A stretch of 64,000 nucleotides of DNA from Minisyncoccota bacterium (GTDB taxonomy: Bacteria > Patescibacteriota > Minisyncoccia > Phycocordibacterales > UBA9973), in NCBI GenBank assembly GCA_041664465.1, contig JBAYKP010000001.1:68204-132203 (forward strand). The letters are read 5' to 3'. The notes beneath the pieces were generated by a model. That model was not told the origin of the DNA. It did not search any database and saw only the letters and a list, made by a program, of their open reading frames with translations. Positions 1 through 64,000 of this stretch are shown piece by piece (the first letter of the stretch is position 1; each line of letters opens with the position of its first letter). A program made the translations under genes and the position numbers.

Positions 1-677
1 TTTGCAAGTTTGCTAACTACTTTGCCTTCCTTCTTTTCGTATTGCATGAAGACATTATTCCAAATTTCTATCACTCTACCTTCGTCATCTGCTTTTACAA
101 ATTCATCATGAGACATATCACCTAGTGCTACTTCATTAGTATCATAAAAGATTTCAGTATCAGGACCACAAGGGCCATTGTCCCCTGCACTCCACCAATT
201 ATTGAGAGCTGGCATAAAATAAATTCTATTTTCTGGTAAATATTTCTTCCAAATTTCCGCTGCTTCTATATCTCTCGGTGCATCTTCATTGCCTTCAAAA
301 ACAGTTACATAAATTCTACTCATATCAAGCCCTAGACCTTCTTCTTGGTCTGTTAGAAATTCAAAGCTCCACTTGATAGCTTCTTCTTTAAAATAATCAC
401 CTAGCGACCAATTCCCAAGCATTTCAAAAAATGTAAGATGTCTATTGTCGCCCACTTCATCTATATCTCCAGTTCGTACGCATTTTTGCACGTCTACCAA
501 GCGAGTTCCCATTGGATGCTTCTGACCAAGTAAATATGGCACGAGTGGTTGCATTCCAGCAGTATTGAAAAGAACCGAAGGGTCATTTTCGGGGATAAGT
601 GAAGCGGAAGGGATTATTTTGTGTCCTCTATTTTCAAAAAATTTGAGAAACTTTTGGCGGATTTCATTGGAAGTCAT
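1..677 (-). CDS. alaS: alanyl-tRNA synthetase, N-terminal ~225 aa (gene continues beyond the window start)
   Basis: The reverse-strand translation starts at ATG 677: [51 protein letters not shown]...[38 protein letters not shown]. This is the class II AlaRS catalytic-core signature. It is absent from the ORF track only because it is truncated. Confidence 0.85.
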
Positions 678-681
678 ATAT

Positions 682-1155
682 TTATATTATATCTTCTTTA
701 AAGTATTTACTCTTTTTAATTCTCTCTTCTATGAACCACAAAACGATAAATATAAATAGTGTGAATGTCATAGCAATAACTGCAATACTATAAAGTCCTA
801 ATCCACAAGCCATACCTATACCTGCCGCTACCCAGAGACTGGTTGCAGTCGTAAGGCCTACCAATTTAGAATCTTTATTGAAAATAATTCCAGCTCCCAA
901 GAATCCAACACCCACAACAATCTGAGACACAACCATGAGTGGATTCATCCCAGAAAACCCTGCATAGTACTTTACCATTTCATTTGAAATAACTACGAAC
1001 AAAGCCGAACCCATAGATACAAGTGCATAGGTACGCATACCGGCCGTCTTGTGCGCCCAGACACGCTCAGTCCCTATAATCATCCCCAACAATAAAGCCA
1101 CGAAAAGACGTGACACAATACTTAAAGTAGCCCCATCTAAAATATGTAATGTCAT
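682..1155 (-). CDS. MgtC/SapB family membrane protein
   Basis: The N-terminus [31 protein letters not shown] matches the MgtC GxERxxxxKxAGxRT motif. The protein has multiple TM helices. Confidence 0.7.
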
Positions 1156-1184
1156 AATCTACTTATTATAAACTTAAGTTACGA

Positions 1185-1610
1185 TTATTTCAACTTATTA
1201 AAGTTAGTATTTTCTTCTGTATCTTTTATTACTTTCTCTTCTTCCTCTGTAATATATTTGTCCTCACTTTTGAGCGTATTCTCTACCCACATAAAGTAAG
1301 GGATGTTCGTCATATCAGTATTGCATCTGGCCACCATTGGTATCTTATATGAATGTTCGGCTTCTATATGTTTGACTAATTTGTCACTTAGAAACTTTTG
1401 AGTTGAGAACATAAGCATATACTGATCCGTCTCTTGGATAACACCTTGCCATGGATATATAGAATTGATAACCCAATAATCCATAGAGATAGCCAGCTTC
1501 TCTTGTATAGCCCCATACCCCAAAGTTCTAGCTTCATCTATACTTCCGCAAATAGTATAAACAAAAACAATATCATCTATCCCCTTTTCAATTTTTTCAA
1601 AAATACTCAT
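1185..1610 (-). CDS. cutA: CutA1-like divalent-cation tolerance protein
   Basis: VFVYTICGSIDEARTLGYGAIQEKLAISMDYWV..IYPWQGVIQETDQYMLMFST and a C-terminal IPYFMWV resemble the CutA fold signature. The fit is moderate. Confidence 0.55.
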   Translation of the reverse strand: MSIFEKIEKGIDDIVFVYTICGSIDEARTLGYGAIQEKLAISMDYWVINSIYPWQGVIQETDQYMLMFSTQKFLSDKLVKHIEAEHSYKIPMVARCNTDMTNIPYFMWVENTLKSEDKYITEEEEKVIKDTEENTNFNKLK

Positions 1611-1793
1611 ATATGATTTCCTTAAATTATTTAATAATTATTTTTTCCATAACAACTTTCGACGACCGCGTAAAAGCGTTATGGTTTTTAAAAATTCTTA
1701 TGCCACCAAACTTTAACTCTAAATTTAACTGTTTTAAAAATAATAGAGATAACGTATCTAAATGATTCTAATTTTAATTTAATTTTTTTCATA

Positions 1794-3578
1794 TTATATA
1801 AATTCAGCTTGATAACATTTCTCGCAATACACTATCTCCTTCCTGTCTTCACTTATTGCTGTTTCAAAATTATTCTGACATGGTTCACTCCCATGAGCAT
1901 GTTCTACTGTATTTCTGTATTCTTTATTCTCTGATTCTATACCACCACACATACATTTCCTAGTTTCTAATTTTAATGGATTTGTTTTCTTAAGCCTTTC
2001 ATAATGTCTACAATTAGGGCACAAATGAGGTAAAGCTATTTTCATAGAACGATATAAGATTAATTCATCAGGTAATATTTTGTATGCAGTTGTGCATTGC
2101 TGATTGCAATCTCCTCCATTATGCTCACATTCTATAACTTCATCTAAAATTGAATCTTCTACATTATCAATATGATCTGGTAAATCAACTGATTTCATTG
2201 TTATTGTGTAATCTCTTTCTGTAGAATCACTCCAAATGAAACCCTTCTCAAGAGCTTGATCTTTAGTTAAAGGAAACCATTGATGAGCCCATGATTCATT
2301 GTAGGTCCACATAGAATGCTCTTTGGGATAAAAATCTCCATATTTATAAACTCTACCCTCTTTGTCTATATAAGGCATATCATTCATGTGTTTTTTAATC
2401 CTTGGAATTAATTCTTCATATTCTTCCTTCGTATATTGCTTATTCAAAATACAATATTTTTTATGTCTTAATTTCGCACAACCAAAAAGATTTGTTCCTC
2501 CATAAACATTTTCGCAATATTCTGAATCAATAGTATTATTACTTGATCGTGTAAAAAAGGTATTTTGGCAACGTATAGCCCCTGTTGCTTCATATAAAAG
2601 CTCTGAAGTATCTCCCCCGAGAGTCATATCATAACTATCTTTTAATAATAAACCTCCATGAAAAATATACTTACAATTTTGAACCCCATGAGTCGCAGAA
2701 AAGCAATTCTTGCAACTTTTTGAATTTTGTATATCATCTCCTGAAACATCGATCGAATTAGAAATTAAGGCAAATTTTCTTGGTATTTTATAATACAGCT
2801 CAGCAAATTTTATTTTTGCTTTCTCAATAATAGAATAGCTTCCTAAATTATATTTTAATATTTCTTCTTCATAATCTTTTTTAGAATATTGTTTATTCCA
2901 AATACAATACTTTTGATTCCTCAAATTTATACAACCAAAACACTTAGAGCACCCAAGACAATTAAAAAGAAAAGAAGAATCTATACACTCATCGGAAAAA
3001 TAAGTAAATTTTGTATTATATAAATCACCTGAATTTAAAATTTCATAAACATGATCAGCATTTATTACAAAGTCTGCATCAAGAGAGTCTTTGGTAAATA
3101 TTGGGGTTAAACAATAATAACAATTAATACACTGCATGCCACTGAAGACAAAGGTGCAATTTTTACAACGAATAATTCCATTGCAATATTTGCAATCAGT
3201 TGAATTTTGAATATTAGTTGCCTGGCATGGCACAACTTTTCTCAATTCATCTAATTGCTCAAAAAATGGTTTAGAAAAATCATATTCTTTGCCATAAGAA
3301 AGTGGATTCCAGCTATCACTCCACCAACAATCATTACAAAAGACAACTACTTCTCTGGTTGGAGAAAACAAACTGATGGTATCTTTACCGCAGTTATCGC
3401 AAGAATCTTTATATAAAGTTCTTTCTGAGATATTATTTAACCTATTTATTAATCTACACTCTGGGCAGAAAGTTGGTGGTGGAACTTTAATTTTCTCATA
3501 AAATGAGAAATCATCAGGCTCAATGGTGAAATTAAGCTTGCAGTTCTGACAGGTTCTGTTTTCTGGTTTATGCTCCAT
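1794..3578 (-). CDS. cytoplasmic multi-CxxC (zinc-ribbon-rich) protein of unknown function with an internal duplication
   Basis: 594-aa ORF with more than 20 CxxC/CxxxC pairs. The module ...C..CFGC..L...KYCI(W/L)NKQY(S/T)K(K/E)(D/E)YEE... occurs twice. No signal peptide and no recognised catalytic motif. Confidence 0.5.
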   Translation of the reverse strand: MEHKPENRTCQNCKLNFTIEPDDFSFYEKIKVPPPTFCPECRLINRLNNISERTLYKDSCDNCGKDTISLFSPTREVVVFCNDCWWSDSWNPLSYGKEYDFSKPFFEQLDELRKVVPCQATNIQNSTDCKYCNGIIRCKNCTFVFSGMQCINCYYCLTPIFTKDSLDADFVINADHVYEILNSGDLYNTKFTYFSDECIDSSFLFNCLGCSKCFGCINLRNQKYCIWNKQYSKKDYEEEILKYNLGSYSIIEKAKIKFAELYYKIPRKFALISNSIDVSGDDIQNSKSCKNCFSATHGVQNCKYIFHGGLLLKDSYDMTLGGDTSELLYEATGAIRCQNTFFTRSSNNTIDSEYCENVYGGTNLFGCAKLRHKKYCILNKQYTKEEYEELIPRIKKHMNDMPYIDKEGRVYKYGDFYPKEHSMWTYNESWAHQWFPLTKDQALEKGFIWSDSTERDYTITMKSVDLPDHIDNVEDSILDEVIECEHNGGDCNQQCTTAYKILPDELILYRSMKIALPHLCPNCRHYERLKKTNPLKLETRKCMCGGIESENKEYRNTVEHAHGSEPCQNNFETAISEDRKEIVYCEKCYQAEFI

Positions 3579-3579
3579 A

Positions 3580-3622
3580 ATTCTTAATTCGTAATTCTTA
3601 ATTATTAATTCTTAATTCTTTA
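3580..3622. repeat. tandem heptamer TTAATTC (x~6) immediately upstream of the start codon of the Cys-rich gene
   Basis: ttcttaattcgtaattcttaattattaattcttaattctt. The same heptamer array is found upstream of frr at 12678-12722. Confidence 0.6.
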
Positions 3623-3630
3623 CTTCTAGA

Positions 3631-4863
3631 TTATGCCACAATACAGCCACCTAGGCAAATGTCGCCATCGTAGACTACGATAGACTGACCTTTATCCACC
3701 AGTACATTTTTATTAAAAGTTATTTCACAGGTCAGACCTGTGCAGACTACTTTGCAATCTAAAAGCTCTCCGTGGTAACGAATTTGAGCAGTATACCCGC
3801 CTTGACTCGTCGGCGAGGCAGGAGCTTTATTTTTTTCTGGTATCTCTAGAATCCAATTTGCCTTACTACATAGGACCGTCCTATGTAGTATACCAGTTGG
3901 ACTGGTATATTCTTCCCCTAGGCAAGGCCTAGGGGAAACTGTAATTGTGTTTTTTTCTATATCTTTTGAAACTACATATAAAGGTTTGCTATTATCTTCA
4001 TTTTTGAAAATTGTAAATCCGTGACGTTCTCCGAGTGTGAAGAATATCGCACCGTCGTGTGAACCTATAACTTTTTCTTTTTTATCCTCTTCTCGGCGAG
4101 CAAGTAATACATCCCCCCTCTTAGTTTCAATATAATGTTTAAGAAAATCTTTCATATCTAAAGGACCTAAGAAGCAGACACCTTGACTGTCCTTCTTCAC
4201 TGCTGTCGGAAGTTTATATTTCTCTGCTAATTTGCGCACTTCTGTCTTCTCTAAATGTCCTACTGGAAATAAAGTATGACTCAAATCATCTTGAGTAAGA
4301 GTCCAAAGAAAATATGATTGGTCTTTAGAGGTATCGGGAGATTTAAGTAGGTAATTCTGAATTTTTTCCTCCCCTGCTAAGGGGAGGTGGCTCCTAGCCG
4401 GAGGGGTCTGACCCCCTCGCCCTTCGGGCACTCCCCCTTGGCAGGGGGAGATTGAATTCACTGCATAATGCCCTGTTGCAATAAAATCTGCTCCACGCTC
4501 TTTTGCAAATTCCCAAAAGACTCCAAACTTCACCATGCGGTTGCACATTACATCTGGGTTTGGAGTGTTCCCCTTTTTGTACTCTTCTATCATATAGTCT
4601 GCCACACCTTTCTTGTAAGCCTCTTCTGCATCACATTCTAAAAATGGTATATCGAGATGTGCACAGACTCGCATTGCATCACGTCTTTCATCCTTCCAAG
4701 TGCACTCTATAAAGTCCGGCGACCACGTACGAATAAAAACCCCAACGACGTTGAATCCTTGATCTTTAAGAAGTGCTGTCGCGACGGAGCTATCCACTCC
4801 ACCCGACACACCCACAAATACAGTTTTATTTATTTTCTTTCCCATCTTGCGAAAATTCCACAA
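3631..4863 (-). CDS. mnmA: tRNA-specific 2-thiouridylase MnmA, enlarged by in-frame palindromic insertions
   Basis: MGKKINKTVFVGVSGGVDSS (PP-loop), FIATGHYA, DQSYFLW, ICLGG. The likely true start is M at 4845. The protein is ~410 aa against ~360 typical, because of the inserts at 4368-4450 and 3866-3935. Confidence 0.9.
   Translation of the reverse strand: MWNFRKMGKKINKTVFVGVSGGVDSSVATALLKDQGFNVVGVFIRTWSPDFIECTWKDERRDAMRVCAHLDIPFLECDAEEAYKKGVADYMIEEYKKGNTPNPDVMCNRMVKFGVFWEFAKERGADFIATGHYAVNSISPCQGGVPEGRGGQTPPARSHLPLAGEEKIQNYLLKSPDTSKDQSYFLWTLTQDDLSHTLFPVGHLEKTEVRKLAEKYKLPTAVKKDSQGVCFLGPLDMKDFLKHYIETKRGDVLLARREEDKKEKVIGSHDGAIFFTLGERHGFTIFKNEDNSKPLYVVSKDIEKNTITVSPRPCLGEEYTSPTGILHRTVLCSKANWILEIPEKNKAPASPTSQGGYTAQIRYHGELLDCKVVCTGLTCEITFNKNVLVDKGQSIVVYDGDICLGGCIVA
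3728..3740. repeat. short palindrome caggtcAgacctg (AGGTC-N-GACCT module) inside mnmA
   Basis: Perfect 6-bp arms. The same module is found at 5355-5410. Confidence 0.4.
3866..3935. repeat. three adjacent GC-rich palindromes inserted in frame in mnmA
   Basis: ctacataggac-c-gtcctatgtag (11-bp arms), taccagt-tgg-actggta, and cccctaggc-aag-gcctagggg (9-bp arms). They encode ...HRTVLCSK...SPRPCLGEE. Confidence 0.7.
4368..4450. repeat. 83-nt composite GC-rich palindromic element inserted in frame in mnmA
   Basis: cctcccc-tgctaa-ggggagg, gagggg-tctgac-cccctc, and ctccccc-ttggca-gggggag hairpins in an otherwise AT-rich gene. It encodes ...PCQGGVPEGRGGQTPPARSHLPLAGEE... between the conserved GHYA and DQSYFL motifs. 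Confidence 0.75.
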
Positions 4864-5747
4864 GGAAGTAATCTTTTACTCCCACTTTCTTCTATAACAA
4901 GCTCCCCTCCCTCTATTTTACCTTTATAATCCTTCATTAAATCTCGTAAATTATTTTCGTAAACAATAGAAGAATACCCTGCAGTATACCCATTTATAAG
5001 AATAAATAAAGGGTCATCTGAGAGAACTTGCCCACATAAATTCATAAGATTTAGAAAATCTTCTTCTATCTTCCAAAGTTCATCTTTCGGACCATGCCCA
5101 AAAGATGGTGGATCCATAATGATTGCATCATATTTTCTTCCTCTCTTTACTTCTCTTTTCAAAAATAAAACTACATCTTCTATAAGCCATCTGATAGAAG
5201 CATCTTTGAGTCCTGAGAGTTCTGCATTTGTCCTTGCCCATTCTACTGCATTTTTAGATCCATCTACGTGGCAAACTTCCGCTCCAGCTAAAGCAGCAGC
5301 AAGTGTCGCTCCGCCAGTATAAGCAAATAAATTTAAAACAGAAATTGGTTTATTCCCATAGGTCAGACCTAGGGACTTTTTACTTTCTGCCCCTAGGTCT
5401 GACCTATGGGAATTCTTAATCAATTCTTTCATCCATTCCCAATTTGAAAGTTGCTCGGGGAAAAGTCCTATGTGTTTAAAAGAAGTCGGCTTTATAGAAA
5501 ATTTTAAATCTCCATAAGATATATTCCAATTATTTGGAACACCGTTTTTAATTATCCATTTATTCTTTGTGCCATTACGAATAAATTCCAAGTGAGCTTC
5601 TTGCCACTCTTTATCATTTAAATTCTTTTTCCAAAGAGCTTCAGGATCCGGACGTGACATAGTATACTTGCCATATCTCTCAAGCTTTTGTCCCTCGCCT
5701 GAATCAAGTAATTCGTATTCTTTTTGTTTTGTAGTTTTTAAAATCAT
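4830..5747 (-). CDS. class I SAM-dependent rRNA methyltransferase, RlmI/RlmK-like (COG1092 / PF10672-like)
   Basis: VLNLFAYTGGATLAAALAGA (SAM-binding motif I) and KYDAIIMDPPSFGHG (motif IV). The overall order resembles RlmI/YccW-type 23S rRNA m5C methyltransferases. It carries an in-frame palindrome at 5355-5410. Confidence 0.65.
   Translation of the reverse strand: MILKTTKQKEYELLDSGEGQKLERYGKYTMSRPDPEALWKKNLNDKEWQEAHLEFIRNGTKNKWIIKNGVPNNWNISYGDLKFSIKPTSFKHIGLFPEQLSNWEWMKELIKNSHRSDLGAESKKSLGLTYGNKPISVLNLFAYTGGATLAAALAGAEVCHVDGSKNAVEWARTNAELSGLKDASIRWLIEDVVLFLKREVKRGRKYDAIIMDPPSFGHGPKDELWKIEEDFLNLMNLCGQVLSDDPLFILINGYTAGYSSIVYENNLRDLMKDYKGKIEGGELVIEESGSKRLLPCGIFARWERK
5355..5410. repeat. 20-bp perfect inverted repeat (cccataggtcagacctaggg ... 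ccctaggtctgacctatggg) with a 16-nt spacer, in frame inside the methyltransferase gene
   Basis: Read directly. It encodes the extra segment ...ESKKSLGLTYGNKP... immediately before the SAM-binding motif. Confidence 0.7.
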
Positions 5748-5757
5748 TCTTTTTAAA

Positions 5758-6429
5758 TTATTTAAGGTATTTTGCTATGTTTTTTTTATGTTCAGTAAAA
5801 TTCACTGCATAATGTACTTTACCATCTTTATCATGAAGATAAAATAGATAAGAAGTGACTATTGGATTTATCGCAGCTTTTATTGCCCGAAGTCCTGGAT
5901 TTCCAATAGGTTTTTGTGGTAAACCACTTTCTTTATATGTCGCAGGGGCTATATCAACCTGGAGAGGAATACCTAGTTTTATCCTTTTCCATAAAATCCC
6001 AGAGATTATACCTATGTCTTCCTTGCCACTCGCTTCCTTCTCTAAGATAGAAGCCATTATTATAATATCTTCCAAGCTTCGACCTGACGACTTTATATCT
6101 TGATCAAGTAGCAATACTCTCTTCGTAAAATTTAAAGTCATTGCCTTTAATACTTCATCTGGCGTAGCAAAAGGGAAAAAGAAATACGTATCAGGAAACA
6201 AGTACCCTTGCTTACTCCTAGGATCATTTAGAAATACATCTTTATTAAAATTTGAAATTTTTTCTGAAAGTAATCTAACTATATCTTCATTGGTACTACC
6301 TTCTATAAAAGTAATTTTAATTTGATCTATTTTATGGTCTCCTCTTATTGCTGGCCATAAGATAAAAGAAAACAAAATAACAACTAAAAATACTACTACG
6401 TACTTTATTTTTTCACTTAAATTTTCCAT
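5758..6429 (-). CDS. mltG: endolytic murein transglycosylase MltG (YceG family)
   Basis: An N-terminal TM segment, then QGYLFPDTYFF, ASILEKEA and GLPQKPIGNPGLRAIKAAINP motifs typical of MltG. The start is taken at M 6429 (MENLSEKIK...) rather than the upstream M at 6474. Confidence 0.8.
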   Translation of the reverse strand: MENLSEKIKYVVVFLVVILFSFILWPAIRGDHKIDQIKITFIEGSTNEDIVRLLSEKISNFNKDVFLNDPRSKQGYLFPDTYFFFPFATPDEVLKAMTLNFTKRVLLLDQDIKSSGRSLEDIIIMASILEKEASGKEDIGIISGILWKRIKLGIPLQVDIAPATYKESGLPQKPIGNPGLRAIKAAINPIVTSYLFYLHDKDGKVHYAVNFTEHKKNIAKYLK

Positions 6430-6430
6430 A

Positions 6431-7729
6431 TTATATAGGCAAATCTGAAGGTGGCTTTGCAATCTTGGATTCAATACGCTTGAAGCTTGGGGTCTCAGAA
6501 ACCATACCTGGGAAGTGATAAATAGTAGCTAATTCTTCAAGAGAAAGAACAAATATCTGAGATCTACCAGATGGGAAAAAGGCAGATATCAAGCTCGGAT
6601 ATTTTATAGAGTTCTGGATTGGAGGATGGAAGAATACTCGTAAACGATAGAAGTCGAGCATTCTCTTCTTGATCTTAGTCAGTGCGAGTCCTGTAGGGTC
6701 TGCCCAAGGTGCATCAAACTGAGTAGCATTTAAACGTTCAAGCTGGTTGGAATTGGGCTGAGCAAATTGGCGAAAAACAAGACGGCAAGACTTGCGAAGC
6801 TCATTGAACTTTTCAAGAGAATGCAGTCTCTTATCTGCAAATACTATAATTCTAATACCAACATCAAAATGTATCTGCCCAAGACATGCCGTCATCTGCT
6901 TGACGATAAGATCCAAGAATCCAGGAGCTCGAACTTCAAAAGTATCTATACCACCGAGACCCATACCTTTACCATATTTCGTAAAGGGCTCAAGCATATT
7001 TCTAATATATTCTTCGGCATAATCATAAAAGTTGAGATGCTTGTGAGTCAGAGGACCGTGATACATCTTGATATCTTGTCTGATAATTATCTGAATCCAC
7101 ATTTGCTGACCTTTTGGCAGAGAACCTAGATATTCAATAGTAGGAGTAAGCGGATCAACTTTGAACTCTTCTTTAATCCCACTTTTCATATCATCCATCT
7201 GTTTGTATGTCCTTATAGGCTGAACATCATCTTTTTCTTTGGCGAATTCAGCACCCCACATATTCCAATCTCCGTTTTTCGTGTATTGAGGAATATTCCA
7301 AACATAATCTTCAGCTTCCATAACTTTGGCTTGCGGATATTGAGCGTATATCTGAGTCTCTACCAAGTCTCTGATTCTAGATGGGGTACGAATATAAAAA
7401 TGTACTCGTCCATCAATAGAGACCATTTCAAGTGAAAACCAAAGCCACGGAGCACCTATCATATATTCTTCCCAGAATCCTTTCTTACTTCGATGATAAA
7501 AAGCATTCGAGAAAACGAGCTCCATCGCGGCTGGAGTCTTGATCACATCTCTTGGGACTTGAATTTCAAGAAGCACCCATTTAATACCAGCAATAAAACG
7601 CTCTTGTCGGTAGTGATGCCACAAATATACGGCTGCATACGCTAAAGGAATCGGCATCAAGTAACCGATGAAAACGATCAGCATTTGTAAAAGATTGAAA
7701 GTATGAGTATTAAGAAAGTCTTGTATCAT
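6431..7729 (-). CDS. conserved hypothetical protein, N-terminal membrane anchor, no recognisable catalytic motif
   Basis: 432 aa, with a TM segment near the N-terminus (LLQMLIVFIGYLMPIPLAYAAVYLW). No Walker A. Contains W-rich segments and ends ...SLEELATIYHFPG.... Confidence 0.4.
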   Translation of the reverse strand: MIQDFLNTHTFNLLQMLIVFIGYLMPIPLAYAAVYLWHHYRQERFIAGIKWVLLEIQVPRDVIKTPAAMELVFSNAFYHRSKKGFWEEYMIGAPWLWFSLEMVSIDGRVHFYIRTPSRIRDLVETQIYAQYPQAKVMEAEDYVWNIPQYTKNGDWNMWGAEFAKEKDDVQPIRTYKQMDDMKSGIKEEFKVDPLTPTIEYLGSLPKGQQMWIQIIIRQDIKMYHGPLTHKHLNFYDYAEEYIRNMLEPFTKYGKGMGLGGIDTFEVRAPGFLDLIVKQMTACLGQIHFDVGIRIIVFADKRLHSLEKFNELRKSCRLVFRQFAQPNSNQLERLNATQFDAPWADPTGLALTKIKKRMLDFYRLRVFFHPPIQNSIKYPSLISAFFPSGRSQIFVLSLEELATIYHFPGMVSETPSFKRIESKIAKPPSDLPI

Positions 7730-7870
7730 ATTTTACCAAACTCTAAGATTGCTAGATGAAGTGAAAAATCCAAACAATATAGCAATTAATATAATGCCTA
7801 AAATTATTAATATTATGTTTATAATGCCACGATTATACATACAAGTATTATAGCATATTATTGCAAAAGA

Positions 7871-7904
7871 AAAGCACTACTCCCGTAGGGAGTAGTGCTT
7901 TTCT
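7871..7904. terminator. rho-independent terminator hairpin (bidirectional) downstream of the sigma-r4 gene
   Basis: aaaagcactactccc-gta-gggagtagtgcttttc. Perfect 11-bp stem flanked by A/T runs. Confidence 0.65.
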
Positions 7905-7914
7905 TGTTCTAAAT

Positions 7915-9006
7915 CTAAACAATCGTATACAAACCTGCCTTATTCTTCTTAAAATATTTAGTATTTTGCAAATTGACTAGGATGGTATTTTTCTTTAAAT
8001 ATCTCTCCTTCATAACTTGATCAATAATATCTGTCTTTGCCATAGGACCATTCTTCTTTAAAAGTTCTTTGATCACATCACGAACCACTCCAGACTTATA
8101 ACCCCATTCAGAAAGTGCATAAATACCACGGCCTACTAAGACAAATCTAGGATCTTTGATAAGCTCGTTGTGGCAAGTAGCTGTATGACATTTCTTATCG
8201 AAAGTATTGGCTACAGCTTTAGCTACTTCTCTGAAGTGCATAGGGCTCCCATGCTTACGCATCATTAAGAAAGCATAATCCTTCACTCCTCTTGCTTTAA
8301 TAGAAGAAGATGAAGCTTTACCCCATTCTCCAAGTGGATTCTTCTTAAGAGTTTTAGATATCGTGAGCCACCTCTTGGCTATTTCTTCGTTCTTGTATTG
8401 TTCGGATAATTCTTTGACTTCGTCTAAAAATCTTTTTACTAATTCTCCTTCGGAAACTAATTCGTCACTGGAAAGATTCTCATAAAGACTCTTCAATGTT
8501 TTATGAACTTGATCTGAAATATCAGAATCTACGCTCCAGCGAGTTTTGAAATTTACATCTTCTTTGTGTTTAGTGAAATCATCACTCAGGGTTAGATATA
8601 AGTGAATGTGATTCTTTGTAATTTTATCTTTAGAAAGATGATCTAGGAATTCGTGCTCAGAAACAATAGCCCCCATAGAATGCATCAACTTTTTTAATTC
8701 TTCAAAAACTGGTTTCTCATTCTTAAAGGCTTCTCCCTTGCGAATAAGCGAAAGAGCCCCATTCTCAATCTGACGAACACGTTCACGAGTGATACCATAC
8801 TTTCCTCCGATAGCTTCGAGGGTCTTTCTTTCTCCGTCATCAGTAATCCCGAAACGATTTACGATAACTTCGTAAGCACGTGTCGGTAAGTTGGAGAGAA
8901 TCCTTTTGGTAACTTGTTTTGGTTTAAATGTAATAGTATTCGCCATAAAATTTAATTGATATATATTTTGTATTTTTATAATATCACTACTATCTAATAA
9001 AGTCAA
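7915..9006 (-). CDS. sigma-70 region-4-like HTH domain protein (probable transcription factor)
   Basis: N-terminal ...GERKTLEAIGGKYGITRERVRQIENGALSLIRK matches the sigma-70 region 4 consensus (TLEEVG..F.VTRERIRQIE.KAL.KLR). Probable start is MANTITFK at 8946. The C-terminal half is winged-helix-like with no other recognised domain. Confidence 0.5.
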   Translation of the reverse strand: MTLLDSSDIIKIQNIYQLNFMANTITFKPKQVTKRILSNLPTRAYEVIVNRFGITDDGERKTLEAIGGKYGITRERVRQIENGALSLIRKGEAFKNEKPVFEELKKLMHSMGAIVSEHEFLDHLSKDKITKNHIHLYLTLSDDFTKHKEDVNFKTRWSVDSDISDQVHKTLKSLYENLSSDELVSEGELVKRFLDEVKELSEQYKNEEIAKRWLTISKTLKKNPLGEWGKASSSSIKARGVKDYAFLMMRKHGSPMHFREVAKAVANTFDKKCHTATCHNELIKDPRFVLVGRGIYALSEWGYKSGVVRDVIKELLKKNGPMAKTDIIDQVMKERYLKKNTILVNLQNTKYFKKNKAGLYTIV

Positions 9007-9018
9007 ATATTAAATAAC

Positions 9019-10878
9019 TTACTTTTTGCCGGCTGCTGTCTTGGCCTTAGACCTATCTTGCTCTGTTAGAAGTTTCTTACGTAAACGTACATTTTTAGGA
9101 GTAATTTCTAGAAATTCATCATCAGCCATTATTTCTAATGCTCTTTCGATAGAAAGCCTATATGGAGGTTTGACGTTCACTGCTTCATCCGTTCCGCTTG
9201 AGCGCATATTGGAAAGTTGTTTACCTTTTGTCGGATTCACACTCATTTCATCGCCTTTTGTAACATTACCGATGACCATACCCTCATAGACTTCATCTCC
9301 GTGTTCTACATAAAGTATTCCTCTTTCTTGTAAAGTCCAAAGTGAAAATGCCGCAACTTTACCTGCTACCATTGAGGTCATTGATCCTACATCTCGCTTT
9401 TTTATTTCTCCTGCATAATCTTTAAAGCCGATAAATCTTGAAGCAATAAGTCCTTCACCTTTCGTATCTACGACGAACTGCCCTCTATACCCTAAGAGTC
9501 CACGTGTAGGAATTTCCATAAGCATTCTTACTATTCCTTCTTTCTCATGCATACTTGTGATAAGCCCACGACGAGCTGTAAGCTTCTCTATAACTGCTCC
9601 TGAGACATCACTTCGCACATCTACAGTCACCTCTTCATAAGGTTCAACTTTTCTACCATTTTCTTCTTTTATAATTACGTGAGGTTGAGAAACTTGGAGT
9701 TCATATCCTTCACGACGCATATTCTCAAGTAAGATTGCAATGTGAAGTTCACCTCGTCCGTAAACTAGGTAACCTTCTTGTTGTTCTTCTTGATCTGTTC
9801 CATCAAAATTAATTTTAAGTCCAACATTTATTTCAAGTTCTTTCTCAAGACGCTCTCTAATCTGACGACTTGTGACATACTTACCTTCACGTCCACAGAA
9901 TGGTGAATCATTCACTAAAAAGTTTAGAGAAATAGTAGGCTCATCAATAGCAATAGAAGGCAAGATTTCAGTCCCTGGATTATCACAAAGAGTCTCTCCT
10001 ATATATACGTCTGGAATTCCAGCAATAATAGCAATATCTCCAGATGAGATAGACTCAACTTCTTTTCTTTTAATCCCATCGAAAGTAAACATTTTTGAAA
10101 TACGGGCATTGCGTAATGTGCCATCTGTATTCTTCACTATAATAGTAGAGCCTGTCTTCATAGAACCAGTATAGATGCGAACAATAGCAAGACGCCCCAT
10201 GAAGTTGTCATAACCAAGGTTGAAAACTTGTGCTTGGAATGGAGCAGTATCATCAGTCGAAGCTTCCTTCACATCTGAGAGGATTAGATCAAGCAATGGA
10301 GTTAAGTCTTTGGAATCATCTCCTAGTTTTAAGAATGCTTTACCCTCTCTACCAATAGCATAAATAGTTTTGAAATCTATTTGCTCCTCTGTTGCTCCAA
10401 GCTCTAAGAATAATTCAAGAACTTCTTCGTGAACACGGTCAGGATTAGCAGCTTGTTTATCTATTTTATTTATGACAACGATTGGTTTTAATCCAAGCTC
10501 TAAAGACTTCTTAAGAACGAATCTAGTCTGAGGCATTGGACCTTCTTGTGCATCTACAAGGAGGAGCACGGAGTCAATAGCACGAAGAACGCGCTCAACT
10601 TCCGAGCCGAAATCCGCGTGACCTGGAGTATCTACGATGTTTATCTTTGTACCTTTATAATTTACCGAAGTATTCTTAGAATAAATAGTAATACCACGCT
10701 CAAGTTCAAGGGCATTTGAGTCCATAGTGACGCCTTCTTCTACCATCCCGCATTGCTTCATAAGTTGGTCTGTCAAAGTTGTTTTCCCATGATCCACGTG
10801 GGCGATTATAGCTATATTGCGGATTTCTGTTGTTTTCATAAAATAAAATCGCCAAAAGGCGTTTAGATATATTAGCAA
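9019..10878 (-). CDS. typA: translational GTPase TypA/BipA
   Basis: IRNIAIIAHVDHGKTTLTDQL (G1), DTPGHADF (G3), NKIDK (G4) and an EF-G-like domain architecture. Likely start is MKTTEIRN at 10839. Confidence 0.9.
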   Translation of the reverse strand: MLIYLNAFWRFYFMKTTEIRNIAIIAHVDHGKTTLTDQLMKQCGMVEEGVTMDSNALELERGITIYSKNTSVNYKGTKINIVDTPGHADFGSEVERVLRAIDSVLLLVDAQEGPMPQTRFVLKKSLELGLKPIVVINKIDKQAANPDRVHEEVLELFLELGATEEQIDFKTIYAIGREGKAFLKLGDDSKDLTPLLDLILSDVKEASTDDTAPFQAQVFNLGYDNFMGRLAIVRIYTGSMKTGSTIIVKNTDGTLRNARISKMFTFDGIKRKEVESISSGDIAIIAGIPDVYIGETLCDNPGTEILPSIAIDEPTISLNFLVNDSPFCGREGKYVTSRQIRERLEKELEINVGLKINFDGTDQEEQQEGYLVYGRGELHIAILLENMRREGYELQVSQPHVIIKEENGRKVEPYEEVTVDVRSDVSGAVIEKLTARRGLITSMHEKEGIVRMLMEIPTRGLLGYRGQFVVDTKGEGLIASRFIGFKDYAGEIKKRDVGSMTSMVAGKVAAFSLWTLQERGILYVEHGDEVYEGMVIGNVTKGDEMSVNPTKGKQLSNMRSSGTDEAVNVKPPYRLSIERALEIMADDEFLEITPKNVRLRKKLLTEQDRSKAKTAAGKK

Positions 10879-10920
10879 TATATCATATATTTTCTAAAAT
10901 GTAAACAAAAAGTAAATTTA

Positions 10921-12066
10921 CTATAATAACTTCACTATATCGTGATAAGTTATGAATACCATTAAGATCATAAGTAATCCAAATCCTACCATATTTACCC
11001 AATTGGCTATTTGAGGTTTTATTCTTGAACCTTTAATTTTCTCAATCAATAAGAATAAGAGTCGCCCTCCATCAAGTGCTGGAAATGGCAATAAATTTAT
11101 AACGGCTAAGTTTACAGATATAAGTGCGGTAAATGAAAGCAAATAAATGAATCCAAATTTCGCTGCGTCACCGACTGCTCCCACTATTCCTATCGGACCT
11201 GTCACAGCCGACATATCGCCCTTACCTATAACTGCATTACTAATTAATTTATAGAATCCGACAGCCGTACCAACAGTCAAATCAGAAGTGAGCTTCAATC
11301 CTTCCCAAACTGCTTTATGGATTGGAAGTTTAAGAGTACCTATCGTATCCATAGAAATACCAATCATCACACTGTCGCCTGTCTTATTTATTTTTGGCGT
11401 AACTTTAATATCTATGGGTTCTTTGCCACGTACGAGCGAGACATTTATTTCTTGCCCATTATGATTTTTCACAAAAGTCTGGACACTTTCTGCTCCGAAA
11501 TTTGATGATGAAAGTTTCGTAGAATCTGTAGGTGTATCTAGTGAGAGTATCTTATCTCCTATTTTAATTCCACTAATTTCGGCCGGGGAATTAGCCAAGA
11601 CACTTGTAACAGTCAAAGCTTGATTCTCTACAAGAGCTCCTTTTGGTGCCATACCAACAGATGAAGGAAGTCCTGACATAAATCCGACAGAAAGCAAAAG
11701 CCACGCAACTAGGAAATTCATAACTACTCCGGCTACCAAAACAAGTGCTTGAATATATTTTGGCTTATAAGCCAAACTTCTACTTTCTGCCTCTACTTTT
11801 TCTGGTGTTTTATCTTTATCTAAAAATCCAACTTCTAGAAAGTCAGCTTCGTCGAGATTCTCTCCATAAATTTTCACATAGCCACCAAACGGCAAAGCAT
11901 TTAGATTGTAAGTCGTCTCACCTATTTTCTTCCCCCAAATTTTAGGTGGAAATCCAAAAGAGAATTCATCCACTCGTATCCCCGACTTCTTGGCAACAAT
12001 AAAGTGCCCAAATTCATGCGACACCACAAGAACTAATAAAATAACAATAAAAATTATAATTGACAT
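10921..12066 (-). CDS. rseP: site-2 protease RseP (M50 zinc metalloprotease with PDZ domain)
   Basis: HEFGHFIVAK (HExxH) in the first TM segment, a central PDZ-like segment, and the C-terminal LDGG motif (LLPFPALDGGRLLF). Confidence 0.85.
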   Translation of the reverse strand: MSIIIFIVILLVLVVSHEFGHFIVAKKSGIRVDEFSFGFPPKIWGKKIGETTYNLNALPFGGYVKIYGENLDEADFLEVGFLDKDKTPEKVEAESRSLAYKPKYIQALVLVAGVVMNFLVAWLLLSVGFMSGLPSSVGMAPKGALVENQALTVTSVLANSPAEISGIKIGDKILSLDTPTDSTKLSSSNFGAESVQTFVKNHNGQEINVSLVRGKEPIDIKVTPKINKTGDSVMIGISMDTIGTLKLPIHKAVWEGLKLTSDLTVGTAVGFYKLISNAVIGKGDMSAVTGPIGIVGAVGDAAKFGFIYLLSFTALISVNLAVINLLPFPALDGGRLLFLLIEKIKGSRIKPQIANWVNMVGFGLLMILMVFITYHDIVKLL

Positions 12067-12104
12067 GAGAGTATCATACCATATTTTAATATTTAGATAA
12101 AATT

Positions 12105-12132
12105 AAAACTCCCGAAACATATCGGGAGTTTT
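12105..12132. terminator. rho-independent terminator downstream of frr
   Basis: aaaactcccga-aacatat-cgggagtttt. Confidence 0.55.
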
Positions 12133-12136
12133 AATT

Positions 12137-12673
12137 TTAGTTATTCATCAGGTCGGTTTCTTTTTTGGCGAAAATTGCTTCAAGGTTTTGGTTCGCTTCA
12201 TCTACGCACTTCTGTATATCATCTTTGGCTCTCTTGGCTTCGTCTTCTGGTAATTCGTTGGTTGTGTCTATTTCAGTTTGTCTTTCTTTTCTGACACTTA
12301 TGCGGGCATCTTCTAACTTCTCTTTCAAAATTTTCACAAGCTTTGATCGATTCTCTGTTGTAAGCATTGGGAAGATAGCGCGCACACCATCACTATCTGA
12401 CACGACTGAAAGTCCAAGGTTCGCAGCTTGGATAGCACTTTCTATTCCCTTAATCTGACTTTTGTCCCAAGGGGCTATTCTAAGAGTCTTTGAATCCTCT
12501 ATAGAGACACTTGCGACATTCTTAATCGGCATGTATGTGCCATAACTCTCGACATTTATAGAGTCCAGTATCATAGGAGTTGCTCTACCTGTATGAACAG
12601 ACCCATACTCTTTCCCTAGCCACTCTTCTACTGTTTTTAATTGTGTTTTAAAACTTGTTGTATTGTATGCCAT
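12137..12673 (-). CDS. frr: ribosome recycling factor
   Basis: 178 aa. ...LDSINVESYGTYMPIKNVASVSIEDSKTLRIAPWDKSQIKGIESAI... matches the RRF family over its full length. Confidence 0.9.
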   Translation of the reverse strand: MAYNTTSFKTQLKTVEEWLGKEYGSVHTGRATPMILDSINVESYGTYMPIKNVASVSIEDSKTLRIAPWDKSQIKGIESAIQAANLGLSVVSDSDGVRAIFPMLTTENRSKLVKILKEKLEDARISVRKERQTEIDTTNELPEDEAKRAKDDIQKCVDEANQNLEAIFAKKETDLMNN

Positions 12674-12677
12674 AATT

Positions 12678-12722
12678 TATTTTAATTCTTAATTCTTAAT
12701 TCTTAATTCTTAATTCTTAATT
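12678..12722. repeat. tandem heptamer TTAATTC x6 immediately upstream of the frr start codon
   Basis: ttaattcttaattcttaattcttaattcttaattcttaatta. The same array is found at 3580-3622. Confidence 0.6.
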
Positions 12723-12729
12723 ACTTTAA

Positions 12730-13431
12730 TTATATCACAAGAGCTATATGCTCCAAAATCATTTTGACCGATGCGCCGGGGATGCTTAGAAAACCTCGGC
12801 AATTTTTAAGTTCTTCTAGAATAAATTTCAAATCTTCATTATTCAGATCTTTCTTCCACTTTTCATACACTCTCCTCTCGATACCATTCACGAGCGAGAT
12901 AGCATAATACCGAAGCCCTCCACTATTCTCATTATCTTTAAATTCTTTTATTATTTCTGCCACTTTTTCGATTCTTTCTTTTGGATTCATTTTCACAAAC
13001 TCCCCACCTATTTTATTCTCAAAATTATTATCTCTTTTTAAATTCTTTATCAGATGCACTCGTGAAAGTATCGTCTCGGCAAGTAATGATGCATCAGGCA
13101 CAACAATGAAGAAGTGCGTATCGTCCATAGGCTCTTCTATTATTTTAAGCAGACTTTGCTCAGCTTCACGATTGATAAATTTGGCTCCAATAATGCAAAC
13201 TTTCTTCTTGCCATCTACCCCTTTATTCTTGTGCCAATCCTTAATATTGTGTCCATCTTCTATATTAAATGCATCATAGAGATTAAGCAATACATCTGGG
13301 CTTCTTTTATTTATATCACCTCGTTCTTCTAAATATATACGCAAAAGATAGACAATCTCTTCTGGATTACCCTCTACAACATAACTATGATACAAATTCT
13401 GTGGGAATAATTGACTAAAATCCATATACAC
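12730..13431 (-). CDS. holB: DNA polymerase III delta-prime subunit-like clamp-loader protein
   Basis: AEQSLLKIIEEP (box VII, AxNALLKxLEEP) and SRVHLI (SRC motif). It is short, like CPR HolB. Confidence 0.65.
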   Translation of the reverse strand: MYMDFSQLFPQNLYHSYVVEGNPEEIVYLLRIYLEERGDINKRSPDVLLNLYDAFNIEDGHNIKDWHKNKGVDGKKKVCIIGAKFINREAEQSLLKIIEEPMDDTHFFIVVPDASLLAETILSRVHLIKNLKRDNNFENKIGGEFVKMNPKERIEKVAEIIKEFKDNENSGGLRYYAISLVNGIERRVYEKWKKDLNNEDLKFILEELKNCRGFLSIPGASVKMILEHIALVI

Positions 13432-14552
13432 TATTGTACCTCAAATGGGAAATATTCGGAAAGCTCGCCTGAATAATAGAATTCATAAGAAAGACCTCCG
13501 AAAGTATAATCTCTATCACTAATAGTAATAGTGGAGCCTCCAACTTCTGGATTCTCTTTTGGTATTGATTTATTGAACCCTAAATTGAATAAAGTAGCGA
13601 GAACTTCTGGACGATCGTTGATAAGGAAGCCTGCCGTCTCCCACTGATGCATTATTTCCTTTAAAAATACAGCCGTATACATATAAGAATAATAATGATT
13701 CTTATCATCTGCTAATCTATTCATCAATTCTGTATCAGGATTGGCATCTCCATAATTAAAAATATTTTCATAATTAGCCCCTAGATAAAATGGACTTTGG
13801 CTATCTTTCAAATTACTTTCAATAATTTTAGCCGTTTCAAATTTAACACCTGCTACTCCATAAGAAAATTTCGTACCATTACCGAGAACTTTCAATGGTT
13901 CAAAATATTTCTTGAATGATTCACGATTGGCCGTAAAGAATCTAAATTGCTCCGAGATAACAGTCGAGACTATGATTCTAGAAGGTACACCCGAGTCCTT
14001 ACTTGCTTGCAGTATCACATCTTTATCTTTCACCAAAGCATCTCTTAAGGTCATCCACTCAGGAGAAGACATCCAAGAGAAAATACTCTGAGCCGAAGGA
14101 TTGTCCCCTAAAGAAAATATATTCTGTCCAATGCTATCACAACTAGCCACTTTATCTTTTAAGAATGAATTATTATTCTCGGTGACAAGTAGAATTGCAT
14201 TTATCATTTTCTCGGCTACGATTTGCGACTTGGTTGTGATGTATGCATCTAGTATCCTCTCGCCATTCTCTGGCAAGATAGAAGTAATCGTCATAACTTT
14301 GCATTCTACTCTAGGGTCTAATTTGTTGAAATTGGTGGCTGTCGTAGTTTTTTTAAAAATTGGCAAAATCGCCTCCTTTTTACTGGCATTATTGAAAAAG
14401 GCATTACGAGAATCAATACTACCTTTCACATCTGTCAGGTGAAGTCGCATAGCTACAAAAACACCAGAAAAAACTATTCCCAAAAGAGCAAAGCCACACA
14501 CAATAACAATTAATATTATTTTTAATGTCTTTTTATTTTTTATAAATTTCAT
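13431..14552 (-). CDS. hypothetical membrane-anchored extracytoplasmic protein
   Basis: An N-terminal TM segment (ILIVIVCGFALLGIVFSGVFVA), then a ~340-aa domain with no recognised motifs. It lies between holB and mreB. Confidence 0.4.
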   Translation of the reverse strand: MKFIKNKKTLKIILIVIVCGFALLGIVFSGVFVAMRLHLTDVKGSIDSRNAFFNNASKKEAILPIFKKTTTATNFNKLDPRVECKVMTITSILPENGERILDAYITTKSQIVAEKMINAILLVTENNNSFLKDKVASCDSIGQNIFSLGDNPSAQSIFSWMSSPEWMTLRDALVKDKDVILQASKDSGVPSRIIVSTVISEQFRFFTANRESFKKYFEPLKVLGNGTKFSYGVAGVKFETAKIIESNLKDSQSPFYLGANYENIFNYGDANPDTELMNRLADDKNHYYSYMYTAVFLKEIMHQWETAGFLINDRPEVLATLFNLGFNKSIPKENPEVGGSTITISDRDYTFGGLSYEFYYSGELSEYFPFEVQ

Positions 14553-14554
14553 TT

Positions 14555-15604
14555 TTATCTTTTACTTAAAATTGTTTTCTTGTAAGTTTCTAAATGGTTC
14601 AATGCTTCTCCTGTTCCTTTCACAACACAGAGAAGTGGATCCTCAGCTACTCTGGCTTTCACTCCTGTACGTCTATAAACAAGCTCAGATAAATTACGTA
14701 ATTGAGAAGACCCCCCTGTCATAATAATTCCATCATCAATAATATCGGCTGAAAGTTCAGGTGGAGTAAGGGATAGGACTTCCTTGATAGCTCCTATCAT
14801 TGTACGTAATTCTTTATCTATCGCTCGCACTATTTCATTGGTAGATATCTGAGCTGTGCGTGGAAGACCTTGGATAAAGTCTCGCCCTTTGATAGTAATA
14901 GTCAGTTCTTCTTCGAGTGGTATAGCGGCACCTATCTTTATCTTTATGGCTTCAGCAGTTCTATCACCAATAGCTAGGTTGAAAGTCTTCTTTATATAGT
15001 CTGCAATCGCGAGGTCTATCTTATCTCCAGCACATTTGACTGAAGTAGAAGCCACAATACCGCCAAGAGCAATCACTGCGACGTCAGTCGTACCTCCACC
15101 GATATCCATTATCATATGTCCTTTTGATTCGTGTATCGGTATACCTGCTCCGATAGCTGCCAAGATAGGCTCCTTCACAACGTAAGCATTTGAAGCTCCT
15201 GCTTTCACTGCTGCTTCTACTACCGCACGACGCTCTGTAGAAGTAATACCGGCAGGGACCGAGACCATCACATCTGGTTTGAATAAATTATATTTGCCTA
15301 AAGTTTTAGTTATGAAATAACGAAGCATTGCTTCGGTTACTCTATAGTCAGCTATCACGCCATCTTTCATTGGACGATAGACAATGATACTTTCAGGAGT
15401 CTTGCCTATCATTTCTTTGGCCTCAATACCTATAGCCAGAATTGTATTGTCTTGCTCAGAGACAGCGACAACAGAAGGCTCATTCAGGACGACACCCTTC
15501 CCAGGCAAATACACGAGAGTGTTCGCAGTCCCTAAATCAATCCCTAATTTTTTAGAAAATATAGCCATATGTTTATTAGTAATAGCACTATAACATAAAA
15601 ACAC
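14555..15604 (-). CDS. mreB: rod-shape-determining protein MreB
   Basis: LGIDLGTANTLVY (phosphate 1), DIGGGTTDVAV (phosphate 2) and TGGSSQLRNL (adenosine motif). Likely start is MAIFSKKLGIDLG at 15568. Confidence 0.9.
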   Translation of the reverse strand: MFLCYSAITNKHMAIFSKKLGIDLGTANTLVYLPGKGVVLNEPSVVAVSEQDNTILAIGIEAKEMIGKTPESIIVYRPMKDGVIADYRVTEAMLRYFITKTLGKYNLFKPDVMVSVPAGITSTERRAVVEAAVKAGASNAYVVKEPILAAIGAGIPIHESKGHMIMDIGGGTTDVAVIALGGIVASTSVKCAGDKIDLAIADYIKKTFNLAIGDRTAEAIKIKIGAAIPLEEELTITIKGRDFIQGLPRTAQISTNEIVRAIDKELRTMIGAIKEVLSLTPPELSADIIDDGIIMTGGSSQLRNLSELVYRRTGVKARVAEDPLLCVVKGTGEALNHLETYKKTILSKR

Positions 15605-15642
15605 AATGTTTAAAATATATGAATTTATGCTAACATATTAGT

Positions 15643-17640
15643 ATGTATATAGTCACAGTCATTCCAATACAAAAAGGATTCCAAAAGGAAAACCTCTCTT
15701 ACTTTTCGCCACAAGATATTCCGCTTGGAAGTATCGTCTCTATCCCTATCAAATCTAAAACCGTAGATGCAATTGTAATAAACGTAGAAGACGCTCGTAA
15801 TTTAAAATTTGACTTAAAAAAGGCTGATTTTCAATTAAAAAAGATAATCGGGGTGAAAGGTCATTCCCCTTTCTCGTCTGCCTTTTTTAGTGCTTGTGAA
15901 AAAATGAAAGATTATACAGTGAGCAATACTGGTACTATTATTAAAGCGCTTCTTCCTAGTGCTTTTTTAGAAAATTTAACCGCCTTATCGGCGGTCCGCC
16001 GAAAAGGCGGAAAGGAAGACTCCATAGAAATAAGTCCAGAAGAAAATATTAATGAAAAAATAGAACTAAAAAATATCAAACAAGAAAAATTAATATTCCA
16101 AGCTCTGACACCTGATCGTATGAGCTGGTATAGGACACTCATAAGAGAAGCCTTTGCTAAGAAAGAATCCGTCTTCATCTGCGTCCCGACTCATTATGAT
16201 ACAGAACAATTCAAGAACGAGCTCACGAAAGGTATTAGCCAATACGTCTTCTCTTTCCATGGAGATTTAAATAAGAAAACTCTCATTAGTAGCTACAACT
16301 CTTGCATCAATGAACCTCATCCGATACTTATCATCGGAACTGGAATGTTCTTGTCAATCCCGAGAGACGATATTAAAACTATCATCATAGAACATGAGAA
16401 TTCCGACGCTTACAAACAATATGCTAGACCTTTCATTGATATCAGAACTTTTGCTGAAATACTTTCTTCTATAAATAAAGTTAAACTAATTTTCGGTGAT
16501 ACGCTTCTCCGCCCAGATACACTTTATAGGCACGATGAAGGCGAGCTTGGCGAAGTCGCCTCTCCCTTATTTCGTTTACCACAAGCTGAAAGGCAAATGG
16601 TCGTAGATATGAAGGAAGAAATAGATGAAAAAGGTTCAAAGACTTTCACTGTCTTATCAGAGACAACAAAAAAGATGATCTCTTACGCAATAGAACACAA
16701 TGAATCTGTATTATTGTTTACTATACGTAAAGGACTTGCTGGGGTGACAGTCTGCCACGATTGTGGGAATACACTTCTCTGCCCTAATTGCTCTACCCCC
16801 GTAGTCTTGTATGGATCCAAGCAACGTAATGCTACGAAGATAGTAAATTCGCGTATATTTATGTGCAACAAATGCGGACACAAAGAAAATACCGAAGTAA
16901 GATGTGCTATTTGTTCTAGTTGGAATCTTACCCCGCTTGGTATTGGTACTGACAGAGTATATGAAGAGGTTTCGAAACTTTATCCAAATACAAAAATAAT
17001 CCAGATGGATAAAGAGACAATTGGTACAGATAAAGAAGCTAAAGAAGCAATAACCTTATTCTATAAAAATCCTGGAAGCATTCTCATAGGAACTGAGATG
17101 GTTTTCTCTTATTTAAATACGGGGGTTATACATAGTGCTATCATTTCGCTCGATGGACTTCTCTCTATTCCAAGTTTCAATATTACACAAAAGATTCTAC
17201 ACATAATGGAAAAGCTCCATGAGATAACGAAACGTAATCTCGTAATCCAGACTCGTATCCCAGAGAATGGAATCTTGGAGCATATTCTAAATGGCAATGT
17301 CCTACCCCTCTATCGCGAAGATTTGAAAGAAAGGAAACAGTTTGGCTATCCACCATTTAAACGACTTATAAAAATAACTTTCGCAGGATCTGCCACAGAT
17401 ACAGAGAAAGCCCGCTCTTTCATAGATAGATATCTAGGAGGATATGAGCCACAGATATTCAGTGCCTTTATAGGGAAAGTGAAAGGTGAATACATTACCA
17501 ATACAATCATCAAGATAGATCCTACTCTCTGGCCATTACCGATAGATGACAAGAATACTTTAAGCACACACCTCTCGGAGAATCTCCATCATCTCTCCCC
17601 ATCATTCTCTATAAACGTAGACCCCGAAGATTTGCTATAA
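15643..17640 (+). CDS. priA: primosomal protein N' (PriA) homologue with degenerate helicase ATPase motifs
   Basis: PriA architecture is present: an N-terminal 3'-DNA-binding-like domain, and the Cys-rich zinc region CHDCGNTLLCPNCSTPVVLY...MCNKCGHKEN...CAICSS. Walker A (GxxGSGKT) is replaced by ALTPDRMSWY, and DEEH is replaced by IIEHENSDAYKQ. Confidence 0.75.
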   Translation: MYIVTVIPIQKGFQKENLSYFSPQDIPLGSIVSIPIKSKTVDAIVINVEDARNLKFDLKKADFQLKKIIGVKGHSPFSSAFFSACEKMKDYTVSNTGTIIKALLPSAFLENLTALSAVRRKGGKEDSIEISPEENINEKIELKNIKQEKLIFQALTPDRMSWYRTLIREAFAKKESVFICVPTHYDTEQFKNELTKGISQYVFSFHGDLNKKTLISSYNSCINEPHPILIIGTGMFLSIPRDDIKTIIIEHENSDAYKQYARPFIDIRTFAEILSSINKVKLIFGDTLLRPDTLYRHDEGELGEVASPLFRLPQAERQMVVDMKEEIDEKGSKTFTVLSETTKKMISYAIEHNESVLLFTIRKGLAGVTVCHDCGNTLLCPNCSTPVVLYGSKQRNATKIVNSRIFMCNKCGHKENTEVRCAICSSWNLTPLGIGTDRVYEEVSKLYPNTKIIQMDKETIGTDKEAKEAITLFYKNPGSILIGTEMVFSYLNTGVIHSAIISLDGLLSIPSFNITQKILHIMEKLHEITKRNLVIQTRIPENGILEHILNGNVLPLYREDLKERKQFGYPPFKRLIKITFAGSATDTEKARSFIDRYLGGYEPQIFSAFIGKVKGEYITNTIIKIDPTLWPLPIDDKNTLSTHLSENLHHLSPSFSINVDPEDLL

Positions 17641-17671
17641 ATAAAAACATATGCTAATATAAACCCCATAT

Positions 17672-17920
17672 ATGATTACAGTAATTGAGGTAAAAAAGAA
17701 TACAAACGAGAACAATATGAATCTAATTCGTAGATTTAGTCGTAAGGTTTTAGAATCTGGAATTATTCAAAAAGTTAAAAGTAAGCGTTACAACGAGAGA
17801 GCTCCCTCAAAAGTCAAAGTAAAGATAGCAACCTTAAAGAAAATCAATCGCCGAAAGACTCTTCTCAAATTACAAAAGCTCGGTAAGGCTCCTATACAGA
17901 CCAAGCGTGGACATCGTTAA
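17672..17920 (+). CDS. rpsU: 30S ribosomal protein S21
   Basis: The small basic protein ...LIRRFSRKVLESGIIQKVKSKRYNERAPSKVKVK... resembles bS21 (ALRRFKRSCEKAGVL..RRREFYEKPT). Confidence 0.7.
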   Translation: MITVIEVKKNTNENNMNLIRRFSRKVLESGIIQKVKSKRYNERAPSKVKVKIATLKKINRRKTLLKLQKLGKAPIQTKRGHR

Positions 17921-17932
17921 TAAATATAAATT

Positions 17933-18325
17933 ATGAGTATGATAGAGAAAGAATTTTCCACTATTGTAAATCTTACAAAAGGCAAGCTACCACGCTTGCC
18001 TTTTGTCTTTATTAAAAATGCTATCCTAGGTAAAAAATATGATCTAGAAGTAGTGTTCTTGACATCCAAAAAACAGAAAGAGATAAATAAAATCTACAGA
18101 AACATAGATAAAACAACCAATATTTTATCTTTCCCTTTGACAAAGACTTCGGGGCAAATAACATTTGATTTATCAAAAGTTAAGAAAGATGCTCCACTTT
18201 TTGATATGATTTACCCCAAATTTCTTAAATATCTGTTTATACACGGGGCTTTGCATTTGAAAGGATACGATCATAGTGCTATAATGGAAAGACAAGAAAA
18301 GAAATTTCTAAAAATGTTTTCTTAG
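17933..18325 (+). CDS. ybeY: endoribonuclease YbeY (rRNA maturation factor)
   Basis: The C-terminal HGALHLKGYDH is the YbeY HxxxHxxGxxH zinc motif. Confidence 0.85.
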   Translation: MSMIEKEFSTIVNLTKGKLPRLPFVFIKNAILGKKYDLEVVFLTSKKQKEINKIYRNIDKTTNILSFPLTKTSGQITFDLSKVKKDAPLFDMIYPKFLKYLFIHGALHLKGYDHSAIMERQEKKFLKMFS

Positions 18326-18331
18326 CTTTTT

Positions 18332-19507
18332 ATGGCAATTAAAAATAATATAAATGTTGGTATAGATATAGGGACTCACACTATTAAGGTAGTAGTCGTG
18401 GGTTATGACAAGGAAACGAAAGCTCCCTCTTTATTGGCGACTGGCTCGGCCGAAACGACAGGGATGAGATTGGGCTATATCACAAACATAGACCAAGTAG
18501 CCGACGCACTCAAGAAAGCAGTCAAGCAAGCGGAAACGTCACTTGGTTTCAAGATTCGTAAAGCTTGCATTTCTATAAGTGGCATAAGTCTAAGCTCTTC
18601 TATCTCTACAGGCTCCGTTATCATTTCTCGTGCTGATCAAGAGATAACCGAGCTAGATATCTCTAAAGCATTAGCAATGAGCGAAGAGAATCTAGAAATT
18701 TTAAATAAGAAAATCATACACATCATCCCAGTTGAATACAAACTTGACGGTAAAATTATCCACGGACGACCAGAAGGAATGCATGGCATTAAGCTTGAAG
18801 TGAAAACTCTATTCGTTACTTGCTTGAAACAAAACATAGATGATCTCATCACTGTATTAGGGCTCGCCAACATAGAAGCCATAGATGTACTAGCCACGCC
18901 CGTCGCATTATCTGGAATATTACTCAATACCAAGCAGAAGACAGCTGGGTGCGCGCTTATAGATATTGGAGCTGAAACTGTCTCCTTATCAGTCTTTGAA
19001 AATAATCTGCTTATATCTCTGCAAGTCTATTCTCTCGGCAGTATGGATATTACCAAAGACGTCGCTCTCGGTTTCAAAATAGGATTAGATGAAGCCGAAA
19101 GTGTAAAGCTAGGAAGTGTCCTCGGCGGAGATTATCCAAAGAAAAAAGTTGATGAAATTATCGAAGCAAGACTAGGTGACATATTTGAATTAGTCGAGAA
19201 TCATTTGAAAAGAATCAAACGCAACGAACTTCTTCCAGCTGGAGTAATCATCACAGGTGGAGGAGCCAACATTCTCCGTATCGAAGAAATTGCTCGTAAA
19301 CAATTAAACCTTCCGGCCAAAGTAGGACCAGCCGATGGGACTATCAATAATAAATTAAAAATAAAAGATCCGACTTGGTATGGAGCCTTCGGACTTGCAT
19401 TATATTCTCCACAAATAATAAATCACAGCATAGAAAATTCTATCGGAGATAGTATGAGGCAAGCCAAAGGATTTTTCAAATCAATTTTCTCGCAACTTTT
19501 ACCTTAA
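18332..19507 (+). CDS. ftsA: cell division protein FtsA
   Basis: VGIDIGTHTIKVVV (actin-fold phosphate 1), DIGAETVSLSVF and ITGGGANI. It lies immediately upstream of ftsZ. Confidence 0.85.
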   Translation: MAIKNNINVGIDIGTHTIKVVVVGYDKETKAPSLLATGSAETTGMRLGYITNIDQVADALKKAVKQAETSLGFKIRKACISISGISLSSSISTGSVIISRADQEITELDISKALAMSEENLEILNKKIIHIIPVEYKLDGKIIHGRPEGMHGIKLEVKTLFVTCLKQNIDDLITVLGLANIEAIDVLATPVALSGILLNTKQKTAGCALIDIGAETVSLSVFENNLLISLQVYSLGSMDITKDVALGFKIGLDEAESVKLGSVLGGDYPKKKVDEIIEARLGDIFELVENHLKRIKRNELLPAGVIITGGGANILRIEEIARKQLNLPAKVGPADGTINNKLKIKDPTWYGAFGLALYSPQIINHSIENSIGDSMRQAKGFFKSIFSQLLP

Positions 19508-19620
19508 TATATTTAAATTAGGAAACAAATGAGACATTGCGTCAAATGTTCCCTTTTTATAAATATCTGGTATTATATACACAGTAAAAATTATTATTAA
19601 TTATAATGCTATAAAATATT

Positions 19621-20805
19621 ATGCCTAAAATAAACCCAGACATAGAATCATTCGCTAGAATTAAGGTTATCGGTATTGGTGGTTCAGGGAAAAATGCCCT
19701 CAATCATATGATAGCCTCAAAAGTAAAAGGAGTGGAATTCATAGTTATGAATACTGATACTCAGGATTTGCATAACTCACTCGCTGAAAAGAAGGTCCAC
19801 CTTGGTAAAAATTTAACTAAAGGTCTCGGAGCTGGAATGAATCCAGAAATTGGAAAGCGTGCCGCCGAAGAAACAAAAGCTGAGATTCAAGATGTTATCA
19901 AAGGAGCTGATATGGTATTTATCGCTTGCGGTATGGGAGGAGGTACTGGTACAGGAGCTGCTCCTATCGTCGCTCAAGCTGCCAAAGAGCAAGGAATTCT
20001 TACTGTCGCCGTTGTCACTAAACCATTTTCATTTGAAGGAAATCAAAGAATGAAGATAGCCGAAGCTGGACTCTCCGAGCTTGAACGTGAAGTTGATGCA
20101 ATTCTTGTAATTCCAAATGATAGACTTATAGTTATTTCTGGTAAAGATGTCGGATTCAGACAAGCCTTCGAACTTTGTGATGAAGTGTTGAAGCAAGCCG
20201 TAGAAGGTATCTCTGAACTTATCACCACCCCTGGAATGATCAACGTAGACTTCGCAGATATCAAAGCTGTAATGTCCGATGCAGGAAGTGCTCTTATGGG
20301 AGTAGGAATTGCCGCTGGAGAAGGTAGAGCTGAGAAGGCTGCCTTACAAGCTATCAATTCCCCACTTCTAGATCTTTCTATTTCTGGAGCAAAAGGAGTT
20401 CTCTTTGCTATCTCAGGAGGAGATGATCTCACTATCCACGAAATCCAAGAAGCCGCTAAGATAATCACTGAGTCTATCGATAAAGAAGCCAAAGTAATAT
20501 TTGGAACTATTAGCGACGACAAGCTCAAGAAAGGCGAAATGAAAGTGACAGTCATCGCGACTGGCTTCCCTACTGATATGCCGAAGCGTTCACTATTCCA
20601 GATTCATCAAAAGGCCAATGAGCCAACAGTAAATTCTTCTACCAAAGAAGAGATTCTACAAGCGGTCAATGGTAAAGATTCTTCTTCTGATTACATCAAG
20701 AAAAATGATAAAGATAAAACAGAAAAAGCAGAAGATGATCTATTCATAGATGATACTGATGATTGGAGTACAGTGCCTGCGTTTTTGAGAAGAAATAAGA
20801 AATAG
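19621..20805 (+). CDS. ftsZ: cell division GTPase FtsZ
   Basis: GIGGSGKNA, the GGGTGTGAAP tubulin signature, and NVDFAD. Confidence 0.95.
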   Translation: MPKINPDIESFARIKVIGIGGSGKNALNHMIASKVKGVEFIVMNTDTQDLHNSLAEKKVHLGKNLTKGLGAGMNPEIGKRAAEETKAEIQDVIKGADMVFIACGMGGGTGTGAAPIVAQAAKEQGILTVAVVTKPFSFEGNQRMKIAEAGLSELEREVDAILVIPNDRLIVISGKDVGFRQAFELCDEVLKQAVEGISELITTPGMINVDFADIKAVMSDAGSALMGVGIAAGEGRAEKAALQAINSPLLDLSISGAKGVLFAISGGDDLTIHEIQEAAKIITESIDKEAKVIFGTISDDKLKKGEMKVTVIATGFPTDMPKRSLFQIHQKANEPTVNSSTKEEILQAVNGKDSSSDYIKKNDKDKTEKAEDDLFIDDTDDWSTVPAFLRRNKK

Positions 20806-20812
20806 AATTTTT

Positions 20813-20838
20813 AAAAAATCCCCATTAGGGGATTTTTT
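20813..20838. terminator. rho-independent terminator after ftsZ
   Basis: aaaaaatcccc-atta-ggggatttttt. Confidence 0.6.
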
Positions 20839-20860
20839 AAATTATGTTAAAATAGCCAGT

Positions 20861-21787
20861 ATGTACGATTTAATAATATTAGGTGGAGGGCCGGCTGGAT
20901 CAGGAGCTGCTGTCTATTCTGCCCGCAAACAACTTAAAACTGCTATTATCACCAATGAATTCGGAGGCCAATCCATAGTCTCAGAGCTTATTTATAATTG
21001 GATTGGTACACCTGAAATTTCGGGTCAGGATTTAGCAACGAATTTGAAAAAGCATGTCCTTTATTACAAAGGACCGTATTTAGATATTATCGATGGAGAG
21101 AAAATAATTTCTGTTACTAAAAATGACAAAATAATTACTATTAAATCTGAATCTGGTAAAGAATACACTACAAAAGCCTTACTCATATCAACTGGCAGTA
21201 GTAGACGAAAGTTAGAAGCAATAAATGCAGACAAATATGAGCACAAAGGGATTACCTACTGTGCTTCCTGTGATGGACCTTTATATGAAGGACAAGATGT
21301 GCTTGTGATAGGTGGCGGTAATGCTGCTTTTGAAACATCTGCCCAGCTTCTAGCATATTGTAAGAGCGTCACTCTTATACACAGAAGCGATAAATTCCGA
21401 GCCGACGAAATCACTGTAGAAAAATTACTTGAAAATCCAAAATTCAAAGCAATTAAAAATGCAAATATCACGAGAGTAGATGGCGAACAATTCGTAAGCT
21501 CTCTTACCTATACAGACAAAATAACTGGCGAAGAGCACACACTCAATTCTACAGGGATATTCATAGAGATAGGTCAAATCCCCAATACCAATTTTGTAAA
21601 AGATATAGTAAATATAGATGAATTTGATAAGATTATCGTAGACCCTATGTCTCAAATGTCTAGTACAGAAGGCATCTGGGCAGCTGGAGACTGCACCAAT
21701 GGACAGTATCATCAGAACAACATCGCCGTCGGCGACGCCGTCAAAGCACTAGAAGATATTTATATTTGGATACAGAAGAATAAATAG
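20861..21787 (+). CDS. trxB: thioredoxin-disulfide reductase
   Basis: LIILGGGPAGSGAAVY (FAD GxGxxG), the CASCDG redox centre and VIGGGNAAFE (NADPH site) match the TrxB layout. Confidence 0.85.
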   Translation: MYDLIILGGGPAGSGAAVYSARKQLKTAIITNEFGGQSIVSELIYNWIGTPEISGQDLATNLKKHVLYYKGPYLDIIDGEKIISVTKNDKIITIKSESGKEYTTKALLISTGSSRRKLEAINADKYEHKGITYCASCDGPLYEGQDVLVIGGGNAAFETSAQLLAYCKSVTLIHRSDKFRADEITVEKLLENPKFKAIKNANITRVDGEQFVSSLTYTDKITGEEHTLNSTGIFIEIGQIPNTNFVKDIVNIDEFDKIIVDPMSQMSSTEGIWAAGDCTNGQYHQNNIAVGDAVKALEDIYIWIQKNK

Positions 21788-21794
21788 TTTAATC

Positions 21795-22547
21795 TTAAAT
21801 TTTATGTATTTGTTCAAGTTGCTCTTTGGTATTCACTCCAAGAGCTTCTTTGGGATCTATAGATATTGACTCTATTTTTTTATGTTCATCAAAAGCCATA
21901 CCAACTAAGTCGGTAAGATAATATTCATTCTGAGTATTATTATTCTTAAGTAAATGTAAATGACTCCACATCCAAGTAGCATCAAAGCACATATAAGCTG
22001 GGTTTACTTCTTTAATTTCTTTTTCTTCTTCTGTGGCATCTTTCACTTCAACTATTTTTATAATATTATTATTTTCATCTCTTACAAATCTTCCAAAATT
22101 TAAAAAAGCTTCTCTCCAATCATAAAAATCATCTACTGTAGCTGTCGCCATTGTTAATACTGAATTTGATTTTATGTGTGAATTTACTAAATTTCTAATA
22201 GTAGATGAAGTTATTAGTGGATGATCAGCATAAAGAACGAGAACGGTATCCGCCCCCTTAGCTTCATTTTCTGCTGACATAACAGCGTGCCCTGTACCAA
22301 GCTGTTCTGCTTGTACCGCATATGTGTAATCATCACCTAAAACACTTCGAATCATATCCCCCTTTTGCCCAATAACTATTATTGGATTAGGACAGACACC
22401 TGATTCTTTTACTGAATCAAGCAAATGATTAATAAAAGATTTACCATGAAGAAGAGTTAAAGCTTTTGGTAATTCTGATTGCATTCGTTTACCATGACCT
22501 GCTGCTAAAATTATGATTTGTGTATTTTTCATATTAAATGTGGTCAC
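21795..22547 (-). CDS. sugar-phosphate nucleotidyltransferase (GlmU N-terminal-domain-like; no acetyltransferase LbH domain)
   Basis: IIILAAGHGKRMQSELPKAL (LAAGxGxRM..KxL) and LYADHPL. The ORF is only 250 aa, so the hexapeptide-repeat C-terminal half of GlmU is absent. Confidence 0.7.
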   Translation of the reverse strand: MTTFNMKNTQIIILAAGHGKRMQSELPKALTLLHGKSFINHLLDSVKESGVCPNPIIVIGQKGDMIRSVLGDDYTYAVQAEQLGTGHAVMSAENEAKGADTVLVLYADHPLITSSTIRNLVNSHIKSNSVLTMATATVDDFYDWREAFLNFGRFVRDENNNIIKIVEVKDATEEEKEIKEVNPAYMCFDATWMWSHLHLLKNNNTQNEYYLTDLVGMAFDEHKKIESISIDPKEALGVNTKEQLEQIHKI

Positions 22548-22627
22548 TTATAATTTTCTGCTGAAAATTTATGCGACCCCGCCTCGGCTCGACAGCCTCC
22601 GGCTCGCACAAAATCTCCCAGATTTTG

Positions 22628-22700
22628 TGCGCGGTGAGGGATTTGAACCCCCGGCCTACCCCACGTCAAGGGGTCGCTCTACCAACTGAGCTAACCGCGC
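22628..22700 (-). tRNA. tRNA-Val (anticodon GAC)
   Basis: Reverse complement is GCGCGGTTAGCTCAGTTGGTAGAGCGACCCCTTGACGTGGGGTAGGCCGGGGGTTCAAATCCCTCACCGCGCA. The 7-bp acceptor stem, D, anticodon (loop TTGACGT) and T arms all fold. No encoded CCA. Confidence 0.8.
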
Positions 22701-22718
22701 AAAAAATTAAAAAACGGG

Positions 22719-22805
22719 CGGAAGCGGTGAGATTCGAACTCACGATACGGTTTCCCGCATGTCACTTTTCGAAAGTGATGCCTTCAACCTCTCAGCCACG
22801 CTTCC
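22719..22805 (-). tRNA. tRNA-Ser (anticodon CGA), type II with a long variable arm
   Basis: Reverse complement is GGAAGCGTGGCTGAGAGGTTGAAGGCATCACTTTCGAAAAGTGACATGCGGGAAACCGTATCGTGAGTTCGAATCTCACCGCTTCCG. Anticodon loop is TTCGAAA. No encoded CCA. Confidence 0.8.
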
Positions 22806-22869
22806 CAAATATTAACCTTCTGATTATAAACAAAAACCCTCGAATTATCAAGGTCTAAATTATTAATTA

Positions 22870-24381
22870 TTAATTATCCATTAGACTCTCCCCTGTCATT
22901 TCTTCTGGCTTTTTAATATCTAAAATTTTAAGTATACTCGGAGCCACGTCCGCCAATGTACCCTTATGTAAAGTCCCTGTCATATTCGTCAGAATAAATG
23001 GCACTGGATCAGTCGTGTGCGAAGTATGCCTCTCTCCTGTCTTCTGATCTATGTTTATCTCTGCGTTCCCGTGATCGGCTGTGATGCAAGCCACCCCATT
23101 ATTTATATTCAGAGCTTCTAAGACTCTGCCCAATTCTTTATCTACTTCTTCTATTCCTGTTATTATTGCTTTCACATCTGCGGTATGTCCTACCATATCG
23201 GCATTAGCAAAATTTATAAATATGAAATCCGTTCCTTTCTGTATTTGCTCTATTGCTTTCTCTGCTACTCCCTCGGCTGACATCTTGGGTGCTAGATTGT
23301 AAGTAAGTACCCCTTTGGGACTTTGCACTAGTATATCTTCTTCATTTTGATATGGTTTCTCTTCTCCGCAATTAAGGAAATAGGTAGCATGAGCAAATTT
23401 CTCCGTCTCGGCGATATGAGCTTGTGTGAGACCATTTTCACTTATAACTTTCCCCAACGTGTCATTTACCTTTATTGGTTGGAAAATAATAGGACAATTA
23501 TATTCTTTGCCATAATCGGTCATTGTGACTAGGAGAATATTCTCTGTCCTCGACTTCTCCATTAATTTCTCGGTAATCATTCGCATACGATCAGCTCGGA
23601 AATTAAACAAGAAAAATCCATCATTTTTATTTAAAGTATATGTACCCCCTTCTTTATTTTTGCAAACAAATGGCTCTAATGATTCATCAGACGAGAGACC
23701 CTCTTTATATAAATTCTTTAGAAAGATGGATGGCTTTATGTCACACATTCTTCCCTTGCCATCAAATATTACTTCTTCTGCTTTGTCCAAGCGTTCCCAT
23801 CTCTTGTCTCTATCCATTGCATAAAGACGCCCAGAGACAGAAGCTATCTCGCCAATGCCCAACTTCTCTATAAAATCTTCAAGCTGTTTTATATAACCTA
23901 CACCAGATTGGGGTGGGACATCACGCCCATCGGTGATAATATGAATGGCAATTTTCTTAATCCCATAATCCTTCGCCATTTGAAGAAATGCAAAAAGGTG
24001 CGTTATATGGCTATGCACTCCTCCGTCTGAGACAAGCCCAGCAGTATGAAGAGTGGAATTATTCTTCACAATATGCTCAAACAAAAGTTTAAAAGTGGGA
24101 TTATTCTTGAATTCACCTGTTTCTATCGCTTTATCAATTCTGACTAAATCCTGATCAAGTGGACGCCCTGCTCCTATCGTCATATGACCTACTTCACTAT
24201 TACCCATCTGACCATATGGTACCCCCACAGAGAGCCCTGAGGCCTCCAAAATAGTATGCGGATACTTCGCCCATATATTATCCCAAATAGGCTTCTTGGC
24301 TTCTGCTATGGCATTATCTTTCGTATCTTCTCTATACCCCCAGCCATCAAGGACTATCAAGGCAATTTGTTTCTTTTGCAT
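22870..24381 (-). CDS. gpmI: 2,3-bisphosphoglycerate-independent phosphoglycerate mutase
   Basis: ALIVLDGWGYRED and GNSEVGHMTIGAGR (catalytic Ser in SEVGH). The ~500-aa length and downstream motifs match iPGM. Confidence 0.9.
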   Translation of the reverse strand: MQKKQIALIVLDGWGYREDTKDNAIAEAKKPIWDNIWAKYPHTILEASGLSVGVPYGQMGNSEVGHMTIGAGRPLDQDLVRIDKAIETGEFKNNPTFKLLFEHIVKNNSTLHTAGLVSDGGVHSHITHLFAFLQMAKDYGIKKIAIHIITDGRDVPPQSGVGYIKQLEDFIEKLGIGEIASVSGRLYAMDRDKRWERLDKAEEVIFDGKGRMCDIKPSIFLKNLYKEGLSSDESLEPFVCKNKEGGTYTLNKNDGFFLFNFRADRMRMITEKLMEKSRTENILLVTMTDYGKEYNCPIIFQPIKVNDTLGKVISENGLTQAHIAETEKFAHATYFLNCGEEKPYQNEEDILVQSPKGVLTYNLAPKMSAEGVAEKAIEQIQKGTDFIFINFANADMVGHTADVKAIITGIEEVDKELGRVLEALNINNGVACITADHGNAEINIDQKTGERHTSHTTDPVPFILTNMTGTLHKGTLADVAPSILKILDIKKPEEMTGESLMDN

Positions 24382-24639
24382 ATTATTATTGTACCATAAA
24401 ACTATATCATTTTAAAAATAAAAACGCCCACATATTTAATAATTATATGCAGGGTTTTATTTAGACTTAGTAGCATTTCTTTTTGCTACCTTTTTTCGAG
24501 CTTTTTTGAATTTAGCTATCCTAATAGCTTTTTTTATTCTCTCAACAATTGCGTGAACCTCTAGGTCATATTCTGTCCAAAATTTAGTTCTCATAATTTC
24601 TACAATTTTAAGTTTATTTTAATAGTACAACTATGAGAA

Positions 24640-24835
24640 AATAAAGGCAATAAAGTTGCTAATAAATTTCACCGGGACCGTGAGTACACTTATCGACGAT
24701 TACATCGTCAGGTACTTTTCGCTCTGTTTAGCAACAGAGAACGAAAAGTCTTTCGCTTCCCGGACGCGAGATATGCAGATATCTCGCTTAGGGTCACAAA
24801 TTAAAAACACCCTCTTTCGAGAGGTTTTTAATTTG
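24640..24835 (-). ncRNA. candidate structured RNA or multi-hairpin terminator region immediately 3' of tRNA-Glu
   Basis: Four consecutive stem-loops on one strand. One is gggtcacaaattaaaaac.ccctct/agagg.tttttaatttgtgaccc, a ~22-bp stem overlapping the tRNA 3' acceptor strand. The others are cgcgagatatgc-a-gatatctcgc, cttttcgctctgtt/aacagagaacgaaaag and gacgat-gta-atcgtc. No ORF of significance. Confidence 0.25.
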
Positions 24836-24907
24836 TGACCCTACCGGGAATCGAACCCGGATTACCGGCTTGAAAAGCCGATGTCCTAACCGTTAGACGA
24901 TAAGGCC
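24836..24907 (-). tRNA. tRNA-Glu (anticodon TTC)
   Basis: Reverse complement is GGCCTTATCGTCTAACGGTTAGGACATCGGCTTTTCAAGCCGGTAATCCGGGTTCGATTCCCGGTAGGGTCA. The acceptor stem has two G-U pairs and the anticodon loop is TTTTCAA. Confidence 0.75.
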
Positions 24908-25012
24908 AAAATATAACTCAAATAGTATAACATTTTTATATGAAAAATCAAATTTTAAAATAAAAAAAATTCTGCAATCAACGCTACAGAATTTTTTTAA
25001 ACTTTCATCCCC

Positions 25013-25219
25013 TCATTTTTGGGGGAGGCGGCGGGAAAATATCGCAATGGCAATAATCCCTAGGGAGATTGCTATCCCAAAGGCCCCGAGAGTTTCAGTG
25101 GCTTTTAAATCTAAACCATCAACCACAACTCCATAATTATTTGCCAGACGACAACAACAAAACAAAATGAAGGAAACTACTCCTAGAATAATTCCTCTTG
25201 TCAAATTTTTTTTCCACAT
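25013..25219 (-). CDS. small two-TM membrane protein of unknown function
   Basis: 68 aa. The N-terminal hydrophobic segment contains CCC and there is a C-terminal TM followed by RRLPQK. Lies downstream of the two-TM paralogue operon. Confidence 0.4.
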   Translation of the reverse strand: MWKKNLTRGIILGVVSFILFCCCRLANNYGVVVDGLDLKATETLGAFGIAISLGIIAIAIFSRRLPQK

Positions 25220-25422
25220 AGCAACAAAGAATTGAGATGAATATTGGAACTTTTTTTCTTTACCTTACTCCAAATTCCTTCTTTTAGCAACACCCTGTAC
25301 GAGATGAGTACCTCGGTTGCCCCATATCTTTCCTTCTTCTTTTAGTTTATAATTAAACATATGGTAGATACTAATTAGTCTATTTATCTTGCCACGTAAT
25401 TATCATTAAATTAATTAATAAT

Positions 25423-25533
25423 ATGGATGATACAAAATGCCCAGTATGTGGCAATATGCCATGTACTTGTGAAGCAAAGGAGAAATGTCCTGTATGTGGA
25501 AATGAGCCTTGTACTTGTGCCCCAAAGGAATAA
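25423..25533 (+). CDS. 36-aa 8-cysteine mini-protein (two CPVCGNxPCTC repeats; metallothionein- or zinc-knuckle-like)
   Basis: ATG...TAA encodes MDDTKCPVCGNMPCTCEAKEKCPVCGNEPCTCAPKE. It is followed within 27 nt by a perfect terminator hairpin. Too short for the ORF track. Confidence 0.45.
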   Translation: MDDTKCPVCGNMPCTCEAKEKCPVCGNEPCTCAPKE

Positions 25534-25559
25534 ACTAGTGTTTTAGAAATACTCAATCA

Positions 25560-25597
25560 AAAGCACCGCGACGTAGTCGCGGTGCTTTTGTGTTTTG
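25560..25597. terminator. bidirectional rho-independent terminator shared by the mini-protein gene (+) and the two-TM operon (-)
   Basis: aaagcaccgcgac-gta-gtcgcggtgcttttgtgtttt. 10-bp GC-rich stem with T runs on both strands. Confidence 0.7.
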
Positions 25598-25635
25598 TGC
25601 TATATGCTATGTGTTACATGCTATATGCTTTTGTA

Positions 25636-25956
25636 TTACTGTAAATTTCCAACTGTATAGTCGCCGTTTTGAATCTTGATACCTTTCGTGCCCAATGTAG
25701 TAAGTAAGATATTCATAATTCCAAAGACAGCCACCATAATAAACATTCCGACTACTCCCCAAAGCATATGTTGCTTGCTAGTCTTCCTTATCTCTTCATT
25801 ATCCGGAGACAATAAATATTTCGCAAGTCCATATATAAAGTATATGATAGCCAAAGCAAATAGGAAAGTAATAAGAGGATTGATGATAACCCTATTGATA
25901 CTTGCCATAAGACTGACAACATTTGCTTCTGCAACTGGAATGATTTGAAAATTCAT
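25636..25956 (-). CDS. secreted two-TM hairpin protein, paralogue D (VirB2/TrbC-pilin-like module)
   Basis: Start taken at MNFQIIP. The module is hydrophobic helix (PLITFLFALAIIYFIYG), LSPDNEEIRK loop, then W-containing second helix (MLWGVVGMFIMVAVFGI). It is shared with ORFs 25964-28434. Confidence 0.55.
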   Translation of the reverse strand: MNFQIIPVAEANVVSLMASINRVIINPLITFLFALAIIYFIYGLAKYLLSPDNEEIRKTSKQHMLWGVVGMFIMVAVFGIMNILLTTLGTKGIKIQNGDYTVGNLQ

Positions 25957-25963
25957 AATAATA

Positions 25964-26338
25964 TTAACAAGGCAATAATTGACCAGAAGGAGTGTAAGTA
26001 GGAGTACAAGGAACGATCTGTCTACCTGATGCATTACCTACTCCGAAAGTATTCATAACGATACCTATAATTCCCCAGAAAGCCACAATAACAAAAAGAC
26101 CGATAAGCCCATTGATGATTTTCGCACGGCCACCTTTCTTAGCTTCTTCATCAGAAGACATAATGAACTGAACTATACCCCAGACGAAGTAGATAACTGC
26201 GACAGTAATCAACAAAGGAAGAACATAAGCTAAAAGTTGATTTATTCTAATAAGAATGGTATCAAAAGTTGTTGATTCAGCAAAAACAACAAATGGTGAG
26301 AAAGCCAAAACAGAACCTAATGCAATAATTTTTTTCAT
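25964..26338 (-). CDS. secreted two-TM hairpin protein, paralogue C (signal peptide + VirB2/TrbC-like module; Cys/Pro-rich tail)
   Basis: Signal peptide MKKIIALGSVLAFSPFVVFA, then helix LPLLITVAVIYFVWG, SSDEEAKK loop, helix LIGLFVIVAFWGIIGIV. The C-terminus ends VPCTPTYTPSGQLLPC. Confidence 0.55.
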   Translation of the reverse strand: MKKIIALGSVLAFSPFVVFAESTTFDTILIRINQLLAYVLPLLITVAVIYFVWGIVQFIMSSDEEAKKGGRAKIINGLIGLFVIVAFWGIIGIVMNTFGVGNASGRQIVPCTPTYTPSGQLLPC

Positions 26339-26453
26339 AAAAAACTTTAATAATAAATTATAATAATTTGTTAAATCCTACCGACCGTAGGAGATAAAAC
26401 TAAACGTACAATACTATATGTATATTATAACAACAATGTTTAATATACACAAT

Positions 26454-26810
26454 CTACTGAATCTTTTCTGGAAGACTTGGAAGAGCCGACTTGACCCCAA
26501 ATGTACCAGAGAAAATTCCAACCAATCCCCAAATACTGACCATCACAAATAAAGTGATAATACCCCAGAACATGAAACTTTTCCCATCTTTACGCTTCTC
26601 TTCATTGTCAGGATTCAAGAAATATTTAATAATCCCGTAGACAAAGCCAACGACAGCCAAAGCCACCAATAAAGGGACAACGGCATTCATCAATGTACAA
26701 GTGATAAAGTTGATAATATCCGTCAGACTCTTCATCTCTCCCACTCCCGGACAACTACTAACTGCTCCGTTCAAATTTGACCCTGCTGCATATGCAATCA
26801 ATGTATTCAT
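26454..26810 (-). CDS. two-TM hairpin protein, paralogue B (VirB2/TrbC-like module)
   Basis: VPLLVALAVVGFVYGIIKYFLNPDNEEKRKDGKSFMFWGIITLFVMVSIWG. No obvious cleavable signal peptide in the annotated ORF. Confidence 0.5.
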   Translation of the reverse strand: MNTLIAYAAGSNLNGAVSSCPGVGEMKSLTDIINFITCTLMNAVVPLLVALAVVGFVYGIIKYFLNPDNEEKRKDGKSFMFWGIITLFVMVSIWGLVGIFSGTFGVKSALPSLPEKIQ

Positions 26811-26869
26811 TTTATAAATTTATATTATACTTTTAATTCTTCGACCTATTTAATAAATCAAGTAATAAA

Positions 26870-27328
26870 TTAAGCACCATTGGTAATATCTTTGACTGTC
26901 GATCCGATCGCTTGGGCTATAACATAGGCTCCTAAGAGTAATGCTCCACCGATAACTGTATAAAGGAGCGTCCTGTGCGCTATCTCAAGCTCACTTGGAT
27001 TCCCTTGAGCCTTCACATAGAGGAAGCCAGCATAAATAATAGCCAGAGCAAGGATAGGTATACCCACAACGAGGACGATATTGATAATGGCTTCTATGAA
27101 TTTCGGAATCGTATCTAGATTCTCTCCTAGCGGATTCTTGATCCCCGCATCAACTTTGACTCCTGCAGGACAAGTAGTAGCTGTTGTTTCTACCCCATTA
27201 CATTTAATAGCAAACGCCACAGGACTCAATAGTATAAAACCTAAAACTAAAATAGGTCCTAATTTTAATATATTCCCCAAAATACTATACTTTTTTCTTT
27301 TTAAATTTTTCATACTTTGTCTCGCCAT
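26870..27328 (-). CDS. secreted two-TM hairpin protein, paralogue A (signal peptide + VirB2/TrbC-like module)
   Basis: A basic N-terminus plus signal peptide ...ILVLGFILLSPVAFA, then two hydrophobic helices separated by KAQGNPSELE. Confidence 0.55.
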   Translation of the reverse strand: MARQSMKNLKRKKYSILGNILKLGPILVLGFILLSPVAFAIKCNGVETTATTCPAGVKVDAGIKNPLGENLDTIPKFIEAIINIVLVVGIPILALAIIYAGFLYVKAQGNPSELEIAHRTLLYTVIGGALLLGAYVIAQAIGSTVKDITNGA

Positions 27329-27366
27329 AGCTATTGCGTCGGCGGATTAAAATTTGTTAATAATAA

Positions 27367-28434
27367 TTACTTTTGTAATGATGATTTGTCTAAGAATGTA
27401 TTGATTTCTGCATTTTTATCAAGCAAAGTTGTCATAATAGTATTCACGACAAGCCAAGCTGCGAGAGCCACGATATATCCGATAACTACATTGAAGAGTA
27501 TATGCCTTGCTTTCTCTGTCTGGCCTGCACTCCCACCAGCCGTCAAGAATAAATAGGCAGTATACATTATGATAAGAGCTACCAATGGAGTCGCAATAGT
27601 AAATAATACGAATTTAATAAGATTATTTAGCAATAACATAAAATAATTGAAATCACAGGGATTCTTGTATTGACCAGTCACTTTGTCTATCTCGCCAGTA
27701 TTACAAGTGGGGACAATTTTACTGCCATTATCTTGGATAACGGGAGTAGGAGTATTGATAGGAGTGACAGGAGCATTTTTATCTATCAATGTATCGAATC
27801 CAATTTGTTTATGAGTAACATTACCGTCTAAATTTAAATCTAGTGATGCGTCATAAGAGTGCCCTGCAGTTAAACCCTCTACTTTAAATTGAAATGTCCC
27901 ATCAGAAGCTGAATTAATAGTCCATACTTTAAATGGAGCTTGCGCCGTCCTATCATACACTGATAATTGATAAGCTTGACTTGTCATCAGACCAGAAGCT
28001 TTCAATAAAACAGAGGTCATAGTGACAGAAGTAATATCGTATTGAAATACAATATACTCTGCGGTAATGATTCTAAAAATGTCAGAGCTGACGGTACTCA
28101 AATTACTAAAATTCATCACTGTAATCTTGCCATCTGTAGCACCAACGGGCACTTTAACTTTGATTTCAGTAGCCGTACAACTTTCTACAATAGTTCGGAC
28201 CGTATTAAATGTTACATAATCTAGACGCTGGAAATTCTCACCCTTAATAGTAATGACGTCACCTATCTTTGCAGAAAGCGGGCTAATGCTTGTAATCACG
28301 GGAGTAACTTTGGCATTTAGAAGTGAAGAATCATCACATTTCACTGCAGCAAAAACCTTATTCACATTTATAAAACTACTTATAAAAATAATGACCAGTA
28401 TTAAACTAAATATAATTCCAATATTTTTTTTCAT
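27367..28434 (-). CDS. secreted IPT/TIG-domain protein with a C-terminal two-TM pilin-like module (fusion paralogue)
   Basis: Signal peptide, then ITSISPLSAKIGDVITIKGENF...TEIKVKVPVGATDGKITV (IPT/TIG-like Ig fold), a beta-rich middle, then the C-terminal FVLFTIATPLVALIIMYTAYLFL..GQTEKARHILFNVVIGYIVALAAWLVV module shared with the four downstream paralogues. Confidence 0.55.
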   Translation of the reverse strand: MKKNIGIIFSLILVIIFISSFINVNKVFAAVKCDDSSLLNAKVTPVITSISPLSAKIGDVITIKGENFQRLDYVTFNTVRTIVESCTATEIKVKVPVGATDGKITVMNFSNLSTVSSDIFRIITAEYIVFQYDITSVTMTSVLLKASGLMTSQAYQLSVYDRTAQAPFKVWTINSASDGTFQFKVEGLTAGHSYDASLDLNLDGNVTHKQIGFDTLIDKNAPVTPINTPTPVIQDNGSKIVPTCNTGEIDKVTGQYKNPCDFNYFMLLLNNLIKFVLFTIATPLVALIIMYTAYLFLTAGGSAGQTEKARHILFNVVIGYIVALAAWLVVNTIMTTLLDKNAEINTFLDKSSLQK

Positions 28435-28437
28435 AAA

Positions 28438-29751
28438 TTATTTTGTATTATAATTTCTAAGAATAAGATCCAGCTGGCTGGAAGCTTTATTGATAGCATC
28501 TGTTACTGAAAGCTTGTTGGACAATGAATTCTCTATCAATTCTTTAAAAATAGAATCGGATTGTTCTTTGTCGGGATCAAGCCATGAACGAGCGATAATA
28601 GCAGAGTCAAAGAAAGTGACCAGATATGGGTCTTTGGGCATATCTCTAAGCAAAGACCTCGTCGCTGTAGGTATTGAAGTGCTAATGCCTAACTCTTTAA
28701 GGAAATCAGGGGCAGTTATAAGGGATGAGACTCCTAGGGCAGAGGCTAAATTCATGGACTTTTTATTGGCGACTAACGTATAGATATTGCCATACGTGCG
28801 TTTGATACTGGTCCCCTTTGTCTGAGGGATAGTAGTAACATCAAAACTCAAATTTGGATTGACGGATTGTATTTTAAATAATTCACTGGCATATCCTATA
28901 TAAAAAGCAAGCTTTCCACTTGAAAACATTTCAAAAGAATTTGGCATTGAGCGATTCCAAGAATAAGATTCATTGGAAGGATTTGAGAATTCTAAGAAGA
29001 AATTTACAATCTGTTCAAATGGGGCAACCCCACTAGGCAGAGTATCTTTAATCGTTAGAGCATATCCGGTACTTGTTCGCGCAACTATAGAATTATCGCT
29101 TTCAAGTAAAAGCATTGAGAGAATATCTTTGGAGTGATTCACATTATCATACTGACCGAAGGCTATCATACTTTGTGTGATAGTGCCATCACTTTTTTTC
29201 TTTATCAATTTAGAACCTAAATTAAATAATTCATCCCAAGAAGTCGGAGGATAAAGAATCCCCTCATTGGAAAGCATATTTTTGTTGTAATATAAAACTA
29301 ATGGATCTACTAGTAAAGGAGACCCTATCACTCCATCATTCGCGAGCAAGATATCAGCTCCATCAATATATGAAGTTCGGAAAGATTTCTCGGATAAGCT
29401 AGCGTATGGAATTTTGTAAATAAAATTACTGTTCTTTAGAATCATATCGGGAGTCAGGATGAATAAATCAGGAGCAGAGTCTTTTGCTATTGCTTCTATA
29501 AGGTTCTGTTCATAGCTATCACTCTTCTGTTCTTTATAAGTCACAGTAAAGGGGGCATTGGAGCCAGCGATACTTTCAACTAGTGATGAGACTTGCGCAC
29601 TAGGCAAAGTCCCCCAAATAACAATCTTACCAGAAATCGCATTGGTCCCGCTACTACTCCCACCAATTTTAAGAATTCCAGAGAATATCAAAACTCCAAA
29701 AACAAAGAAGGCTAAAAATATTGCAACCAAGATTGTTTGAAAATTATTCAT
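28438..29751 (-). CDS. ABC transporter substrate-binding protein (family 1, sugar-type), membrane-anchored
   Basis: An N-terminal TM segment, then KIVIWGTLP...LFILTPDMI...PLLVDPLVLYYNKNML, typical of extracellular solute-binding protein family 1. Confidence 0.55.
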   Translation of the reverse strand: MNNFQTILVAIFLAFFVFGVLIFSGILKIGGSSSGTNAISGKIVIWGTLPSAQVSSLVESIAGSNAPFTVTYKEQKSDSYEQNLIEAIAKDSAPDLFILTPDMILKNSNFIYKIPYASLSEKSFRTSYIDGADILLANDGVIGSPLLVDPLVLYYNKNMLSNEGILYPPTSWDELFNLGSKLIKKKSDGTITQSMIAFGQYDNVNHSKDILSMLLLESDNSIVARTSTGYALTIKDTLPSGVAPFEQIVNFFLEFSNPSNESYSWNRSMPNSFEMFSSGKLAFYIGYASELFKIQSVNPNLSFDVTTIPQTKGTSIKRTYGNIYTLVANKKSMNLASALGVSSLITAPDFLKELGISTSIPTATRSLLRDMPKDPYLVTFFDSAIIARSWLDPDKEQSDSIFKELIENSLSNKLSVTDAINKASSQLDLILRNYNTK

Positions 29752-29752
29752 A

Positions 29753-30295
29753 CTAATATGTGAAAATTATACCATAATGATGCTCACTTGTGGTAATTTC
29801 TTCTGCAAATTTAAAACCTCTCTTAAGGAATAAATCTATCGCCTCCCTTTTTTCTATTACTCTTTCCCCTGATGGACCCATGCTATTAAAAGATGCTAAC
29901 CACTCTATGAAAAGAATTTTGCCATCATTTTTTAAAATTCTTTTGGCTTCATCTATAAGCCCGAGCTTGTCCTCAGCTTGGAATAAGACATTGGCAATAA
30001 TGACAGCATCCATAGAATGATCGGCTATCTTCGTGCCACCCTTTTTCTCTATATCGCCCCAGATACATTCTACATTTAAAACACCGTTTTCTTTTATTTC
30101 ATTTTCAAGTTTCTTGACTAGATTCTTCTGGACTTCTATGGCATAGACGTGACCTGTATGCCCGACGTGCCTGCCAGCAGAAATAGCATAAGCCCCAGTC
30201 CCAGCTCCAAAGTCTGCGACTCGCATACCTTCTCGTAATCCTAATTGAGCAACATTTTTTTCTGGATTAGAAAACATAATTATATTATAGCACAT
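29753..30295 (-). CDS. class I SAM-dependent methyltransferase (Methyltransf_11/UbiE-like)
   Basis: VADFGAGTGAYAI (motif I), DAVIIANVL and GKILFIEW motifs. Likely start is MFSNPEK at 30277. Confidence 0.6.
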   Translation of the reverse strand: MCYNIIMFSNPEKNVAQLGLREGMRVADFGAGTGAYAISAGRHVGHTGHVYAIEVQKNLVKKLENEIKENGVLNVECIWGDIEKKGGTKIADHSMDAVIIANVLFQAEDKLGLIDEAKRILKNDGKILFIEWLASFNSMGPSGERVIEKREAIDLFLKRGFKFAEEITTSEHHYGIIFTY

Positions 30296-32749
30296 TTATA
30301 AACAAGTAATAGATGCGATGGAGTCGCCGGCGTGAAGTTTCATGATAGTGACGCCTTGAGTCTGGCGTCCGGAGGTAGGAATGGACTTCAAGTCTACGCG
30401 AATAACTTGGCCTTTCTGTGAGACGGCAATAATTTCATTTTCTTCACCGACAATTTTAGCCACGATGAGCTTGCCTGTCTTTGGGGTTACTTTGGCGGTT
30501 TTAATTCCAGAACCACTTCGCTTTTGAGTTTTGTATTCTTTGATATTTGTCTTTTTGCCGAGACCATTAGAAGAAAGTGTGAGTAAAGCTAGAGCAGTCT
30601 CACCTTTAGGAATACGATCTACCCCTACTATGAAATCTCCCTTCCCAAGCTTCATCGCACGGACTCCACCTGCACCACGCCCCATCTCACGGACATCACT
30701 TTCTTTGAATCTGATAGACTGACCATTGGTCGTGGCAAGCATTATGTCGTCACCTTTTGTAATAGCTAATACCGCCTCAAGCTCATCATCCTTATCAAGC
30801 TTGATAGCCAATAAGCCACTTCGGCGTACATCTTTGAAACTTTCGGCTGAGACTTTCTTCGTCACGCCCATTTTCGTAACCATCATCAAGTGCTCTATAG
30901 TCTTCTTGGTTTCTTTATCTATCGGCAAAATAGAAGTCACCTTCTCATCGCCAGTAAGAGCCATAAAGTTCATTATGGATTTGCCTTTTGTGGCACGTTT
31001 ACCTTCTGGAATATCATACATTTTAATCTGATAAGCTTTGCCAAGATTTGTAAAGAATAATAATTCGCTGTGAGTATTGGCTGAGACGAGCATTGTCACA
31101 AAGTCTTCTTCTTTCGTTTCTATATCTATGACGCCCACTCCACCACGTTTCTGATTCTTGTATTCAGATGGATCAGTACGCTTGACGTAGCCACCCTTGG
31201 TGAAGACAAGGACTGACTCTTTCTCAGGAATAAGATCTTCTTCATTGATAGATTTGACTCCACCTTTCACAATGCGAGTGCGTCTCTCATCGGCATACTT
31301 TTCTTTGATATCTGAGAGCTCATCTCCAATAACTTTGAGCATCTTCTTTGGGCTGGCAAGTAATGCTTCAAGAGCTTTGATAAGTTCTTGCTTCTCTTTA
31401 AGTTCAAGCTCTACATTTTTTCGCTCAAGACCTGCGAGTTTCTGAAGCTTCATTTCTAAAATGGCTGTCGCTTGTAAGTCAGAGAATTTAAATTCTTTCA
31501 TCAAATTTAATTTGGCGGTCGCTGTATCTTTCGAAGCACGAATGAGCGAGATGACGCGATCAATGTGATCAAGCGCTTTCTTAAGTCCAAGAAGGATATG
31601 CTCGCGCTCTTTGGCTTTCCTTAAGTCAAACTCCGTACGACGACGAACAATCACAACTCTGTGATCTATAAATAAAGAGAGCAAACTCTTGAGCGATAAT
31701 GTCTGAGGCACGCCATCTACAAGCGCTACGATATTATAATTGAAAGATTGCTCAAGCTGAGTATGCTTGTAAATATAATTTAAAACTTTCTCTGGAATTA
31801 CGCCGGACTTCAAATCAATAGCGATACGAATATCTTTGGTAGATTCATCACGAAGACCCTTAATACCTTCAAGCTTTTTCTCTTGGATAAGGAGTGCAAT
31901 AGCTTCTATTAAATTGGATTTATTTACTCTATAAGGAATAGAAGTGATAATAATCTGAAATGTGCCAGACTTCTGCTCCACTATCTCAGCTTCACCGCGA
32001 GTAACGACTCCACCACGGCCAGTAGAATAAGCATGAAGTAAATCTGTCTTGTTGTAAACAATACCCCCAGTTGGAAAGTCAGGACCCTTGACGAATTCCA
32101 TCAAGTCTTCAGTCGTAGCATCTTTGTTCTCTATAAGGTGCAGTGTCGCATCTATAACTTCCGATAGATTGTGTGGAGGAATGTTGGTCGCCATACCGAC
32201 AGCGATACCGAGCGTACCATTTAGAAGTAAATTTGGAACAGCAGTAGGAAGCACTACAGGCTCCTTACGAGTCTGATCATAGTTCGGATGAAAATCAACA
32301 GTTTCTTTCTCTAAATCAAGGAGTAAGAGAGATGAAATTTTTGACATTTTAGCTTCCGTATAACGCATTGCCGCCGCTCCATCGCCATCGATAGAACCAA
32401 AGTTACCTTGACCATGAATAAGTGGATATCTATAAGAGAAATCTTGCGCCATTCCTACCATTGAATCATAGACAGCTACATCGCCGTGAGGATGGTATTT
32501 ACCGAGCACATCTCCGACTACGGCTGCACTTTTACGAAATCTGGCAGAGGAAGTAAGCCCCATTTCATTCATTGCATATAGAATACGACGATGCACCGGT
32601 TTAAGACCATCACGGACATCTGGCAAAGCACGATCAGTAATGACTGACATCGCGTAGTCTATAAATGAATCTTTCATCTCGCGACTGATATCAACTCCCA
32701 CTACATTTATATGTTCTTTTTTAATTTCTGGTTCTTTTTCTTTTGGCAT
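30296..32749 (-). CDS. gyrA: DNA gyrase subunit A
   Basis: [25 protein letters not shown] (active-site Tyr), and the C-terminal beta-pinwheel repeats. Confidence 0.95.
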
Positions 32750-32750
32750 A

Positions 32751-33086
32751 TTATTGATTAGGATATTCTACTGGTATTAAATCTATCTTCTTCTCTAATT
32801 TTGTATTAACTGGCTGGCTGGTAACTTCTTTTTTATTTGTAAATGGAGAATTTGCGACACTTGCTCCTATATTCTTAAATGTATCCGATAATGAATTCTT
32901 GAAAAGTTGGAATGGCTTGATGTCTTTGTTCGTTTGCTCTGCTACTTTTCCATTCCCAAAACGAGTTCCTAAATTATAAATCCAAATAAAAGAAACGAAA
33001 GACATACAAAGTATAAGAACAGCGACAAATATTAATTTGCGAGTCTCTTCACTTTTTGATTGTAACTTTTTTATATATGCTCTCAT
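32751..33086 (-). CDS. hypothetical single-TM protein
   Basis: 111 aa with a TM segment [20 protein letters not shown]. No motifs. Confidence 0.35.
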
Positions 33087-33088
33087 AA

Positions 33089-33715
33089 CTAATTTGATAA
33101 TACTATAATTTCTCCTTCACGGCCAATTAATTCTTTGGCTTTGATTGTGAGCTTATCTACTCCTACTATTTTATCTTGCCCTCCTTCTTTGAGGAATGCT
33201 TTCAAAGTCTTCTCATCATAGTCCATCGGTATAATTATTTTTGGTTCTAGAGATACGGCTAGTTTGTAAGCTTCAGATGGATCTAGTAAATCGTGGTTGC
33301 CAATAGGTACAAATAAAATATCAGGATTTCCTATGTCTCCGCGAACCTCTGCCGTTACTTTATTGTTGGACATACAGCCCAAGAAACAAATTGAGATATT
33401 CTCAATAGAAAGAGAATAAATAGTATTGATATATTTTTTCTCATTTAGAATCGTCTCTGTCATTATTCCTTTTATGAAAATATCTTTGACTTCATAGTCT
33501 CCGGGACCTTTAACTTCAAACGGTACTGTCTCTCCGTGTGAGACCATATCAAAGCCATTATAATCTGGATGATTAGTTGTAGAAAGAGCTATATCAGAAC
33601 CAAAGCGTGCACCTTTGAATTCTCCCTTGGAATCTTTGCTTATAGGATTAACCGCCACCACCAAATTCCCCTGCTGAATCTTGAAAAATTGTTTGCCTAG
33701 ATATGTGATAATCAT
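33089..33715 (-). CDS. MBL-fold metallo-hydrolase (UlaG/Lactamase_B_3-like)
   Basis: MIITYLGKQFFKI... The N-terminal ITYLGH-like strand and overall length fit MBL-fold hydrolases. The metal-binding histidines are not all evident. Confidence 0.45.
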   Translation of the reverse strand: MIITYLGKQFFKIQQGNLVVAVNPISKDSKGEFKGARFGSDIALSTTNHPDYNGFDMVSHGETVPFEVKGPGDYEVKDIFIKGIMTETILNEKKYINTIYSLSIENISICFLGCMSNNKVTAEVRGDIGNPDILFVPIGNHDLLDPSEAYKLAVSLEPKIIIPMDYDEKTLKAFLKEGGQDKIVGVDKLTIKAKELIGREGEIIVLSN

Positions 33716-33760
33716 AAGTATATTATAGCAAATATTTGGAAAATAAGGAAGTGAGAATAT

Positions 33761-34372
33761 CTATTTTCCTACGCAATAATTGTAGATAGAATAATTATAA
33801 TCTGCATGAAGATAATTATTGGGACTAAAAGGATCTATTACATCAATGTGCCCCAAATTATTTTTATCAGAAGTATTTTCAAGCCAAGTGCAAAGTAAGT
33901 AATGAGTTGCATTATAACTACCTAAAGTTCCATTTGATCTATAGTGATAAAGTCTATTTACAGATTGTCCAGGAGGATTACCGCTCCAAGGGAACATTCC
34001 CGATGCAACATTTACCGGGTCACGAGGAACATAAGACATACTACCACTATTAACAAGTGGCAAAAATAAATTGTTCCAAGAATTTAAACCAGTATCCCAA
34101 GCTGGATTTGTATTTGCATAAGTTCCTGATATTGCAGAAGTCGTGCCAGTTGCTGGATATCCACCATGAGTATCATAATATAATTCTAGGGCGATACTCA
34201 TTTGACGAAAGTCTGACTTTCTTCTAGAATCATTAGCTTTTATTTTTGCCTCATGTAAGAAAGACAACACAACTGTTGATAAAATTCCAATAATTGCAAT
34301 TACAACTAAAAGTTCAATTAAAGTAAACCCTTTATTTGATGAAATTAAATTTTTCTGCAAAAATTTAAACAT
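33761..34372 (-). CDS. type IV pilin (prepilin with N-terminal methylation motif)
   Basis: KGFTLIELLVVIAIIGILSTVV is the class III signal / N-methylation site (G|FTLIEL). Confidence 0.8.
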   Translation of the reverse strand: MFKFLQKNLISSNKGFTLIELLVVIAIIGILSTVVLSFLHEAKIKANDSRRKSDFRQMSIALELYYDTHGGYPATGTTSAISGTYANTNPAWDTGLNSWNNLFLPLVNSGSMSYVPRDPVNVASGMFPWSGNPPGQSVNRLYHYRSNGTLGSYNATHYLLCTWLENTSDKNNLGHIDVIDPFSPNNYLHADYNYSIYNYCVGK

Positions 34373-34598
34373 ATAGTTTATTATACTACTTATATAATAT
34401 ATATGTAAATTATGTCATTTTAAATAATGACAAGTCCTCTTATTTAGACTATTTTCTTGCAGAATATCTTCTTTTATAGTATAGTAACTAGATTATCAGC
34501 CAGATTGGAATATAACCCTTATTGTTAAAGCTTTTTTAACAAAAGACATCCAAGCTGTGCCGCAATAGTGCGGTTTTTTTAGTTCCAAAATAAGAATT

Positions 34599-35729
34599 AT
34601 GACAAAAACAAATGATGATGTAGTTTCAAGCATCGCAGAACATGCAAAAATTGAACTTTCAAGTATCGGTAAAATGCTTGATAAAGCCGAGCTTCCACCA
34701 CAAGTGGATGCCCTCGTAGAAGGTCCTGTAATTTCTATTCAGAAATCTTCTGTGTATATTGACCTCGCTCCTTTTGGAACAGGTATTATATATGGACGTG
34801 AATTTATAAATGCAAAAGATATAATTAAGAAAGTAAATATCGGTGATGTTGTAAAAGCCAAAGTTGTCGGTACTGATAATGATGAAGGTTATATAGAATT
34901 ATCTTTGAAAGAAGCAAAGCAAGCCCTCATTTGGAGTGAAGCTGATAAAGCTATCAAATCCAAAGTTGCTCTTGAGCTTACAGTCAAAGAAGCAAATAAA
35001 GGCGGACTTATCCTAGAGTGGCAAGGTATTGCTGGATTTCTTCCTGCATCTCAGCTTAAGAGTGAGCACTATCCTCGCGTAGAAGATTCCGATAAAGACA
35101 AAATTTTGAAAGCTTTGAAAATGCTCGTTGGTAAACGTATCAACGTCGTGATGATTTCAGCTCTTCCAAAAGAAGGCAAGCTAATCTTCTCCGAAAAAGA
35201 TAACAATCCAGAAGAACGTCAAGAAATTATCGGTAAGTATGAAGTCGGCAATGAGCTTGAATGCGTCGTCGCTGGTATCGTAGACTTCGGAGTATTCTTA
35301 AAAGTGGAGGAGGGCTTAGAAGGGCTTGTCCACATATCTGAGATTGATTGGGGTTTGGTAGATGATCCAAGAACAATGTTTAAAGTGGGAGAGAAAATCA
35401 AAGCTAAGATAATTGATATCAAAGATGGGAAAATTTCTTTATCAATCAAAGCTTTGAAAGAAAATCCCTGGAAAGAATTTGAAAATAAACTTAAAAAGGG
35501 CGATATCGTCTCAGGAGTCGTCATCAAGTTCAACAAGCATGGAGCTCTCGTCTCTATCAAGCAAGGTGTAGCAGGACTTGTCCATAACTCAAGCTTCGGA
35601 TCAGAAGAGAAATTAAAGAAGACTTTAGAACTTGGTAAAACTTACAACTTCCAAGTAACTCTCTTTGAACCAAAAGACCAGAGAATGACTCTAGTTCACT
35701 TAGACGACACAGCAAAAAAAGCAGAATAA
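34599..35729 (+). CDS. rpsA: 30S ribosomal protein S1 (four S1 domains)
   Basis: Repeated S1/OB motifs (GDVVKAKVVG..., GEKIKAKIIDIKDGKISLSIK, GDIVSGVVIKFNKHGALVSI). Confidence 0.8.
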   Translation: MTKTNDDVVSSIAEHAKIELSSIGKMLDKAELPPQVDALVEGPVISIQKSSVYIDLAPFGTGIIYGREFINAKDIIKKVNIGDVVKAKVVGTDNDEGYIELSLKEAKQALIWSEADKAIKSKVALELTVKEANKGGLILEWQGIAGFLPASQLKSEHYPRVEDSDKDKILKALKMLVGKRINVVMISALPKEGKLIFSEKDNNPEERQEIIGKYEVGNELECVVAGIVDFGVFLKVEEGLEGLVHISEIDWGLVDDPRTMFKVGEKIKAKIIDIKDGKISLSIKALKENPWKEFENKLKKGDIVSGVVIKFNKHGALVSIKQGVAGLVHNSSFGSEEKLKKTLELGKTYNFQVTLFEPKDQRMTLVHLDDTAKKAE

Positions 35730-35740
35730 TGTATCCATTA

Positions 35741-35767
35741 AAAAATCCCTCATCTGAGGGATTTTTT
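35741..35767. terminator. bidirectional terminator between rpsA (+) and pth (-)
   Basis: aaaaatccctca-tc-tgagggatttttt. Confidence 0.6.
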
Positions 35768-36353
35768 AATTATACAACGTCATTGCTTTATCTTTCCCTT
35801 CAACTGAAAGTATTGTGATTATTTCTCTAACTTTTTTGGAAATCTTTTTTATTTCTTTCAACTCATCTTCTTTATATGCCCCCAACAAAAATTTAAGTAT
35901 TGCTTCCTCCCCTTTCGGCTTTTTAATTTTCCCTGTTGGTGTGACTGGTGATACCCCAATACGTATACGAACAAACTCGCGAGATTTTACTTTCTTTATC
36001 ACAGATTCCAAACCATTATGCCCTCCTGAGCTACGATTGAAAGAAATTTTTAGACTACCAAGCGGTAAATCTATATCGTCATAAACTACTACTAGATTTT
36101 TCAATTTCTTTTTGTCATCTATTACCTGAGCTACAACATTCCCCGAATTATTCATAAAAGTATTCGGTAAAATAAATTCTACTTTCTCGCCATCAAGCTC
36201 TCCTTTACTTCTAAATGATTTTAATTTCATATCATCCTTCCAATCCAAAAAGTCATTGGCCTTCGCAATATTTTGAAGAATCATTCGCCCAGTATTGTGC
36301 CGAGTATTTTCATATTCTTTTCCTGGATTGCCCAGCCCTACTGTTAATATCAT
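35766..36353 (-). CDS. pth: peptidyl-tRNA hydrolase
   Basis: MILTVGLGNPGKEYENTRHNTG (catalytic His motif), DDIDLPLG and SSGGHNGL. Confidence 0.9.
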   Translation of the reverse strand: MILTVGLGNPGKEYENTRHNTGRMILQNIAKANDFLDWKDDMKLKSFRSKGELDGEKVEFILPNTFMNNSGNVVAQVIDDKKKLKNLVVVYDDIDLPLGSLKISFNRSSGGHNGLESVIKKVKSREFVRIRIGVSPVTPTGKIKKPKGEEAILKFLLGAYKEDELKEIKKISKKVREIITILSVEGKDKAMTLYN

Positions 36354-36449
36354 TTTTTTATTGTAACATAAAAAATAATTTTGATTTTACACCACACCAC
36401 ACTAAAACATATTCTGTCAATAGATATTATGTGATAAAATAGCCACTAT

Positions 36450-37037
36450 ATGGAAAATAAAACAAGTTTAAATGTTCCTGTTAAATCAAAATGGAAAGAA
36501 TTTTTAGAAAATGGTTGGGATTTACTCAAATTTGCAGTAGTGGCTCTAATTATCGTCTTACCTATCCGTATGTGGATAGCACAGCCATTCGTAGTCTCAG
36601 GCGAGTCTATGTACCCTACATTCGACAATGGTCAATACTTAATAATAGATGAGATATCTTATATCTTAGGTAACGCCCAAAGAGGAGATGTTGTCGTCTT
36701 TCGTTATCCCAATGATACAAAAAGGTTTTTTATAAAAAGGGTTATCGGTTTACCAAATGAGAAAATAATCGTAAATAATGGAGAAGTAACAATTATAAAC
36801 AAAGAGCATCCAGATGGTTTCAAAATGGTAGAACCATACATCAATGAGAAATTCTTCACCGGCTCTACATATGAGACAAAAGATAACGAATACTTTGTAA
36901 TGGGAGACAATAGAAACAGAAGCTCCGATTCTAGATTCTGGGGAATACTTCCTAAGAATTTAATGATTGGTAAAGTTTTCTTGCGACTTCTCCCTATTAA
37001 GACGATGTCTTATATGCCTGGGAAATATAATCAATAA
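36450..37037 (+). CDS. lepB: signal peptidase I
   Basis: SGESMYPTF (Ser box), GDVVVFRYP, FIKRVIGLPNE (Lys box) and GDNRNRSSDSRFWG. Confidence 0.85.
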   Translation: MENKTSLNVPVKSKWKEFLENGWDLLKFAVVALIIVLPIRMWIAQPFVVSGESMYPTFDNGQYLIIDEISYILGNAQRGDVVVFRYPNDTKRFFIKRVIGLPNEKIIVNNGEVTIINKEHPDGFKMVEPYINEKFFTGSTYETKDNEYFVMGDNRNRSSDSRFWGILPKNLMIGKVFLRLLPIKTMSYMPGKYNQ

Positions 37038-37066
37038 TAAATAATAATTAATAAATTTTAAACAGA

Positions 37067-38362
37067 ATGAATTCTCAAAATAAAAAAAATAAAGATCCTT
37101 TCCAATCTATAAAAGGGATGCGGGATATAATAGATGAACAATACTATCACTTCCAAGGATTTTTCGAAAAAGCTCAAGAAATTGCTGTCTATTATGGCTT
37201 CAAACCAATAGAGACGCCAATAGTAGAACAGGAAGGAGTCTTCACATCTTCTATCGGAGAAGGAACAGATATTATAGATAAAGAAATGTACACCTTGAAA
37301 ACAAAGGGCGGTGACCACTTGGCTCTTCGCCCTGAGCATACTGCCGGCCTTATGCGTAGCTATATAGAACACGGAATGCAATCTCTACCTCAGCCATTAC
37401 TCTTCTATAGTTATGGACCTACTTTTAGACACGATAATCCACAGAAAGGACGCTATCGCCAATTCTATCAATTTGATATGGATGTAATCGGTAGTGAGAA
37501 AAGTATCTTAGACGCTCTCGTAATTAAAACAACTTGGACAATACTAGAAGAAGCTGGTGCCAAGAATTTATCTGTGGATATCAATTCCATTGGTGACAAA
37601 GAATGTCGTAATGGATATATCCGCGAGCTTGTCGCTTATTACAAGAAAAATATTCATCTCCTTCCCGCCATTGATCGTGAAAGATTGAAAACTAATCCGC
37701 TTAGAATTCTAGATTCAAAAGAAGAGAAAACTATTGAGCTCAATCAAAACGCTCCTGATACTCTCTCGCATTTATGTACCGAATGTAAAAAACATTTCAA
37801 AGAAGTCTTGGAATATCTTGAGAAAATGGAAATCCCCTACAATATAAATAAATGTCTAGTCAGAGGTCTTTCTTATTATACTAGAACTGTTATTGAAATA
37901 ATGATAGAGGATGAAGAGACTAGCAAGAAAATAACAATCGCTGGCGGAGGACGCTATGACTACTTGGGCAAACAATTAGGCTCTAAGAAAGATGTCGGAG
38001 CTGTCGGTGTCTCCATCGGAGTAGATAGAGTAGTAGAAGCTCCTTGGTTTTCCAATTTAACTCCTCGCATTATAAAAAAGCCGAAGATATATTTCATCCA
38101 GCTTGGTTTCGATGCTAAATTAAAATCATTAAATGTCATAGAAATACTCCGCAAAGGCAAAGTGCCAATAGCTCAATCTATTTCTAAAGATAATCTAGGT
38201 GCTCAGCTAGCCGTAGCTGAAAAGCTTGGAATGCGATACGCCATAATCTTTGGACAGAAAGAAGCAATGGAAAATTCTGTAATTTTTAGAGATATGAGCA
38301 ATAGATCTCAAGATACAGTCAAGCTACCAAATCTACTTGATTACATCAAAAATCTTAAATAA
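37067..38362 (+). CDS. hisS: histidyl-tRNA synthetase
   Basis: KGMRDI, LALRPEHTAGL (motif 2 region), QFDMDVIG, GGGRYD (motif 3), and a C-terminal anticodon-binding domain. Confidence 0.9.
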   Translation: MNSQNKKNKDPFQSIKGMRDIIDEQYYHFQGFFEKAQEIAVYYGFKPIETPIVEQEGVFTSSIGEGTDIIDKEMYTLKTKGGDHLALRPEHTAGLMRSYIEHGMQSLPQPLLFYSYGPTFRHDNPQKGRYRQFYQFDMDVIGSEKSILDALVIKTTWTILEEAGAKNLSVDINSIGDKECRNGYIRELVAYYKKNIHLLPAIDRERLKTNPLRILDSKEEKTIELNQNAPDTLSHLCTECKKHFKEVLEYLEKMEIPYNINKCLVRGLSYYTRTVIEIMIEDEETSKKITIAGGGRYDYLGKQLGSKKDVGAVGVSIGVDRVVEAPWFSNLTPRIIKKPKIYFIQLGFDAKLKSLNVIEILRKGKVPIAQSISKDNLGAQLAVAEKLGMRYAIIFGQKEAMENSVIFRDMSNRSQDTVKLPNLLDYIKNLK

Positions 38363-38367
38363 AAAAT

Positions 38368-38910
38368 ATGATTAAAATTGTTCAAAGTGAAGATCCAGTC
38401 CTACGCAAAATATCAAAGGAAGTTCCTCTCGCTCTCATCAGCAAACCGAAAATACAAAAAATCGTACAAGATATGATGGTGGCTTTAGATTCTCAAGATG
38501 ATGGTGTAGCTATTGCTGCTCCACAGATAGGAGTATCACTTCGTATCTTTGTAATCTCTGGAAGAATTTTCGATGAAGATTTCATTAGAGGAAAAGGCTC
38601 AACGCAAGGCGATCTCTACAAGAAAGCTCGTCGCCCTGATATGGTCTTTATCAATCCAATATTGAAGAAGATATCTAAAGATAGAAAGCTCCTATCCGAA
38701 GGATGCCTCTCTGTCCGACCTCTATATGGCAAAGTCCGCCGTGCCACTCGTGCCTCAGTCGAAGCTTATGATGAAAATGGCAAGAAATTTAGCAAAGATG
38801 GAAATGGATTACTCGCTCATATTTTTCAACACGAGACAGATCATCTAGATGGAATACTCTTCACAGACAAAGCAAAAGATATACACGAAACGCTTTTAGA
38901 TGAAGAATAA
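38368..38910 (+). CDS. def: peptide deformylase
   Basis: GVAIAAPQIG (motif 1), EGCLSV (motif 2) and HETDHLDG (motif 3). Confidence 0.9.
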   Translation: MIKIVQSEDPVLRKISKEVPLALISKPKIQKIVQDMMVALDSQDDGVAIAAPQIGVSLRIFVISGRIFDEDFIRGKGSTQGDLYKKARRPDMVFINPILKKISKDRKLLSEGCLSVRPLYGKVRRATRASVEAYDENGKKFSKDGNGLLAHIFQHETDHLDGILFTDKAKDIHETLLDEE

Positions 38911-38911
38911 A

Positions 38912-38936
38912 CCTAGCAAGAACGGTTCTTGCTAGG
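38912..38936. repeat. REP palindrome cctagcaagaac-G-gttcttgctagg (12-bp arms), followed by two half-copies that overlap the 3' end of the RAYT gene
   Basis: Perfect palindrome. Half-repeats ttcttgctagg run to ~38975. Confidence 0.75.
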
Positions 38937-38955
38937 TTCTTGCTAGGTTTTCTTG

Positions 38956-39636
38956 CTAGGTTTGAGGTTCTAGGGTTTCAAAATAATTTTCAACAAATTC
39001 CTTAAAAGATTGTTTATTATGAAAATAATCTGGAAAATTATCTTTATTTAAAATACTATTTTCTATTCTATCATCTCCTGTATAATCTTGATAACTAGAA
39101 TATTTATATGATTCTAAAAAGTTCTTCATATCTACTGATGACTTATTCAAATTATCTTCCCACTCAGGAAATTCTATCTCTAATGAATTAAGATGAATAT
39201 ATGCAAATAATTGTCTTAAATAATTATCATCATTCCCTACTAATTTAGCTTTAAATAATCCTCCAAATAATGCTCCTTTTCTTTGATATTTTATATTAAA
39301 AAACATTGAATATCCTACTCCTAATTTTCTCATAAATTTAGTTATACCACCATCAACATCTTGTCTAACTAATATGTGAAAGTGATTGTTCATCAAACAC
39401 CACGCACCAATAGAGATAATACTCTTTTCTTTTTTGATTTTTAAAATATCATAGTATTTTTTATTTTGATTATTTACAAGATTATCAATCCGAAAAGATT
39501 CTTCAGAGTTTGCGAGATAAAGAAGCATAATAAATCTTTCATAATCTCCTTTGATTTTAAAAATTACTCTCTTATCAATACCCCTATTATAAATATGGTA
39601 ATATTCTCCTGTTATAAATGGATCTTTCCTTAACAT
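38956..39636 (-). CDS. IS200/IS605-family Y1 (HUH) transposase, REP-associated tyrosine transposase (RAYT)-like
   Basis: GEYYHIYNRG..., LMNNHFHILV (HUH motif) and ...QLFAYIHLNSL (candidate catalytic Tyr). It is flanked on both sides by the same 25-bp REP. Confidence 0.6.
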   Translation of the reverse strand: MLRKDPFITGEYYHIYNRGIDKRVIFKIKGDYERFIMLLYLANSEESFRIDNLVNNQNKKYYDILKIKKEKSIISIGAWCLMNNHFHILVRQDVDGGITKFMRKLGVGYSMFFNIKYQRKGALFGGLFKAKLVGNDDNYLRQLFAYIHLNSLEIEFPEWEDNLNKSSVDMKNFLESYKYSSYQDYTGDDRIENSILNKDNFPDYFHNKQSFKEFVENYFETLEPQT

Positions 39637-39662
39637 AATTATATTATATCAATTTCAAACGC

Positions 39663-39687
39663 ACCTAGCAAGAACGGTTCTTGCTAG
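39663..39687. repeat. REP palindrome copy (same orientation as 38912) plus a half-copy
   Basis: cctagcaagaacggttcttgctagg, followed by tagttcttgctagg. Confidence 0.75.
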
Positions 39688-39716
39688 GTAGTTCTTGCTA
39701 GGTTCTATAAAATATA

Positions 39717-40295
39717 TTACTTCCTTTTTATAAAACCCCAAAAAATTGTTATTATGCCAAAAATAAATGGAATTAAAGCTACCTTATAATTATTTGAATT
39801 AAAAAATGAAATAACCCCTGCTATAATTAAAAATATACCGAAAAGTAAATTGTAATAAAAATAAAATTCTTTAGGATTTGATTTATCAAAATTTATCCCA
39901 ACCCCTTTAAGAATTGTAAATATTAATGGATTTTGTATTGCAATAACCTTTTCTGTAAAAGTATTATCATTTCTTCTATTATAACTAATAAAACCAGCTA
40001 CTAAAAACACAAAAAGAAGCATTGGTATAGTATAAAGAAAAACAGGAAGCATTTCTTTTAATCCAGATAATCCACTTGTTAAAAGCATCACGATGACAAC
40101 AAATAAAATTATTAACAAGAATATAGATATACCTGTTTTAAATATTTCCTTTATTTTTGTTTTTGTTTTTTTATCTACTTCATTAATAAATTCAACTGGA
40201 ACTACTTCTTGAACAGATTCACTAGTTATAATTTTCTCTGAAACATTATTCACATTTTGTTCTTGATTCATAAATAAATTATACCACATGGTCAA
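39717..40295 (-). CDS. hypothetical polytopic membrane protein
   Basis: 192 aa with four predicted TM helices. It lies between REP copies 39663 and 40351. Confidence 0.4.
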   Translation of the reverse strand: MTMWYNLFMNQEQNVNNVSEKIITSESVQEVVPVEFINEVDKKTKTKIKEIFKTGISIFLLIILFVVIVMLLTSGLSGLKEMLPVFLYTIPMLLFVFLVAGFISYNRRNDNTFTEKVIAIQNPLIFTILKGVGINFDKSNPKEFYFYYNLLFGIFLIIAGVISFFNSNNYKVALIPFIFGIITIFWGFIKRK

Positions 40296-40350
40296 GTAAT
40301 ATTGCGAATAGTCTCACGAAATATCAAAAGGTGATATCGTGATATCGAAA

Positions 40351-40375
40351 CCTAGCAAGAACCGTTCTTGCTAGG
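40351..40375. repeat. REP palindrome copy in inverted orientation (central C)
   Basis: cctagcaagaac-C-gttcttgctagg, preceded by the direct repeat gtgatatcgtgatatcg. Confidence 0.7.
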
Positions 40376-40404
40376 TGGAGGAGGTGTGATATACTCTGTG
40401 GTAT

Positions 40405-41280
40405 ATGAATACAGAGAAAAAGAATCTAAAATTTATATTCTTTGGGACACCCTATGCCGCAAGTAAGACATTGCAAATACTTAAAGAAAGAGGATATATA
40501 CCAGAAGTGATTGTGACCTCTCCCGATGCAAAAAAGGGGCGTGGCTTGGAAATGCACGAAACGTCAGTATCAACTTGGGCTAAGGAGAATAATATAAAAT
40601 GCTTAAAGCCTGAAAAAATTGATGAAGAATTTATAAATAATATTTTCCCTAGCCACAAGTCCGACTTGTGGCCGATACTTTCTGTAGTTGTGGCTTATGG
40701 GAAAATACTCCCAGAAATACTAATCAAAAAGCCTGAATTTGGAACTATAAATGTTCATTATTCCCTTCTTCCAAAATACAGAGGTGCATCTCCTCTTGAG
40801 GCTTGCCTATTAAATGGAGATGAAGTTACTGGGGTAAGTATTCAGCAGATGGAATATAAATTAGACAGTGGGCAAATATTACGAGAAGAGAAAATAGATA
40901 TAGGTATAAATGATACTAAAGAAGAATTACGTGAGACTCTCATAAGTCTAGGAGGAAATGTCTTATGTGATATTTTACCCCAAATAGTAAACCAAGAAAT
41001 TAAATCAAAAGCTCAAGATGAGAATCTAGCGACCTTCTGTAAGAAAATTAAAAAAGAAGATGGGGAAATCAATCTAGAAGAAAATGCTAAAGAGAATTGG
41101 AATAAATACAGAGCTTACTCTGGCTGGCCTGGGGTATTCTTCTTTGCAACTAAACATAATAAAAAGATAAGGTGCAAAATAACCAAAGCTAAATTAGAAA
41201 ATAATCAATTTATTATTGAAAAAATAATACCGGAAAGTAAAAAGGAGATAGATTATGAATCTTTCTTAAAACAAAATTAG
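40405..41280 (+). CDS. fmt: methionyl-tRNA formyltransferase
   Basis: KFIFFGTPYAA, VVVAYGKILP, INVHYSLLPKYRGASPL. It carries a 21-bp palindrome (40653-40673) in frame (...PSHKSDLWPI...). Confidence 0.85.
   Translation: MNTEKKNLKFIFFGTPYAASKTLQILKERGYIPEVIVTSPDAKKGRGLEMHETSVSTWAKENNIKCLKPEKIDEEFINNIFPSHKSDLWPILSVVVAYGKILPEILIKKPEFGTINVHYSLLPKYRGASPLEACLLNGDEVTGVSIQQMEYKLDSGQILREEKIDIGINDTKEELRETLISLGGNVLCDILPQIVNQEIKSKAQDENLATFCKKIKKEDGEINLEENAKENWNKYRAYSGWPGVFFFATKHNKKIRCKITKAKLENNQFIIEKIIPESKKEIDYESFLKQN
40653..40673. repeat. palindrome gccacaagtc-c-gacttgtggc in frame inside fmt
   Basis: 10-bp arms. A near-identical element (gccataagtccgacttatggc) lies inside rnhB. Confidence 0.65.
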
Positions 41281-41663
41281 TATTTGGAAGTAAAGGGATT
41301 CCTCTTGGAAATTCCTTTAATCATTTTCTTGACGCTTATTGCTCCTCTTTTGAAAAGAGTCTCCTTCTTGTTTTTATAATTTTTAATTTTTTTAATAACT
41401 TCATCCTTAGCATCATCTATGGCTTTGTATAAATCACTTTTCTCAGAATCCGTGAAGAACTTCTCCCCATCTACACTCACATCAAATTCTGCCTTAAAAT
41501 AATCTCCTTGCTTGTGGTGCTTCGTCGTCTTCCCTACTTCTACATAAATAATCATTTCCTTATCAGCACCAACATATCTACTTATTGACTCTATTTTCTT
41601 ATTAACGTAATCACTAATAGCACCTGTCAATTCCATATTCGTTGCTTTTATATTTATAGACAT
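41277..41663 (-). CDS. hpf: ribosome hibernation promoting factor (HPF/RaiA family)
   Basis: From M at 41663: MSINIKATNMELTGAISDYVNKKIESISRYV...EKSDLYKAIDDAKDEVIKKI, matching the HPF/YfiA family. The ORF-track start at 41753 is probably too long. Confidence 0.75.
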   Translation of the reverse strand: MSINIKATNMELTGAISDYVNKKIESISRYVGADKEMIIYVEVGKTTKHHKQGDYFKAEFDVSVDGEKFFTDSEKSDLYKAIDDAKDEVIKKIKNYKNKKETLFKRGAISVKKMIKGISKRNPFTSKY

Positions 41664-41694
41664 ATATTTAAAGAAATTATTGATAATACTTATA

Positions 41695-41955
41695 TTATAG
41701 CAAATTTTCTGGAATATTAATTGAAAGTATTTTGCTAGGACTTTGATGCCCACTTATAATACGCACAGATTTTATATTTATCGCATAAATAGAGGCTATT
41801 ATCTCTTTTATTCTGGTATTTGCTAGATTTCTTTCTGCTTTTTCTTTTACAGAAATAATAAAAGTATTGGGAGATTTCTTAAGAATTTTCTCTTTCTTTG
41901 CTCCCGCTTCTACTTTAACTTTTATATACATCCCGTTAAATAAATTATCTTCCAA
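41695..41955 (-). CDS. DUF167/YggU-family protein
   Basis: NGMYIKVKVEAGAKKEKI...ISVKEKAERNLANTRIKEIIA...VRIISGHQSPSK matches the UPF0235 pattern. Confidence 0.55.
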   Translation of the reverse strand: MEDNLFNGMYIKVKVEAGAKKEKILKKSPNTFIISVKEKAERNLANTRIKEIIASIYAINIKSVRIISGHQSPSKILSINIPENLL

Positions 41956-43444
41956 AGAATAACATTCCGATTAATCCCACAAGAATGAGATATGCCATAC
42001 AAGGTATGAAGACGCCTTTCAATATATCTAGCTCTTGATTTTTGACTCTTACGACGGCTTCGGCTGTCAAGATATCTGCTAGAGCTATCATATTCCCAGC
42101 GGCTGCTCCTACGACTCCTAGAGATAAAATTGCTTGCGGATTGAAACCAAGTGGCACAGATGCCATAGAGAAAAGATTACCAAATAGAATATTGGAAACT
42201 GTGACACTCCCAGTGATAAATCCTCCAAATGCTCCAATAAATGGCGCAAAGAAAGGCAAAAGTGAAGTCTCAAAGAATTGTGCAATTATTGTAATCACTG
42301 AAGGAAGACCAGATGTATTCTGCCCAGAATTTATCATTACTTGCACCATCGCCAGCATAGAAACTATGACTAGGAATGGTGGAATGGCTTCTCTTATTCC
42401 TACTTTGACAGAATCCGCTAAAACTTTCCTCTCACTTTTCCACATATATGCTACAACAAGACCAGCGAGAATGAAAGCAAATCCGGGATTGAATAAATTG
42501 AAGATATACTTGAAGCCAAGATTTATCGGTAATCCTATTTTGCCCAAGAAAATTTTACCAAGTATTAAAAATAAAACTAGAATAACATAAGGCAGAAAAG
42601 ATTTGAATGGTGACATCGTTGCCGTTATATCTTTTTCATTTTTCAAACTTAAACTTTCTTTGGGGACAAAGATATGAAGCTTGGTCGTAATAAGGACTAG
42701 AATTATACCAATGGTAGATCCAAGTATTGATGGGAACTCTGGCCAAAATTTTGCAAATAAAATAGATGGAACGACGAAGACAATCCCCGACCAAATAGCA
42801 AAAGGTAGAGCTCCAAAGAATTCCTTTTTCCTATTTTCTCTACCTAGTGTTATAGCCCAAAGCATAAATATTGGAACTATCAATCCTACAAGATTGAGGA
42901 GTGAAGCATAGAATGGAACTGATGACACACTCAATCCTGCGAAGCCTACAGTTATAGGTGTCCCAGCTGCGCCGAAGACTCCAGCCGTACTGTTTCCTAG
43001 TAGACCCACTATTAATGCTCTTATAGGGCTAAGGCCTAACCCCATAAGAAGTGGTACAGCTATAGCCGCCGGGGTACCGAAGCCTGCTGTCCCCTCGAGG
43101 AATGCTTCAAAGAGCCAAGCAATGACGATAATCTGCACTCTGTAGTCATGAGATAAATGCTCCAGATAATAAGAAATATTACTGATAACTTTAAAATCTT
43201 TTAGAATTTCTAGAAAGAAAATAGCTCCAAAGATAATAATGAGGATATCAAAAGCGACAAAGAATCCCTTACCGAAAGATATTAAGAGGAATGAAGGATA
43301 AATCCCCCAATAGAAAATAGCCAGCACTATATATAAGATAAAAGTTATTAAAGAAGCTTTAAGTAAAGAAGTTTTATAAATCAATAGAAAAAATACAAAG
43401 AATAGAAACGGGATTAGAGCTAAAATTATAGGTAAATTATTCAT
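41945..43444 (-). CDS. L-lactate permease (LctP family)
   Basis: FLEGTAGFGTPAAIAVPLLMGLGLSP and NSTAGVFGAAGTPI are LctP-family signatures. About 12 TM helices. Confidence 0.8.
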   Translation of the reverse strand: MNNLPIILALIPFLFFVFFLLIYKTSLLKASLITFILYIVLAIFYWGIYPSFLLISFGKGFFVAFDILIIIFGAIFFLEILKDFKVISNISYYLEHLSHDYRVQIIVIAWLFEAFLEGTAGFGTPAAIAVPLLMGLGLSPIRALIVGLLGNSTAGVFGAAGTPITVGFAGLSVSSVPFYASLLNLVGLIVPIFMLWAITLGRENRKKEFFGALPFAIWSGIVFVVPSILFAKFWPEFPSILGSTIGIILVLITTKLHIFVPKESLSLKNEKDITATMSPFKSFLPYVILVLFLILGKIFLGKIGLPINLGFKYIFNLFNPGFAFILAGLVVAYMWKSERKVLADSVKVGIREAIPPFLVIVSMLAMVQVMINSGQNTSGLPSVITIIAQFFETSLLPFFAPFIGAFGGFITGSVTVSNILFGNLFSMASVPLGFNPQAILSLGVVGAAAGNMIALADILTAEAVVRVKNQELDILKGVFIPCMAYLILVGLIGMLFFGR

Positions 43445-43458
43445 AATAATAAAATTGA

Positions 43459-43833
43459 TTAAATCTCTTCTATATCATCTTTAATCTCTCTCAAATCTTT
43501 CTTAATCTCTGAGAGAGAAACTTCTTCTTTCTTAATTTCTGATTCGGTTTTCTCATCTATTCTCTTTTCTTTCTTGATTCCTGAAATAATAATCTTATCC
43601 CCAACAAAGAATGAAACGAAAAGTCCGGTAATAATAGAAATGAAAACACCTAAAGCCATAGAAACAAAGCCTGACATCCCGATATCATCGGCGATCATCC
43701 AGACTCCTCTCCAGATAAGGATAACTCCGATACTTCCGATAAATGCATAAAGGATAGGCCAATGAGAAAGCTTGTGCCTTAATTTTATTTCAAAACGATT
43801 ATAAACTTTCACAACTTCATTAATTAATTTCAT
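43459..43833 (-). CDS. hypothetical membrane protein with a charged C-terminal tail
   Basis: Two TM helices, then a K/E-rich tail. Confidence 0.35.
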   Translation of the reverse strand: MKLINEVVKVYNRFEIKLRHKLSHWPILYAFIGSIGVILIWRGVWMIADDIGMSGFVSMALGVFISIITGLFVSFFVGDKIIISGIKKEKRIDEKTESEIKKEEVSLSEIKKDLREIKDDIEEI

Positions 43834-43888
43834 ATTATATATAATACCATAAACAATAATAAAAAATAAGATACTCTCAAAAATAAAA

Positions 43889-43919
43889 GAAATGCCCCAA
43901 GCTTCGCTTGGGGCATTTC
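43889..43919. terminator. rho-independent terminator downstream of the cold-shock gene
   Basis: gaaatgcccca-agcttcgc-ttggggcatttc. Confidence 0.65.
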
Positions 43920-43933
43920 TTCAAAAATTCGTA

Positions 43934-44146
43934 CTATACGCGTTCTACGTTGACAGCACTTGTCTTCTTTTCTCCGTTTCTTTCATTCTCTTCTATTTGG
44001 AATGTGACAGTATCACCTTCGCGAAGATCTTCAAATGAAACTCCAACTACTTTATCCTTGTGAAAAAAGACGTCGTTTGATTGTCCTTCAACTGTGATGA
44101 AACCAAATGGTTTGTCAGTCACAATTTTCTTGATAGTTCCTTTCAT
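43934..44146 (-). CDS. cspA: cold-shock protein (CspA family)
   Basis: MKGTIKKIVTDKPFGFITVEG...DVFFH matches RNP1/RNP2 (KGFGFI, VFVHF). Confidence 0.85.
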   Translation of the reverse strand: MKGTIKKIVTDKPFGFITVEGQSNDVFFHKDKVVGVSFEDLREGDTVTFQIEENERNGEKKTSAVNVERV

Positions 44147-44277
44147 AATATGTGTTTAATTAAATGAATAATGTACAAAATAGAAATTACTAAATCGACT
44201 TATTTCAGATAATAGCTTTTGTCTACTAAGAATACTCCTAATAGACATATTAAGCAATGGAACGACCAGATTGTATA

Positions 44278-44419
44278 TTACTTGATTTTCTTGTGGACAG
44301 ACTTTTTCTTGTCAGTTTTATTCTTAAGCATTACCTTCTTTGTTATCAAACGCTTAGCTGTCTTGTGTGACCCTTTTGACTTTTTGTGGGGTTTTAGCCC
44401 TGTTGCTCTTTTGGCCATA
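44278..44419 (-). CDS. 46-aa highly basic small protein (possible divergent ribosomal protein, e.g. bL35-like)
   Basis: MAKRATGLKPHKKSKGSHKTAKRLITKKVMLKNKTDKKKSVHKKIK. Absent from the ORF track (<60 aa). It is antisense to the spurious + ORF 44219-44434. Confidence 0.3.
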
Positions 44420-44553
44420 TATATTTTGTTTTAATTCAATTAATAATACGTTTATTATACTTCAAATTAGAAAATATTCCTATCTATTGTATAAGAATAT
44501 CTAAAATTATATAATACAGGTATTATTAATAATTTCATAAAATCAAAAATAAA

Positions 44554-44769
44554 ATGAAAAAATATATATTTATAATAATTGTTATTATTATAGTAATTTG
44601 TCTAGGAGTATATCTTTACTTTGCAAAATATAGTAAGAAAAATACTACTAGTAATCTAGCAAATGTGAACGTCTCCGGAGAGCAGGCAGTTGCTACTGGA
44701 GTAGACAAGACCAATCCGTTCAATGTCGATGTGAACCCTTATCAAGGTTATAAGAATCCATTTAAATAA
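44554..44769 (+). CDS. small membrane-anchored protein, unknown function
   Basis: N-terminal TM segment IFIIIVIIIVICLGVYLYF. Confidence 0.3.
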   Translation: MKKYIFIIIVIIIVICLGVYLYFAKYSKKNTTSNLANVNVSGEQAVATGVDKTNPFNVDVNPYQGYKNPFK

Positions 44770-44775
44770 AATTTT

Positions 44776-45978
44776 ATGAAAAAATACATAAATATTTCCA
44801 TCTCTATATTGTTTTCTCTTTCAATGATTTTACTAGCAAGTACAAATGTCTTAGCTGCTACTGGAATACCTAAGTCCGTAAAAAATGTTGATGATTCAAA
44901 TATAGTTTACCCCATTGTAGAGCTTGGTAGTTGCAAAGATAAAGCTGACTGTGCAAGCTTCTGCTCTAAGAGTGAGAACATGGTAGCCTGTATGAATTTC
45001 GCAGAGAAACAAGGACTCCTTTCGGGGGAGGATTTAAGAATCTCCAAGATTGTAGCTGAAAAAATTTCTAAAGGTCAAACTCCAGGACAATGTAAAGATC
45101 AAGATAGCTGTGAGAAATTCTGTAAAGATAAAGTTGAGAATATAGACGCTTGTATCTCTTTCGCAGAAGAGTTGAATATCTTACCAGCGAGTGAGCTTGC
45201 TCAAGCAAAGAATATAGCAAAAGCTTTGAAAGAAGGAGCAAAGCTACCAGGGCAATGCAAAACGAAAGATGACTGTGAAAATTATTGTGAAGATGGTGCT
45301 CATATAGATGAATGTCTATCTTTTGCAGAAGCTGCAAATATCCTCCCCCCAGATGAATTAAAAGATGCCAAGAAAATGGCTTCATTCTTGAAAAATGGCG
45401 AAACACCTGGAAAATGTAAAGACAAGAAAGATTGCGAAAATTATTGTAATGATTCCGCCAATGGAGATGAATGTCTAAATTTTGCTAAAAAGGCAGGACT
45501 CATATCTAAAGAAGAAGAGGATATGATGAATAATGGTGGAGAAAAGATCAAGCAAGCCTTGGAGAATTTACCGCCAGAAGTTAAGGGCGAAGTCGAGGCT
45601 TGTCTAAATAGCAAGATAGGAGCCGATAAATTAGATAAAGTGATGAATAAAGAAGAAAATCTTACCAAGAATCAAGGCGAAAGTCTTCAAAGTTGCTTTG
45701 CTGGAATAGAAGCTAAAATGAAAGCCATTATGATGGAGAAGGCCGGTAGTCAAGGTAAGGGCGAAGGATTCGGAGCTCCTGGTGATAGAGGCCCAAGTGG
45801 TAATATAGATATGGGGCAACGTGGACCAAGCGAAGATCAGATTAAAAATATGATGCCAAAGAATCTACCAGAATCTGCTTCCCTTCCACAAGTAGACTGT
45901 GCAAGCTTCAAAGCTGTTCCCTCTTGTAGCTATGTACCCGAAGGAGTCAGAGATCAGTGTGAGAAATGCAAAGAATAA
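44776..45978 (+). CDS. secreted protein with four tandem ~45-aa four-Cys modules plus a Gly/Pro C-terminal region
   Basis: Signal peptide, then the module G(Q/K)CK.K.DCE.(F/Y)C.D...(ID/GD)(A/E)C(I/L)(S/N)FAE....L....EL..AK repeated four times. Confidence 0.5.
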   Translation: MKKYINISISILFSLSMILLASTNVLAATGIPKSVKNVDDSNIVYPIVELGSCKDKADCASFCSKSENMVACMNFAEKQGLLSGEDLRISKIVAEKISKGQTPGQCKDQDSCEKFCKDKVENIDACISFAEELNILPASELAQAKNIAKALKEGAKLPGQCKTKDDCENYCEDGAHIDECLSFAEAANILPPDELKDAKKMASFLKNGETPGKCKDKKDCENYCNDSANGDECLNFAKKAGLISKEEEDMMNNGGEKIKQALENLPPEVKGEVEACLNSKIGADKLDKVMNKEENLTKNQGESLQSCFAGIEAKMKAIMMEKAGSQGKGEGFGAPGDRGPSGNIDMGQRGPSEDQIKNMMPKNLPESASLPQVDCASFKAVPSCSYVPEGVRDQCEKCKE

Positions 45979-46018
45979 AATTTTGAGATAAAAAATGCGA
46001 CTTTTAAGTTTACAATAT

Positions 46019-47413
46019 TTATCTTTTAAACCATTCTCTTACTACACTTTCTGCTGGTTTGTTGCGGACACTGTGAGCCATTTGGGGCTGTGAATTACTA
46101 GGTAGAATGACGTCTGTATACCAATATCCATATGATTCAACTCCGCCTACTTTAAAATATTTACCATCGGTTTCTTTGATAGCTTCCATCATTGCTTCAT
46201 AAGCAATAGCCTGAGAAGAGAAATCTACTTCCAAATTTTTCTGGAAACATGGGTCATCCATTTTCTTAATACAGAACATATCTTCACTCCATCCTTTTTC
46301 TAAGAATTCTTTTGATGATTGAACAAGGATTCTTAAATGAATTGGTTTATTATATTTGCTGAATCCTTTACCTACATTCATAAAGTTCTCTAAATAAAGC
46401 CCTTTAAGATTATCCACATTCACTACTTTATTGCTTCTATTATTCAAGATATTTGTCGTTGGGGTATATATGTATCCATCCACTTGTTTTAAAAGATTAT
46501 CAAGTTTGTTTAAGTTTGAATCCCACAAAGGATCAATCATCAATAGCACCTTTCCTTTATAGACATTTCTCACTTTCCCCAATAGAACAAGCATATCTTT
46601 CTCGTAAGCATCTTCGAAATCTTTGATGCTTGGCTGATAATCAAAGTGATTGATCATGAGTGCATCTATCCCCGTTTCTTCTGCAATTTTTGCTTGATTT
46701 AAGACGAAGGGCTCCCAATTTTTAATAAGAGTACCAAGCCAAGTTGCATTAGGAATATCTGAAACTACTTGTTTCCCCGGAGCAAGATTAAGATAAAGAA
46801 TCATTTTCAAATTCTTTTCTTTAGCTTTATCTACTACGAACCTTAAATCCCCTTCTTTTATTGCAGCTTTTTCTGGGCCATCAATCAAAGCATTTTTGAA
46901 ATCTGAGAAGTGCACGTAGTTTGAGAAACTAATTTGATCTGCTCCAAGGTTCACTACCCTATCAAGAGTTTCTTCATAGGCTTTTCTCATTGGCTTAGAG
47001 TCTAGGGCTATACAGCTTTTATTCAAGTTTGGTTCTTTGATCCAAGTATCCTTTATTCCTATGGTTCTATTTATTTCACCTACAAAAGGGGCACCTTCTA
47101 CAGATGGCATCTCATACTTACCCAGATAACTTTTAGGGTAACTTACTTCACTTTTAGTGATAGCACAGTAAGGGTCTTTGACTGCGACATTAGAAACATT
47201 AGGATTTTTATAGAAATCTGGATAATTAATTTTATTTATATCTGTGGATATAGTTATGGCATTGACCAAATCCACCTTCTCCATTTTCGAAGCACACCAA
47301 GGAGCCGTAGGCCAAGGACCTGCAGGAGGACACAATTTGAATACAAACATTAAAATAGTAGAAACAATAAATAGAAAAACAAAACTAATTATTATAATTG
47401 GAAATCTTTTCAT
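46019..47413 (-). CDS. secreted protein, possible TIM-barrel glycoside hydrolase-like
   Basis: N-terminal TM/signal segment. Length and alternating beta/alpha character are consistent with a glycosyl hydrolase, but no catalytic motif was confidently identified. Confidence 0.3.
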   Translation of the reverse strand: MKRFPIIIISFVFLFIVSTILMFVFKLCPPAGPWPTAPWCASKMEKVDLVNAITISTDINKINYPDFYKNPNVSNVAVKDPYCAITKSEVSYPKSYLGKYEMPSVEGAPFVGEINRTIGIKDTWIKEPNLNKSCIALDSKPMRKAYEETLDRVVNLGADQISFSNYVHFSDFKNALIDGPEKAAIKEGDLRFVVDKAKEKNLKMILYLNLAPGKQVVSDIPNATWLGTLIKNWEPFVLNQAKIAEETGIDALMINHFDYQPSIKDFEDAYEKDMLVLLGKVRNVYKGKVLLMIDPLWDSNLNKLDNLLKQVDGYIYTPTTNILNNRSNKVVNVDNLKGLYLENFMNVGKGFSKYNKPIHLRILVQSSKEFLEKGWSEDMFCIKKMDDPCFQKNLEVDFSSQAIAYEAMMEAIKETDGKYFKVGGVESYGYWYTDVILPSNSQPQMAHSVRNKPAESVVREWFKR

Positions 47414-47421
47414 ATAAATTT

Positions 47422-47688
47422 TTATTTAAAACATTTGTTCCAAAAGTAAGCCATGAGCCAACCGAAAATATAACCAACAACGAAGGTTATAATAATGAGG
47501 ACGAGAGCCTTAATGAGACTGAATGGCATAATGAATATCGGTAGACCAATCATATGCATATTGAGCACGAAATTGACTAGCATTTGAGCCAGACCCAAAG
47601 CGACCAAGAGACTCCAAATTAGATGCATAAAACTTATAAGAAAACCAAAAGTTAACCCGGTTTTATTTTTACTTATTTGCATATCCAT
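47422..47688 (-). CDS. small polytopic membrane protein
   Basis: 88 aa with three hydrophobic helices. Confidence 0.3.
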   Translation of the reverse strand: MDMQISKNKTGLTFGFLISFMHLIWSLLVALGLAQMLVNFVLNMHMIGLPIFIMPFSLIKALVLIIITFVVGYIFGWLMAYFWNKCFK

Positions 47689-47752
47689 AAATTAATTTTT
47701 AGATTAATTGATAATGTATACATTATACCACTTTTTATTAGTCTAGTGTAAA

Positions 47753-48418
47753 TTATCCTAGCTCTTTGGATATTCGCCCTTCTAAATATTGAATTCTTTT
47801 CTCCAATCTACCTATACCCTGCGTGGCTTGGGCAACCATTTTCTTATTGATTTCAGAATTTATAGTGTATTCATTCGAGAATGCTTTTCTTATTGTTTCT
47901 AATAGTTTATTCGTTGGTGGTAATTTCTCTTTCTTCTTTTGGAGTCTATCTAGTGCACTCCGGGCTTCTTCTAATTTAAAACCCAATTGCTCATAATCAA
48001 GCCGGTTATCCCCATACGTCCTCCCATTACTATCTATCATTATCACTTTCACAACATCAAAATCTTCATCCATAGAATCACTAATCTCGACAGGCACTGC
48101 TGTGTCACTGTCGATTTCAAATGATCTAAATTTATTCTCATTTTTATCACCTTCGTTTTTATTATCTTTTTTACTTTCATTATTTCCTCCTTCATTTCCC
48201 TCATTCTTACTATTTATTATCTCAATATCTGATTTAAGTTTTTCTATTTCTTTATTTCTATACTCCTTGCTTTCAGTTTTTAATTTACCTTTTTTATCTC
48301 CTTCATTGACAATTTTAATAGACTCAACAGGAAGTGCTTTCTCAATAGCACCTTCTTCTGCCTTTATAATTTCCCCTTCTATTTTAACATCTTTATTACT
48401 CTTATTATCTATACTCAT
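47753..48418 (-). CDS. hypothetical K/E/N-rich low-complexity protein
   Basis: 221 aa with a charged low-complexity centre (NEGNEGGNNESKKDNKNEGDKNENK). Confidence 0.35.
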   Translation of the reverse strand: MSIDNKSNKDVKIEGEIIKAEEGAIEKALPVESIKIVNEGDKKGKLKTESKEYRNKEIEKLKSDIEIINSKNEGNEGGNNESKKDNKNEGDKNENKFRSFEIDSDTAVPVEISDSMDEDFDVVKVIMIDSNGRTYGDNRLDYEQLGFKLEEARSALDRLQKKKEKLPPTNKLLETIRKAFSNEYTINSEINKKMVAQATQGIGRLEKRIQYLEGRISKELG

Positions 48419-48440
48419 AATCTGTATTATATCACTAAGT

Positions 48441-49169
48441 TTACATCCTATCCAGAGATTTTACTGTCACCTTCCCATCAATTATTGTATAACTGAATTC
48501 TGCTTTCTTTTGGATATGTCCATCTTCGTAGGTCAGTATCATAGTCCCCTTTTTTGTGGACGGATTTATATTCACCACAGTTGCATACCACGAGCCACCT
48601 AAAACGGGCTTGTCGGAGACAATTGTACCTATATTATCGCGGACATATTTATCAACTAAATTCCGGTCTTGTAATGATTCGCAGTCTATTTGGGACATTT
48701 GAGGCCCAGAGGCTATTTGGTTAGAATCTTTGTATACATAAGTTCCATCTCCTCTATCTATCATTTCACAACCTAAGGTAACAGCACTTCCTTCGCCGAA
48801 TTCAATTTTCAATTGCTCTGTCACACTCATTCCCTCTCCTTCAGATTCCCACCAAACATCTGCAATACGACCACTTATCTTGGGATCCATTGGACCTACC
48901 GTGCCACTAAATTTCCCCACCTTACTGTCTTTCTCGGCGAGTAAGCTCTGGTATTCACCAGTCACATTACTCCCTGAAATATTCATTTGAAGCCACATCC
49001 GATCGACAAATCCCCTAGAAGTTACTTTAGAATATTGATAGCACATACTTATAGGTTCTTGGGGTATTACCACAACATCTTTCTTTGTATTTTTATTTCT
49101 TGATATTACAAAAGCAATTCCAGTAAGAATAATGACAAACAAAACAACATAAATTAGTATTTTTTTCAT
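48441..49169 (-). CDS. hypothetical secreted or membrane-anchored protein
   Basis: N-terminal TM segment ILIYVVLFVIILTGIAFVI, then a beta-rich domain. Confidence 0.4.
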   Translation of the reverse strand: MKKILIYVVLFVIILTGIAFVISRNKNTKKDVVVIPQEPISMCYQYSKVTSRGFVDRMWLQMNISGSNVTGEYQSLLAEKDSKVGKFSGTVGPMDPKISGRIADVWWESEGEGMSVTEQLKIEFGEGSAVTLGCEMIDRGDGTYVYKDSNQIASGPQMSQIDCESLQDRNLVDKYVRDNIGTIVSDKPVLGGSWYATVVNINPSTKKGTMILTYEDGHIQKKAEFSYTIIDGKVTVKSLDRM

Positions 49170-49630
49170 TATTTTTTTACAATCTCTCTTAATCTATCAA
49201 TAAAGGCTTTTTCCCAAAATTTCATTGAATATGAGCCTATAAGTGGCCCCGCTACGAGCCTTAGCCAAAAGCTATGAATATCAACCTCATAGGTATAATT
49301 AATTCTTGTTCCCTCTTCTACCTCTTCCATCAGAAATTCTTCATGCCCAGATATGCCTAATTTGGGATTCTCATTGAGAGATATATATCCCACCCCCGGG
49401 ATAATTTCTGTTTTCATTTTGACTGGGAATACTGTACCGAAGGACTTCACTTTTGCATCAATTTCCAATTTATTGCCATCTCTCTTGGTAATAACCAATG
49501 ACTCTGCAACTGTTGGGAAATTCTTTGGCATATTTTCAAAATCAGTAACAATTTTAAAAACTTCACCAATAGGAGCTTTAATAACCCATGAGCCTTTTAA
49601 ACTAATATGTTTCATTGTTTTATTATACAA
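49169..49630 (-). CDS. SRPBCC (START/polyketide-cyclase-like) domain protein
   Basis: ...SLKGSWVIKAPIGEVFKIVTDFENMPKNFP... is the typical N-terminal strand/helix of Polyketide_cyc2-like proteins. Confidence 0.5.
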   Translation of the reverse strand: MYNKTMKHISLKGSWVIKAPIGEVFKIVTDFENMPKNFPTVAESLVITKRDGNKLEIDAKVKSFGTVFPVKMKTEIIPGVGYISLNENPKLGISGHEEFLMEEVEEGTRINYTYEVDIHSFWLRLVAGPLIGSYSMKFWEKAFIDRLREIVKK

Positions 49631-49746
49631 TAAAAACTGAAACTTTTTAAATCCAACAAAACCTAGTAATAACGTCTTGCTAGATAAATATGGCTCAAAA
49701 TTTTGCTCCGAAATTGGAAGGAAATTCGAATGGAAATATTAAATAA

Positions 49747-50256
49747 TTGATATCATATGATATAATAAAAATTATGGGAAAGATAAATATCTACATTGAT
49801 GGAAATAATTTATATCGCTCGGCCAAAGAATTAGGATTTGAAATTGATTATAAAAAGTTCCGTGTATGGTTATCTCAAAAATATAATACAAAAAACATAT
49901 TTCTTTTTATTGGGTATTTAGAAAATAGAAAAGATTTTTATAATTATCTTAAAAATTGTGGTTTTGATTTAATATTTAAAGAAGCAGTTCTTCATGAAGG
50001 TAATATTAAGGGAAATTGCGATGCCGAACTTGTATTAAAATCGGTTGATGATTATCATCTAAAGAATTTTGATAAATTTATACTAATTTCTAATGATGGA
50101 GATTTCGGTTGTCTTATTGAATTCTTAATAAATAAAAATTGTTTTGACATTATATTATCTCCTGATAGAAAGAAGTGTTCTATTTTATTGAGAAATAAAA
50201 CAAATAAGATTTTATATTTAAACGAAATTTATAAAAAGTTCTCAAAAAAGAAATAA
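49747..50256 (+). CDS. NYN-domain (PIN-like) putative ribonuclease
   Basis: INIYIDGNNLY, GNCDAEL, ILISNDGDF: the acidic residues of the LabA/NYN fold. Confidence 0.6.
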   Translation: MISYDIIKIMGKINIYIDGNNLYRSAKELGFEIDYKKFRVWLSQKYNTKNIFLFIGYLENRKDFYNYLKNCGFDLIFKEAVLHEGNIKGNCDAELVLKSVDDYHLKNFDKFILISNDGDFGCLIEFLINKNCFDIILSPDRKKCSILLRNKTNKILYLNEIYKKFSKKK

Positions 50257-50414
50257 TATAGTCTATATAAAAAGAAAAAGCTCCCGGTATGGGCGCACCC
50301 ATACAGGGATCTCTTTCATAATGATATCAGTATTATATCATATTGCCGAAAGTATGCAAGTATTTTATTTAGGTTCGAACTTCTACCAAAGCAGGGAAAA
50401 TAGATCTTAAATTA

Positions 50415-50438
50415 CCTAACAAGAACCGTTCTTGCTAT
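50415..50438. repeat. degenerate REP copy (cctaacaagaac-c-gttcttgctat)
   Basis: Two mismatches relative to the 38912 REP. It is intergenic, next to the R-M/MazG block. Confidence 0.5.
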
Positions 50439-50444
50439 ATTTAA

Positions 50445-50840
50445 TTAGTTTTGATTATTATTTTCTAACTTTTTTATCTTTTTGAATTTATACCACCCAA
50501 TAATTACTGGTAAGACAAAAGTTAAAATATAATAAATATAAACATCGATTTTATAATAACCAGTTACTTTAAGTACTTTAATCATGAAAATATAATCCAA
50601 AGCCACTGCCATAATAGCCCAAATAACCCCTAATCCGATATAACACCCAAATTCTTCTCTTTTAATTTTCTTAAGCAACACCCAAAGAGTAAACGCTATT
50701 CCGAAAGGCATAATGCTCCAGCCTATAAATTCTTTTGGCACAAAAGCAAAAAATACAAATCCTAAAACATAGCCAAAAAGCCAAACAATAAATCCCCAAA
50801 AAACAGTATTAAGAAAAATTTTCCCTTTATTTGTTTCCAT
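50445..50840 (-). CDS. hypothetical four-TM membrane protein
   Basis: Hydrophobic profile only. Confidence 0.35.
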   Translation of the reverse strand: METNKGKIFLNTVFWGFIVWLFGYVLGFVFFAFVPKEFIGWSIMPFGIAFTLWVLLKKIKREEFGCYIGLGVIWAIMAVALDYIFMIKVLKVTGYYKIDVYIYYILTFVLPVIIGWYKFKKIKKLENNNQN

Positions 50841-50843
50841 AAA

Positions 50844-51092
50844 TTAATATCTATATTTATAAGGCTTCACCGTTCCTTTCTTCCCTGAATAAGGATTATA
50901 ATTCCCTTTTGTAGAATAGTTATCTAACTTGGTTTTATTTGGAGAAGTTCGGTAAGAAGGTGCTACATATTTCATAGTGGAAGGTTTAAAATAACCTTTT
51001 ACTTTAACAGTCTTGGCTTCTACAGATGAGACAGATACAAACAACCCTAATAATAGAAACCCTAGAATACTTAAAACTGCAAGTTTTTTCAT
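50844..51092 (-). CDS. small secreted K/Y-rich protein
   Basis: Signal peptide MKKLAVLSILGFLLLGLFVSVSSVEA, then a Lys/Tyr-rich 55-aa tail. Confidence 0.35.
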   Translation of the reverse strand: MKKLAVLSILGFLLLGLFVSVSSVEAKTVKVKGYFKPSTMKYVAPSYRTSPNKTKLDNYSTKGNYNPYSGKKGTVKPYKYRY

Positions 51093-51152
51093 ACAATATT
51101 TGAAGTGATTATTAATATCCTAATCATATGCCTATTTATGGATAAATCAAGG

Positions 51153-51866
51153 CTAAATACTTTTTATTGAATGAATAACCTTATCCATAAAATTATCATA
51201 GTCATTTAATATAATTCCATCTCCAAAAGTCACGAGTGATTTTTTTGATAATTTTAATTCAATACTATTTTTAATACTTAAATAATATTTCTTATATTGA
51301 GATTTTTTTATTATTTTATCTTTTATTAGATCCGGAAATTTAATCATAAATATTAATGTTTTTGTGGGCGTATGGAAAAATACATCTTCATCGTCTTGTG
51401 ATAATTTAAAATACTTATGGATATTATTGTCCGTAATTTTTTCCCACTTTGTGATCATACCCTTATTGTTATAATAAGGTAATTCTTCTGGTAAAACTAA
51501 AATCTGATAATATTTTTTCTTATTAGCTCTTATATTTGCTGTTTCTCCTAACATATTTTCAAAATAATTATTTGAATTTTGAGAATAATTATTCATGACA
51601 AATTTAACAGCAACTCCGGCAAGATCTTTTTTGTCTTTAAAAATAGTAATATCTACTGTCTTGTCCATATATCTACCTTCCATTTTAGCTTCTTTCCCCT
51701 TCCCCAAACCAAGGGAACTGACAGTGTATTTATTCCCAAGTCTTTTTTCTAAATCTTTCGCAATTGCCCCATGAAGTATTTTTAACTTTTCATTACTTCG
51801 TGAATGTGTTTGTAAAAATTTTACAAATGATTGACTTACTATTTTCAAAAATTTTTGATTATTCAT
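51153..51866 (-). CDS. putative type II restriction endonuclease (partner of the adjacent methyltransferase)
   Basis: It lies immediately downstream of, and is co-oriented with, the N6A MTase, 23 nt apart. The candidate PD-(D/E)xK-like segment MDKTVDITIFKDKK gives no family-level match. Confidence 0.35.
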   Translation of the reverse strand: MNNQKFLKIVSQSFVKFLQTHSRSNEKLKILHGAIAKDLEKRLGNKYTVSSLGLGKGKEAKMEGRYMDKTVDITIFKDKKDLAGVAVKFVMNNYSQNSNNYFENMLGETANIRANKKKYYQILVLPEELPYYNNKGMITKWEKITDNNIHKYFKLSQDDEDVFFHTPTKTLIFMIKFPDLIKDKIIKKSQYKKYYLSIKNSIELKLSKKSLVTFGDGIILNDYDNFMDKVIHSIKSI

Positions 51867-51889
51867 TTTTATGATTATTATATTAATTA

Positions 51890-53356
51890 TTAAAATAAAG
51901 ATGGCTGAACTTTATAAAATTGAGGATGAACAAAATCTTTCATGAAACTTTTAGCATATGATTTATATCCACCACGATAACTTTTGGAAATTGAATTTAT
52001 ATACTCTTCCATTGAATTTGAATTTAACACTTCGCAAAGGGCATATAGATCAACATCTTTATTTTTTGGTTTTATACAATAACCAGAATAAAAACTTGTT
52101 TTTTCGTCTTCTATTACAAAAAAGTGAGGAGTGAGATTCATTGTACTAGTTATTATTTTTTTACCAAAACCAGTTTTTAAACTTTGGTTTCTTCCAAAAG
52201 AATAAAATTCTTCATAATTTTTACCACCACCCTTGTCTCTTTTTTCTAAAATATCACGATTATATAAAAAATATTTATATGCTTCTGGATATTTATTTAT
52301 AAAAATATTTTTAGGAATTATTCTTTCATTTTTATACGGAAAAATCAAAAAAAGATTCTGATTTTTCCCTTTATAAGTAGATGCTTTAATAATTGGAACA
52401 CACAAATTTCTCTCTATTTTAAAATTATCTTTATAAAAATATATTTTATCTATTTTTTCAGGAGAAAATATATAAACATCATCTTTTAATGTAGCAATTC
52501 CATAATGGATGTCCGCTATTTCTTGAAGTGTTGAATATTTTTTATTTAATTTATCTATTTTTTTAGAATATTCTTCACTTAAAAATTGCCATGGTTTTAA
52601 CTTATCTTCTATATTTTTCAATATCTTTTTATAAACAATATCATTAAAATTATTTTTATAGTTCTCTGTATATAAAAAATTATGGGTATTTTCTTTATTT
52701 AAAAATGTTATGGCGGTGTAAGTTGTTGCGTCTTTAAATACCTGAAAGTGATCAAAATTAATGATTTTTGTTAAATGTGGATAAATTAAATTTCTTAAAT
52801 TTCTCCCAGCACTAGAGTGAAAATGAGAGTTAGGTGTAATAAAAGAAAGTTTCCCGTTTTCTGTTAATAAATTCAGAGACTGCTCAAAAAAACAAAAATA
52901 TAAATCAATGGAGCCATTAGATGCTGATATAAACTTCTTTTGTATTTCATCTCTTTTTTCATTAAGATTTTGTATTCTCACATATGGAGGATTACCTATT
53001 ATAAAATTAAATTTCTCTTTAAAATCATGAAAACAAAAATCATTAATAATTGAGTTATATTGGGTAATTTCTTCATTAGATAATTCTTGTAAATTTTGTT
53101 TTGTTTTGTTTATATATTCTTCTGAAATGTCAATAAAATAAAGATTGTTTTCAATTACATCTTTTATTGATTTTCCAGATATTTTAGAAAATTTCTTAAC
53201 TATTGGAATAGAAAAAGCACCTTCTCCACATCCAGAATCTAATATTTTTTCTGATCCTGTTATTTTTGTATCTTTAAATACTTCATCAATCATAAAATCA
53301 ACTATCCATTCCGGAGTAAAAACAACGCCATTTTCTTTTTTAGATTTAACATTCAT
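51890..53356 (-). CDS. N6-adenine DNA methyltransferase (gamma-class; TaqI/Eco57I-like)
   Basis: GVVFTPEWIVDFM (motif X), LDSGCGEGAF (motif I FxGxG) and IIGNPPY (motif IV) in gamma-class order. A C-terminal target-recognition region. Confidence 0.8.
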   Translation of the reverse strand: MNVKSKKENGVVFTPEWIVDFMIDEVFKDTKITGSEKILDSGCGEGAFSIPIVKKFSKISGKSIKDVIENNLYFIDISEEYINKTKQNLQELSNEEITQYNSIINDFCFHDFKEKFNFIIGNPPYVRIQNLNEKRDEIQKKFISASNGSIDLYFCFFEQSLNLLTENGKLSFITPNSHFHSSAGRNLRNLIYPHLTKIINFDHFQVFKDATTYTAITFLNKENTHNFLYTENYKNNFNDIVYKKILKNIEDKLKPWQFLSEEYSKKIDKLNKKYSTLQEIADIHYGIATLKDDVYIFSPEKIDKIYFYKDNFKIERNLCVPIIKASTYKGKNQNLFLIFPYKNERIIPKNIFINKYPEAYKYFLYNRDILEKRDKGGGKNYEEFYSFGRNQSLKTGFGKKIITSTMNLTPHFFVIEDEKTSFYSGYCIKPKNKDVDLYALCEVLNSNSMEEYINSISKSYRGGYKSYAKSFMKDFVHPQFYKVQPSLF

Positions 53357-53398
53357 ATTAATATATTATATCATTTTATACATACAAACTATAATTTT

Positions 53399-53785
53399 TT
53401 ATAGTTTATTATATTTCGTATGCTTTCCTTTGGCTTTCTTTACTGGGTATTTTTCTTCGTTTTTCTTCATTTTTTTATCTAATGCGTCTATAATATCTAT
53501 CTTCAAATCATGGCTCATAAGTAAAACCCAATAGAAGACGTCTGCCAGCTCTTCCCCAATATGCTCTTTGTGTGACTTTATATATTCTTCAATTTCTTCT
53601 TTTGATTTCCATTGAAAATGCTCCAGAACTTCAGAAGCCTCAAGTGAAAGAGAAATTGCTAAGTCTTTTGCATTATGAAATTGCTTCCATTTTCTAGCAT
53701 TTCGGAAAGCTAGTATCTTCTGTATTGATTCACTCAAATCTCCTTTCATAATTTGAAGTATAGCTCTATTTCCCTTTTGAGACAA
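53399..53785 (-). CDS. MazG-like nucleotide pyrophosphohydrolase
   Basis: FRNARKWKQFHNAKDLAISLSLEASEVLEHFQW and EELADVFYWVL. This is the EExxE/D metal-binding helix pattern of the MazG/NTP-PPase family. Confidence 0.65.
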   Translation of the reverse strand: MSQKGNRAILQIMKGDLSESIQKILAFRNARKWKQFHNAKDLAISLSLEASEVLEHFQWKSKEEIEEYIKSHKEHIGEELADVFYWVLLMSHDLKIDIIDALDKKMKKNEEKYPVKKAKGKHTKYNKL

Positions 53786-53882
53786 TATGGGGGATTTTTG
53801 GGATAAGTATTAAAGTAATATACCTTTTGCTTTTTTAGTCTATTTTTGCTACTATATTCTAGTCTATTATTAATAGACGTAT

Positions 53883-53954
53883 TCCGTGGTAGCTCAGCGG
53901 TAGAGCGGTCGCCTGTTAAGCGATTGGTCGTAGGTTCGATCCCTACCCACGGAG
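53883..53954 (+). tRNA. tRNA-Asn (anticodon GTT)
   Basis: TCCGTGGTAGCTCAGCGGTAGAGCGGTCGCCTGTTAAGCGATTGGTCGTAGGTTCGATCCCTACCCACGGAG. Cloverleaf with anticodon loop CTGTTAA. The antisense ORF 53746-53961 (VGIEPTT) is a tRNA artefact. Confidence 0.85.
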
Positions 53955-54054
53955 CAGACAAATTAACTCATTATTTTTAATGAGTTTGTTGTAGATTGAC
54001 AGCTTTGCTATTTAAGGGTAATGTGAAGAAAAATAACTTAAAAATGAAATAATC

Positions 54055-54282
54055 ATGAGAAAACCATTTTATGAATCAATTCTTTCTTCTCTTCATGAGG
54101 TAATGAACTTAGAACAATTAAAAGTGTTGGCTAAGTTAATTATTGAAACTGAAATTCCCAAAGAGCATAGGGATGTGGTTGCTGAAGCATTTTTACTTGC
54201 ACAAGCTTGTATTAGATATGCAGGTGGCGAAATCTTAGTTGATATTGTTATCTCTTCTCTTAAAGAAGAAAATCTAAATTGA
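54055..54282 (+). CDS. hypothetical protein
   Basis: 75-aa ORF with no motifs. Confidence 0.3.
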   Translation: MRKPFYESILSSLHEVMNLEQLKVLAKLIIETEIPKEHRDVVAEAFLLAQACIRYAGGEILVDIVISSLKEENLN

Positions 54283-54330
54283 AAAATGTAATGTAAAAGA
54301 AATTATTGTTTTACTTAAAAATGAAAGATT

Positions 54331-54918
54331 ATGAAAAAATTAGTAATTTACAGATGTTTACCTTTCAAGGATTGGCATCAACCATTTGATAAAGATGGTA
54401 GCAGGTGGCTTATTGGTGGATACAGGCAAGAATGCAGTTGTCCATACGGAAGCCATTGGGATCCAAGATTTTTAGATTACAAAGATCCACTAAACTTAAA
54501 AGAAATTCTCTCCATGCAAGAAGGAATAAAACTTTTAACTTTTTACTCTTGGAAAGACGAAGAATATGTGGCTTTTCATACATTTAAAAATGTTGAATTT
54601 TATTCTGATTTTATGCGTATACTGTTTAAGGAAAAAGTGGATGTTTGTGAGTACGGAGGAACTGGAGAGCAGCTTACGGGAACCAGGCTTATTGCGGTAA
54701 TTGAAGATGCAGGTGAAATCAACGCTTTTGGAAAAATTGGAGGCATTGATGAGTTTATTGATGAGCTGTCAAAATTAACTGGCATTTCAATCCAGGAGAT
54801 TAAACAACAAATTAATGAATTAGATGAAACACCCATTCCATCAGAACTAAAAATTTCAATAGAAGAAATTACTGAGGAAGCTAAGAGGTCGGGCAATCTT
54901 GCTCCAATTTTTGGGTAA
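54331..54918 (+). CDS. hypothetical protein
   Basis: 195-aa ORF containing CSCPYGSHWDP. No recognised domain. Confidence 0.35.
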   Translation: MKKLVIYRCLPFKDWHQPFDKDGSRWLIGGYRQECSCPYGSHWDPRFLDYKDPLNLKEILSMQEGIKLLTFYSWKDEEYVAFHTFKNVEFYSDFMRILFKEKVDVCEYGGTGEQLTGTRLIAVIEDAGEINAFGKIGGIDEFIDELSKLTGISIQEIKQQINELDETPIPSELKISIEEITEEAKRSGNLAPIFG

Positions 54919-55037
54919 ATTAAACTAAACCGCTAGTTGTCGGGTAGTAGTAGAAACTGCTATTCACACTAGCGGTTTTCTATTTATCTAATTAAGGTTC
55001 CAATTCTGTCCCTCCCCACCTCCCCACCTTCCCCACT

Positions 55038-55070
55038 CAAAACCCCCTAGCTTTGCTTCGGGGGTTTTGT
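55038..55070. terminator. bidirectional rho-independent terminator
   Basis: aaaaccccc-tagctttgcttc-gggggtttt. Confidence 0.65.
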
Positions 55071-55094
55071 TATTGAGGAATTTATAGGAATCAA

Positions 55095-55796
55095 TTAGTG
55101 TACAACTACTGTATGGGCATTATTGGCGGCTGATTTCTTTGCTACCATACGAGCAACTACTATGATTGCTAATACCAAGAGTATGAACATAATCCATTGG
55201 AATAGTGAACTTGGTAAGAAGCTACCAGAACCTTTCAAGGACAAAGCTGTGACTCCATTGGTGTCTACTTGCTGTGTTGCATAAGGTTGATAAGCACTTG
55301 CTACCATCATATTGTTGGAGTAACCTCTGTTGGCATCGAAATTTACATACTGACCAGTATTACCTTTGTTGCCTGTGGCTGTTGGAATTGTAGTAGTAGT
55401 CGTATTTGCATTTATGACAGAAGCTCCTTGTGTATTACCAGTGGTAACATATCTGACAGTTTGCTGTTGGGGTGCATATTGGACGACTTGCTGTTGCGGA
55501 ACGTACTGAACAGTTTGCTGTTGAGGTACGTATTGTATCTGAGTTGTAGTTGGCTGTGCATATACATAAGTATAAGGTTGCCTTACATAATTGCTATTAA
55601 TAGAATTATTATAATAAGAAGGAGTGCTAAGGTCTGTAACACTTGTGCTATAGCCATTATTATAATATCCATCACTATAATAAACAGCGGCAGAAGCATC
55701 ATGATACGAAACGGCAAGAATAGCAAAGATTCCGAGAGCTATTAAGTTTTTTAAAATATTCTTTTTCATAAGCCATATTATATCATATAAGTACAT
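55095..55796 (-). CDS. secreted Y/Q/T-rich repeat protein with a C-terminal TM anchor
   Basis: Signal peptide (likely start MKKNILKNL at 55769), QYVPQQQTV x3 repeats, T-rich segments, and a C-terminal TM helix FQWIMFILLVLAIIVVARMVAKK. Confidence 0.45.
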   Translation of the reverse strand: MYLYDIIWLMKKNILKNLIALGIFAILAVSYHDASAAVYYSDGYYNNGYSTSVTDLSTPSYYNNSINSNYVRQPYTYVYAQPTTTQIQYVPQQQTVQYVPQQQVVQYAPQQQTVRYVTTGNTQGASVINANTTTTTIPTATGNKGNTGQYVNFDANRGYSNNMMVASAYQPYATQQVDTNGVTALSLKGSGSFLPSSLFQWIMFILLVLAIIVVARMVAKKSAANNAHTVVVH

Positions 55797-55883
55797 ACTT
55801 TGTCAAGCACTTAAACTACGGCTAAAACCCTTGATAAATAAGCCCAAAAAAGGTAAAGTATATTTGTTTCGCTTTTAAAAATT

Positions 55884-58538
55884 ATGATAACGAAATTGAA
55901 AAATAACAAAAAGAGAGTTCGCCTAGAGGACTATATCTCCCCTGTTAGCTACAATCTGACCTTACATCCTGACCTTTTGTCTTCTACTTTTTCGGGACGC
56001 GAAATTATAAAAATAAAAGTGGATAAAGAAATAAAACAAATCACTTTGCATAGTAAAGATATAGATATAGAAACGGTAGAGCACATAGCAGATGGCACGC
56101 AACAATTTGCCCATAAAATCACATACGATGCAAAGAGAGAAACTGCAACTTTCTATTTTAAAAATAAAATAAAAAAAGGGCAGAGCGAGCTCTCAATTAT
56201 TTTCAGTGGTATCATCAATGATAATTTGAGAGGATTTTATAAAAGTAGATACATACTAGATGGTGAAGAGAAATTCATAGCCACGACCCAGTTCGAAGCA
56301 ACAGATGCTCGCCGTGCTTTCCCTTGCTTTGATGAGCCAGCACACAAAGCAATATTTGAAGTATCGCTCGTAATACCTGAGAATCACACAGCCATATCAA
56401 ATACTTTACCTATTGAAATAAAGGAGCACAGTCTCGGATACAACATAGTATCTTTCTCTCCCACGCCGATAATGTCTACTTACCTACTCGCATTTATTAT
56501 CGGCGAGTTTGAATATGTGGAGGGATATACCCGTCCGAACGGGTCATCCGGGCAGGCTAAGGACAAGGTTCTTGTCCGTGTATTCACAACTTCTGGTAAA
56601 AAGCATCAAGCCAAATTTGCATTGGAAGTCGCTATCAAATCACTTGAATTTTATAATGAATATTTTGATATACCCTATCCACTTCCTACCTTAGACCTCA
56701 TCGCTATCCCCGACTTCGAAAGTGCGGCAATGGAGAACTGGGGGGCCATCACTTTCCGCGAGACGGCTATACTCGTTGATGATCTACATACTTCCCTTTC
56801 AAACAAACAATGGGCAGCGATAGTGATAGCCCACGAATTGGCACATCAGTGGTTCGGCAATCTAGTGACGATGCATTGGTGGACAGACCTCTGGCTCAAT
56901 GAAGGCTTTGCTTCATATATGGAAAATTTATGTACGGATCACCTCTTTCCAGACTGGCATGTATGGGATTTAAATATTGCCGATAGATATGCTGTCGCTC
57001 TCAAGCTTGATTCACTTGCCACTTCACATCCAATAGAAGTAGTCGTCCACCACCCAGATGAAATAAGTGAAATCTTTGATATGGTCTCTTATGCTAAAGG
57101 CTCTGCGATGATAAAAATGCTGGCAGAATATCTAGGGCACGACAAATTCCGCGATGGGCTACGTCACTATTTGAAAAAGCACAGTTATGGTAATACCAAT
57201 ACCGTAGATCTCTGGAATGCTTTTGAGAAAGTAAGCAAAAAGAAAGTAATAGAAATAATGAATTCTTGGACGAAAGAAACCGGCTATCCACTCGTGACAA
57301 TTTCCCCTAGGCAAGGCCTAGGGGAAATGTGGGAAATCAGACAAGAGCGATTTTTCTCAAGTAGAGTGAAAGCTTCTGAATATAAAAATTCAAAAAGTAA
57401 AAAACACTTGTGGCAAATACCTGTGAAATACGAAAGCCTGTCGGATAATAGAGAAGTTATGGATATGCTCATGACTAAAAAATCTGCTCCAATGATTGGC
57501 ACCTCTATCGGCAAAGTAAACAAAGAAGAAGGAACATTTATACGAGTCTGCTATGATCAAGAGACTCTTAAAAAATTGAAAGAAGAAATACAAAATGGGA
57601 AACTTTCTGTGAAAGATAGACTGGGAGTTATTCGTGATATGTTCGCTCTGGCTGAAGGTGGATACATCAGTACGATAGAAGTACTTGAATTCTCTCTCGT
57701 ATATAAAAATGAAACAGAGTTCATCGTCTGGTCTGAAATAGCGAGTGGTATAAATAGAGTGGCAAATATATTGGGCGAAGAAAAATTTAAAAATCTATAC
57801 GATAAATACGTACTCACATTATTTAGTCACATCGCAAAAGAATTGGGGTGGGGAGAAACCCCCTCGCCCTCTGGGCACTCCCCCTTAACAGGGGGAGACA
57901 AACACTCACAAGTTTTCTTGCGGAGTCTAGCACTCTCTATGTCGGCACATTATGGAGACAAGAAAGTAATTACCGAAGCCAAAAAACTCTTTAAAAATAA
58001 GGCTAAAATGCCAATAAGAGCTGACATCCGCGGAGTAGTCTACAACATTGTGGCTGCAAGTGGCGGGGAGAAGGAATGGAAACTTTTCGAAAAGTTATAC
58101 AAAGAAGAAGAATTTCATGAAGAGAAGGATAGATATGCTAGGGCATTAACTTCATTTAAAAATAAAGATCTACTTCGGAAAACTTTAAACTTTGCTATAT
58201 CAAGAGACGTTCGTGTTCAAGACGCTCCATTCATAATAGTGGCCGTCTGGCAGAATAGTATAGGTAAAGACATTACTTGGAAGTTTATAAAAAGTAATTG
58301 GAAAATAATTGTGAAAAAGTTTGGCGAGGGTGGACATTTCCTCTCCCGAGTCCTCTCTCCTCTCGGTACTCATACAAAAGAAAAAGATTACAAAGACATT
58401 AAAAATTTCTTTGCTAAAAATGTCGCCCCTGGCTCTGCCCGCACCCTCCTCCAATCCTACGAACGCATCGAGTCCAACATCGCTTGGCTCAAAGATGACA
58501 AAGCCTCTATCAAATCTTGGCTAACAAAAAATTACTAG
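55884..58538 (+). CDS. pepN: aminopeptidase N (M1 family)
   Basis: GAMENWG, the HELAHQWFGNLVTMHWW zincin motif, and LWLNEGFASY. It carries in-frame palindromic inserts at 57304-57324 and 57845-57897. Confidence 0.9.
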   Translation: MITKLKNNKKRVRLEDYISPVSYNLTLHPDLLSSTFSGREIIKIKVDKEIKQITLHSKDIDIETVEHIADGTQQFAHKITYDAKRETATFYFKNKIKKGQSELSIIFSGIINDNLRGFYKSRYILDGEEKFIATTQFEATDARRAFPCFDEPAHKAIFEVSLVIPENHTAISNTLPIEIKEHSLGYNIVSFSPTPIMSTYLLAFIIGEFEYVEGYTRPNGSSGQAKDKVLVRVFTTSGKKHQAKFALEVAIKSLEFYNEYFDIPYPLPTLDLIAIPDFESAAMENWGAITFRETAILVDDLHTSLSNKQWAAIVIAHELAHQWFGNLVTMHWWTDLWLNEGFASYMENLCTDHLFPDWHVWDLNIADRYAVALKLDSLATSHPIEVVVHHPDEISEIFDMVSYAKGSAMIKMLAEYLGHDKFRDGLRHYLKKHSYGNTNTVDLWNAFEKVSKKKVIEIMNSWTKETGYPLVTISPRQGLGEMWEIRQERFFSSRVKASEYKNSKSKKHLWQIPVKYESLSDNREVMDMLMTKKSAPMIGTSIGKVNKEEGTFIRVCYDQETLKKLKEEIQNGKLSVKDRLGVIRDMFALAEGGYISTIEVLEFSLVYKNETEFIVWSEIASGINRVANILGEEKFKNLYDKYVLTLFSHIAKELGWGETPSPSGHSPLTGGDKHSQVFLRSLALSMSAHYGDKKVITEAKKLFKNKAKMPIRADIRGVVYNIVAASGGEKEWKLFEKLYKEEEFHEEKDRYARALTSFKNKDLLRKTLNFAISRDVRVQDAPFIIVAVWQNSIGKDITWKFIKSNWKIIVKKFGEGGHFLSRVLSPLGTHTKEKDYKDIKNFFAKNVAPGSARTLLQSYERIESNIAWLKDDKASIKSWLTKNY
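57304..57324. repeat. palindrome cccctaggc-aag-gcctagggg in frame in pepN (the same element is found in mnmA at 3915-3935)
   Basis: Identical 21-mer to the mnmA copy. Here it encodes SPRQGLGEM. Confidence 0.7.
57845..57897. repeat. GC-rich composite palindromic element in frame in pepN (same family as mnmA 4368-4450)
   Basis: ggggtggggagaaaccccctcgccctctgggcactccccc-ttaaca-gggggag shares ccccctcgccct.cgggcactccccctt..cagggggag with the mnmA element. It encodes GWGETPSPSGHSPLTGGD. Confidence 0.7.
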
Positions 58539-58570
58539 AACAAAACTGACTAGGTCTTGCCTAGTCGGTT

Positions 58571-59296
58571 TTAGTGTATAAATGACTTGCGATGGATTGG
58601 GGTCTGACCGTGAGTTCTGATGGCAGAATAGTGAGCGCGGGTACCATAACCCATATGCTTATTGAAACCGTATTCGGGGTAATCCAAAGCATACTTTGTC
58701 ATAATCCTATCTCGCGAAACTTTCGCCACAATGGATGCCAAAGAAATAACCGGATGAAGCTCATCCCCTCTTATAATCGTCTCCTGATTTATGTACTCTA
58801 CTGGGGCATGAAGTCCACCATCGAGAAAAATCTTGAACGAAGAGAGCGAAACAGAATCTTCCAAATTTTTATCGGCGTCGGAGCCCTTTAGGGTAAGCCC
58901 TGAAAAATTTGGAAGATTCTGTGAAGCGACTTTATCAAGTGACTGATTCAAAGCTTTCTGAATACATTTTGCAATTCCAAATTTATCAATATTCTCGGGG
59001 GAAACAAAAGACACAGCATAGTCGCAAAGACCTTCGGTCTTTGCGACTTTCAAATATTCAAACCACTCTTCCCTTTGCTTCTTACTAAGCTTCTTCGAAT
59101 CTTTTAATTTTGGTAATTTTACATAGGACGGTCCTATGTCTTTTTTGCCATAAGTCCGACTTATGGCTGATTCAATAAAATTATTATCCTTAATTAAAAA
59201 AGCACAAACAGCCACTGGCCCTGCCAAAGGGCCCCGACCAACCTCATCTATGCCAATTATGTATTTTGTGGTGTCTAAAGCTCCCATATAGAACAA
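58571..59296 (-). CDS. rnhB: ribonuclease HII
   Basis: IIGIDEVGRGPLAGPVAVCA (DEVGRG catalytic motif). It carries two in-frame palindromes at 59121-59167. Confidence 0.85.
   Translation of the reverse strand: MFYMGALDTTKYIIGIDEVGRGPLAGPVAVCAFLIKDNNFIESAISRTYGKKDIGPSYVKLPKLKDSKKLSKKQREEWFEYLKVAKTEGLCDYAVSFVSPENIDKFGIAKCIQKALNQSLDKVASQNLPNFSGLTLKGSDADKNLEDSVSLSSFKIFLDGGLHAPVEYINQETIIRGDELHPVISLASIVAKVSRDRIMTKYALDYPEYGFNKHMGYGTRAHYSAIRTHGQTPIHRKSFIH
59121..59167. repeat. two palindromes (acataggac-g-gtcctatgt and gccataagtc-c-gacttatggc) in frame in rnhB
   Basis: They are related to the mnmA element ctacataggaccgtcctatgtag and the fmt element gccacaagtccgacttgtggc. They encode ...RTYGKKDIGPSYVKLPK.... 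Confidence 0.7.
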
Positions 59297-59325
59297 TCAT
59301 ACCTTATTTGCTATACTAAGAAAAT

Positions 59326-62300
59326 ATGGACCCAAAGCCTGAATTAAACGCCAACTTCATACATCTGCATACCCACTCTCATTATTCTCTCTTAGACGGG
59401 CTTTCGAAGATTCCAGATATGGTCAAAACTGCCAAGAAAAATGGGATGAATGCCCTGGCTATTACTGACCACGGGAATATGTATGGAGCCATAGAACTCT
59501 ACAAAGAAGCTCATAAAGCGGGCATTAAGCCTATCATTGGAGTGGAAGCCTACATCGCCTTCCATGGAAGAAAAGACAAAGAACCCGGAGTAGACAACAG
59601 ACGATACCATCTAACACTTTTGGCCAAGAATAAACAAGGTTACAAGAATCTAATGCATCTAGTCTCTATTGCGAATATGGAAGGCTATTATTACAAACCT
59701 CGTATGGACAAAGAAATTCTAAGAGAATTTCACGATGGAATCATTTGCCTTTCTGGTTGTATGGGTAGTGAGCTCTCTCAAGCAGTCCTCGCCAACAACA
59801 ATGAAAAAGCCGAAGATCTCATAAAAGAGCATCAAGAAATTTTCGGTCTTGAAAATTATTTCCTTGAAGTTCATTCTCATCCTCACGTAGAAAATGATAA
59901 AAAATTAAGAGATGGAATTATTGCTCTTGGAAAGAAATTTAATATTAAAATTGTCGCTGGTCAAGATTCTCACTACCTTTGTGTGGATGATTACAAAGCC
60001 CATCACACTCTCCTTGCAGTTAATACTGGAACTGATGGTGGTAAAGAAGGAACTGGTTTTGAATTCCCTGAAGATGACTTCTCTCTTATAGATGAGAAAA
60101 CTGCTTTGAAATATTTCGCAGACTGCAAGGAAGCCGTGACCAATACGAAATTTGTGACTGACTTGTGCGAGTCATACGACCTTGAGCTAGGGAAAGCTTT
60201 CTTTCCTGACTTCCCTATTCCAGAAGGTCAAACTGCCGATGAAGTCCTCCGCGCACTTGCTTATAAAGGTTTCGAAACGAGAAAGCTTGAAAAAACGCCT
60301 ATTTATATAGATAGATTGGAATATGAATTAAAGCTTATAAAGCAGAAAGGATACCCCGCATACTTCCTCGTCGTCTCTGACTTACTTCAATTCTCAAGAG
60401 ATAATGATATATACACAAACATCCGAGGATCCGTCGCCGGATCTCTCACGACTTATCTCACAGGTATTACAAAAGTTGATCCTATACTTTACAAATTGCC
60501 ATTTGAAAGATTCCTAAATCCAGAACGTCCATCTCTGCCTGATATAGATATGGACTACGCTGATAATCGTCGCGATGAAGTGATCGCTTATGCCAAGAGG
60601 AAATATGGCGAAGACAAGGTCGCTCAGATCGGTACTTTCGGAACGATGATGGCGAAAGGCTCCGTGCGCGACGTTGCTCGCGCACTCGGCCACCCTTATG
60701 TCGTTGGTGATAGAATTTCAAGTATGATACCTCTTGGCTCTCAAGGAATGCCAATGACTATAGATCATGCTATGAAGATAGTCCCTGAATTGAAAACTGC
60801 TTACAAAGAAGAAAAAGATACAAAAGAAATTATAGACTTAGCGAAAAAGATGGAAGGATGTGTCCGCCATATTTCCGTCCACGCGGCGGGAGTCGTCATG
60901 TCCCCTCGTCCTCTCTATGAATTTACTCCTATTCAATATGACCCAAAGGGTGGAAATATCATCACTCAATATGATATGTATAGTATTGAGGATGCCGGAC
61001 TGCCGAAATTTGATTTCCTTGGTATTAGAAATTTAGCCATCTTGGCAGAAGCAGTAAGATTAGTGAAAATAATACATAAAATAGATATAGATATAGATAC
61101 GATAGATCTAAATGATAAGAAAACTTTTGAAATGCTTTCCCGAGGAGAGACTATGGGATTATTCCAACTCAATGGTTCTGGAATGACAAGATACTTGAAA
61201 GAATTAAAACCTTCTACTATTCATGATATCAATGCGATGGTAGCTTTATATCGTCCTGGACCGATGGAAATGATCCCTGAATATATCAAACGCAAACACA
61301 ATCCAAAAGCTATCACTTACCTTGATCCTAGATTGAAAGATATCCTAAGTATGTCTTATGGAATCATTACTTACCAAGATGACGTTTTAATGACGGCTAT
61401 CAATCTGGGTGGATATTCTTGGCTTGAAGCCGACAAACTTCGTAAAGCGATGGGTAAGAAAATTCCTGAAGTCATGGAAGCCGAAAGAGAGAAGCTTCTA
61501 GCTGGTCTCGTCAAACACGGAATGAGTGATAAAAAGGCGGAAGAGATATGGACATTAATTGAGCCATTTGCAGCCTATGGATTCGGGAAGGCTCACGCGG
61601 CAAGCTACGGACTAGTAGCATATCAGACAGCCTATATGAAAGCCAATTACCCTGTGGAATATATGTCGGCAATTATGACTTCTGAATCAGGTGATATAGA
61701 AAAAGTAGCAGAAATAATTCATGAATGTGAGAAAATGCAAATCAAAGTCCTTCCTCCAAATATCAATGAAAGTTATGGTGGATTCACTGTAATAAAAGGC
61801 AGTGACCATACGACTGACCGAACTATTCGCTTTGGATTTTATAATATTAAAAATTTGGGAGTAGATATCGCCGACTCTATCATAGAAGAAAGGAAGAAGA
61901 ATGGTCACTTTAAATCTTTGGCTGATTTCTTTGAAAGAATTAATCACAAGAATTTAAATAAAAAGTCAGTGGAAGCTCTCGCCAAGTGTGGAGCAATGGA
62001 CGACTTTGTCACTCATAGAAATATGGTAATGGGTAATCTGGAGAAGCTTATAGCTTTCAACAAGGAAGCCAAAGGATCGGGAGCACAGGATTCTCTCTTT
62101 GGAAGTATTGGTGGAATAGAAGTGAAACTTTCACTTGATGAACAAATAGAAGCCACTTTGCAAGAGAAACTAACTTGGGAGAAAGATCTGCTAGGGCTCT
62201 ATGTCTCAGGGCATCCACTGGATAATTATAAAGACAAGATAGATAAATTTGGCACATTGATTAAAAAAGTAAAAGAAGAATTAAAGGTGAATATGCCAGT

Positions 62301-62535
62301 CACTATCGCGGCTATCATAGATGATATCCGAATAGTTACTACCAAGAATAATAACAGAATGGCTTTCATAAAAATTTCTGACTATACAGGAAGTATAGAT
62401 GCGGTAGTCTTCTCGAAGCTTTTCGAAACCCATAAAGATATCCTAATAAAAGATACGATCATCGCCCTCACAGGCAAAGTCACAGAGAGAAATGGTGAGA
62501 AAAGTATAATGATAGATAATTTTAAGAAGATTTAA
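59326..62535 (+). CDS. dnaE: DNA polymerase III alpha subunit
   Basis: FIHLHTHSHYSLLDG (PHP domain), the palm/fingers motifs and a C-terminal OB fold. 1069 aa. Confidence 0.95.
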   Translation: MDPKPELNANFIHLHTHSHYSLLDGLSKIPDMVKTAKKNGMNALAITDHGNMYGAIELYKEAHKAGIKPIIGVEAYIAFHGRKDKEPGVDNRRYHLTLLAKNKQGYKNLMHLVSIANMEGYYYKPRMDKEILREFHDGIICLSGCMGSELSQAVLANNNEKAEDLIKEHQEIFGLENYFLEVHSHPHVENDKKLRDGIIALGKKFNIKIVAGQDSHYLCVDDYKAHHTLLAVNTGTDGGKEGTGFEFPEDDFSLIDEKTALKYFADCKEAVTNTKFVTDLCESYDLELGKAFFPDFPIPEGQTADEVLRALAYKGFETRKLEKTPIYIDRLEYELKLIKQKGYPAYFLVVSDLLQFSRDNDIYTNIRGSVAGSLTTYLTGITKVDPILYKLPFERFLNPERPSLPDIDMDYADNRRDEVIAYAKRKYGEDKVAQIGTFGTMMAKGSVRDVARALGHPYVVGDRISSMIPLGSQGMPMTIDHAMKIVPELKTAYKEEKDTKEIIDLAKKMEGCVRHISVHAAGVVMSPRPLYEFTPIQYDPKGGNIITQYDMYSIEDAGLPKFDFLGIRNLAILAEAVRLVKIIHKIDIDIDTIDLNDKKTFEMLSRGETMGLFQLNGSGMTRYLKELKPSTIHDINAMVALYRPGPMEMIPEYIKRKHNPKAITYLDPRLKDILSMSYGIITYQDDVLMTAINLGGYSWLEADKLRKAMGKKIPEVMEAEREKLLAGLVKHGMSDKKAEEIWTLIEPFAAYGFGKAHAASYGLVAYQTAYMKANYPVEYMSAIMTSESGDIEKVAEIIHECEKMQIKVLPPNINESYGGFTVIKGSDHTTDRTIRFGFYNIKNLGVDIADSIIEERKKNGHFKSLADFFERINHKNLNKKSVEALAKCGAMDDFVTHRNMVMGNLEKLIAFNKEAKGSGAQDSLFGSIGGIEVKLSLDEQIEATLQEKLTWEKDLLGLYVSGHPLDNYKDKIDKFGTLIKKVKEELKVNMPVTIAAIIDDIRIVTTKNNNRMAFIKISDYTGSIDAVVFSKLFETHKDILIKDTIIALTGKVTERNGEKSIMIDNFKKI

Positions 62536-62537
62536 AT

Positions 62538-62574
62538 AAAATAGCCCCGCCAACTTCGTTGGCGGGGCTATTTT
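62538..62574. terminator. bidirectional rho-independent terminator after dnaE
   Basis: aaatagccccgccaac-ttcg-ttggcggggctatttt. Confidence 0.7.
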
Positions 62575-62578
62575 ATTA

Positions 62579-63169
62579 TTACACTATAGCATCCTCACTA
62601 TCTATCATTTTCATTATTTTAATCACCTGTTTTGAGTATCCAGGGATGATAGAATCTGGGTTATATTTCTTCAAAATCTTTTCTGTGGTCATTCCATCTT
62701 TGTAATGCTTAGCATTGGCATTGTTACCACTAAGAGTTTTGGAAATATGCTCTATGGATTGATCTACGGATGGAAATCCACTTTTACATGAAGCCCAACC
62801 GAAGTTGTTATTTGGAGCTTTAGGATTCTTGCATGCTTGCTTTCCTCCTGTCGTCTCACGCATAGCTATCGCTGGAAGTAATCTATAATCTATATCATAT
62901 TTCTCTGCTTCCACAACGAACTTCATCCCATAACCAGCGAGCGGAGCATCATATTTCTTAAAGAATTCATCCACTTGTTTGGCTTTTAAAGCCTGTTTTT
63001 CGAGATCCTCCTTTTCTTGCGTTGTTATCGCTGAATCAGATGTCTCAACTTTATTATCTTTAATCACAGTCATGTCTGTAATACTTTGTATTCCTGTAAG
63101 TGGCAGAACCACGGCTAACATAGGAATAGCGACAATTGACTGCAAGTAACGTATTATTTGTTTATTCAT
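62579..63169 (-). CDS. hypothetical secreted protein
   Basis: N-terminal signal/TM segment (VAIPMLAVVLPLTG). It contains ...LPAIAMRETTGGK.... No confident family. Confidence 0.35.
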   Translation of the reverse strand: MNKQIIRYLQSIVAIPMLAVVLPLTGIQSITDMTVIKDNKVETSDSAITTQEKEDLEKQALKAKQVDEFFKKYDAPLAGYGMKFVVEAEKYDIDYRLLPAIAMRETTGGKQACKNPKAPNNNFGWASCKSGFPSVDQSIEHISKTLSGNNANAKHYKDGMTTEKILKKYNPDSIIPGYSKQVIKIMKMIDSEDAIV

Positions 63170-63597
63170 AGTTAACGGCTATACGGACCGTCAGACGCCC
63201 CTAAGGGTTCTACCTTAATCTAACTTTTTGAACTAATCAGATGTAAAGTAAAAAGCTCCTTATACATAATCAATGAATGACAACATACTTGGAACTCCTT
63301 ATATAGTAGCACACAGGCTCATAAAAGTCAATAGTTATAACATAGTTTTATCTATCGTCAAATAGCAAAAACCCTTATTGTATAAGGGTTTTTGCTCATT
63401 ATTTCCTTGACACCCATACGGTTACTGTGTCAAAATAAGCCCTAAAAACAAGGATATCTGGGTATTTTTGACACTTTCCCCTATTTGTATTATAAAAACG
63501 CTAATTTATAAAGATATTTGCTAGATTTTACTTCATAGATTATTTTATCTAAAATTTACACACCACCCTTGCGGGTACTTTTTATGTGTAAAACTTT

Positions 63598-63783
63598 TTA
63601 TACTTTTGAGAATGAACGATTATAACGTTCAACTAAATCACTTTGATCTTTGTTTGATTCTCTTATTACATTCTTTATAAAGCTTTTGTGGTCTCGAGAA
63701 GATGTATTTTGGATAACAGAATAAAGACCCTCTTTATTAGACGTATTACTTTTGCCCATGATTTTATTGATTAATTTCTTCAT
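63598..63783 (-). CDS. hypothetical small protein
   Basis: 61-aa hydrophilic ORF. Weak. Confidence 0.2.
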   Translation of the reverse strand: MKKLINKIMGKSNTSNKEGLYSVIQNTSSRDHKSFIKNVIRESNKDQSDLVERYNRSFSKV

Positions 63784-63792
63784 AAAATTATC

Positions 63793-64000
63793 TTAATTTA
63801 ATAACTTTTCCAAGTCTTCTTTAGTATAACTTATCTTTAAATAAGAATCAATCTTTTCTATATTCAGTTCAAATTTCATACTATCATTTTCAAAATTCTT
63901 AATTATAAGGTTTAACTGTAATGCTTTACCAAATTCTTCCTTTAATTTATTGACATTATTCTTGGCTTGAAAGAATGCCTTAATAAAGAAATCTTTAGGA
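63793..64000 (-). CDS. hypothetical protein, C-terminal fragment (gene begins beyond the window end)
   Basis: Open reverse-strand frame to the window edge, ending ...KEDLEKLLN* with stop at 63793-63795. Confidence 0.3.
   Translation of the reverse strand, partial: PKDFFIKAFFQAKNNVNKLKEEFGKALQLNLIIKNFENDSMKFELNIEKIDSYLKISYTKEDLEKLLN

Follow-up and report, generated by a model that had tools for sequence, protein, structure and literature searches.

Palindromes inside the coding sequences of the window

The window, which is the whole 64-kb stretch of DNA analysed and derives from a Candidatus Nomurabacteria/Paceibacterota MAG, carries ten perfect GC-rich hairpins inside its coding sequences (stem of at least 8, CDS interior), versus about 1.2 expected by chance (1.19 ± 1.08 in dinucleotide shuffles and 1.13 ± 0.92 in codon permutations). 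According to Pfam, the host genes encode MnmA, an RlmI-like SAM methyltransferase, Fmt, an M1 aminopeptidase (pepN) and RNase HII (rnhB). All the palindromes quoted in a previous sequence-only reading of this DNA were found at or near the places it gave and, as it claimed, none of them breaks its ORF. The GC-richness it described applies to most of them, but 3864-3890 and 59121-59139 have arms of only 38-44% GC. The elements are built on a basic unit of 21 nt, a perfect palindrome, found singly, in inverted doublets and in composites (nested or tandem) that span 60-115 nt.

Orthologue alignments with relatives that are 64-87% identical (given below as L numbers) revealed that most palindromes are in-frame inserts of 18-84 nt, every length being divisible by three, and that the corresponding sites in relatives are empty or hold other palindromes. 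The idea that the extra residues coincide with the palindrome is sustained by the MnmA insert between GHYA and DQSYFL, the 6-aa gap at PRPCLG, the RnhB segment SAISRTYGK..DIGPSYV, an exact gap of 10 aa in PepN and the 19 residues inserted in the methyltransferase. It does not extend to 3726-3742, 59020-59048 and pepN site 1, which add no length and show no demonstrable insertion, and this counts against an insertion reading. The arms at orthologous sites differ between genomes yet are perfectly complementary within each. In decayed copies the changes are uncompensated, a pattern expected when selection does not act on the elements. Moreover, the same elements recur across many independent NCBI, ENA and JGI assemblies, which argues against the assembly chimeras that the sequence-only reading had named as a possible refutation.

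The mnmA gene (3631-4863, minus strand) presents Pfam tRNA_Me_trans domains, aligns with the PDB MnmA structures 2HMA and 2DER and contains at least five resident elements. Its 83 orthologues, some of them cut at contig ends, range from 311 to 446 aa with inserts at about eight sites, and the 103 insert segments are 51% GC versus 37.5% in the core columns. At one of these sites, a single element of about 75-115 nt is found in both orientations in different genomes. The palindrome at 3726-3742 (CACAGGTC-A-GACCTGTG, peptide CTGLTC) is an old resident, since L001, L003, L005, L007, L012 and L018 have A, C or T in the loop with the length unchanged. The quasi-palindrome at 3796-3822 is a GC-rich in-frame insert of 27 nt (PASPTSQGG) that L001 shares. 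L002 and L003 show a clean gap of the same length, and the sequence of the insert recurs within the L002 methyltransferase gene. The unit at 3864-3890 (TACTACATAGGAC-C-GTCCTATGTAGTA, 13-bp stem, ILHRTVLCS) is perfect in the window, L018, L005, L019, L012 and L030, is decayed through uncompensated changes in L001, L006, L002 and L013, and has its twin in the rnhB unit at 59121-59139.

The REP-type 21-nt unit flanked by TT/AA at 3913-3937 (TTCCCCTAGG-CAAGG-CCTAGGGGAA, SPRPCLGE) corresponds to the 6-aa gap versus 2HMA. Its pepN copy is identical, so the element of 25-26 nt that the sequence-only reading assigned to both genes is indeed common to them; CCCCTAGGCAAGGCCTAGGGG occurs exactly twice in the window, in mnmA and pepN, when the chance expectation is 0 matches. 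Other genomes have different perfect palindromes at this site, where 8 of 10 stem pairs are changed on both sides, and palindromes of this type also flank Y1 transposase genes. L001, L002 and L003 have a clean gap in place of a GC-rich in-frame insert of 18 nt at 4088-4105 (LARREE), and kindred 'LA.RE' inserts occupy this site in L005, L012, L018, L027, L034 and L083. Finally, the composite at 4366-4456 (fold energy -56.6 kcal/mol) consists of five consecutive GC-rich mini-hairpins and is no single perfect palindrome. It adds about 26-31 residues between GHYA and KDQSYFL, close to the 28 first estimated, and this peptide is unaligned versus the PDB MnmA structures. The composite is lacking in L001 and L003, and its stems are slightly decayed in L002 and L010.

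In the methyltransferase gene (4830-5747, minus strand; Pfam Methyltrans_SAM), the insertion hotspot lies between NWEWM and VLNLFAYTG. A REPIN-like doublet at 5352-5413, in which a 16-nt spacer separates two inverted copies of CCCATAGGTCAGACCTAGGG, encodes HRSDLGAESKKSLGLTYGN; its 23-nt arms are 100% complementary and match mnmA unit 1 of L018, L005 and L001. The 19-aa insert is present in L018 and lacking in L001, L008, L014 and L017, and elsewhere the site holds other inserts. The fmt palindrome at 40652-40672 (plus strand, GCCACAAGTC-C-GACTTGTGGC, SHKSDLW) gives a net gain of 4 aa at that point versus Fmt 3TQQ and is one compensated pair apart from the rnhB unit at 59147-59167. The recurrence of modules proposed earlier is borne out by the mnmA/rnhB and fmt/rnhB twins.

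Two sites were analysed in pepN (plus strand). Site 1 at 57300-57328 (ATTTCCCCTAGG-CAAGG-CCTAGGGGAAAT, SPRQGLGE) shows no length gain versus human PSA; L085 has a decayed GCCACAAATCGGACTTATGG-type unit there and L086 the left half alone. The peptides SPRPCLGE and SPRQGLGE agree with the expectation that either orientation yields a similar peptide. The second site, at about 57846-57899, is a composite of GC-rich hairpins (GWGETPSPSGHSPLTGGD) that coincides with an exact 10-aa gap versus human PSA, and its 30-nt block is lacking in L085 and present in L086. This composite is homologous to mnmA 4411-4451 (41 nt, 90% identity), as the sequence-only reading had noticed. An intergenic copy, GACTAGG-TCTTG-CCTAGTC, is located at 58548-58566 between pepN and rnhB.

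The rnhB gene (minus strand) carries a 72-nt hairpin element at 58851-58922 with perfect 20-nt arms, a 32-nt spacer and the peptide QNLPNFSGLTLKGSDADKNLEDSV. It is lacking in 4 of the 22 close orthologues, and in L086 it shows five compensated arm changes and is still perfect over 19 bp. The resident palindrome at 59020-59048 (AGTCGCAAAGACC-TTC-GGTCTTTGCGACT, VAKTEGLCD) is present at a constant length in all close orthologues examined, and a 4-aa gap appears only versus distant PDB homologues. At 59121-59167 there is a tandem pair (59121-59139 and 59147-59167), ACATAGGAC-G-GTCCTATGT plus GCCATAAGTC-C-GACTTATGGC, encoding AISRTYGKKDIGPSYV. This site is empty in L084 and holds a single different unit in L085 (TGCATAGGTCAGACCTATGCA) and another in L086 (CCCACCAGTCCGACTGGTGGG); it is a gap versus PDB RNase HII and hypervariable in the RnhB alignment. 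No target-site duplication was found between the filled and empty rnhB sites, the one site compared at the DNA level. IS200/IS605-type chemistry is not expected to leave target-site duplications, so this result fits it.

A RAYT-like Y1 transposase gene and the distribution of the palindromes

A gene encoding a RAYT-like Y1 (HUH) tyrosine transposase is located at 38956-39636 on the minus strand (Pfam Y1_Tnp, E 2e-8). The sequence-only reading had overlooked this gene as well as the 72-nt rnhB hairpin. The motifs HFH and YIHLN are invariant in the Y1 alignment, and members of the family share 70-80% identity throughout Parcubacteria, a conservation that indicates RAYT-like behaviour. The sole NCBIfam match of this gene is REP_Tyr_transpos, below the cutoff; the Y1 proteins score 24.9 and 43.5 bits versus the 80 demanded by the RAYT model. 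Downstream of the gene there is a REP cluster (38910-38961) with AACCTAGCAAGAAC-G-GTTCTTGCTAGGTT and two extra half-sites; upstream, a copy with one extra half-site (39663-39703) is followed by GTAG. A third copy, with the centre inverted, lies at 40350-40376 between the ORF 39717-40295 and fmt. The GTAG tag accompanies only the upstream copy, one of the three, and this, together with the low scores, counts against a RAYT-REP reading.

The flanking type ACCTAGCAAGAAC-N-GTTCTTGCTAGGT of the window's own Y1 gene is confined to 38911-40376. No in-gene palindrome corresponds to it, which counts against a spread of the in-gene palindromes by Y1. The CCCCTAGG type belongs to another Y1 subfamily (about 48% identical), of which no member was seen in the window. 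Concerning other genomes, the Y1 genes of L013 and L075, like that of the window, have a lineage-specific perfect palindrome on both sides, and those of L002 and L006 have one at the downstream flank, the sole flank covered. The L006 flank, CTCCGCTAGGCAAGGCCTAGCGGAG, is nearly identical to an in-gene element of the window. Furthermore, many Y1 genes contain a palindrome at one fixed position just past the HUH motif, and it is always the flanking variant.

The best-sampled family was surveyed in 80 metagenome loci with 89 copies, selected solely by TCCCCTAGG-N5-CCTAGGGGA. A Y1 homologue was found in 11 of the 80 loci, and 16 of the 89 copies are at the homologous Y1 gene, eight inside it and eight within 60 nt of its ends. 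A further count gives 27 copies read in frame within long ORFs, which represent at least 11 families of housekeeping genes besides the Y1 gene, and these hosts are unrelated and without common regulation. The remaining 62 copies are extragenic, outside long ORFs, which points to a family of REP-like behaviour in which a minority of intragenic copies is tolerated. In samples Ga0116171 and Ga0116170, the TCCAA/TTGGA variant is carried both by a REPtron, in which REPs flank the Y1 gene, and by a copy in frame in MiaA, and on the contig of L012 and L149 mnmA and atpG share the same CAAGG variant.

Origin of the elements

These results suggest that the palindromes are probably REP/REPIN-like hairpin elements spread by RAYT-like Y1 enzymes, with selection retaining in-frame copies in permissive loops. 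The elements are repeated, are present, absent or replaced at orthologous sites, occupy many gene families and are tightly linked to Y1 genes; the Y1 protein is the candidate mobilising enzyme. The elements would fold into hairpins in single-stranded DNA, and RAYT-like Y1 transposases could copy them to new sites or over resident hairpins. Many insertions would hit genes, since about 87% of the genome is coding (ORFs of at least 100 aa). Purifying selection would keep only copies with a length divisible by three, read in the sole stop-free frame and located in harmless loops, which may explain the reading frame of the inserts. Peptides that recur, among them SPRxxLGE and AISRTYG, would be what this process leaves in MnmA, PepN, RnhB, Fmt and the methyltransferase, where the inserts are predicted to be translated. 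Copies would later decay, be deleted or be replaced by the variant currently active in the genome. Recent mobility was not caught, as genome pairs at 92-95% identity showed no palindrome insertion polymorphism over 10-14 kb. Insertion followed by decay does not predict arms that are perfect and lineage-specific, so an additional process, such as overwriting or template switching, is needed.

The covariation at fixed sites could also mean that the hairpins are functional and selected, as DNA sites for a domesticated Y1 protein or as mRNA stability or translation structures, their coding location being incidental. The fixed-position palindrome of the Y1 genes, always matching the flanking variant, and the strong conservation of the Y1 family, as in the argument made for REPIN-RAYT systems (bioRxiv 10.1101/2021.07.10.451892), are in line with this. 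However, close orthologues lack the hairpin or show uncompensated decay, the hosts have neither kinship nor common regulation, and no Rfam family matches any of the hairpins, so we regard this explanation as unlikely.

Replication template switching (quasi-palindrome correction or fold-back copying) could make or perfect palindromes in place in mutation-tolerant loops, with no transposase involved. This would account for the compensated mnmA stem pairs and the five compensated changes of the 72-nt rnhB element, for outer arms that are lineage-specific yet perfectly complementary and for palindromes without length gain, and dnaE shows that a palindrome can originate without insertion. Nevertheless, it cannot produce identical sequences of 25-41 nt in unrelated genes and genomes or both orientations of one element at one site, and it leaves unexplained the link of one palindrome type to Y1 genes and the clean gains of 18-84 nt versus empty sites. 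It is improbable as the main process and may act as an auxiliary one that perfects resident copies. Ordinary lineage-specific surface loops with incidental palindromy, or assembly artefacts, are largely refuted and very improbable: the dnaE palindrome at 60664-60685 is an example of chance palindromy, being a conserved motif whose palindrome is broken in relatives by synonymous substitutions, and the inserts fall in the lowest-confidence regions of two AlphaFold models, both poor, but the hairpin excess, the exact repeats between genes, the GC content of the inserts and their recurrence in independent assemblies contradict it.

Relation to known palindromic repeats

The elements come closest to REP/REPIN sequences, which form REPtrons with RAYT (TnpAREP) (Nunvar 2010, PMC2817692; Bertels and Rainey 2011, PMC3116915; Di Nocera 2013, PMC3733652; Corneloup 2021, PMC8266576). 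Both are short (20-40 nt) GC-rich palindromes with a Y1/HUH transposase gene between cognate copies, inverted doublets (here 5352-5413), lineage-specific variants that change in step with the enzyme and a minority of intragenic copies. Intragenic REPs have been reported, and genes of replication and repair host many of them (PMC3733652), and one RAYT group uses perfect palindromes (PMC8266576). On the other hand, the host here belongs to CPR/Patescibacteria, absent from the 2013 survey list (PMC3733652), the GTAG tag is inconsistent, the Y1 score is under the curated RAYT cutoff, copies read in frame within essential genes make up a conspicuous share, among them one at a fixed position in the transposase gene, and dense nested or tandem composites occur within ORFs.

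MITEs such as Correia, Nezha and ERIC are also small non-autonomous repeats, with in-frame ORF fusion possible (PMC10969869). However, they have terminal inverted repeats around a core, target-site duplications and a DDE transposase, whereas here the whole unit is one hairpin, the one filled site compared with an empty one showed no duplication and the gene linked to the repeats encodes a Y1 HUH transposase. The small dispersed repeats (SDR) of Nostoc and Anabaena, reportedly called 'very small mobile repeated elements' by Elhai in Genome Res in 2008 (ref. 43 of PMC3116915), are said to have hairpin units of 21-27 nt, to be nested, to occur also within genes and to leave no obvious target-site duplication. 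By description, the unit size, the nesting and the in-gene copies resemble those found here; the SDR host is cyanobacterial and, to our knowledge, no enzyme has been assigned to them.

The sequence-only reading had likened the pattern to Rickettsia palindromic elements (RPE) (Ogata 2000, 2002; reviewed in PMC10969869), which have no dedicated transposase (PMC3733652). The likeness holds for selfish-looking palindromic DNA that many unrelated housekeeping genes tolerate in frame within a small, reduced, AT-rich genome, with both orientations coding and peptide segments added. Membership of the RPE family was rejected by description, as the unit is 21 nt versus about 100-150 bp and Y1 genes are linked to it; the extragenic majority in the best-sampled family is a further difference. 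REPs within genes have precedents in other phyla (PMC3733652), and in the literature searched no account of such in-frame palindromic elements in CPR was found, in agreement with the earlier supposition. Selfish-looking coding palindromes resembling those of Rickettsia would now be known from a further phylum, together with a candidate enzyme.

Coding hairpins of the window and their host proteins

The window is AT-rich (26-41% GC in 2-kb bins), and ORFs of 100 aa or more cover about 87% of its length. The sequence-only reading had guessed a CPR-like genome, which was right, since the names attached to the homologues of MnmA, RNase HII and the Y1 transposase are Candidatus Nomurabacteria, Paceibacterota or Parcubacteria, and two of these proteins, RNase HII and Y1, match entries from a 133-kb contig of an NCBI Paceibacterota MAG at 100% identity. 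It had also claimed that GC-rich palindromes lie in frame inside housekeeping genes. All the palindromes it quoted were found in the window and none of them breaks an ORF; Pfam identified the host ORFs as MnmA, an RlmI-like SAM methyltransferase, Fmt, an M1 aminopeptidase (PepN) and RNase HII (RnhB). The element said to be common to mnmA and pepN, CCCCTAGGCAAGGCCTAGGGG, occurs exactly twice in the window, where chance predicts no occurrence, and the common stretch around it spans 26 nt. Moreover, GC-rich perfect hairpins (stem of 8 or more) number 10 in the interiors of the coding sequences, against 1.19 ± 1.08 expected from dinucleotide shuffles and 1.13 ± 0.92 from codon permutation. The observation is confirmed, and the interpretation given to it was borne out in part. 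For instance, the composites of mnmA (4366-4456) and pepN (57846-57899) do have 41 nt at 90% identity in common, but each is a string of small hairpins and not one palindrome. A 72-nt hairpin element in rnhB (58851-58922) and the Y1 transposase gene (38956-39636) had been overlooked.

Some candidates were discarded. The perfect palindrome in dnaE (60664-60685, 8-bp stem) falls in the conserved motif GSVRDVARALG, shows no indel and is broken in relatives by synonymous changes that leave the peptide as it is; it is a chance product of this motif. As a search criterion, GC-rich islands lacked specificity: 135 were found, most of them Gly/Ala-rich coding motifs. Rfam covariance models at the gathering score matched four tRNAs in the window and none of the palindromes.

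The host proteins were aligned to orthologues and solved homologues, as had been suggested, and several extra segments coincide with palindromes. Compared with solved homologues, MnmA has about 26 additional residues that do not align, located after GHYA and before KDQSYFL; two further gaps fall precisely at PRPCLG (6 aa) and at a 27-nt insert (8 aa). In RnhB the gap spans ESAISRTYGKKDIGPSY, in PepN the segment SPSGHSPLTG forms an exact 10-aa gap while the first palindrome adds no length, and Fmt is longer by 4 aa. Among 24 close MnmA orthologues (68-86% identity), the equivalent sites are empty in some and occupied by unrelated peptides in others. In the DNA alignments, clean in-frame gaps in L001, L002 or L003 correspond to the 85-nt composite, the 27-nt insert and an 18-nt insert of mnmA (L numbers denote loci fetched from relatives and metagenomes). 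A set of 83 mnmA genes from GTDB species genomes contains 103 insert segments at about eight sites, with a mean of 51% GC versus 37.5% in conserved columns, and the fetched MnmA orthologues measure between 311 and 446 aa, some of them being truncated at contig ends.

The other hosts behave similarly. The 19-aa insert at the methyltransferase hotspot is absent from L001, L008, L014 and L017 and present in L018, with other inserts elsewhere. The first rnhB site is empty in L084, holds two units in the window, one different unit in L085 and another in L086. The 72-nt rnhB element (20-nt perfect arms, 32-nt spacer) is missing in 4 of 22 close orthologues, and a 30-nt block of pepN is missing in L085. 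At 3726-3742 and 59020-59048 no insertion was seen, as the length is unchanged and the palindrome is present in all close orthologues examined; these two may be old residents.

The inserts are probably translated, because no ORF is interrupted and every insert length is divisible by three. The peptides predicted across insert junctions include ...ITVSPRPCLGEE..., ...SAISRTYGK... and ...TPSPSGHSPLTGGD.... AlphaFold2 models of MnmA and RnhB were both poor (mean pLDDT of 57.5 and 43.6, respectively), with the inserts as their least confident parts. Separately, the ORF at 15643-17640 contains a nested GC-rich hairpin at 15984-16012 (CCGCCTTATCGGCGGTCCGCCGAAAAGGCGG, peptide LSAVRRKGG; fold of 15972-16020, -23 kcal/mol), where the only orthologue found (L012) has 3 aa fewer and another sequence; it may be a further element. 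It should also be noted that the proteins of mnmA (3631-4863) and of the ORFs at 682-1155, 1185-1610 and 1794-3578 were not returned by exact-sequence look-ups or homologue lists, and that RnhB, the Y1 protein and the ORF at 62579-63169 are on record from the contig containing mnmA. This could stem from start codons being called differently, or from insert-rich genes being flagged as pseudogenes.

The Y1 transposase gene and its palindromes

The ORF at 38956-39636, on the reverse strand, matched Pfam Y1_Tnp (E = 2e-8), and both its HUH motif (H85-F86-H87) and its catalytic tyrosine (Y146-I-H-L-N) are invariant in four homologues. Its sole NCBIfam match was the curated RAYT model NF047646 (REP-associated tyrosine transposase), with scores of 24.9 bits for the window and 43.5 bits for L002, below the cutoff of 80 bits. 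A PDB sequence search with this protein gave no match at E up to 1.

The palindrome ACCTAGCAAGAAC-N-GTTCTTGCTAGGT stands on either side of the gene, with a third copy one gene further, and within the window it is confined to 38911-40376; the other palindrome types have 2-3 copies each in the 64 kb. Y1 homologues in L013 and L075 have their own perfect palindromes on both flanks. In L002 and L006 the gene begins at the edge of the fetched DNA and a palindrome is present on the visible, downstream flank; that of L006, CTCCGCTAGGCAAGGCCTAGCGGAG, is almost identical to the in-gene element of the window. REP copies also flank the Y1 genes of L098, L103, L105, L132, L151, L161 and L162. An inverted doublet of two REP-like units with a 16-nt spacer was found at 5352-5413, and the 72-nt rnhB element, with its 20-nt arms and 32-nt spacer, was counted as a doublet too. 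Concerning terminal tags, GTAG follows only the copy at 39663-39689 in the window, 88 flanked CCCCTAGG-type copies have T at -1 and A at +1 with no GTAG, and a by-eye check found no consistent terminal CGTC tag. The CCCCTAGG type accompanies another Y1 subfamily, about 48% identical to that of the window.

JGI metagenomes were scanned for TCCCCTAGG-N5-CCTAGGGGA alone, which gave at least 118 stretches, and 80 loci with 89 copies were kept; several of the CCCCTAGG-type stretches come from the same samples. A Y1 homologue was present in 11 of the 80 loci, and 16 of the 89 copies were tied to a Y1 gene: eight inside it, always just past the HUH motif, and eight within 60 nt of its ends. For a gene of about 0.7 kb that occurs once per several hundred kb of fetched loci, well under one copy would be expected by chance. 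L100 was not counted as Y1-linked, its two copies 754 nt apart being a tandem duplication on a contig of higher GC with no Y1 match. Long ORFs contain 27 of the copies and 62 lie outside. All 27 are read in the only stop-free frame (SPRxxLG[E/D]), a single frame that follows from the requirement for an intact spanning ORF. In-frame hosts amount to five genes in the window and at least 11 gene families in the metagenomes, where they comprise MiaA, MnmA, GatB, the pol III delta' subunit, ArgRS, a MurD-like ligase, an AlkD-like protein, ATP synthase gamma, SMC, the RlmI-like methyltransferase and an RNase J-like protein, in addition to the Y1 gene. The layout is that of a REPtron, in which such a gene is flanked by REPs, and the repeats form a REP-like family, mostly extragenic with a tolerated in-frame minority.

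In many RAYT-like Y1 genes (L075:277-966, L013:1625-2308, L098, L101, L103, L105, L107, L125 and L161), a copy of the cognate palindrome lies in frame at a constant position directly past the HUH motif, with the peptides SPRQFLGP, PKPRLGP and SPRxxLGE; the Y1 genes of the window and L002 have no internal palindrome.

Probable mobility and renewal of hairpins at fixed sites

Three lines of evidence point to mobile repeats and not to ordinary loops. One is the tie to Y1 transposase genes described above. Another is the recurrence of sequences between unrelated genes and between genomes: the 27-nt insert of mnmA recurs in the L002 methyltransferase gene, and L066 and pepN contain pieces of the mnmA composite. 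The third is that, at the GHYA site of mnmA, an element of about 75-115 nt is present in both orientations in different genomes, encoding FREATGGGVPF...KELRE in one and SSFQSSLTPF...PPPVASQG in the other.

The GHYA-site element was seen forward in L005, L007, L009, L016, L027, L045 and L063 and reversed in L004, L006, L018, L029, L030 and L037. The core blocks (GCGACGGGTGGGGGCGTGCCG ... GGGGTTAAGGAGCTTCGA) are conserved, the inner hairpin varies, and the outer stems are complementary and specific to the lineage; L001 retains only the right half of the element. A target-site duplication, a feature of MITEs, was absent from the rnhB site (empty L084 against filled window, L085 and L086), the sole site with an empty/filled comparison at the DNA level. 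An older, different insert with a GC-rich hairpin in the 5' part of mnmA (PNRRVLPTGQAGGVKP; L012:10001-10130, also L058, L067 and L076) is the only one seen with a repeat resembling such a duplication, its two sides carrying a diverged direct duplication (about 21 nt) that covers the TVFVGVS codons. No insertion polymorphism of the elements was seen between genomes at 92-95% identity, including the closest pairs (L048/L050 at 95.4%, L044/L047 and L028/L031), whose indels are a direct-repeat duplication and small non-palindromic changes. One of these indels, in mnmA at L048:5087 versus L050 and L064 (genomes 95% identical), is an in-frame duplication or deletion of 39 nt flanked by 15-nt direct repeats (TACAAAA[A/C]TCGAGAG), with no palindrome.

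The same orthologous site in different genomes carries different yet perfect palindromes. In the REP-type palindrome of mnmA at 3913-3937, 8 of the 10 stem pairs have changed on both sides, and 90.8% of the cells are paired versus 72% in shuffles (0 of 500 as high), in a set partly picked for palindromy. The 72-nt rnhB element shows five compensated arm changes between the window and L086, the family-A element has complementary outer stems that are lineage-specific, and complementary extensions, up to 12 nt long and unique to the copy, occur in many of the metagenome copies. Within the REPtrons of L103, L098, L105, L161 and L075, the in-gene copy is the same as the flanking copies, loop included; in the L013 REPtron the two are near-identical, with matching stems and a different loop. 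Within a genome or sample, one variant can also occur in different genes, as in mnmA and pepN of the window or in mnmA of L012 and atpG of L149 (one contig), and in Ga0116171 and Ga0116170 the Y1 gene, its flanking copies and MiaA all carry the same one. This pattern speaks for resident hairpins being overwritten by copies of the variant active in the genome. Correction of quasi-palindromes by template switching could also produce matching arms, and so could selection for the hairpin; strong selection at every site is opposed by the decayed copies, with uncompensated changes, of L001, L002, L004, L006, L013 and L015.

The RAYT-like enzymes would be what mobilises these elements, and the preserved frame would be explained by selection and not by targeting. 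The same unit is read in two frames, as AISRTYG in rnhB and as SHKSDLW in fmt and in mnmA of L002. Folded single-stranded hairpins are the substrates of IS200/IS605 and TnpAREP enzymes, which cut and join with no duplication of the target. In one TnpAREP group the palindromes used are perfect (PMC8266576). There are three weak points: the cognate REP of the window's Y1 gene equals no in-gene palindrome and stays within 38911-40376, the CCCCTAGG type accompanies the other Y1 subfamily, and genomes at 92-95% identity showed no polymorphism of the elements. A more far-reaching proposal, which we consider rather improbable, is that a vertically inherited RAYT-like enzyme repeatedly overwrites hairpins at fixed in-gene landing pads, one of them in its own gene past the HUH motif. 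Intragenic copies would in this way be homogenised to the active REP variant of the genome, and the whole would be a self-renewing, coding-compatible replicator that diversifies the surface loops of core proteins. In this proposal, the palindrome inside the transposase gene could be an autoregulatory or self-recognition site.

Relation to known palindromic repeats

From REP/REPIN-RAYT systems, the Y1/HUH protein, cognate flanking palindromes, doublets and perfect palindromes are all found here, whereas the curated RAYT score and the GTAG tag fail; the elements would work like these systems, with partial membership. The likeness to Rickettsia palindromic elements (RPEs) that had been proposed holds for the outcome only, in that selfish palindromes lie in frame within housekeeping genes and the genome is reduced and AT-rich. 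By description, RPEs are set apart by a size of about 100-150 bp with a family consensus, while the units here measure 17-29 nt (basic unit 21 nt); the composites of the window, built from these units, reach about 60-90 nt and a related element elsewhere about 115 nt. The cyanobacterial SDRs of Elhai (2008) are reportedly similar to the present elements in size and nesting. No transposase is dedicated to RPEs (PMC10969869, PMC3733652). REPs inside genes are on record from Proteobacteria and other phyla (PMC3733652), and therefore the principle is known. A full-text search on palindromic elements or RAYT in CPR, Patescibacteria or Parcubacteria found nothing relevant, in line with the earlier impression that such elements were undescribed there. 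The best description of the whole is a REP/RAYT-like system in CPR bacteria, with mini-hairpins that often persist in frame in essential genes, the transposase gene included.

In-frame coding palindromes have hitherto been treated as a hallmark of Rickettsia, where no mobilising enzyme is known. A similar phenomenon now appears in a very different lineage with reduced genomes (CPR/Patescibacteria), in physical association with a conserved family of HUH tyrosine transposases, and its mechanism is therefore testable. Its interest lies mainly in this link between RPE-like coding palindromes and a testable enzyme, together with the apparent renewal of hairpins at fixed sites, which may bear on the long-term persistence of REP-RAYT systems. 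The inserts enlarge and diversify core proteins and can mislead gene calling, orthology and alignment-based phylogenomics in CPR. They could also serve as natural markers of permissive loops and as strain-level markers.

Apart from the palindromes, the region at 50000-54000 has a GC content of 26%, versus about 36% elsewhere in the window, and contains an Eco57I/MmeI-type methyltransferase-like ORF (51890-53356) with an adjoining MazG-like gene; acquisition of this region as a restriction-modification or defence island is possible.

Follow-up and report, generated by a model that had tools for sequence, protein, structure and literature searches.

A GC-rich hairpin island in mnmA of a CPR bacterium is very probably a dispersed palindromic repeat element inserted in-frame

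The window analysed here, a 64,000-nt stretch of DNA, comes from a Candidatus Nomurabacteria/Paceibacterota (CPR) bacterium. Its mnmA gene carries a composite element with the following parts:

3631..4845, minus strand: mnmA (tRNA 2-thiouridine synthase), assigned from homologues, Pfam domains and alignment
4368..4451, no strand: composite palindromic element, in-frame in mnmA; two inverted ~41-nt units with the stem of hairpin H3 as the joint
4368..4387, no strand: H1, 8-bp stem cctcccct/aggggagg, loop GCTA
4389..4399, no strand: H2, 4-bp stem ggct/agcc, loop cct
4401..4418, no strand: H3, stem gagggg/cccctc, loop tctgac; junction of the inverted units (GAGGGGT...ACCCCCTC)
4411..4451, plus strand: canonical 41-nt unit ACCCCCTCGCCCTTCGGGCACTCCCCCTTGGCAGGGGGAGA, containing H4 and H5
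4419..4429, within the plus-strand unit: H4, 4-bp stem gccc/gggc, loop ttc
4431..4450, within the plus-strand unit: H5, ctccccct/TGGC/agggggag

An earlier note on this DNA had described a GC-rich island with three hairpins inside mnmA. Indeed, positions 4365-4457 contain 66% GC compared with 35.4% for the whole window, and they form its longest GC island (threshold of at least 65% GC in 40-nt windows). The three hairpins (H1, H3 and H5) are real, but there are five in tandem, H1-H5, the note having missed H2 and H4 with their 4-bp stems; similarly, the single composite element that it proposed exists but is built as a doublet of inverted ~41-nt units. An nhmmer profile matched the unit at 4410-4451 (E = 6e-14), and the pattern CTCCCCCNNNNNNGGGGGAG has two exact occurrences in the window versus 0.03 expected. 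The 101 nt over the element were predicted to fold with -54.9 kcal/mol as RNA (z = -4.2; 0 of 200 shuffles were as stable) and with -29.6 kcal/mol as DNA (z = -4.2). We consider it very probable that this 83-nt island represents the in-frame insertion of a small palindromic repeat element into mnmA.

Read in-frame on the minus strand, the element encodes ISPCQGGVPEGRGGQTPPARSHLPLAGEEK, corresponding to residues ~134-161 of MnmA in the loop after the GHYA motif, and the doublet is stop-free only in the frame that mnmA uses. The AlphaFold2 model places residues 137-159 in a coil with pLDDT <50 between strands 128-130 and 166-168. The insert, whose translation (like that of the pepN insert described below) was inferred from the intact ORF, is thus modelled as a disordered excursion of ~27 residues that is predicted to be translated, and the Gly/Pro/Arg-rich loop announced in the note is borne out by its composition. 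The alignment of MnmA with its homologues, which the note had proposed as a check, returned both states of the site. The closest homologue (P0001/L090, 86% amino acid identity outside the insert) has an empty site, and mnmA of L091 is filled with a decaying copy whose stems are broken. Because this copy decays, some copies must be old and vertically inherited. Between the window and L091 the element is 91% identical, versus 67.5% at third codon positions. The sequence AATTCA lies on either side of the mnmA element, and no clear target-site duplication was seen at the mnmA or pepN junctions. In the loop after GHYA, at least seven types of insert without relation to each other are distributed here and there on the tree. 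One loop of an essential enzyme is a turnover hotspot for several palindromic families.

The second copy in the window lies in pepN:

55884..58538, plus strand: pepN (M1 aminopeptidase), 100% identical to P0121, named M1 family metallopeptidase, Candidatus Paceibacterota
57858..57898, plus strand: single-unit copy in pepN, encoding TPSPSGHSPLTGG (nhmmer E = 1e-12)

A sister copy in pepN had been noticed before at 57845-57897. It is a true copy, but it is a single unit, half of the mnmA element, and starts only at 57858; positions 57845-57857 are native pepN codons (GWGE) that are also found in the empty-site orthologue L097. The unit is identical to 4411-4451 at 37 of 41 bases, with all four differences in hairpin loops, and the unit strand that pepN reads is the opposite of the one read in mnmA. 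Among the known host genes of the unit, the window holds mnmA and pepN only. A look-up of the exact MnmA protein, with either of two start codons, gave no record, and the genome was assigned by way of PepN (P0121).

Apart from the window's own P0121, the closest PepN homologue (P0124/L097) has an empty site, and the pepN genes of L016 and L218 have filled sites. The distribution over the PepN tree is patchy: unit-bearing alleles were monophyletic in 0 of 200 bootstraps, and every one of them has an empty-site sister (support 0.71-1.0). Since each filled allele has such a sister, the tree demonstrates, on sequence grounds, that the unit was gained independently at least five times at the same codon. 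A filled site does not correspond to a simple insertion, as the net gain is 30 nt and ~2 A-rich codons are replaced; the empty sites share the ancestral sequence NKK/KK.

These gains have to be weighed against a history in which each gene received one ancient insertion that homologous recombination carried between lineages (CPR bacteria take up DNA) and that was lost many times, with no transposition. Such a history would fit the junctions, which are identical across all filled pepN alleles, the orthologous copies in the related genomes L016 and L091, and the residues GW beside the unit in P0139 and P0151, in place of the GF or TF of their sister sequences. However, excision from a filled site could not regenerate the NKK/KK of the empty sites. 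The comparison of the window with L218 revealed no long recombination tract around the unit: similarity rises only within the element, with 97% in the 10-codon bin covering it, 47-60% upstream and 63-77% downstream of this bin and 69% over the whole gene. Compared with L016, the unit is 93% identical versus 58% at third codon positions; for the compared genomes in general, the element is 91-97% identical, and the host genes 58-68% at third codon positions. In the one case tested, the flanks around the pepN unit follow the host tree. Recombination also cannot account for the presence of the unit in more than ten unrelated genes and in other phyla, or for the two orientations that it takes at a single RNase R site. 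We consider this history improbable.

The consensus of the unit is ACCCCCTCGCCCTTCGGGCACTCCCCCTTnGCAGGGGGAGA (~41 nt), laid out as ACCCCCTC-[GCCC ttc GGGC]-A-[CTCCCCCT tnGC AGGGGGAG]-A, that is, two hairpins and half of a third stem. A locus may hold a single unit (pepN), an inverted doublet (mnmA and other CPR loci; doublets were found in L010, L022, L040, L049, L053 and L062) or an alternating array (four units in L082). In Bacteroidales, the doublet is arranged around an AT-rich spacer in an intergenic element of ~130 nt, and the arms of H3 are the outer ends of this ~125-135-nt element. Both scans used to collect copies demanded that a portion of the unit match exactly; the 19-21 scanned bases are therefore conserved by virtue of the search and only the remaining positions are informative. 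For this analysis covariation was judged on H2, H1 and the second scan, the bases of H5 being fixed by the first scan. H2 is the hairpin position that varies most between copies, with 70 distinct sequences across loci, and 42 of these 70 have at least three perfect outer pairs versus ~1.6 expected from shuffles. In H1, other CPR doublets carry the compensatory variants CCTTCCCT/AGGGAAGG, GCTCCCCT/AGGGGAGC and CCCTCCCT/AGGGAGGG. The aligned copies show in this way that the hairpins are maintained through compensatory changes. The borders of the unit are sharp: conservation across 68 copies runs from -15 to +25 relative to the search pattern, and the information, 1.06 bits inside the 5' edge and 1.38 bits inside the 3' edge, drops to 0.02 and ~0.5 bits, respectively. 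Flanking bases show a weak tendency to TTA on the 5' side, where the TTA-N preference amounts to 0.2-0.3 bits, and a weak one to AAA on the 3' side.

The search for further copies that had been suggested found the unit at 89 loci in GTDB species-representative genomes and, among the matches listed, at more than 120 metagenome loci, human gut included. The genomes belong to Patescibacteria, Bacteroidota, Spirochaetota and Pseudomonadota. With these more than 200 loci, the empty and filled orthologous sites and the sharp borders, the mobile or copying mechanism supposed in the earlier note gains support. Intragenic loci make up ~24 of 31 in CPR versus ~1 of 27 in Bacteroidota, approximate figures from a tally that combines locus listings with record titles. 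The Bacteroidales copies lie on contigs of up to 1.57 Mb and sit directly after stop codons. In CPR bacteria, the unit was found in the housekeeping genes for MnmA, PepN, RNase R, TsaE, PheT, FtsK and others (more than ten unrelated genes), where it is read in both orientations with five translations (TPSPSGHSPL, PPRPSGTPPSQGE, LPLPRGSARRARG, SPCQGGVPEGRGG and SPPAKGECPEGE); the sixth frame was met only as a partial, frameshifted reading. Orthologous RNase R genes even carry opposite orientations of the unit at one site (L032 and L035 versus L087). The consensus has no stops in any of the six frames, and among 58 copies 31 lack stops in every frame, versus 13 expected. Judged by its frames, the unit is a DNA-level and not a protein-level entity; conservation of the insert as a protein across lineages, named in the note as an argument against mobility, was not observed, since there are relatives with empty sites and several frames are used on both strands.

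These data bear on the idea that the Gly/Pro/Arg-rich loop was selected as a lineage-specific feature of MnmA (e.g. for tRNA or partner binding) and that the hairpins are incidental. The insert is in-frame and stop-free, lies on a surface loop in the model and is kept in the alignment by several MnmA homologues as SPCQGGVPxGRGG...HLPLAGEEK. Nevertheless, MnmA relatives with 86% identity lack it, the same loop accommodates the other insert types, the DNA identity to L091 is far above that of third positions, and the region is predicted to be disordered; PepN, RNase R, TsaE, PheT, FtsK and others use other frames or the other strand, and the Bacteroidales copies are intergenic. Selection for the peptide is very improbable. 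We also considered a local origin by template switching during replication, or an assembly or binning artefact, because fold-back synthesis can make palindromes and all genomes involved are metagenome-assembled. Both are effectively refuted by the recurrence of the 41-nt unit, nearly identical, at unrelated loci of numerous independent assemblies and projects, by host genes whose best matches are CPR proteins, and by the length of the Bacteroidales contigs. Insertion of a dispersed repeat element is highly probable.

What is conserved at the DNA level could still be a functional structured nucleic-acid module, i.e. an mRNA-stabilising, terminator-like or protein-binding hairpin cassette of the kind proposed for REPs. 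The compensatory changes would be expected of it, as would the higher identity of the element compared with the flanking gene and the position of Bacteroidales copies immediately 3' of stop codons; the loop bases T-n-G-C are 79-93% conserved, and the opposite strand reads GNNA/GNRA-like tetraloops. But CPR genes transcribe the unit in either orientation, close relatives lack it at the same site, copies such as that of L091 decay in place, and no U-tract follows the hairpins in mnmA or pepN. With Rfam 15 covariance models, the window had no match at gathering thresholds, and there was none over the elements of 12 loci (CPR, Bacteroidales, gut) at permissive thresholds of E up to 1. A host function also leaves the repeated gains in coding loops of unrelated genes unexplained. 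We regard a functional module as unlikely, though less so than spread by recombination.

We conclude, with a probability of roughly three in four, that the unit is selfish DNA, a non-autonomous REPIN/MITE-like palindrome whose behaviour resembles that of the Rickettsia palindromic elements (RPEs). On this reading, the mnmA element survives because it is in-frame, stop-free and situated in a surface beta-hairpin loop. Points against the selfish reading are the lack of a clear target-site duplication and of a transposase linked to the unit in the loci examined, and the fact that only two copies are visible in 64 kb of the source genome. RPEs (Ogata et al. 2000, 2002) are palindromic repeats of ~100-150 bp lying in-frame in housekeeping genes of Rickettsia (PMC10969869). 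Like them, the unit occurs in-frame in housekeeping genes that are unrelated to one another, in a genome that is small, AT-rich and densely packed with genes, is predicted to be translated as extra loops that fit the protein fold and occurs outside genes too, and no mobilising enzyme is assigned to either. In contrast to RPEs, it is only 41 nt long (83 nt for the doublet), strongly GC-rich with several short hairpins, present in CPR and other phyla rather than in one genus, and repeatedly and independently inserted at one codon; moreover, each RPE family has one conserved peptide, whereas several frames of the unit are in use, on either strand. Since its hosts are Patescibacteria, Bacteroidota and others, we did not file it as an RPE and liken it to these elements by behaviour, not by sequence.

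Intragenic insertion has precedents in REPs as well as RPEs (PMC3733652, PMC10969869), and REP dimers within genes encode 20-30 amino acids (PMC3733652). The unit resembles REP, REPIN and BIME sequences (PMC3116915, PMC3337134, PMC3733652) in that short hairpin units occur as singletons, inverted doublets and alternating clusters, compensatory changes preserve the hairpins, and the copies, for the unit those in Bacteroidales, are mostly downstream of genes. REPs are defined by a GTAG or CGTC tetranucleotide conserved at one end of the palindrome (PMC3733652), but ACCCCCTCGCCCTTCGGGCACTCCCCCTTnGCAGGGGGAGA contains neither on either strand. The unit further differs by its make-up of two hairpins and one arm of a third, by an apparently low copy number here (2 in 64 kb) and by a family common to several phyla, many REP families being species-specific. 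With MITEs (Correia, ERIC, Nezha; reviewed in PMC10969869) it shares the small size, the non-autonomous nature, the inverted terminal structure and the sharp borders, and MITEs, too, occasionally form in-frame fusions with host ORFs (PMC10969869). The inverted units at the ends of the ~130-nt Bacteroidales element correspond to MITE terminal inverted repeats, but no clear target-site duplication was seen, and the flanks searched around the loci yielded no parent insertion sequence that shares these ends. MITE clusters were mostly genus-specific in a large survey (bioRxiv 10.1101/2024.01.18.576219), whereas the unit crosses phyla. As for palindrome-associated elements derived from IS200/IS605, we took as characteristic subterminal hairpins, the lack of terminal inverted repeats and duplications, and insertion 3' of a fixed tetra- or pentanucleotide; the unit has hairpins and no clear duplication, and its TTA-N preference is weak (0.2-0.3 bits).

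In the AT-rich mitochondrial genome of yeast, GC clusters are hairpin-forming inverted repeats embedded in translated coding sequence; they are organellar and their sequences are unrelated to the unit. Mitochondrial genes of Nematomorpha contain long, perfect, gene-specific coding palindromes (PMC6649704), which again are hairpin-forming inverted repeats in translated sequence of AT-rich genomes, but are organellar, unrelated in sequence and specific to genes rather than a dispersed family. In the literature on palindromic, MITE, RPE or in-frame elements of CPR, Patescibacteria or Bacteroides, we found no description of the unit.

The main examples of in-frame protein-coding palindromes have come from Rickettsia, next to a few REPs inside genes elsewhere; they are now seen in CPR/Patescibacteria, which make up a large but poorly known section of the bacterial tree. 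One short unit is almost unchanged between CPR bacteria and Bacteroidales, human-gut lineages included. For phylogeny and annotation of CPR this has a practical side, as the inserts inflate and scramble alignments of marker proteins. With the unit it also becomes testable how selfish DNA can last in streamlined genomes where intergenic space is scarce, by what route it passes between phyla and what enzyme makes the copies.

As to the vehicle, two unit patterns gave 0 and 2 matches among 2.9 million viral contigs. Being nearly absent from them, the unit does not seem to have its main reservoir in phages, and we rejected phage as the main vector. A blastn search of plasmids with the 101-nt region gave no match. 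Around the 220 loci (flanks up to ~21 kb per locus), no pair of units enclosed a transposase-sized ORF, and no transposase was linked to the unit family in the loci examined. We propose that a trans-acting enzyme would recognise the folded single-stranded hairpins and copy the unit, possibly with a preference for an A- or purine-rich tract adjoining a GGAGA-like sequence. Selection would purge all gene-breaking insertions, and in gene-dense CPR genomes the surviving copies would then lie mostly in tolerant protein loops. The likeliest candidate for the enzyme would be a tyrosine transposase of the HUH/Y1 class (RAYT or IS200/IS605 type), although we consider a Y1-type mobiliser of the unit doubtful.

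A bolder reading, to which we give tentative credence at best, is that the unit represents an undescribed, phylum-crossing hairpin element with site-specific, homing-like integration, which replaces a short A-rich tract beside GGAGA, repeatedly at the same codon (pepN; sites in RNase R, TsaE and MnmA). If this were true, loops such as that after GHYA in MnmA would be landing pads on which palindromic families succeed, invert and displace one another, and mobilisation would either lie outside the RAYT, IS200 and MITE models or depend on a widely shared host enzyme that copies hairpins.

The window does contain, as REP systems would suggest, a RAYT-like gene:

38956-39636: RAYT-like Y1 transposase gene (Y1_Tnp, Pfam E = 2e-8)

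Its only NCBIfam match is REP_Tyr_transpos with 25 bits, below the cut-off of 80. A RAYT gene typically has REPs of a type of its own on its flanks; unlike this pattern, no RAYT gene within the 64-kb window is flanked by the unit, and the Y1 gene is flanked by a different palindrome, CCTAGCAAGAAC-CG-GTTCTTGCTAGG. We therefore rejected it as the cognate enzyme and did not accept a direct link between Y1 genes and the GC-rich unit. RAYT-like Y1 genes also occur in related genomes; among the 89 genome loci and L090-L092, homologues of the CPR Y1 protein are confined to L073 and L091, and there, too, each is flanked by its own, different palindrome.

The GC island in mnmA (tRNA 2-thiouridine synthase, 3631-4845, minus strand) had been described as three consecutive hairpins at 4368-4450. 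The sequence is as given there, but closer reading resolves five tandem hairpins, and their stems are exactly those of the minimum-energy fold of the 101-nt region. This region folds as RNA with −54.9 kcal/mol (z = −4.2; 0 of 200 dinucleotide shuffles folded as well), and the DNA fold agrees. At 66% GC against 35.4% for the sequence, positions 4365-4457 form the longest GC island in the window at the threshold used. The mnmA ORF contains the element with its frame kept, the encoded peptide being ISPCQGGVPEGRGGQTPPARSHLPLAGEEK.

Hairpins and right-hand unit of the mnmA element (window positions)
4368-4387, H1, 8-bp stem
4389-4399, H2, 4-bp stem
4401-4418, H3, 6-bp stem
4419-4429, H4, 4-bp stem
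4431-4450, H5, 8-bp stem
4411-4451, right-hand unit of the doublet, ACCCCCTC-GCCCttcGGGC-A-CTCCCCCTtggcAGGGGGAG-A

The element is built as a doublet, from two copies of one unit in inverted orientation. The left-hand copy, which comprises H1, H2 and the GAGGGGT arm, has diverged from the right-hand one, and the two meet in H3. The sister copy proposed in pepN (M1 aminopeptidase, 55884-58538, plus strand) is real, but it comprises one unit only, at 57858-57898; bases 57845-57857, which the proposed copy had included, are native codons also present in an empty-site orthologue. This unit differs from the mnmA right-hand unit at four positions, all of them in hairpin loops (37 of 41 bases identical). 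Since the messenger strand carries the reverse complement of the unit in mnmA and its forward strand in pepN, the encoded peptides are unrelated (SPCQGGVPEGRGG versus TPSPSGHSPLTGG). The bacterium carrying these genes is assigned to Candidatus Nomurabacteria/Paceibacterota (CPR): the best matches of both host proteins have these names, and the PepN of the window is 100% identical to a Paceibacterota protein.

The unit is an entity of the DNA level. In CPR genes it occurs in both orientations and in five different translations; for the sixth frame, a partial reading with a frameshift is all that occurs. All six frames of the consensus unit are free of stop codons, as are those of 31 of 58 unit copies (13 expected from shuffles); among random 41-mers drawn from the window, the proportion is 0.5%. 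The 87-nt doublet of the window is open in one frame only, the one used by mnmA, which is the expected residue of a filter on random insertions. The hairpins are maintained through compensatory change. Paired variants were found for H1 (CCTCCCCT/AGGGGAGG, CCTTCCCT/AGGGAAGG, GCTCCCCT/AGGGGAGC and CCCTCCCT/AGGGAGGG) and for H5 (CTCCTCCT/AGGAGGAG in locus L094 and CTCCCCCC/GGGGGGAG in several metagenome loci), and 42 of the 70 distinct sequences at the H2 position have at least three perfect outer pairs (~1.6 expected).

We scanned one genome per GTDB species with the pattern GGGCACTCCCCCTNNNNAGGGGGAG, requiring an exact match to this part of the unit, and obtained 89 loci. The patescibacterial ones belonged to Nomurabacteria, Paceibacterota, other Patescibacteria and Saccharibacteria; many Bacteroidales and Flavobacteriales, Spirochaetota and Pseudomonadota were matched as well. 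The 15 bases upstream of the pattern, outside the search requirement, were 76-96% conserved. Conservation drops abruptly at both borders of the unit (5', 1.06 to 0.02 bits; 3', 1.38 to ~0.5 bits), which indicates a discrete element. A second scan, of metagenomes, required an exact match within the unit's other half and yielded at least 120 loci, many of them on human-gut contigs, where the H5 loop is enlarged by an extra hairpin and the elements stand in tandem arrays. The Bacteroidales element (~125-135 nt) consists of a unit, an AT-rich variable spacer and an inverted unit (CTCCCC-loop-GGGGAG A TGTCGCGAAGCGACA GAGGGGT); it is intergenic and often immediately follows a stop codon. According to a tally from locus listings and record titles, ~24 of 31 CPR loci lie within ORFs extending at least 50 codons on both sides, versus ~1 of 27 in Bacteroidota. 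MnmA and PepN were confirmed among the CPR host genes; judged by conserved motifs, others resemble RNase R, TsaE, PheT, FtsK, MurI and a YjeF-like epimerase.

At both window sites the element is an insertion, with empty counterparts among homologues. In an alignment of 120 MnmA homologues, the insert lies between the invariant GHYA and KDQSYFLW motifs; 23 of them, such as P0033 (GHYARNNNKLMKG), have nothing inserted there. The site is empty also in the DNA (L090) of the closest homologue, P0001, which is 86% identical outside the insert. Between strands 128-130 and 166-168 of the AlphaFold2 model of the window MnmA (pTM 0.74), residues 137-159 are coil with pLDDT below 50, and the insert is therefore predicted to be a disordered excursion at a hairpin loop. 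The 14-residue insert of PepN was present in 7 of 120 homologues, including the window protein (P0121), and absent from its closest other relative, P0124: TGG AAT AAT AAA AAA GGA GAT in the DNA of the latter (L097) corresponds to TGG GGA GAA [ACC...GGG] GGA GAC in the window.

Unit-bearing PepN alleles were scattered over the neighbour-joining tree (monophyletic in 0 of 200 bootstraps), and each had an empty-site sister (support 0.71-1.0). Because, in addition, the empty sites share a common ancestral xKK sequence, which could not have been restored by loss of the unit, we infer that this codon of pepN gained the unit independently five times or more. Between the window and locus L218 there is no long recombination tract around the pepN unit, since the identity peak is confined to the unit: DNA identity is 69% gene-wide and 97% in the 10-codon bin over the unit, with 47-60% upstream and 77% and 63% in the two bins just downstream. 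Against locus L016, the pepN element is 93% identical versus 58% at third codon positions; for mnmA and locus L091, the values are 91% and 67.5%. Several stems of the L091 copy are broken, showing that copies can also be inherited and decay. At one site in RNase R orthologues, the unit has one orientation in L032 and L035 and the reverse in L087. The MnmA loop after GHYA is an insertion hotspot, with at least seven insert types or families scattered over the tree of the 120 homologues: L094 carries a related variant of the window element, L095 and L096 a different ~90-nt palindrome (core CCTTAACCCCATTTTTAGGAGTACCTAAAAACGGCACGCCCCCACCCGTCGC) in opposite orientations, and L093 a compound insert of 150 nt having one end in common with the L095 type.

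These results show the element to be a discrete, hairpin-rich repeat of non-coding type that is copied to new sites; within genes, where it is presumably translated, it is tolerated only if in-frame and stop-free in protein loops. Its repeated insertions fall at particular sites, where the sequence on the 3' side is A/purine-rich and similar to the GGGGGAGAAA end of the element. The copying mechanism inferred in the earlier note is supported by the comparative data, and we give selfish insertion a probability of about 0.85. The unit would be mobilised by an enzyme acting in trans that recognises folded single-stranded hairpins. The best-known candidates are the HUH/Y1 transposases, that is, RAYTs (on REP/REPINs) and IS200/IS605 TnpA; we consider a Y1-type mobiliser less likely than not. 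One such gene lies in the window:

38956-39636, minus strand, Y1_Tnp / RAYT-like gene, 226 aa (Pfam Y1_Tnp, E = 2e-8)

Its product has HFH and YIHLN motifs; in NCBIfam it matches REP-associated tyrosine transposase alone, with a score under the family cut-off. Either side of the gene carries a perfect palindrome other than the GC-rich unit, CCTAGCAAGAAC-CG-GTTCTTGCTAGG, given also as ACCTAGCAAGAA-CSG-TTCTTGCTAGGT (38910-38960, 39663-39702 and 40350-40376, the third copy being 700 bp away), and homologues in L091 and L073 (49% identity) have their own flanking palindromes, CTCCGCTAGG...CCTAGCGGAG and GCCACAAGTCCGACTTGTGGC. Since these RAYT-like genes are flanked by other palindromes, we do not claim that the window gene moves the GC-rich unit.

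Among known systems, the element is closest in behaviour to Rickettsia palindromic elements, which are palindromes lying in-frame in housekeeping genes of a reduced genome and translated with them (PMC10969869); the intragenic REP dimers of Di Nocera et al. (PMC3733652) are similarly close. It lacks defining features of these two groups and of the MITEs. Unlike Rickettsia palindromic elements, the unit has no single conserved encoded peptide; unlike REPs, its consensus lacks a GTAG or CGTC tag, and no cognate RAYT was found within the 64-kb window. No clear target-site duplication was seen at the mnmA or pepN junctions, and no parent insertion sequence was found in the flanks of 220 loci (at most ~21 kb per locus); no Rfam family matches the element. 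REP families are in many cases confined to one species (PMC3733652) and MITE clusters mostly to one genus (bioRxiv 10.1101/2024.01.18.576219), so the occurrence of a nearly unchanged unit in CPR bacteria and Bacteroidales is unusual. We found no description of such elements in CPR in the literature. The feature is protein-coding palindromic selfish DNA, an already-known phenomenon; its notable aspects are the host group, the spread across phyla and the repeated insertion at the same site.

The Pseudomonadota loci include one Gallionella MAG (SMAG_U7545), where a ~135-nt MITE with terminal inverted repeats AACCCAGATTGTCCATTAG...CTAATGGATTATCTGGGTT encloses two related hairpins, likewise of the CTCCCC(C)T-loop-AGGGG(G)AG type. 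This MITE is found on at least 25 contigs (L002, L003, L012, L014 and ~20 other loci), and some copies (L007, L025, L065) have an extra insertion in a hairpin loop. Another Pseudomonadota MAG (L082, 69% GC) carries at 238-626 four units in alternating orientation, spaced roughly 100-150 nt, resembling a BIME-like cluster. The gut-type variant with an internal hairpin in the H5 loop, such as CTCCCCCTAT-CTCATCTACGATGAG-CAGAGGGAG, occurs on human-gut and other metagenome contigs (L105 6670-7215, L209, L202, L190), arrayed in tandem with related modules, for example AACCCCTCCGTCCTGCGGACACCTCCCCTAT; Rfam has no family for the variant or these modules.

Intragenic repeats of a second class also occur in coding genes of the window; these are perfect palindromes of 9-13 bp with loops of 3 nt (CCG, CGG, AAG, TTC):

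3864-3890 and 3913-3937, palindromes in mnmA
57300-57328, palindrome in pepN
59020-59048, 59121-59139 and 59147-59167, palindromes
40652-40672, palindrome identical to that flanking the RAYT-like gene of L073

The palindrome TTCCCCTAGGC-AAG-GCCTAGGGGAA is present in both mnmA (SPRPCLGE) and pepN (SPRQGLGE), and many homologues carry variants such as SPRSDLGE and SHRSDLW at both sites. Just upstream of pepN, an intergenic C-rich tract (CCCTCCCCACCTCCCCACCTTCCCCAC...CCCCC, then GGGGG; 55006-55060) lies between ORFs 54331-54918 and 55095-55796, both without a Pfam match. A third GC island of mnmA (3786-3825) contains a CGTC motif and a small CTCG-ccga-CGAG hairpin. The insert that it encodes, the nine residues PASPTSQGG, was found only in the query, P0001, P0002 and P0032 among the first 60 homologues. 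Directly downstream of mnmA, a 594-aa cysteine-rich protein with many CxxC pairs is encoded (1794-3578, minus strand), its only match being a sub-threshold treble-clef zinc finger. This position is occupied by CutA1 in the relatives L090, L091, L093, L094 and L096, and the contig of P0002 has an unannotated 573-aa ORF before CutA1.

What the first reader, a model, noticed from the sequence alone, without database searches (positions are those of the whole stretch)
3866..3935. Three back-to-back palindromes in the mnmA C-terminal region
ctacataggac-c-gtcctatgtag, taccagt-tgg-actggta and cccctaggc-aag-gcctagggg lie within 70 nt, all in frame. Two of the three have relatives elsewhere in the window (rnhB, pepN). 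The clustering suggests a hotspot or nested insertions.
Basis: seen in the sequence. Interest (0 to 1): 0.55.

Follow-up and report, generated by a model that had tools for sequence, protein, structure and literature searches.

The report
REP-like palindromes inserted in-frame in mnmA
The three hairpin-forming palindromes in the tRNA-modification gene mnmA are most likely copies of tiny selfish DNA repeats (REP-like elements, probably spread by a hairpin-recognising transposase of a type this window encodes) sitting in-frame in a protein loop; the kind is known, but not from these ultra-small CPR bacteria.

Summary
Three perfect palindromes (arms 13, 9 and 11 nt) abut at 3864-3937 inside mnmA (- strand), far beyond chance, with exact relatives in pepN and rnhB. 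They encode MnmA residues 309-334, the linker between two domains.

They are DNA-level elements, not a protein motif. Palindrome 3 is the same 25-mer that flanks HUH/Y1 'REP-associated tyrosine transposase'-like genes in metagenomic contigs. The window encodes such a gene (38956-39636, -), bracketed by its own cognate palindrome. This is the REP/RAYT ('REPtron') arrangement.

Orthologue comparison (80 species) shows mnmA is a true hotspot:
- Hairpin density is 5-fold higher inside mnmA than outside (p=3e-10).
- Sites are empty, filled or decayed in different species, and sister species carry different palindromes at the same codon.
- Stems are frozen at synonymous positions and change only by complementary double substitutions.

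Intragenic REPs are already described (Di Nocera 2013; Rickettsia RPEs), so the kind is known. New here:
- the phylum (CPR/Nomurabacteria);
- the lack of the GTAG/CGTC tag;
- in-frame copies inside the transposase gene itself.

Palindromes 1 and 2 are linked to a RAYT only by analogy. Verdict: new variant of a known kind, moderate interest.

The parts
3864..3890 (.). Palindrome 1 (type 1): TACTACATAGGAC-C-GTCCTATGTAGTA. It encodes (I)LHRTVLCS(K) in MnmA, at 'site B' just before the conserved NWI.
   Evidence: sequence and position. The same core sits at the same codon position in L002, L009, L016, L017 and L028, and is decayed in L001, L003, L008 and L010. All 5 stem codons keep their third base in 6 taxa, against an 18% background, P=2e-4. 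A second copy lies in rnhB at 59121-59139.
3889..3909 (.). Palindrome 2 (type 2): TATACCAGT-TGG-ACTGGTATA. It encodes YTSPTGI and appears to be the youngest of the three.
   Evidence: sequence. It is found only in the window and P0003, and is absent in the closest relatives L016, L002, L001 and L003. Relatives of the type (CCACCAGTC-C-GACTGGTGG) occur in L015 and L025 mnmA, a 608-aa ORF of L053, L029, and in another frame in L065. They also occur in the rnhB loop of other species as TSPTGG.
3913..3937 (.). Palindrome 3 (S-type REP): TTCCCCTAGGC-AAG-GCCTAGGGGAA. It encodes SPRPCLGE at 'site A', just after the conserved ITV.
   Evidence: sequence. An identical 25-mer lies in pepN (57300-57328) and inside the RAYT gene of L135, whose upstream flank carries the CTT-loop form TCCCCTAGGC-CTT-GCCTAGGGGA. 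The family has 106 distinct copies in fetched DNA. Covariation at the orthologous site: 9 of 12 pairs change on both sides.
3724..3744 (.). Fourth palindrome in the MnmA C-terminal barrel: (T)TCACAGGTC-A-GACCTGTG(C)A, encoding CTGLTCE ('site C').
   Evidence: sequence. It is shared with L016, L002, L009 and L004 and absent or different in others.
3796..3825 (-). A 10-codon GC-rich insertion, APASPTSQGG ('site P'), that forms only a weak imperfect hairpin.
   Evidence: Present only in the window, P0001 and P0002. It is unaligned against solved MnmA. Fold energy is -11.5 kcal/mol.
4368..4450 (.). Second cluster in mnmA: five consecutive GC-rich hairpins in-frame, within SPCQGGVPEGRGGQTPPARSHLPLAGEEK (residues 139-167).
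   Evidence: -59 kcal/mol, z = -4.5. GC is 0.67-0.72. The insertion is absent from many orthologues and from solved MnmA. The same family occurs in L007, P0007 and P0025.
3631..4863 (-). mnmA (tRNA 2-thiouridine synthase), the host gene. The true start is probably the ATG at 4845.
   Evidence: Pfam; orthologues of 352-465 aa; solved MnmA structures.
5352..5413 (.). REPIN-like doublet, in-frame in the neighbouring SAM-methyltransferase gene. Two S-like palindromes lie in inverted orientation (23-nt perfect long-range arms, 16-nt spacer) and encode SHRSDLGAESKKSLGLTYG.
   Evidence: I1, the longest inverted repeat in the window; sequence. It is present only in the window and L016 (plus L168 and L177), empty in most orthologues, and occupied by other insert families in some.
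38956..39636 (-). RAYT-like HUH/Y1 transposase gene (226 aa). The HUH motif is NNHFHILV and the catalytic Tyr lies in AYIHLNS.
   Evidence: Pfam Y1_Tnp 34.8 bits, cutoff 23. The only NCBIfam hit is REP-associated tyrosine transposase, 24.9 bits, below its cutoff. It is 41% identical (E=5e-42) to the RAYT-like genes flanked by S-type palindromes. The profile's best PDB hit is 4ER8 TnpA-REP, E=0.04. P0121 is 100% identical.
38910..38938 (.). W-type REP, AACCTAGCAAGAAC-G-GTTCTTGCTAGGTT, immediately downstream of the RAYT gene. Tandem half-arm copies follow it up to about 38975.
39663..39689 (.). W-type REP 53 nt upstream of the RAYT start, just upstream of a TATAAT-like box. An extra half-arm copy lies at about 39690-39703.
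   Evidence: Homologous RAYTs in other species carry GCAAGAAC-S-GTTCTTGC at the same places.
40350..40376 (.). Third W-type REP, intergenic, upstream of fmt. A degenerate fourth copy lies at 50417-50437.
40652..40672 (.). In-frame palindrome GCCACAAGTC-C-GACTTGTGGC in fmt, encoding SHKSDLW.
57300..57328 (.). S-type REP in pepN, ATTTCCCCTAGGC-AAG-GCCTAGGGGAAAT, encoding SPRQGLGE. Its core is identical to palindrome 3, in the opposite loop orientation relative to the gene.
57878..57897 (.). Palindrome CTCCCCCT-TAAC-AGGGGGAG in pepN. It is the same type as the outer hairpins of the mnmA mid-gene cluster.
   Evidence: sequence. It lies within a 10-aa insertion (SPSGHSPLTG) relative to solved M1 peptidases.
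59121..59167 (.). Two adjacent in-frame palindromes in rnhB: type 1 at 59121-59139 (DIGPSYV) and GCCATAAGTC-C-GACTTATGGC at 59147-59167 (AISRTYG).
   Evidence: They form a 17+3-aa insertion relative to solved RNase HII. The loop is empty in the closest orthologues P0246, P0247, P0254 and P0338.
59018..59050 (.). In-frame palindrome AGTCGCAAAGACC-TTC-GGTCTTTGCGACT in rnhB, encoding KVAKTEGLCDY.
   Evidence: It is 4 aa longer than solved RNase HII at that position.

Best explanation
The three palindromes are REP-like elements: 19-27-nt hairpin-forming repeats of the kind mobilised by REP-associated tyrosine (HUH/Y1) transposases (RAYTs). They lie in-frame in the linker between the PRC-barrel and C-terminal barrel domains of MnmA.

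Shown:
- They are DNA-level repeats. The same sequence is read in different frames in different genes.
- The palindrome-3 family is dispersed over many genes and intergenic DNA, and it brackets RAYT-like genes.
- The window encodes a RAYT-like gene bracketed by its own cognate palindrome.
- Orthologous sites are empty, filled, decayed or filled with a different palindrome in related species.
- Stems are held constant at synonymous positions and otherwise change only by Watson-Crick double substitutions.

Inferred mechanism:
- The RAYT binds the hairpin extruded in single-stranded DNA, for example on the lagging-strand template. It cleaves at the hairpin's foot and transfers or exchanges the element without a target duplication.
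- Existing hairpins attract further copies, or are swapped for other variants. This would give back-to-back clusters and turnover at fixed sites.
- Selection then keeps only copies that preserve the frame, avoid the TAG-containing frames (only one of three frames of CCTAGG-type palindromes is open, hence always SPR..LGE), and fall in permissive surface loops. That makes a few loops of mnmA, rnhB and the methyltransferase look like hotspots.

Age at this locus:
- Palindromes 1 and 3 are old at this locus, shared by a clade.
- Palindrome 2 is a later addition between them.

Strength of the RAYT link:
- Direct for palindrome 3 (S-type).
- By analogy only for palindromes 1 and 2.
- The window's own RAYT pairs with a different palindrome type (W-type).
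For: - **DNA-level repeat.** The type-1 core is read LHRTVLC in mnmA and DIGPSYV in rnhB. Type-2 relatives are read TSPTG or YQSDWY.
- **Dispersal.** An exact-pattern scan gave 100 metagenomic loci. About 8 copies are in mnmA. Hosts of at least 150 aa fall in 14 unrelated protein clusters, and many copies lie in short ORFs, probably intergenic.
- **RAYT link.** The largest host cluster is a 217-244-aa HUH/Tyr protein (Pfam Y1_Tnp; only NCBIfam hit REP_Tyr_transpos, E=1e-11).
  - A homologue lies next to the palindrome in 27 of the metagenomic loci (25 full-length, 2 fragments), plus one in the window.
  - All of the complete genes with enough flank carry a cognate perfect palindrome 31-113 nt upstream of the start (mostly 37-59), and most carry another just after the stop. 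The variant co-varies with the gene.
  - L135's RAYT gene contains the exact 25-mer of palindrome 3, and its upstream flank carries the CTT-loop form.
- **Window RAYT.** Gene 38956-39636, with W-type palindromes at 38910, 39663 and 40350. Its 70-79%-identical homologues in other species carry the same GCAAGAAC core on both sides.
- **Insertion polymorphism.** Shown in mnmA, the methyltransferase and rnhB.
- **Hotspot.** 0.362 vs 0.069 hairpins per kb, p=3e-10; 23 of 80 species.
- **Nucleotide-level constraint.** Third-base identity is 91-97% in stems against 54% gene-wide. 5/5 stem codons are fully conserved against an 18% background, P=2e-4, using rare codons.
- **Covariation at the orthologous site.** 23 compensatory cells against 5.8+-1.9 in shuffles (0/500), with one G-U cell in 144.
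- **Literature.**
  - Intragenic REP dimers and clusters encoding 20-82 aa, and REPtrons, are described in PMC3733652.
  - Perfect-palindrome 'group 3' REPs, and cleavage at a CT dinucleotide 5' or 3' of the hairpin, are described in PMC8266576.
Against: - No GTAG or CGTC tag at the foot of the hairpins (3 and 1 of 212 flanks). This is a defining feature of described REPs.
- The RAYT assignment rests on sub-threshold NCBIfam scores (24.9 and 44.8 bits against a cutoff of 80) and a marginal PDB profile hit (E=0.04). The AlphaFold model was unusable (pLDDT 39.5).
- The window's RAYT pairs with the W-type palindrome, not with any of the three mnmA palindromes. An S-clade RAYT was not found in the 64-kb window.
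- In genome RAAC4_OD1_1, the only RAYT seen is W-type, while mnmA carries an S-type palindrome. The rest of that genome was not examined.
- No RAYT flanked by type-1 or type-2 palindromes was found.
- The unit is about 25 nt, not a multiple of three, and no junctions could be defined, so the insertion chemistry is not shown.
- The homologues are not syntenic across species.
- The % paired figure is biased, because sequences with at least 10 of 13 pairs were selected.
Confidence: 0.75

Rival explanations
1. The palindromes are made and kept symmetric locally. Template switching (fold-back synthesis, quasi-palindrome correction) during replication copies one arm onto the other. No transposase is needed, and similar sequences at different loci are convergent.
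For: - Changes are almost exclusively complementary doubles, with no one-sided intermediates.
- Arm lengths at site B grow from 9 to 15 nt into flanking native codons in different species.
- Palindrome-free orthologues already have VLC[SN] = GTTTTATGTAGT where the right arm of palindrome 1 lies (L018, L056, L013).
- Tandem half-arm copies lie beside the REPs at the RAYT gene.
- Types 1 and 2 have no demonstrated RAYT.
Against: - Exact 19-25-nt identity between unrelated genes in one genome.
- 106 distinct copies of one stem in 14 unrelated host-protein clusters and in intergenic DNA.
- Tight physical association with RAYT-like genes.
- Ser codon TCC vs AGC/AGT switches, with matched changes in the far arm, between sister taxa. 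These look like replacement by a pre-formed unit.
- Template switching may still help keep the arms symmetric.
Confidence: 0.1
2. The hairpins are functional signals selected in mnmA itself. They could be mRNA structures that pause ribosomes at the domain boundary or stabilise the message, or DNA sites bound by a host factor.
For: - Stems are frozen at synonymous positions across species whose other synonymous sites are near saturation, despite rare codons.
- The cluster sits exactly in the linker between Pfam domains M (238-310) and C (330-409).
- The predicted structure is strong.
Against: - 57 of 80 species have no perfect GC-rich hairpin in mnmA, and many have a short plain loop.
- Decayed copies exist in L001, L003, L008, L010, L012 and L017.
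- The same elements occur in other genes, in other frames and between genes.
- G-U pairs, which RNA structure would tolerate, are virtually absent.
- No terminator-like site and no Rfam family.
Confidence: 0.08
3. The palindromes are solo ends or miniature derivatives of an ordinary, autonomous IS200/IS605-family insertion sequence, not of a domesticated REP/RAYT system.
For: - Pfam assigns the protein to Y1_Tnp, 'Transposase IS200 like'.
- RAYT-model scores are below the cutoff.
- No GTAG tag.
- The gene sits in different neighbourhoods in different species.
Against: - The only NCBIfam hit is the RAYT model, not an IS200 model.
- The best PDB profile hit is TnpA-REP, ahead of ISDra2 TnpA.
- Both flanks usually carry the same perfect palindrome, rather than distinct left and right ends.
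- No tnpB partner appears in the called neighbours.
- One copy per contig, with about 2,900 homologues (the 120 listed are mostly 69-79% identical) across Parcubacteria-group MAGs.
- The chemistry would be the same in either case.
Confidence: 0.12
4. The repeated element is a selected peptide motif (SPRxxLGE, HRTVLC, TSPTG), and the DNA palindromy is incidental.
For: The peptides recur in several proteins.
Against: - The same DNA is read in other frames, giving unrelated peptides.
- Copies lie in non-coding DNA and flank RAYT genes.
- SPR..LGE is simply the only stop-free frame of the CCTAGG palindrome.
- Synonymous positions are conserved.
Confidence: 0.02

Closest known systems
REP / REPIN elements with RAYT (TnpA-REP) transposases ('REPtrons'), especially 'group 3' systems with perfect short palindromes such as Stenotrophomonas maltophilia (PMC3333891, PMC8266576, PMC3116915)
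   Same: - Short (19-31 nt) hairpin-forming repeats, dispersed in the genome.
- Several sequence types per genome.
- An HUH/Y1 gene with the catalytic Tyr, bracketed by its cognate palindromes.
- The palindrome variant co-varies with the gene.
- Doublets in inverted orientation (the methyltransferase REPIN-like pair).
- Clusters of hairpins.
- No target duplication.
   Different: - No GTAG or CGTC guide tetranucleotide at the foot. CTAG lies inside many stems instead.
- The palindromes are perfect, with a freely varying 5-nt centre.
- The protein is longer (220-235 aa, with a conserved C-terminal YSSY..FP.YF region) and only weakly matches the RAYT models.
- The host is a CPR bacterium with a very small genome.
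- A large share of copies is intragenic and in-frame.
- In many cases a copy sits inside the transposase gene itself.
Intragenic REPs described by Di Nocera et al. 2013 (PMC3733652): Opitutus terrae, Thauera, Xanthomonas recB, Rickettsia conorii RPE-4/RPE-6
   Same: - REP singletons, dimers and clusters lie inside ORFs and encode roughly 20-80 extra residues.
- Copies recur at about the same site in orthologous genes of related species.
- DNA/RNA-metabolism genes are often the hosts.
   Different: - Those are GTAG- or CGTC-tagged families in Proteobacteria and Verrucomicrobia.
- Here the elements are tag-less.
- The orthologue series is deep enough to show turnover, decay and synonymous-site freezing at single codon positions.
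Rickettsia palindromic elements (RPE-1 and relatives)
   Same: - Palindromic repeats inserted in-frame into essential genes of a small, AT-rich genome.
- They are tolerated in surface loops.
- They are inherited and decay over time.
- Longer (72-140 nt) in-frame inverted repeats of this sort also occur here: rnhB 58851-58922, and the site-N inserts of relatives.
   Different: - RPE-1 elements are 100-150 bp, and no cognate transposase is known for them.
- The three palindromes of the finding are 21-27 nt.
- Palindrome 3 is tied to an identifiable RAYT-like gene family.
GC-rich palindromic clusters of fungal mitochondrial genomes (yeast GC clusters; 'byp' elements) - from general knowledge
   Same: Short GC-enriched hairpin elements that spread in an AT-rich genome and are sometimes found inside coding regions.
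   Different: - The genetic system is unrelated and no RAYT is involved.
- Byp elements are skipped by the ribosome. Here the hairpins are open in frame and presumably translated.

Membership tests
REP (repetitive extragenic palindrome) | Short (about 20-40 nt) stem-loop-forming palindrome | tested here: met
   Total lengths are 21-27 nt, with perfect arms of 9-13 nt and loops of 1-3 nt. The ssDNA folds have z between -4.5 and -6.5.
REP (repetitive extragenic palindrome) | Repeated many times in the genome | tested here: inconclusive
   Each type has 2-4 copies in the 64-kb window. The S-type stem has 106 distinct copies in fetched metagenomic DNA. The whole source genome could not be counted.
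REP (repetitive extragenic palindrome) | Conserved GTAG (or CGTC) tetranucleotide at the 5' foot of the hairpin | tested here: not met
   GTAG occurs in 3 and CGTC in 1 of 212 flanks of S-type copies. W-type copies lack it too. Palindrome 1 has CTAC...GTAG as the outer stem, which places GTAG on the 3' side on both strands.
REP (repetitive extragenic palindrome) | Extragenic location | tested here: not met
   The three copies, and at least a dozen more in the window, are inside ORFs and in frame. W-type copies are intergenic. Intragenic REPs are a documented exception (PMC3733652).
REP (repetitive extragenic palindrome) | Cognate RAYT gene flanked by the same palindrome (REPtron) | tested here: met
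   Met for the S-type, to which palindrome 3 belongs, in metagenomic loci. Met for the W-type in the window and in L181, L184 and L186. Not shown for types 1 and 2. No S-clade RAYT lies in the window.
RAYT / TnpA-REP (HUH Y1 transposase) | HUH motif and catalytic tyrosine in a Y1_Tnp fold | tested here: met
   NHFH and Y-I-H-x-N are invariant or nearly invariant in alignment A3. Pfam PF01797 scores 34.8 bits for the window protein and 23.4 bits for the S clade, against a cutoff of 23. HUH and Tyr align with 4ER8. The fold itself could not be confirmed, because the model had pLDDT 39.5.
RAYT / TnpA-REP (HUH Y1 transposase) | Scores as RAYT rather than IS200 transposase with curated models | tested here: inconclusive
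   NF047646 REP_Tyr_transpos is the only NCBIfam hit, but at 24.9 and 44.8 bits, below the 80-bit cutoff. The top PDB profile hit is TnpA-REP at E=0.04.
RAYT / TnpA-REP (HUH Y1 transposase) | Single-copy, vertically inherited gene | not testable with these tools
   There is one copy in the window and one per contig in the look-ups. The neighbourhoods differ between species. Whole genomes were not available.
RAYT / TnpA-REP (HUH Y1 transposase) | Binds and cleaves its REP as single-stranded DNA | not testable with these tools
   This needs the biochemical assay of PMC8266576 (CST assay).
REPIN (REP doublet) | Two REPs in inverted orientation separated by a short spacer, forming a long hairpin | tested here: not met
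   The 3864-3937 cluster consists of three different sequences, not an inverted pair. The feature is met by the methyltransferase doublet 5352-5413, which has 23-nt perfect long-range arms.
Rickettsia palindromic elements (RPE) | 100-150-bp palindromic element inserted in-frame in ORFs of Rickettsia | tested here: not met
   In-frame insertion is met, but size (21-27 nt) and taxon are not. Longer in-frame inverted repeats exist nearby (58851-58922). No sequence comparison with RPEs was made.
Intrinsic terminator | GC-rich hairpin followed by a T run | tested here: not met
   0 terminator-like sites in 3500-5000 on either strand.

The most novel reading that the evidence does not exclude
In Nomurabacteria-type CPR bacteria, a tag-less REP/RAYT system may be more than litter in genes. 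The intragenic hairpins may be actively maintained. The evidence is stems frozen at synonymous sites, purely Watson-Crick covariation, and different variants swapped into the same codon position in sister species. This would imply either ongoing RAYT-catalysed replacement of one hairpin by another at fixed sites, or a host-level role for the hairpins. Either way, the system would be a steady generator of in-frame loop insertions in essential proteins, including its own transposase, in some of the smallest known bacterial genomes.
Probability: 0.2. Interest if true: 0.75.

Novelty: new variant of a known kind. Interest (0 to 1): 0.5.

Why it matters
**How REPs spread.** This is still unsettled. 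In these genomes many copies sit in-frame in conserved genes, so orthologue series give codon-resolution views of empty, filled, swapped and decayed sites that intergenic REPs cannot give.

**Scope of REP/RAYT.** The result would extend these systems to the Candidate Phyla Radiation. No paper in the searched library links them to that group.

**Practical relevance.**
- It offers a concrete source for the odd, variable insertions often seen in CPR proteins.
- It flags a hazard for annotation, because GC-rich hairpin clusters inside genes of MAGs could be mistaken for frameshifts or chimeras. The window's MnmA is not on record although its neighbours are. The cause is unknown.
- The lack of the GTAG guide suggests a different recognition rule for this RAYT clade.

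Tried and rejected
- **Structure.** The AlphaFold2 model of the window RAYT from a 20-sequence alignment had pLDDT 39.5 and pTM 0.27. It is unusable, so no fold search was run.
- **Single-sequence PDB search with the RAYT.** No hit. Only the profile gave a marginal 4ER8 hit.
- **Viral-contig scans for type 1 and type 2.** 5 and 21 hits, in unrelated contigs of 21-67% GC with no RAYT nearby. This is chance level.
- **Target-site duplication and a conserved tag.** Neither was found. The TT/AA next to the stem is an artefact of the search pattern.
- **Exact insertion junctions.** Window and P0003 were compared with L016 and L002 for palindrome 2, but the sequences are too diverged to place the breakpoints.
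- **Synteny of the RAYT gene.** Not conserved, so it could not be used to argue domestication.
- **Known RNA families.** Only 4 tRNAs in the window.
- **Terminator hypothesis.** No sites in mnmA.
- **Look-up of the window's MnmA.** Not on record, so the source annotation of this gene could not be checked.
- **Protein-motif reading.** Rejected on the frame evidence.
Full report
**1. The observation**

- TACTACATAGGAC-C-GTCCTATGTAGTA, 3864-3890.
- TATACCAGT-TGG-ACTGGTATA, 3889-3909.
- TTCCCCTAGGC-AAG-GCCTAGGGGAA, 3913-3937.

They lie in the 410-codon ORF 3631..4863 on the minus strand. This ORF is MnmA by Pfam (PF03054, PF20259, PF20258). The palindromes are read through as VSPRPCLGEEYTSPTGILHRTVLCSK, residues 309-334. 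That is the linker between the M domain (238-310) and the C domain (330-409).

The 25-mer of palindrome 3 recurs at 57300-57328 in pepN, and the core of palindrome 1 recurs at 59121-59139 in rnhB.

The excess over chance is large:
- 15 perfect hairpins with arms of at least 13 nt, against 0.03 expected; 28 with arms of at least 9 nt, against 3.4.
- The segment folds at -45.5 kcal/mol with z = -7.0.

Many of the longest hairpins in the window are intergenic and terminator-like, and form a separate class. The intragenic GC-enriched ones are the subject here.

**2. More of the same in mnmA and its neighbours**

mnmA carries a fourth palindrome at 3724-3744 (CTGLTCE). It also carries a second cluster of five consecutive GC-rich hairpins at 4368-4450. 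That cluster has GC 0.67-0.72 in a 35% GC window, and folds at -59 kcal/mol, z = -4.5.

Other in-frame elements in the window:
- The adjacent methyltransferase gene holds two S-like palindromes in inverted orientation at 5352-5413. This is the longest perfect inverted repeat in the window (23-nt arms). The single mismatches of each copy compensate between copies, which is the REPIN doublet architecture.
- rnhB carries three short palindromes, plus a 72-nt in-frame inverted repeat with 20-nt arms.
- fmt carries one palindrome and pepN two.

**3. DNA element, not a peptide motif**

The same DNA is read in different frames in different genes. Type 1 gives LHRTVLC in mnmA and DIGPSYV in rnhB. Type-2 relatives give TSPTG or YQSDWY.

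CCTAGG-containing palindromes have TAG in two of their three frames. Every copy in a long ORF is therefore read SPR-xx-LGE. That is a survival filter, not a function.

**4. Orthologues**

The organism is a Candidatus Nomurabacteria/Paceibacterota (CPR) relative. The window's RAYT and RNase HII are 100% identical to proteins on a 133-kb NCBI MAG contig.

MnmA orthologues range from 352 to 465 aa at 65-78% identity. The length differences are confined to five discrete sites.

In the DNA of 80 orthologous loci, the loop between ITVS and NWI shows four states:
- Intact palindromes of several variants at two fixed positions.
- Visibly decayed remnants (L001, L003, L008, L010, L012, L017, L018).
- Other insert families.
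- A plain loop of about 20 codons.

Sister taxa L011 and L015 carry different palindromes at the same codon. The Ser codon there switches between TCC and AGC/AGT, with matching changes in the far arm. That looks like replacement by a pre-formed unit, not stepwise drift.

GC-rich perfect hairpins are 5.2-fold denser inside mnmA than in the flanking 6 kb (0.362 vs 0.069 per kb, binomial p = 3e-10). 23 of 80 species have at least one.

The same pattern of empty, filled or differently filled sites holds elsewhere:
- The methyltransferase site. The doublet is present only in the window and its closest relative.
- The rnhB loop. It is empty in the closest orthologues, and it holds type-2 relatives in others.

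Alignments with solved MnmA, RNase HII and M1 peptidases place most segments as extra residues. The exception is pepN's SPRQGLGE, which shows no net length change against a distant homologue.

**5. The transposase link**

An exact-pattern scan of metagenomic contigs for TTCCCCTAGG-N5-CCTAGGGGAA returned 100 loci. Only about 8 copies are in mnmA. Host ORFs of at least 150 aa fall in 14 unrelated protein clusters, and many copies are in short ORFs, probably intergenic.

The largest host cluster is a 217-244-aa protein with an HUH motif (MPNHFH) and a YIHLNP tyrosine motif:
- It hits Pfam Y1_Tnp.
- Its only NCBIfam match is REP-associated tyrosine transposase, E = 1e-11, below the curated cutoff.
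- A homologue lies beside the palindrome in 27 of the metagenomic loci (25 full-length, 2 fragments). The window adds one more, 41% identical, E = 5e-42, at 39025-39612.

That window ORF (38956-39636, minus strand) scores 34.8 bits on Y1_Tnp, against a cutoff of 23. It is bracketed by ACCTAGCAAGAAC-S-GTTCTTGCTAGGT at 38910 and 39663. A third copy lies at 40350, and tandem half-arm copies lie alongside.

All of the complete RAYT-like genes with enough flank carry a cognate perfect palindrome 31-113 nt upstream of the start (mostly 37-59). Most carry another just after the stop. The variant co-varies with the gene.

Two clades emerge:
- An 'S' clade pairs with CCCCTAGG-type palindromes. L135's RAYT gene contains the exact 25-mer of palindrome 3, and its upstream flank carries the CTT-loop form.
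- A 'W' clade, the window's, pairs with the GCAAGAAC type. About 2,900 homologues were found; the 120 listed are mostly 69-79% identical.

Many S-clade genes carry an in-frame palindrome inside their own ORF, just after the HUH motif. It is absent from other members.

A profile of the family finds E. coli TnpA-REP (4ER8) as its best PDB match, with HUH and Tyr aligned, but only at E = 0.04. The structure prediction failed (pLDDT 39.5), so no fold search was made.

**6. Constraint on the stems**

Six species share palindrome 1 at the same codon position. At codons with identical amino acids, third-base identity is 54% gene-wide but 91% in the palindrome, where only the loop base varies. At site A it is 97%.

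With an internal control, all 5 stem codons keep one third base in all six taxa. The background is 36 of 199 equally conserved codons (P = 2e-4). Site A gives 5/5 against 30% (P = 0.002). The codons used (AGG, CTA, GTC) are the rarest synonyms in this gene.

Across 12 orthologous site-A palindromes:
- 9 of 12 stem pairs change on both sides.
- There are 23 compensatory cells, against 5.8 +- 1.9 in shuffles (0/500). Slid controls give at most 3.
- Only one G-U cell occurs among 144.

Sequences with at least 10 of 13 pairs were selected for this count, so the percentage paired is biased upward. The near-absence of wobble pairs points to symmetry at the DNA level, where both strands matter, rather than an mRNA structure.

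**7. What it is and how it probably works**

The best-supported reading is a REP/RAYT ('REPtron') system whose hairpin elements have settled in-frame in permissive protein loops.

Shown:
- repeat family;
- dispersal;
- RAYT association;
- insertion polymorphism;
- hotspot;
- nucleotide-level conservation.

Inferred from what is known of TnpA-REP and IS200/IS605 enzymes (PMC3333891, PMC8266576, PMC5027513):
- The enzyme recognises the hairpin in single-stranded DNA.
- It cleaves at the hairpin's foot.
- It transfers strands without a target duplication.
- Existing hairpins attract or are exchanged for further copies, which would give clusters and turnover at fixed positions.

Selection then removes everything that breaks the frame or the fold.

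Within the finding, palindromes 1 and 3 are old at this locus, and palindrome 2 is a later addition between them. It is shared only with P0003.

The RAYT link is direct for palindrome 3 only. For types 1 and 2 it rests on shared architecture, shared hotspots, and a core resemblance of type 1 to L173's REP (TAGGAC-G-GTCCTA).

**8. Comparison with the known**

REPs inside genes are documented by Di Nocera et al. 2013 (PMC3733652). They often occur there as dimers or clusters encoding 20-82 residues, and sometimes at the same site in orthologues. That paper also places Rickettsia RPE-4/-6 in this class and names the REP+RAYT unit a REPtron.

'Group 3' REPs are perfect short palindromes (PMC8266576).

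Differences here:
- No GTAG or CGTC guide tetranucleotide (3 and 1 of 212 flanks).
- No target duplication.
- A constant unit of about 25 nt with a free 5-nt centre.
- A longer protein that only weakly matches the RAYT models.
- A CPR host. No paper in the library links RAYT/REPIN with CPR/Patescibacteria, and the phylogenomic survey PMC6006769 does not mention them.
- A high intragenic share, including the transposase's own gene.

Because one defining feature (the tag) was tested and not met, I file this as a new variant of the known kind rather than a plain member.

**9. Rivals**

- Local template-switch genesis explains the clean symmetry, but not identical units in unrelated genes or the RAYT association.
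- A selected mRNA or DNA signal in mnmA explains the frozen stems. It does not explain absence from 57 of 80 species, decayed copies, copies elsewhere, or the lack of wobble pairs. There are also no terminator-like sites or Rfam families.
- An ordinary IS200-type insertion sequence with miniature derivatives remains possible, and would share the same chemistry.
- A peptide motif is excluded by the frame data.

**10. Limits**

- Only 64 kb of the source genome was seen.
- No S-clade RAYT lies in the window.
- Junctions and chemistry are not defined.
- The RAYT assignment is supported by motifs, context and best-hit identity, but not by curated thresholds or a confident fold.

Noticed in passing
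window 58851-58922 (rnhB, - strand): A 72-nt (24-codon) in-frame inverted repeat with perfect 20-nt arms (ACAGAATCTTCCAAATTTTT / AAAAATTTGGAAGATTCTGT). It encodes about SQNLPNFSGLTLKGSDADKNLEDSV. The block is missing from some rnhB orthologues (P0303, P0323, P0338, P0347). It looks like a longer RPE- or MITE-like element.
   Followed up: partly
window 5352-5413 (methyltransferase gene 4830..5747, - strand): A REPIN-like doublet of two S-like palindromes in inverted orientation, in-frame. It is shared only with the closest relative (L016, L168, L177). The same site holds unrelated insert families in other species (GERPCLKGAQGKAL, NYELRIKN.., FSGPRVGSPDHEK).
   Followed up: partly
L001-L080, mnmA 'site N' (after GHYA); window 4368-4450: At least seven unrelated families of 25-45-codon GC-enriched, strongly structured inserts occupy the same site of mnmA, in a patchy phylogenetic pattern. 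Examples are NSFREATGGGVPF..KNGVKELREKLF, TGAVHLLDSL..KKSQKVLRKLQVFASSP, SPLLVEEGVGGGD.. and SKPTRSLLRRPRLVL..SREVLLTTPSFAPAEA. Several fold as single long inverted repeats of 90-140 nt.
   Followed up: partly
L088, L118, L146, L091, L126, L160, L161, L164, L135, L122, L092 (RAYT genes); also L174, L153, L128 (C-terminus): Many S-clade RAYT-like genes carry an in-frame copy of their own cognate palindrome inside the ORF. It sits right after the HUH motif (NHFHIIL-ISPRSDLGE-) or at the C-terminus (SSPRKDLGE). Other members lack it, including the window's.
   Followed up: partly
window 38936-38975 and 39690-39703; L118, L092, L126, L173 flanks: Tandem extra copies of a single palindrome arm (for example TTCTTGCTAGGT, three times) lie beside the REPs that flank RAYT genes. 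They may be footprints of cleavage and rejoining, or of slippage.
   Followed up: no
window 39637-39662 and the equivalent upstream regions of the RAYT-like genes in fetched loci: In most of these genes, the upstream REP lies directly upstream of a TATAAT-like box, typically about 10-20 nt before the RAYT start codon. The hairpin may therefore overlap the promoter and regulate the transposase.
   Followed up: no
window 15980-16010 (ORF 15643..17640, + strand): Twin GC-rich mini-hairpins, CCGCC-TTATC-GGCGG-T-CCGCC-GAAAA-GGCGG, lie in-frame (TALSAVRRKGG; GC 0.71). This is probably another intragenic element, of a different type.
   Followed up: no
window 58542-58572 (between convergent pepN and rnhB): An imperfect S-like palindrome, AAAACTGACTAGG-TCTTG-CCTAGTCGGTTTT, lies in the 32-nt spacer between two convergent genes. 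This is the classical REP location.
   Followed up: no
window 24789-24843: A perfect 20-nt-arm inverted repeat (TAGGGTCACAAATTAAAAAC / GTTTTTAATTTGTGACCCTA, 15-nt spacer) has its right arm running into the tRNA gene at 24836-24907.
   Followed up: no
window 3631-4845 (mnmA): The window's MnmA protein is not on record in the public gene collection, and its best database hit is only 78% identical. Yet the RAYT (P0121) and RNase HII (P0241) of the same contig are present at 100%. The gene may have been called differently or set aside in the source annotation. Any link to the hairpin clusters was not checked.
   Followed up: partly
window 55884-58538 (pepN): This CPR M1 aminopeptidase with an ERAP1-like C-terminal domain is most similar, among solved structures, to eukaryotic puromycin-sensitive aminopeptidase (E = 2e-201), well ahead of the other aminopeptidase N entries.
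   Followed up: no
window 1794-3578 (- strand): A 594-aa cysteine-rich protein with many CxxC pairs. Its only match is a weak, sub-threshold hit to a treble-clef zinc-finger family (PF23477). Its function is unknown.
   Followed up: no
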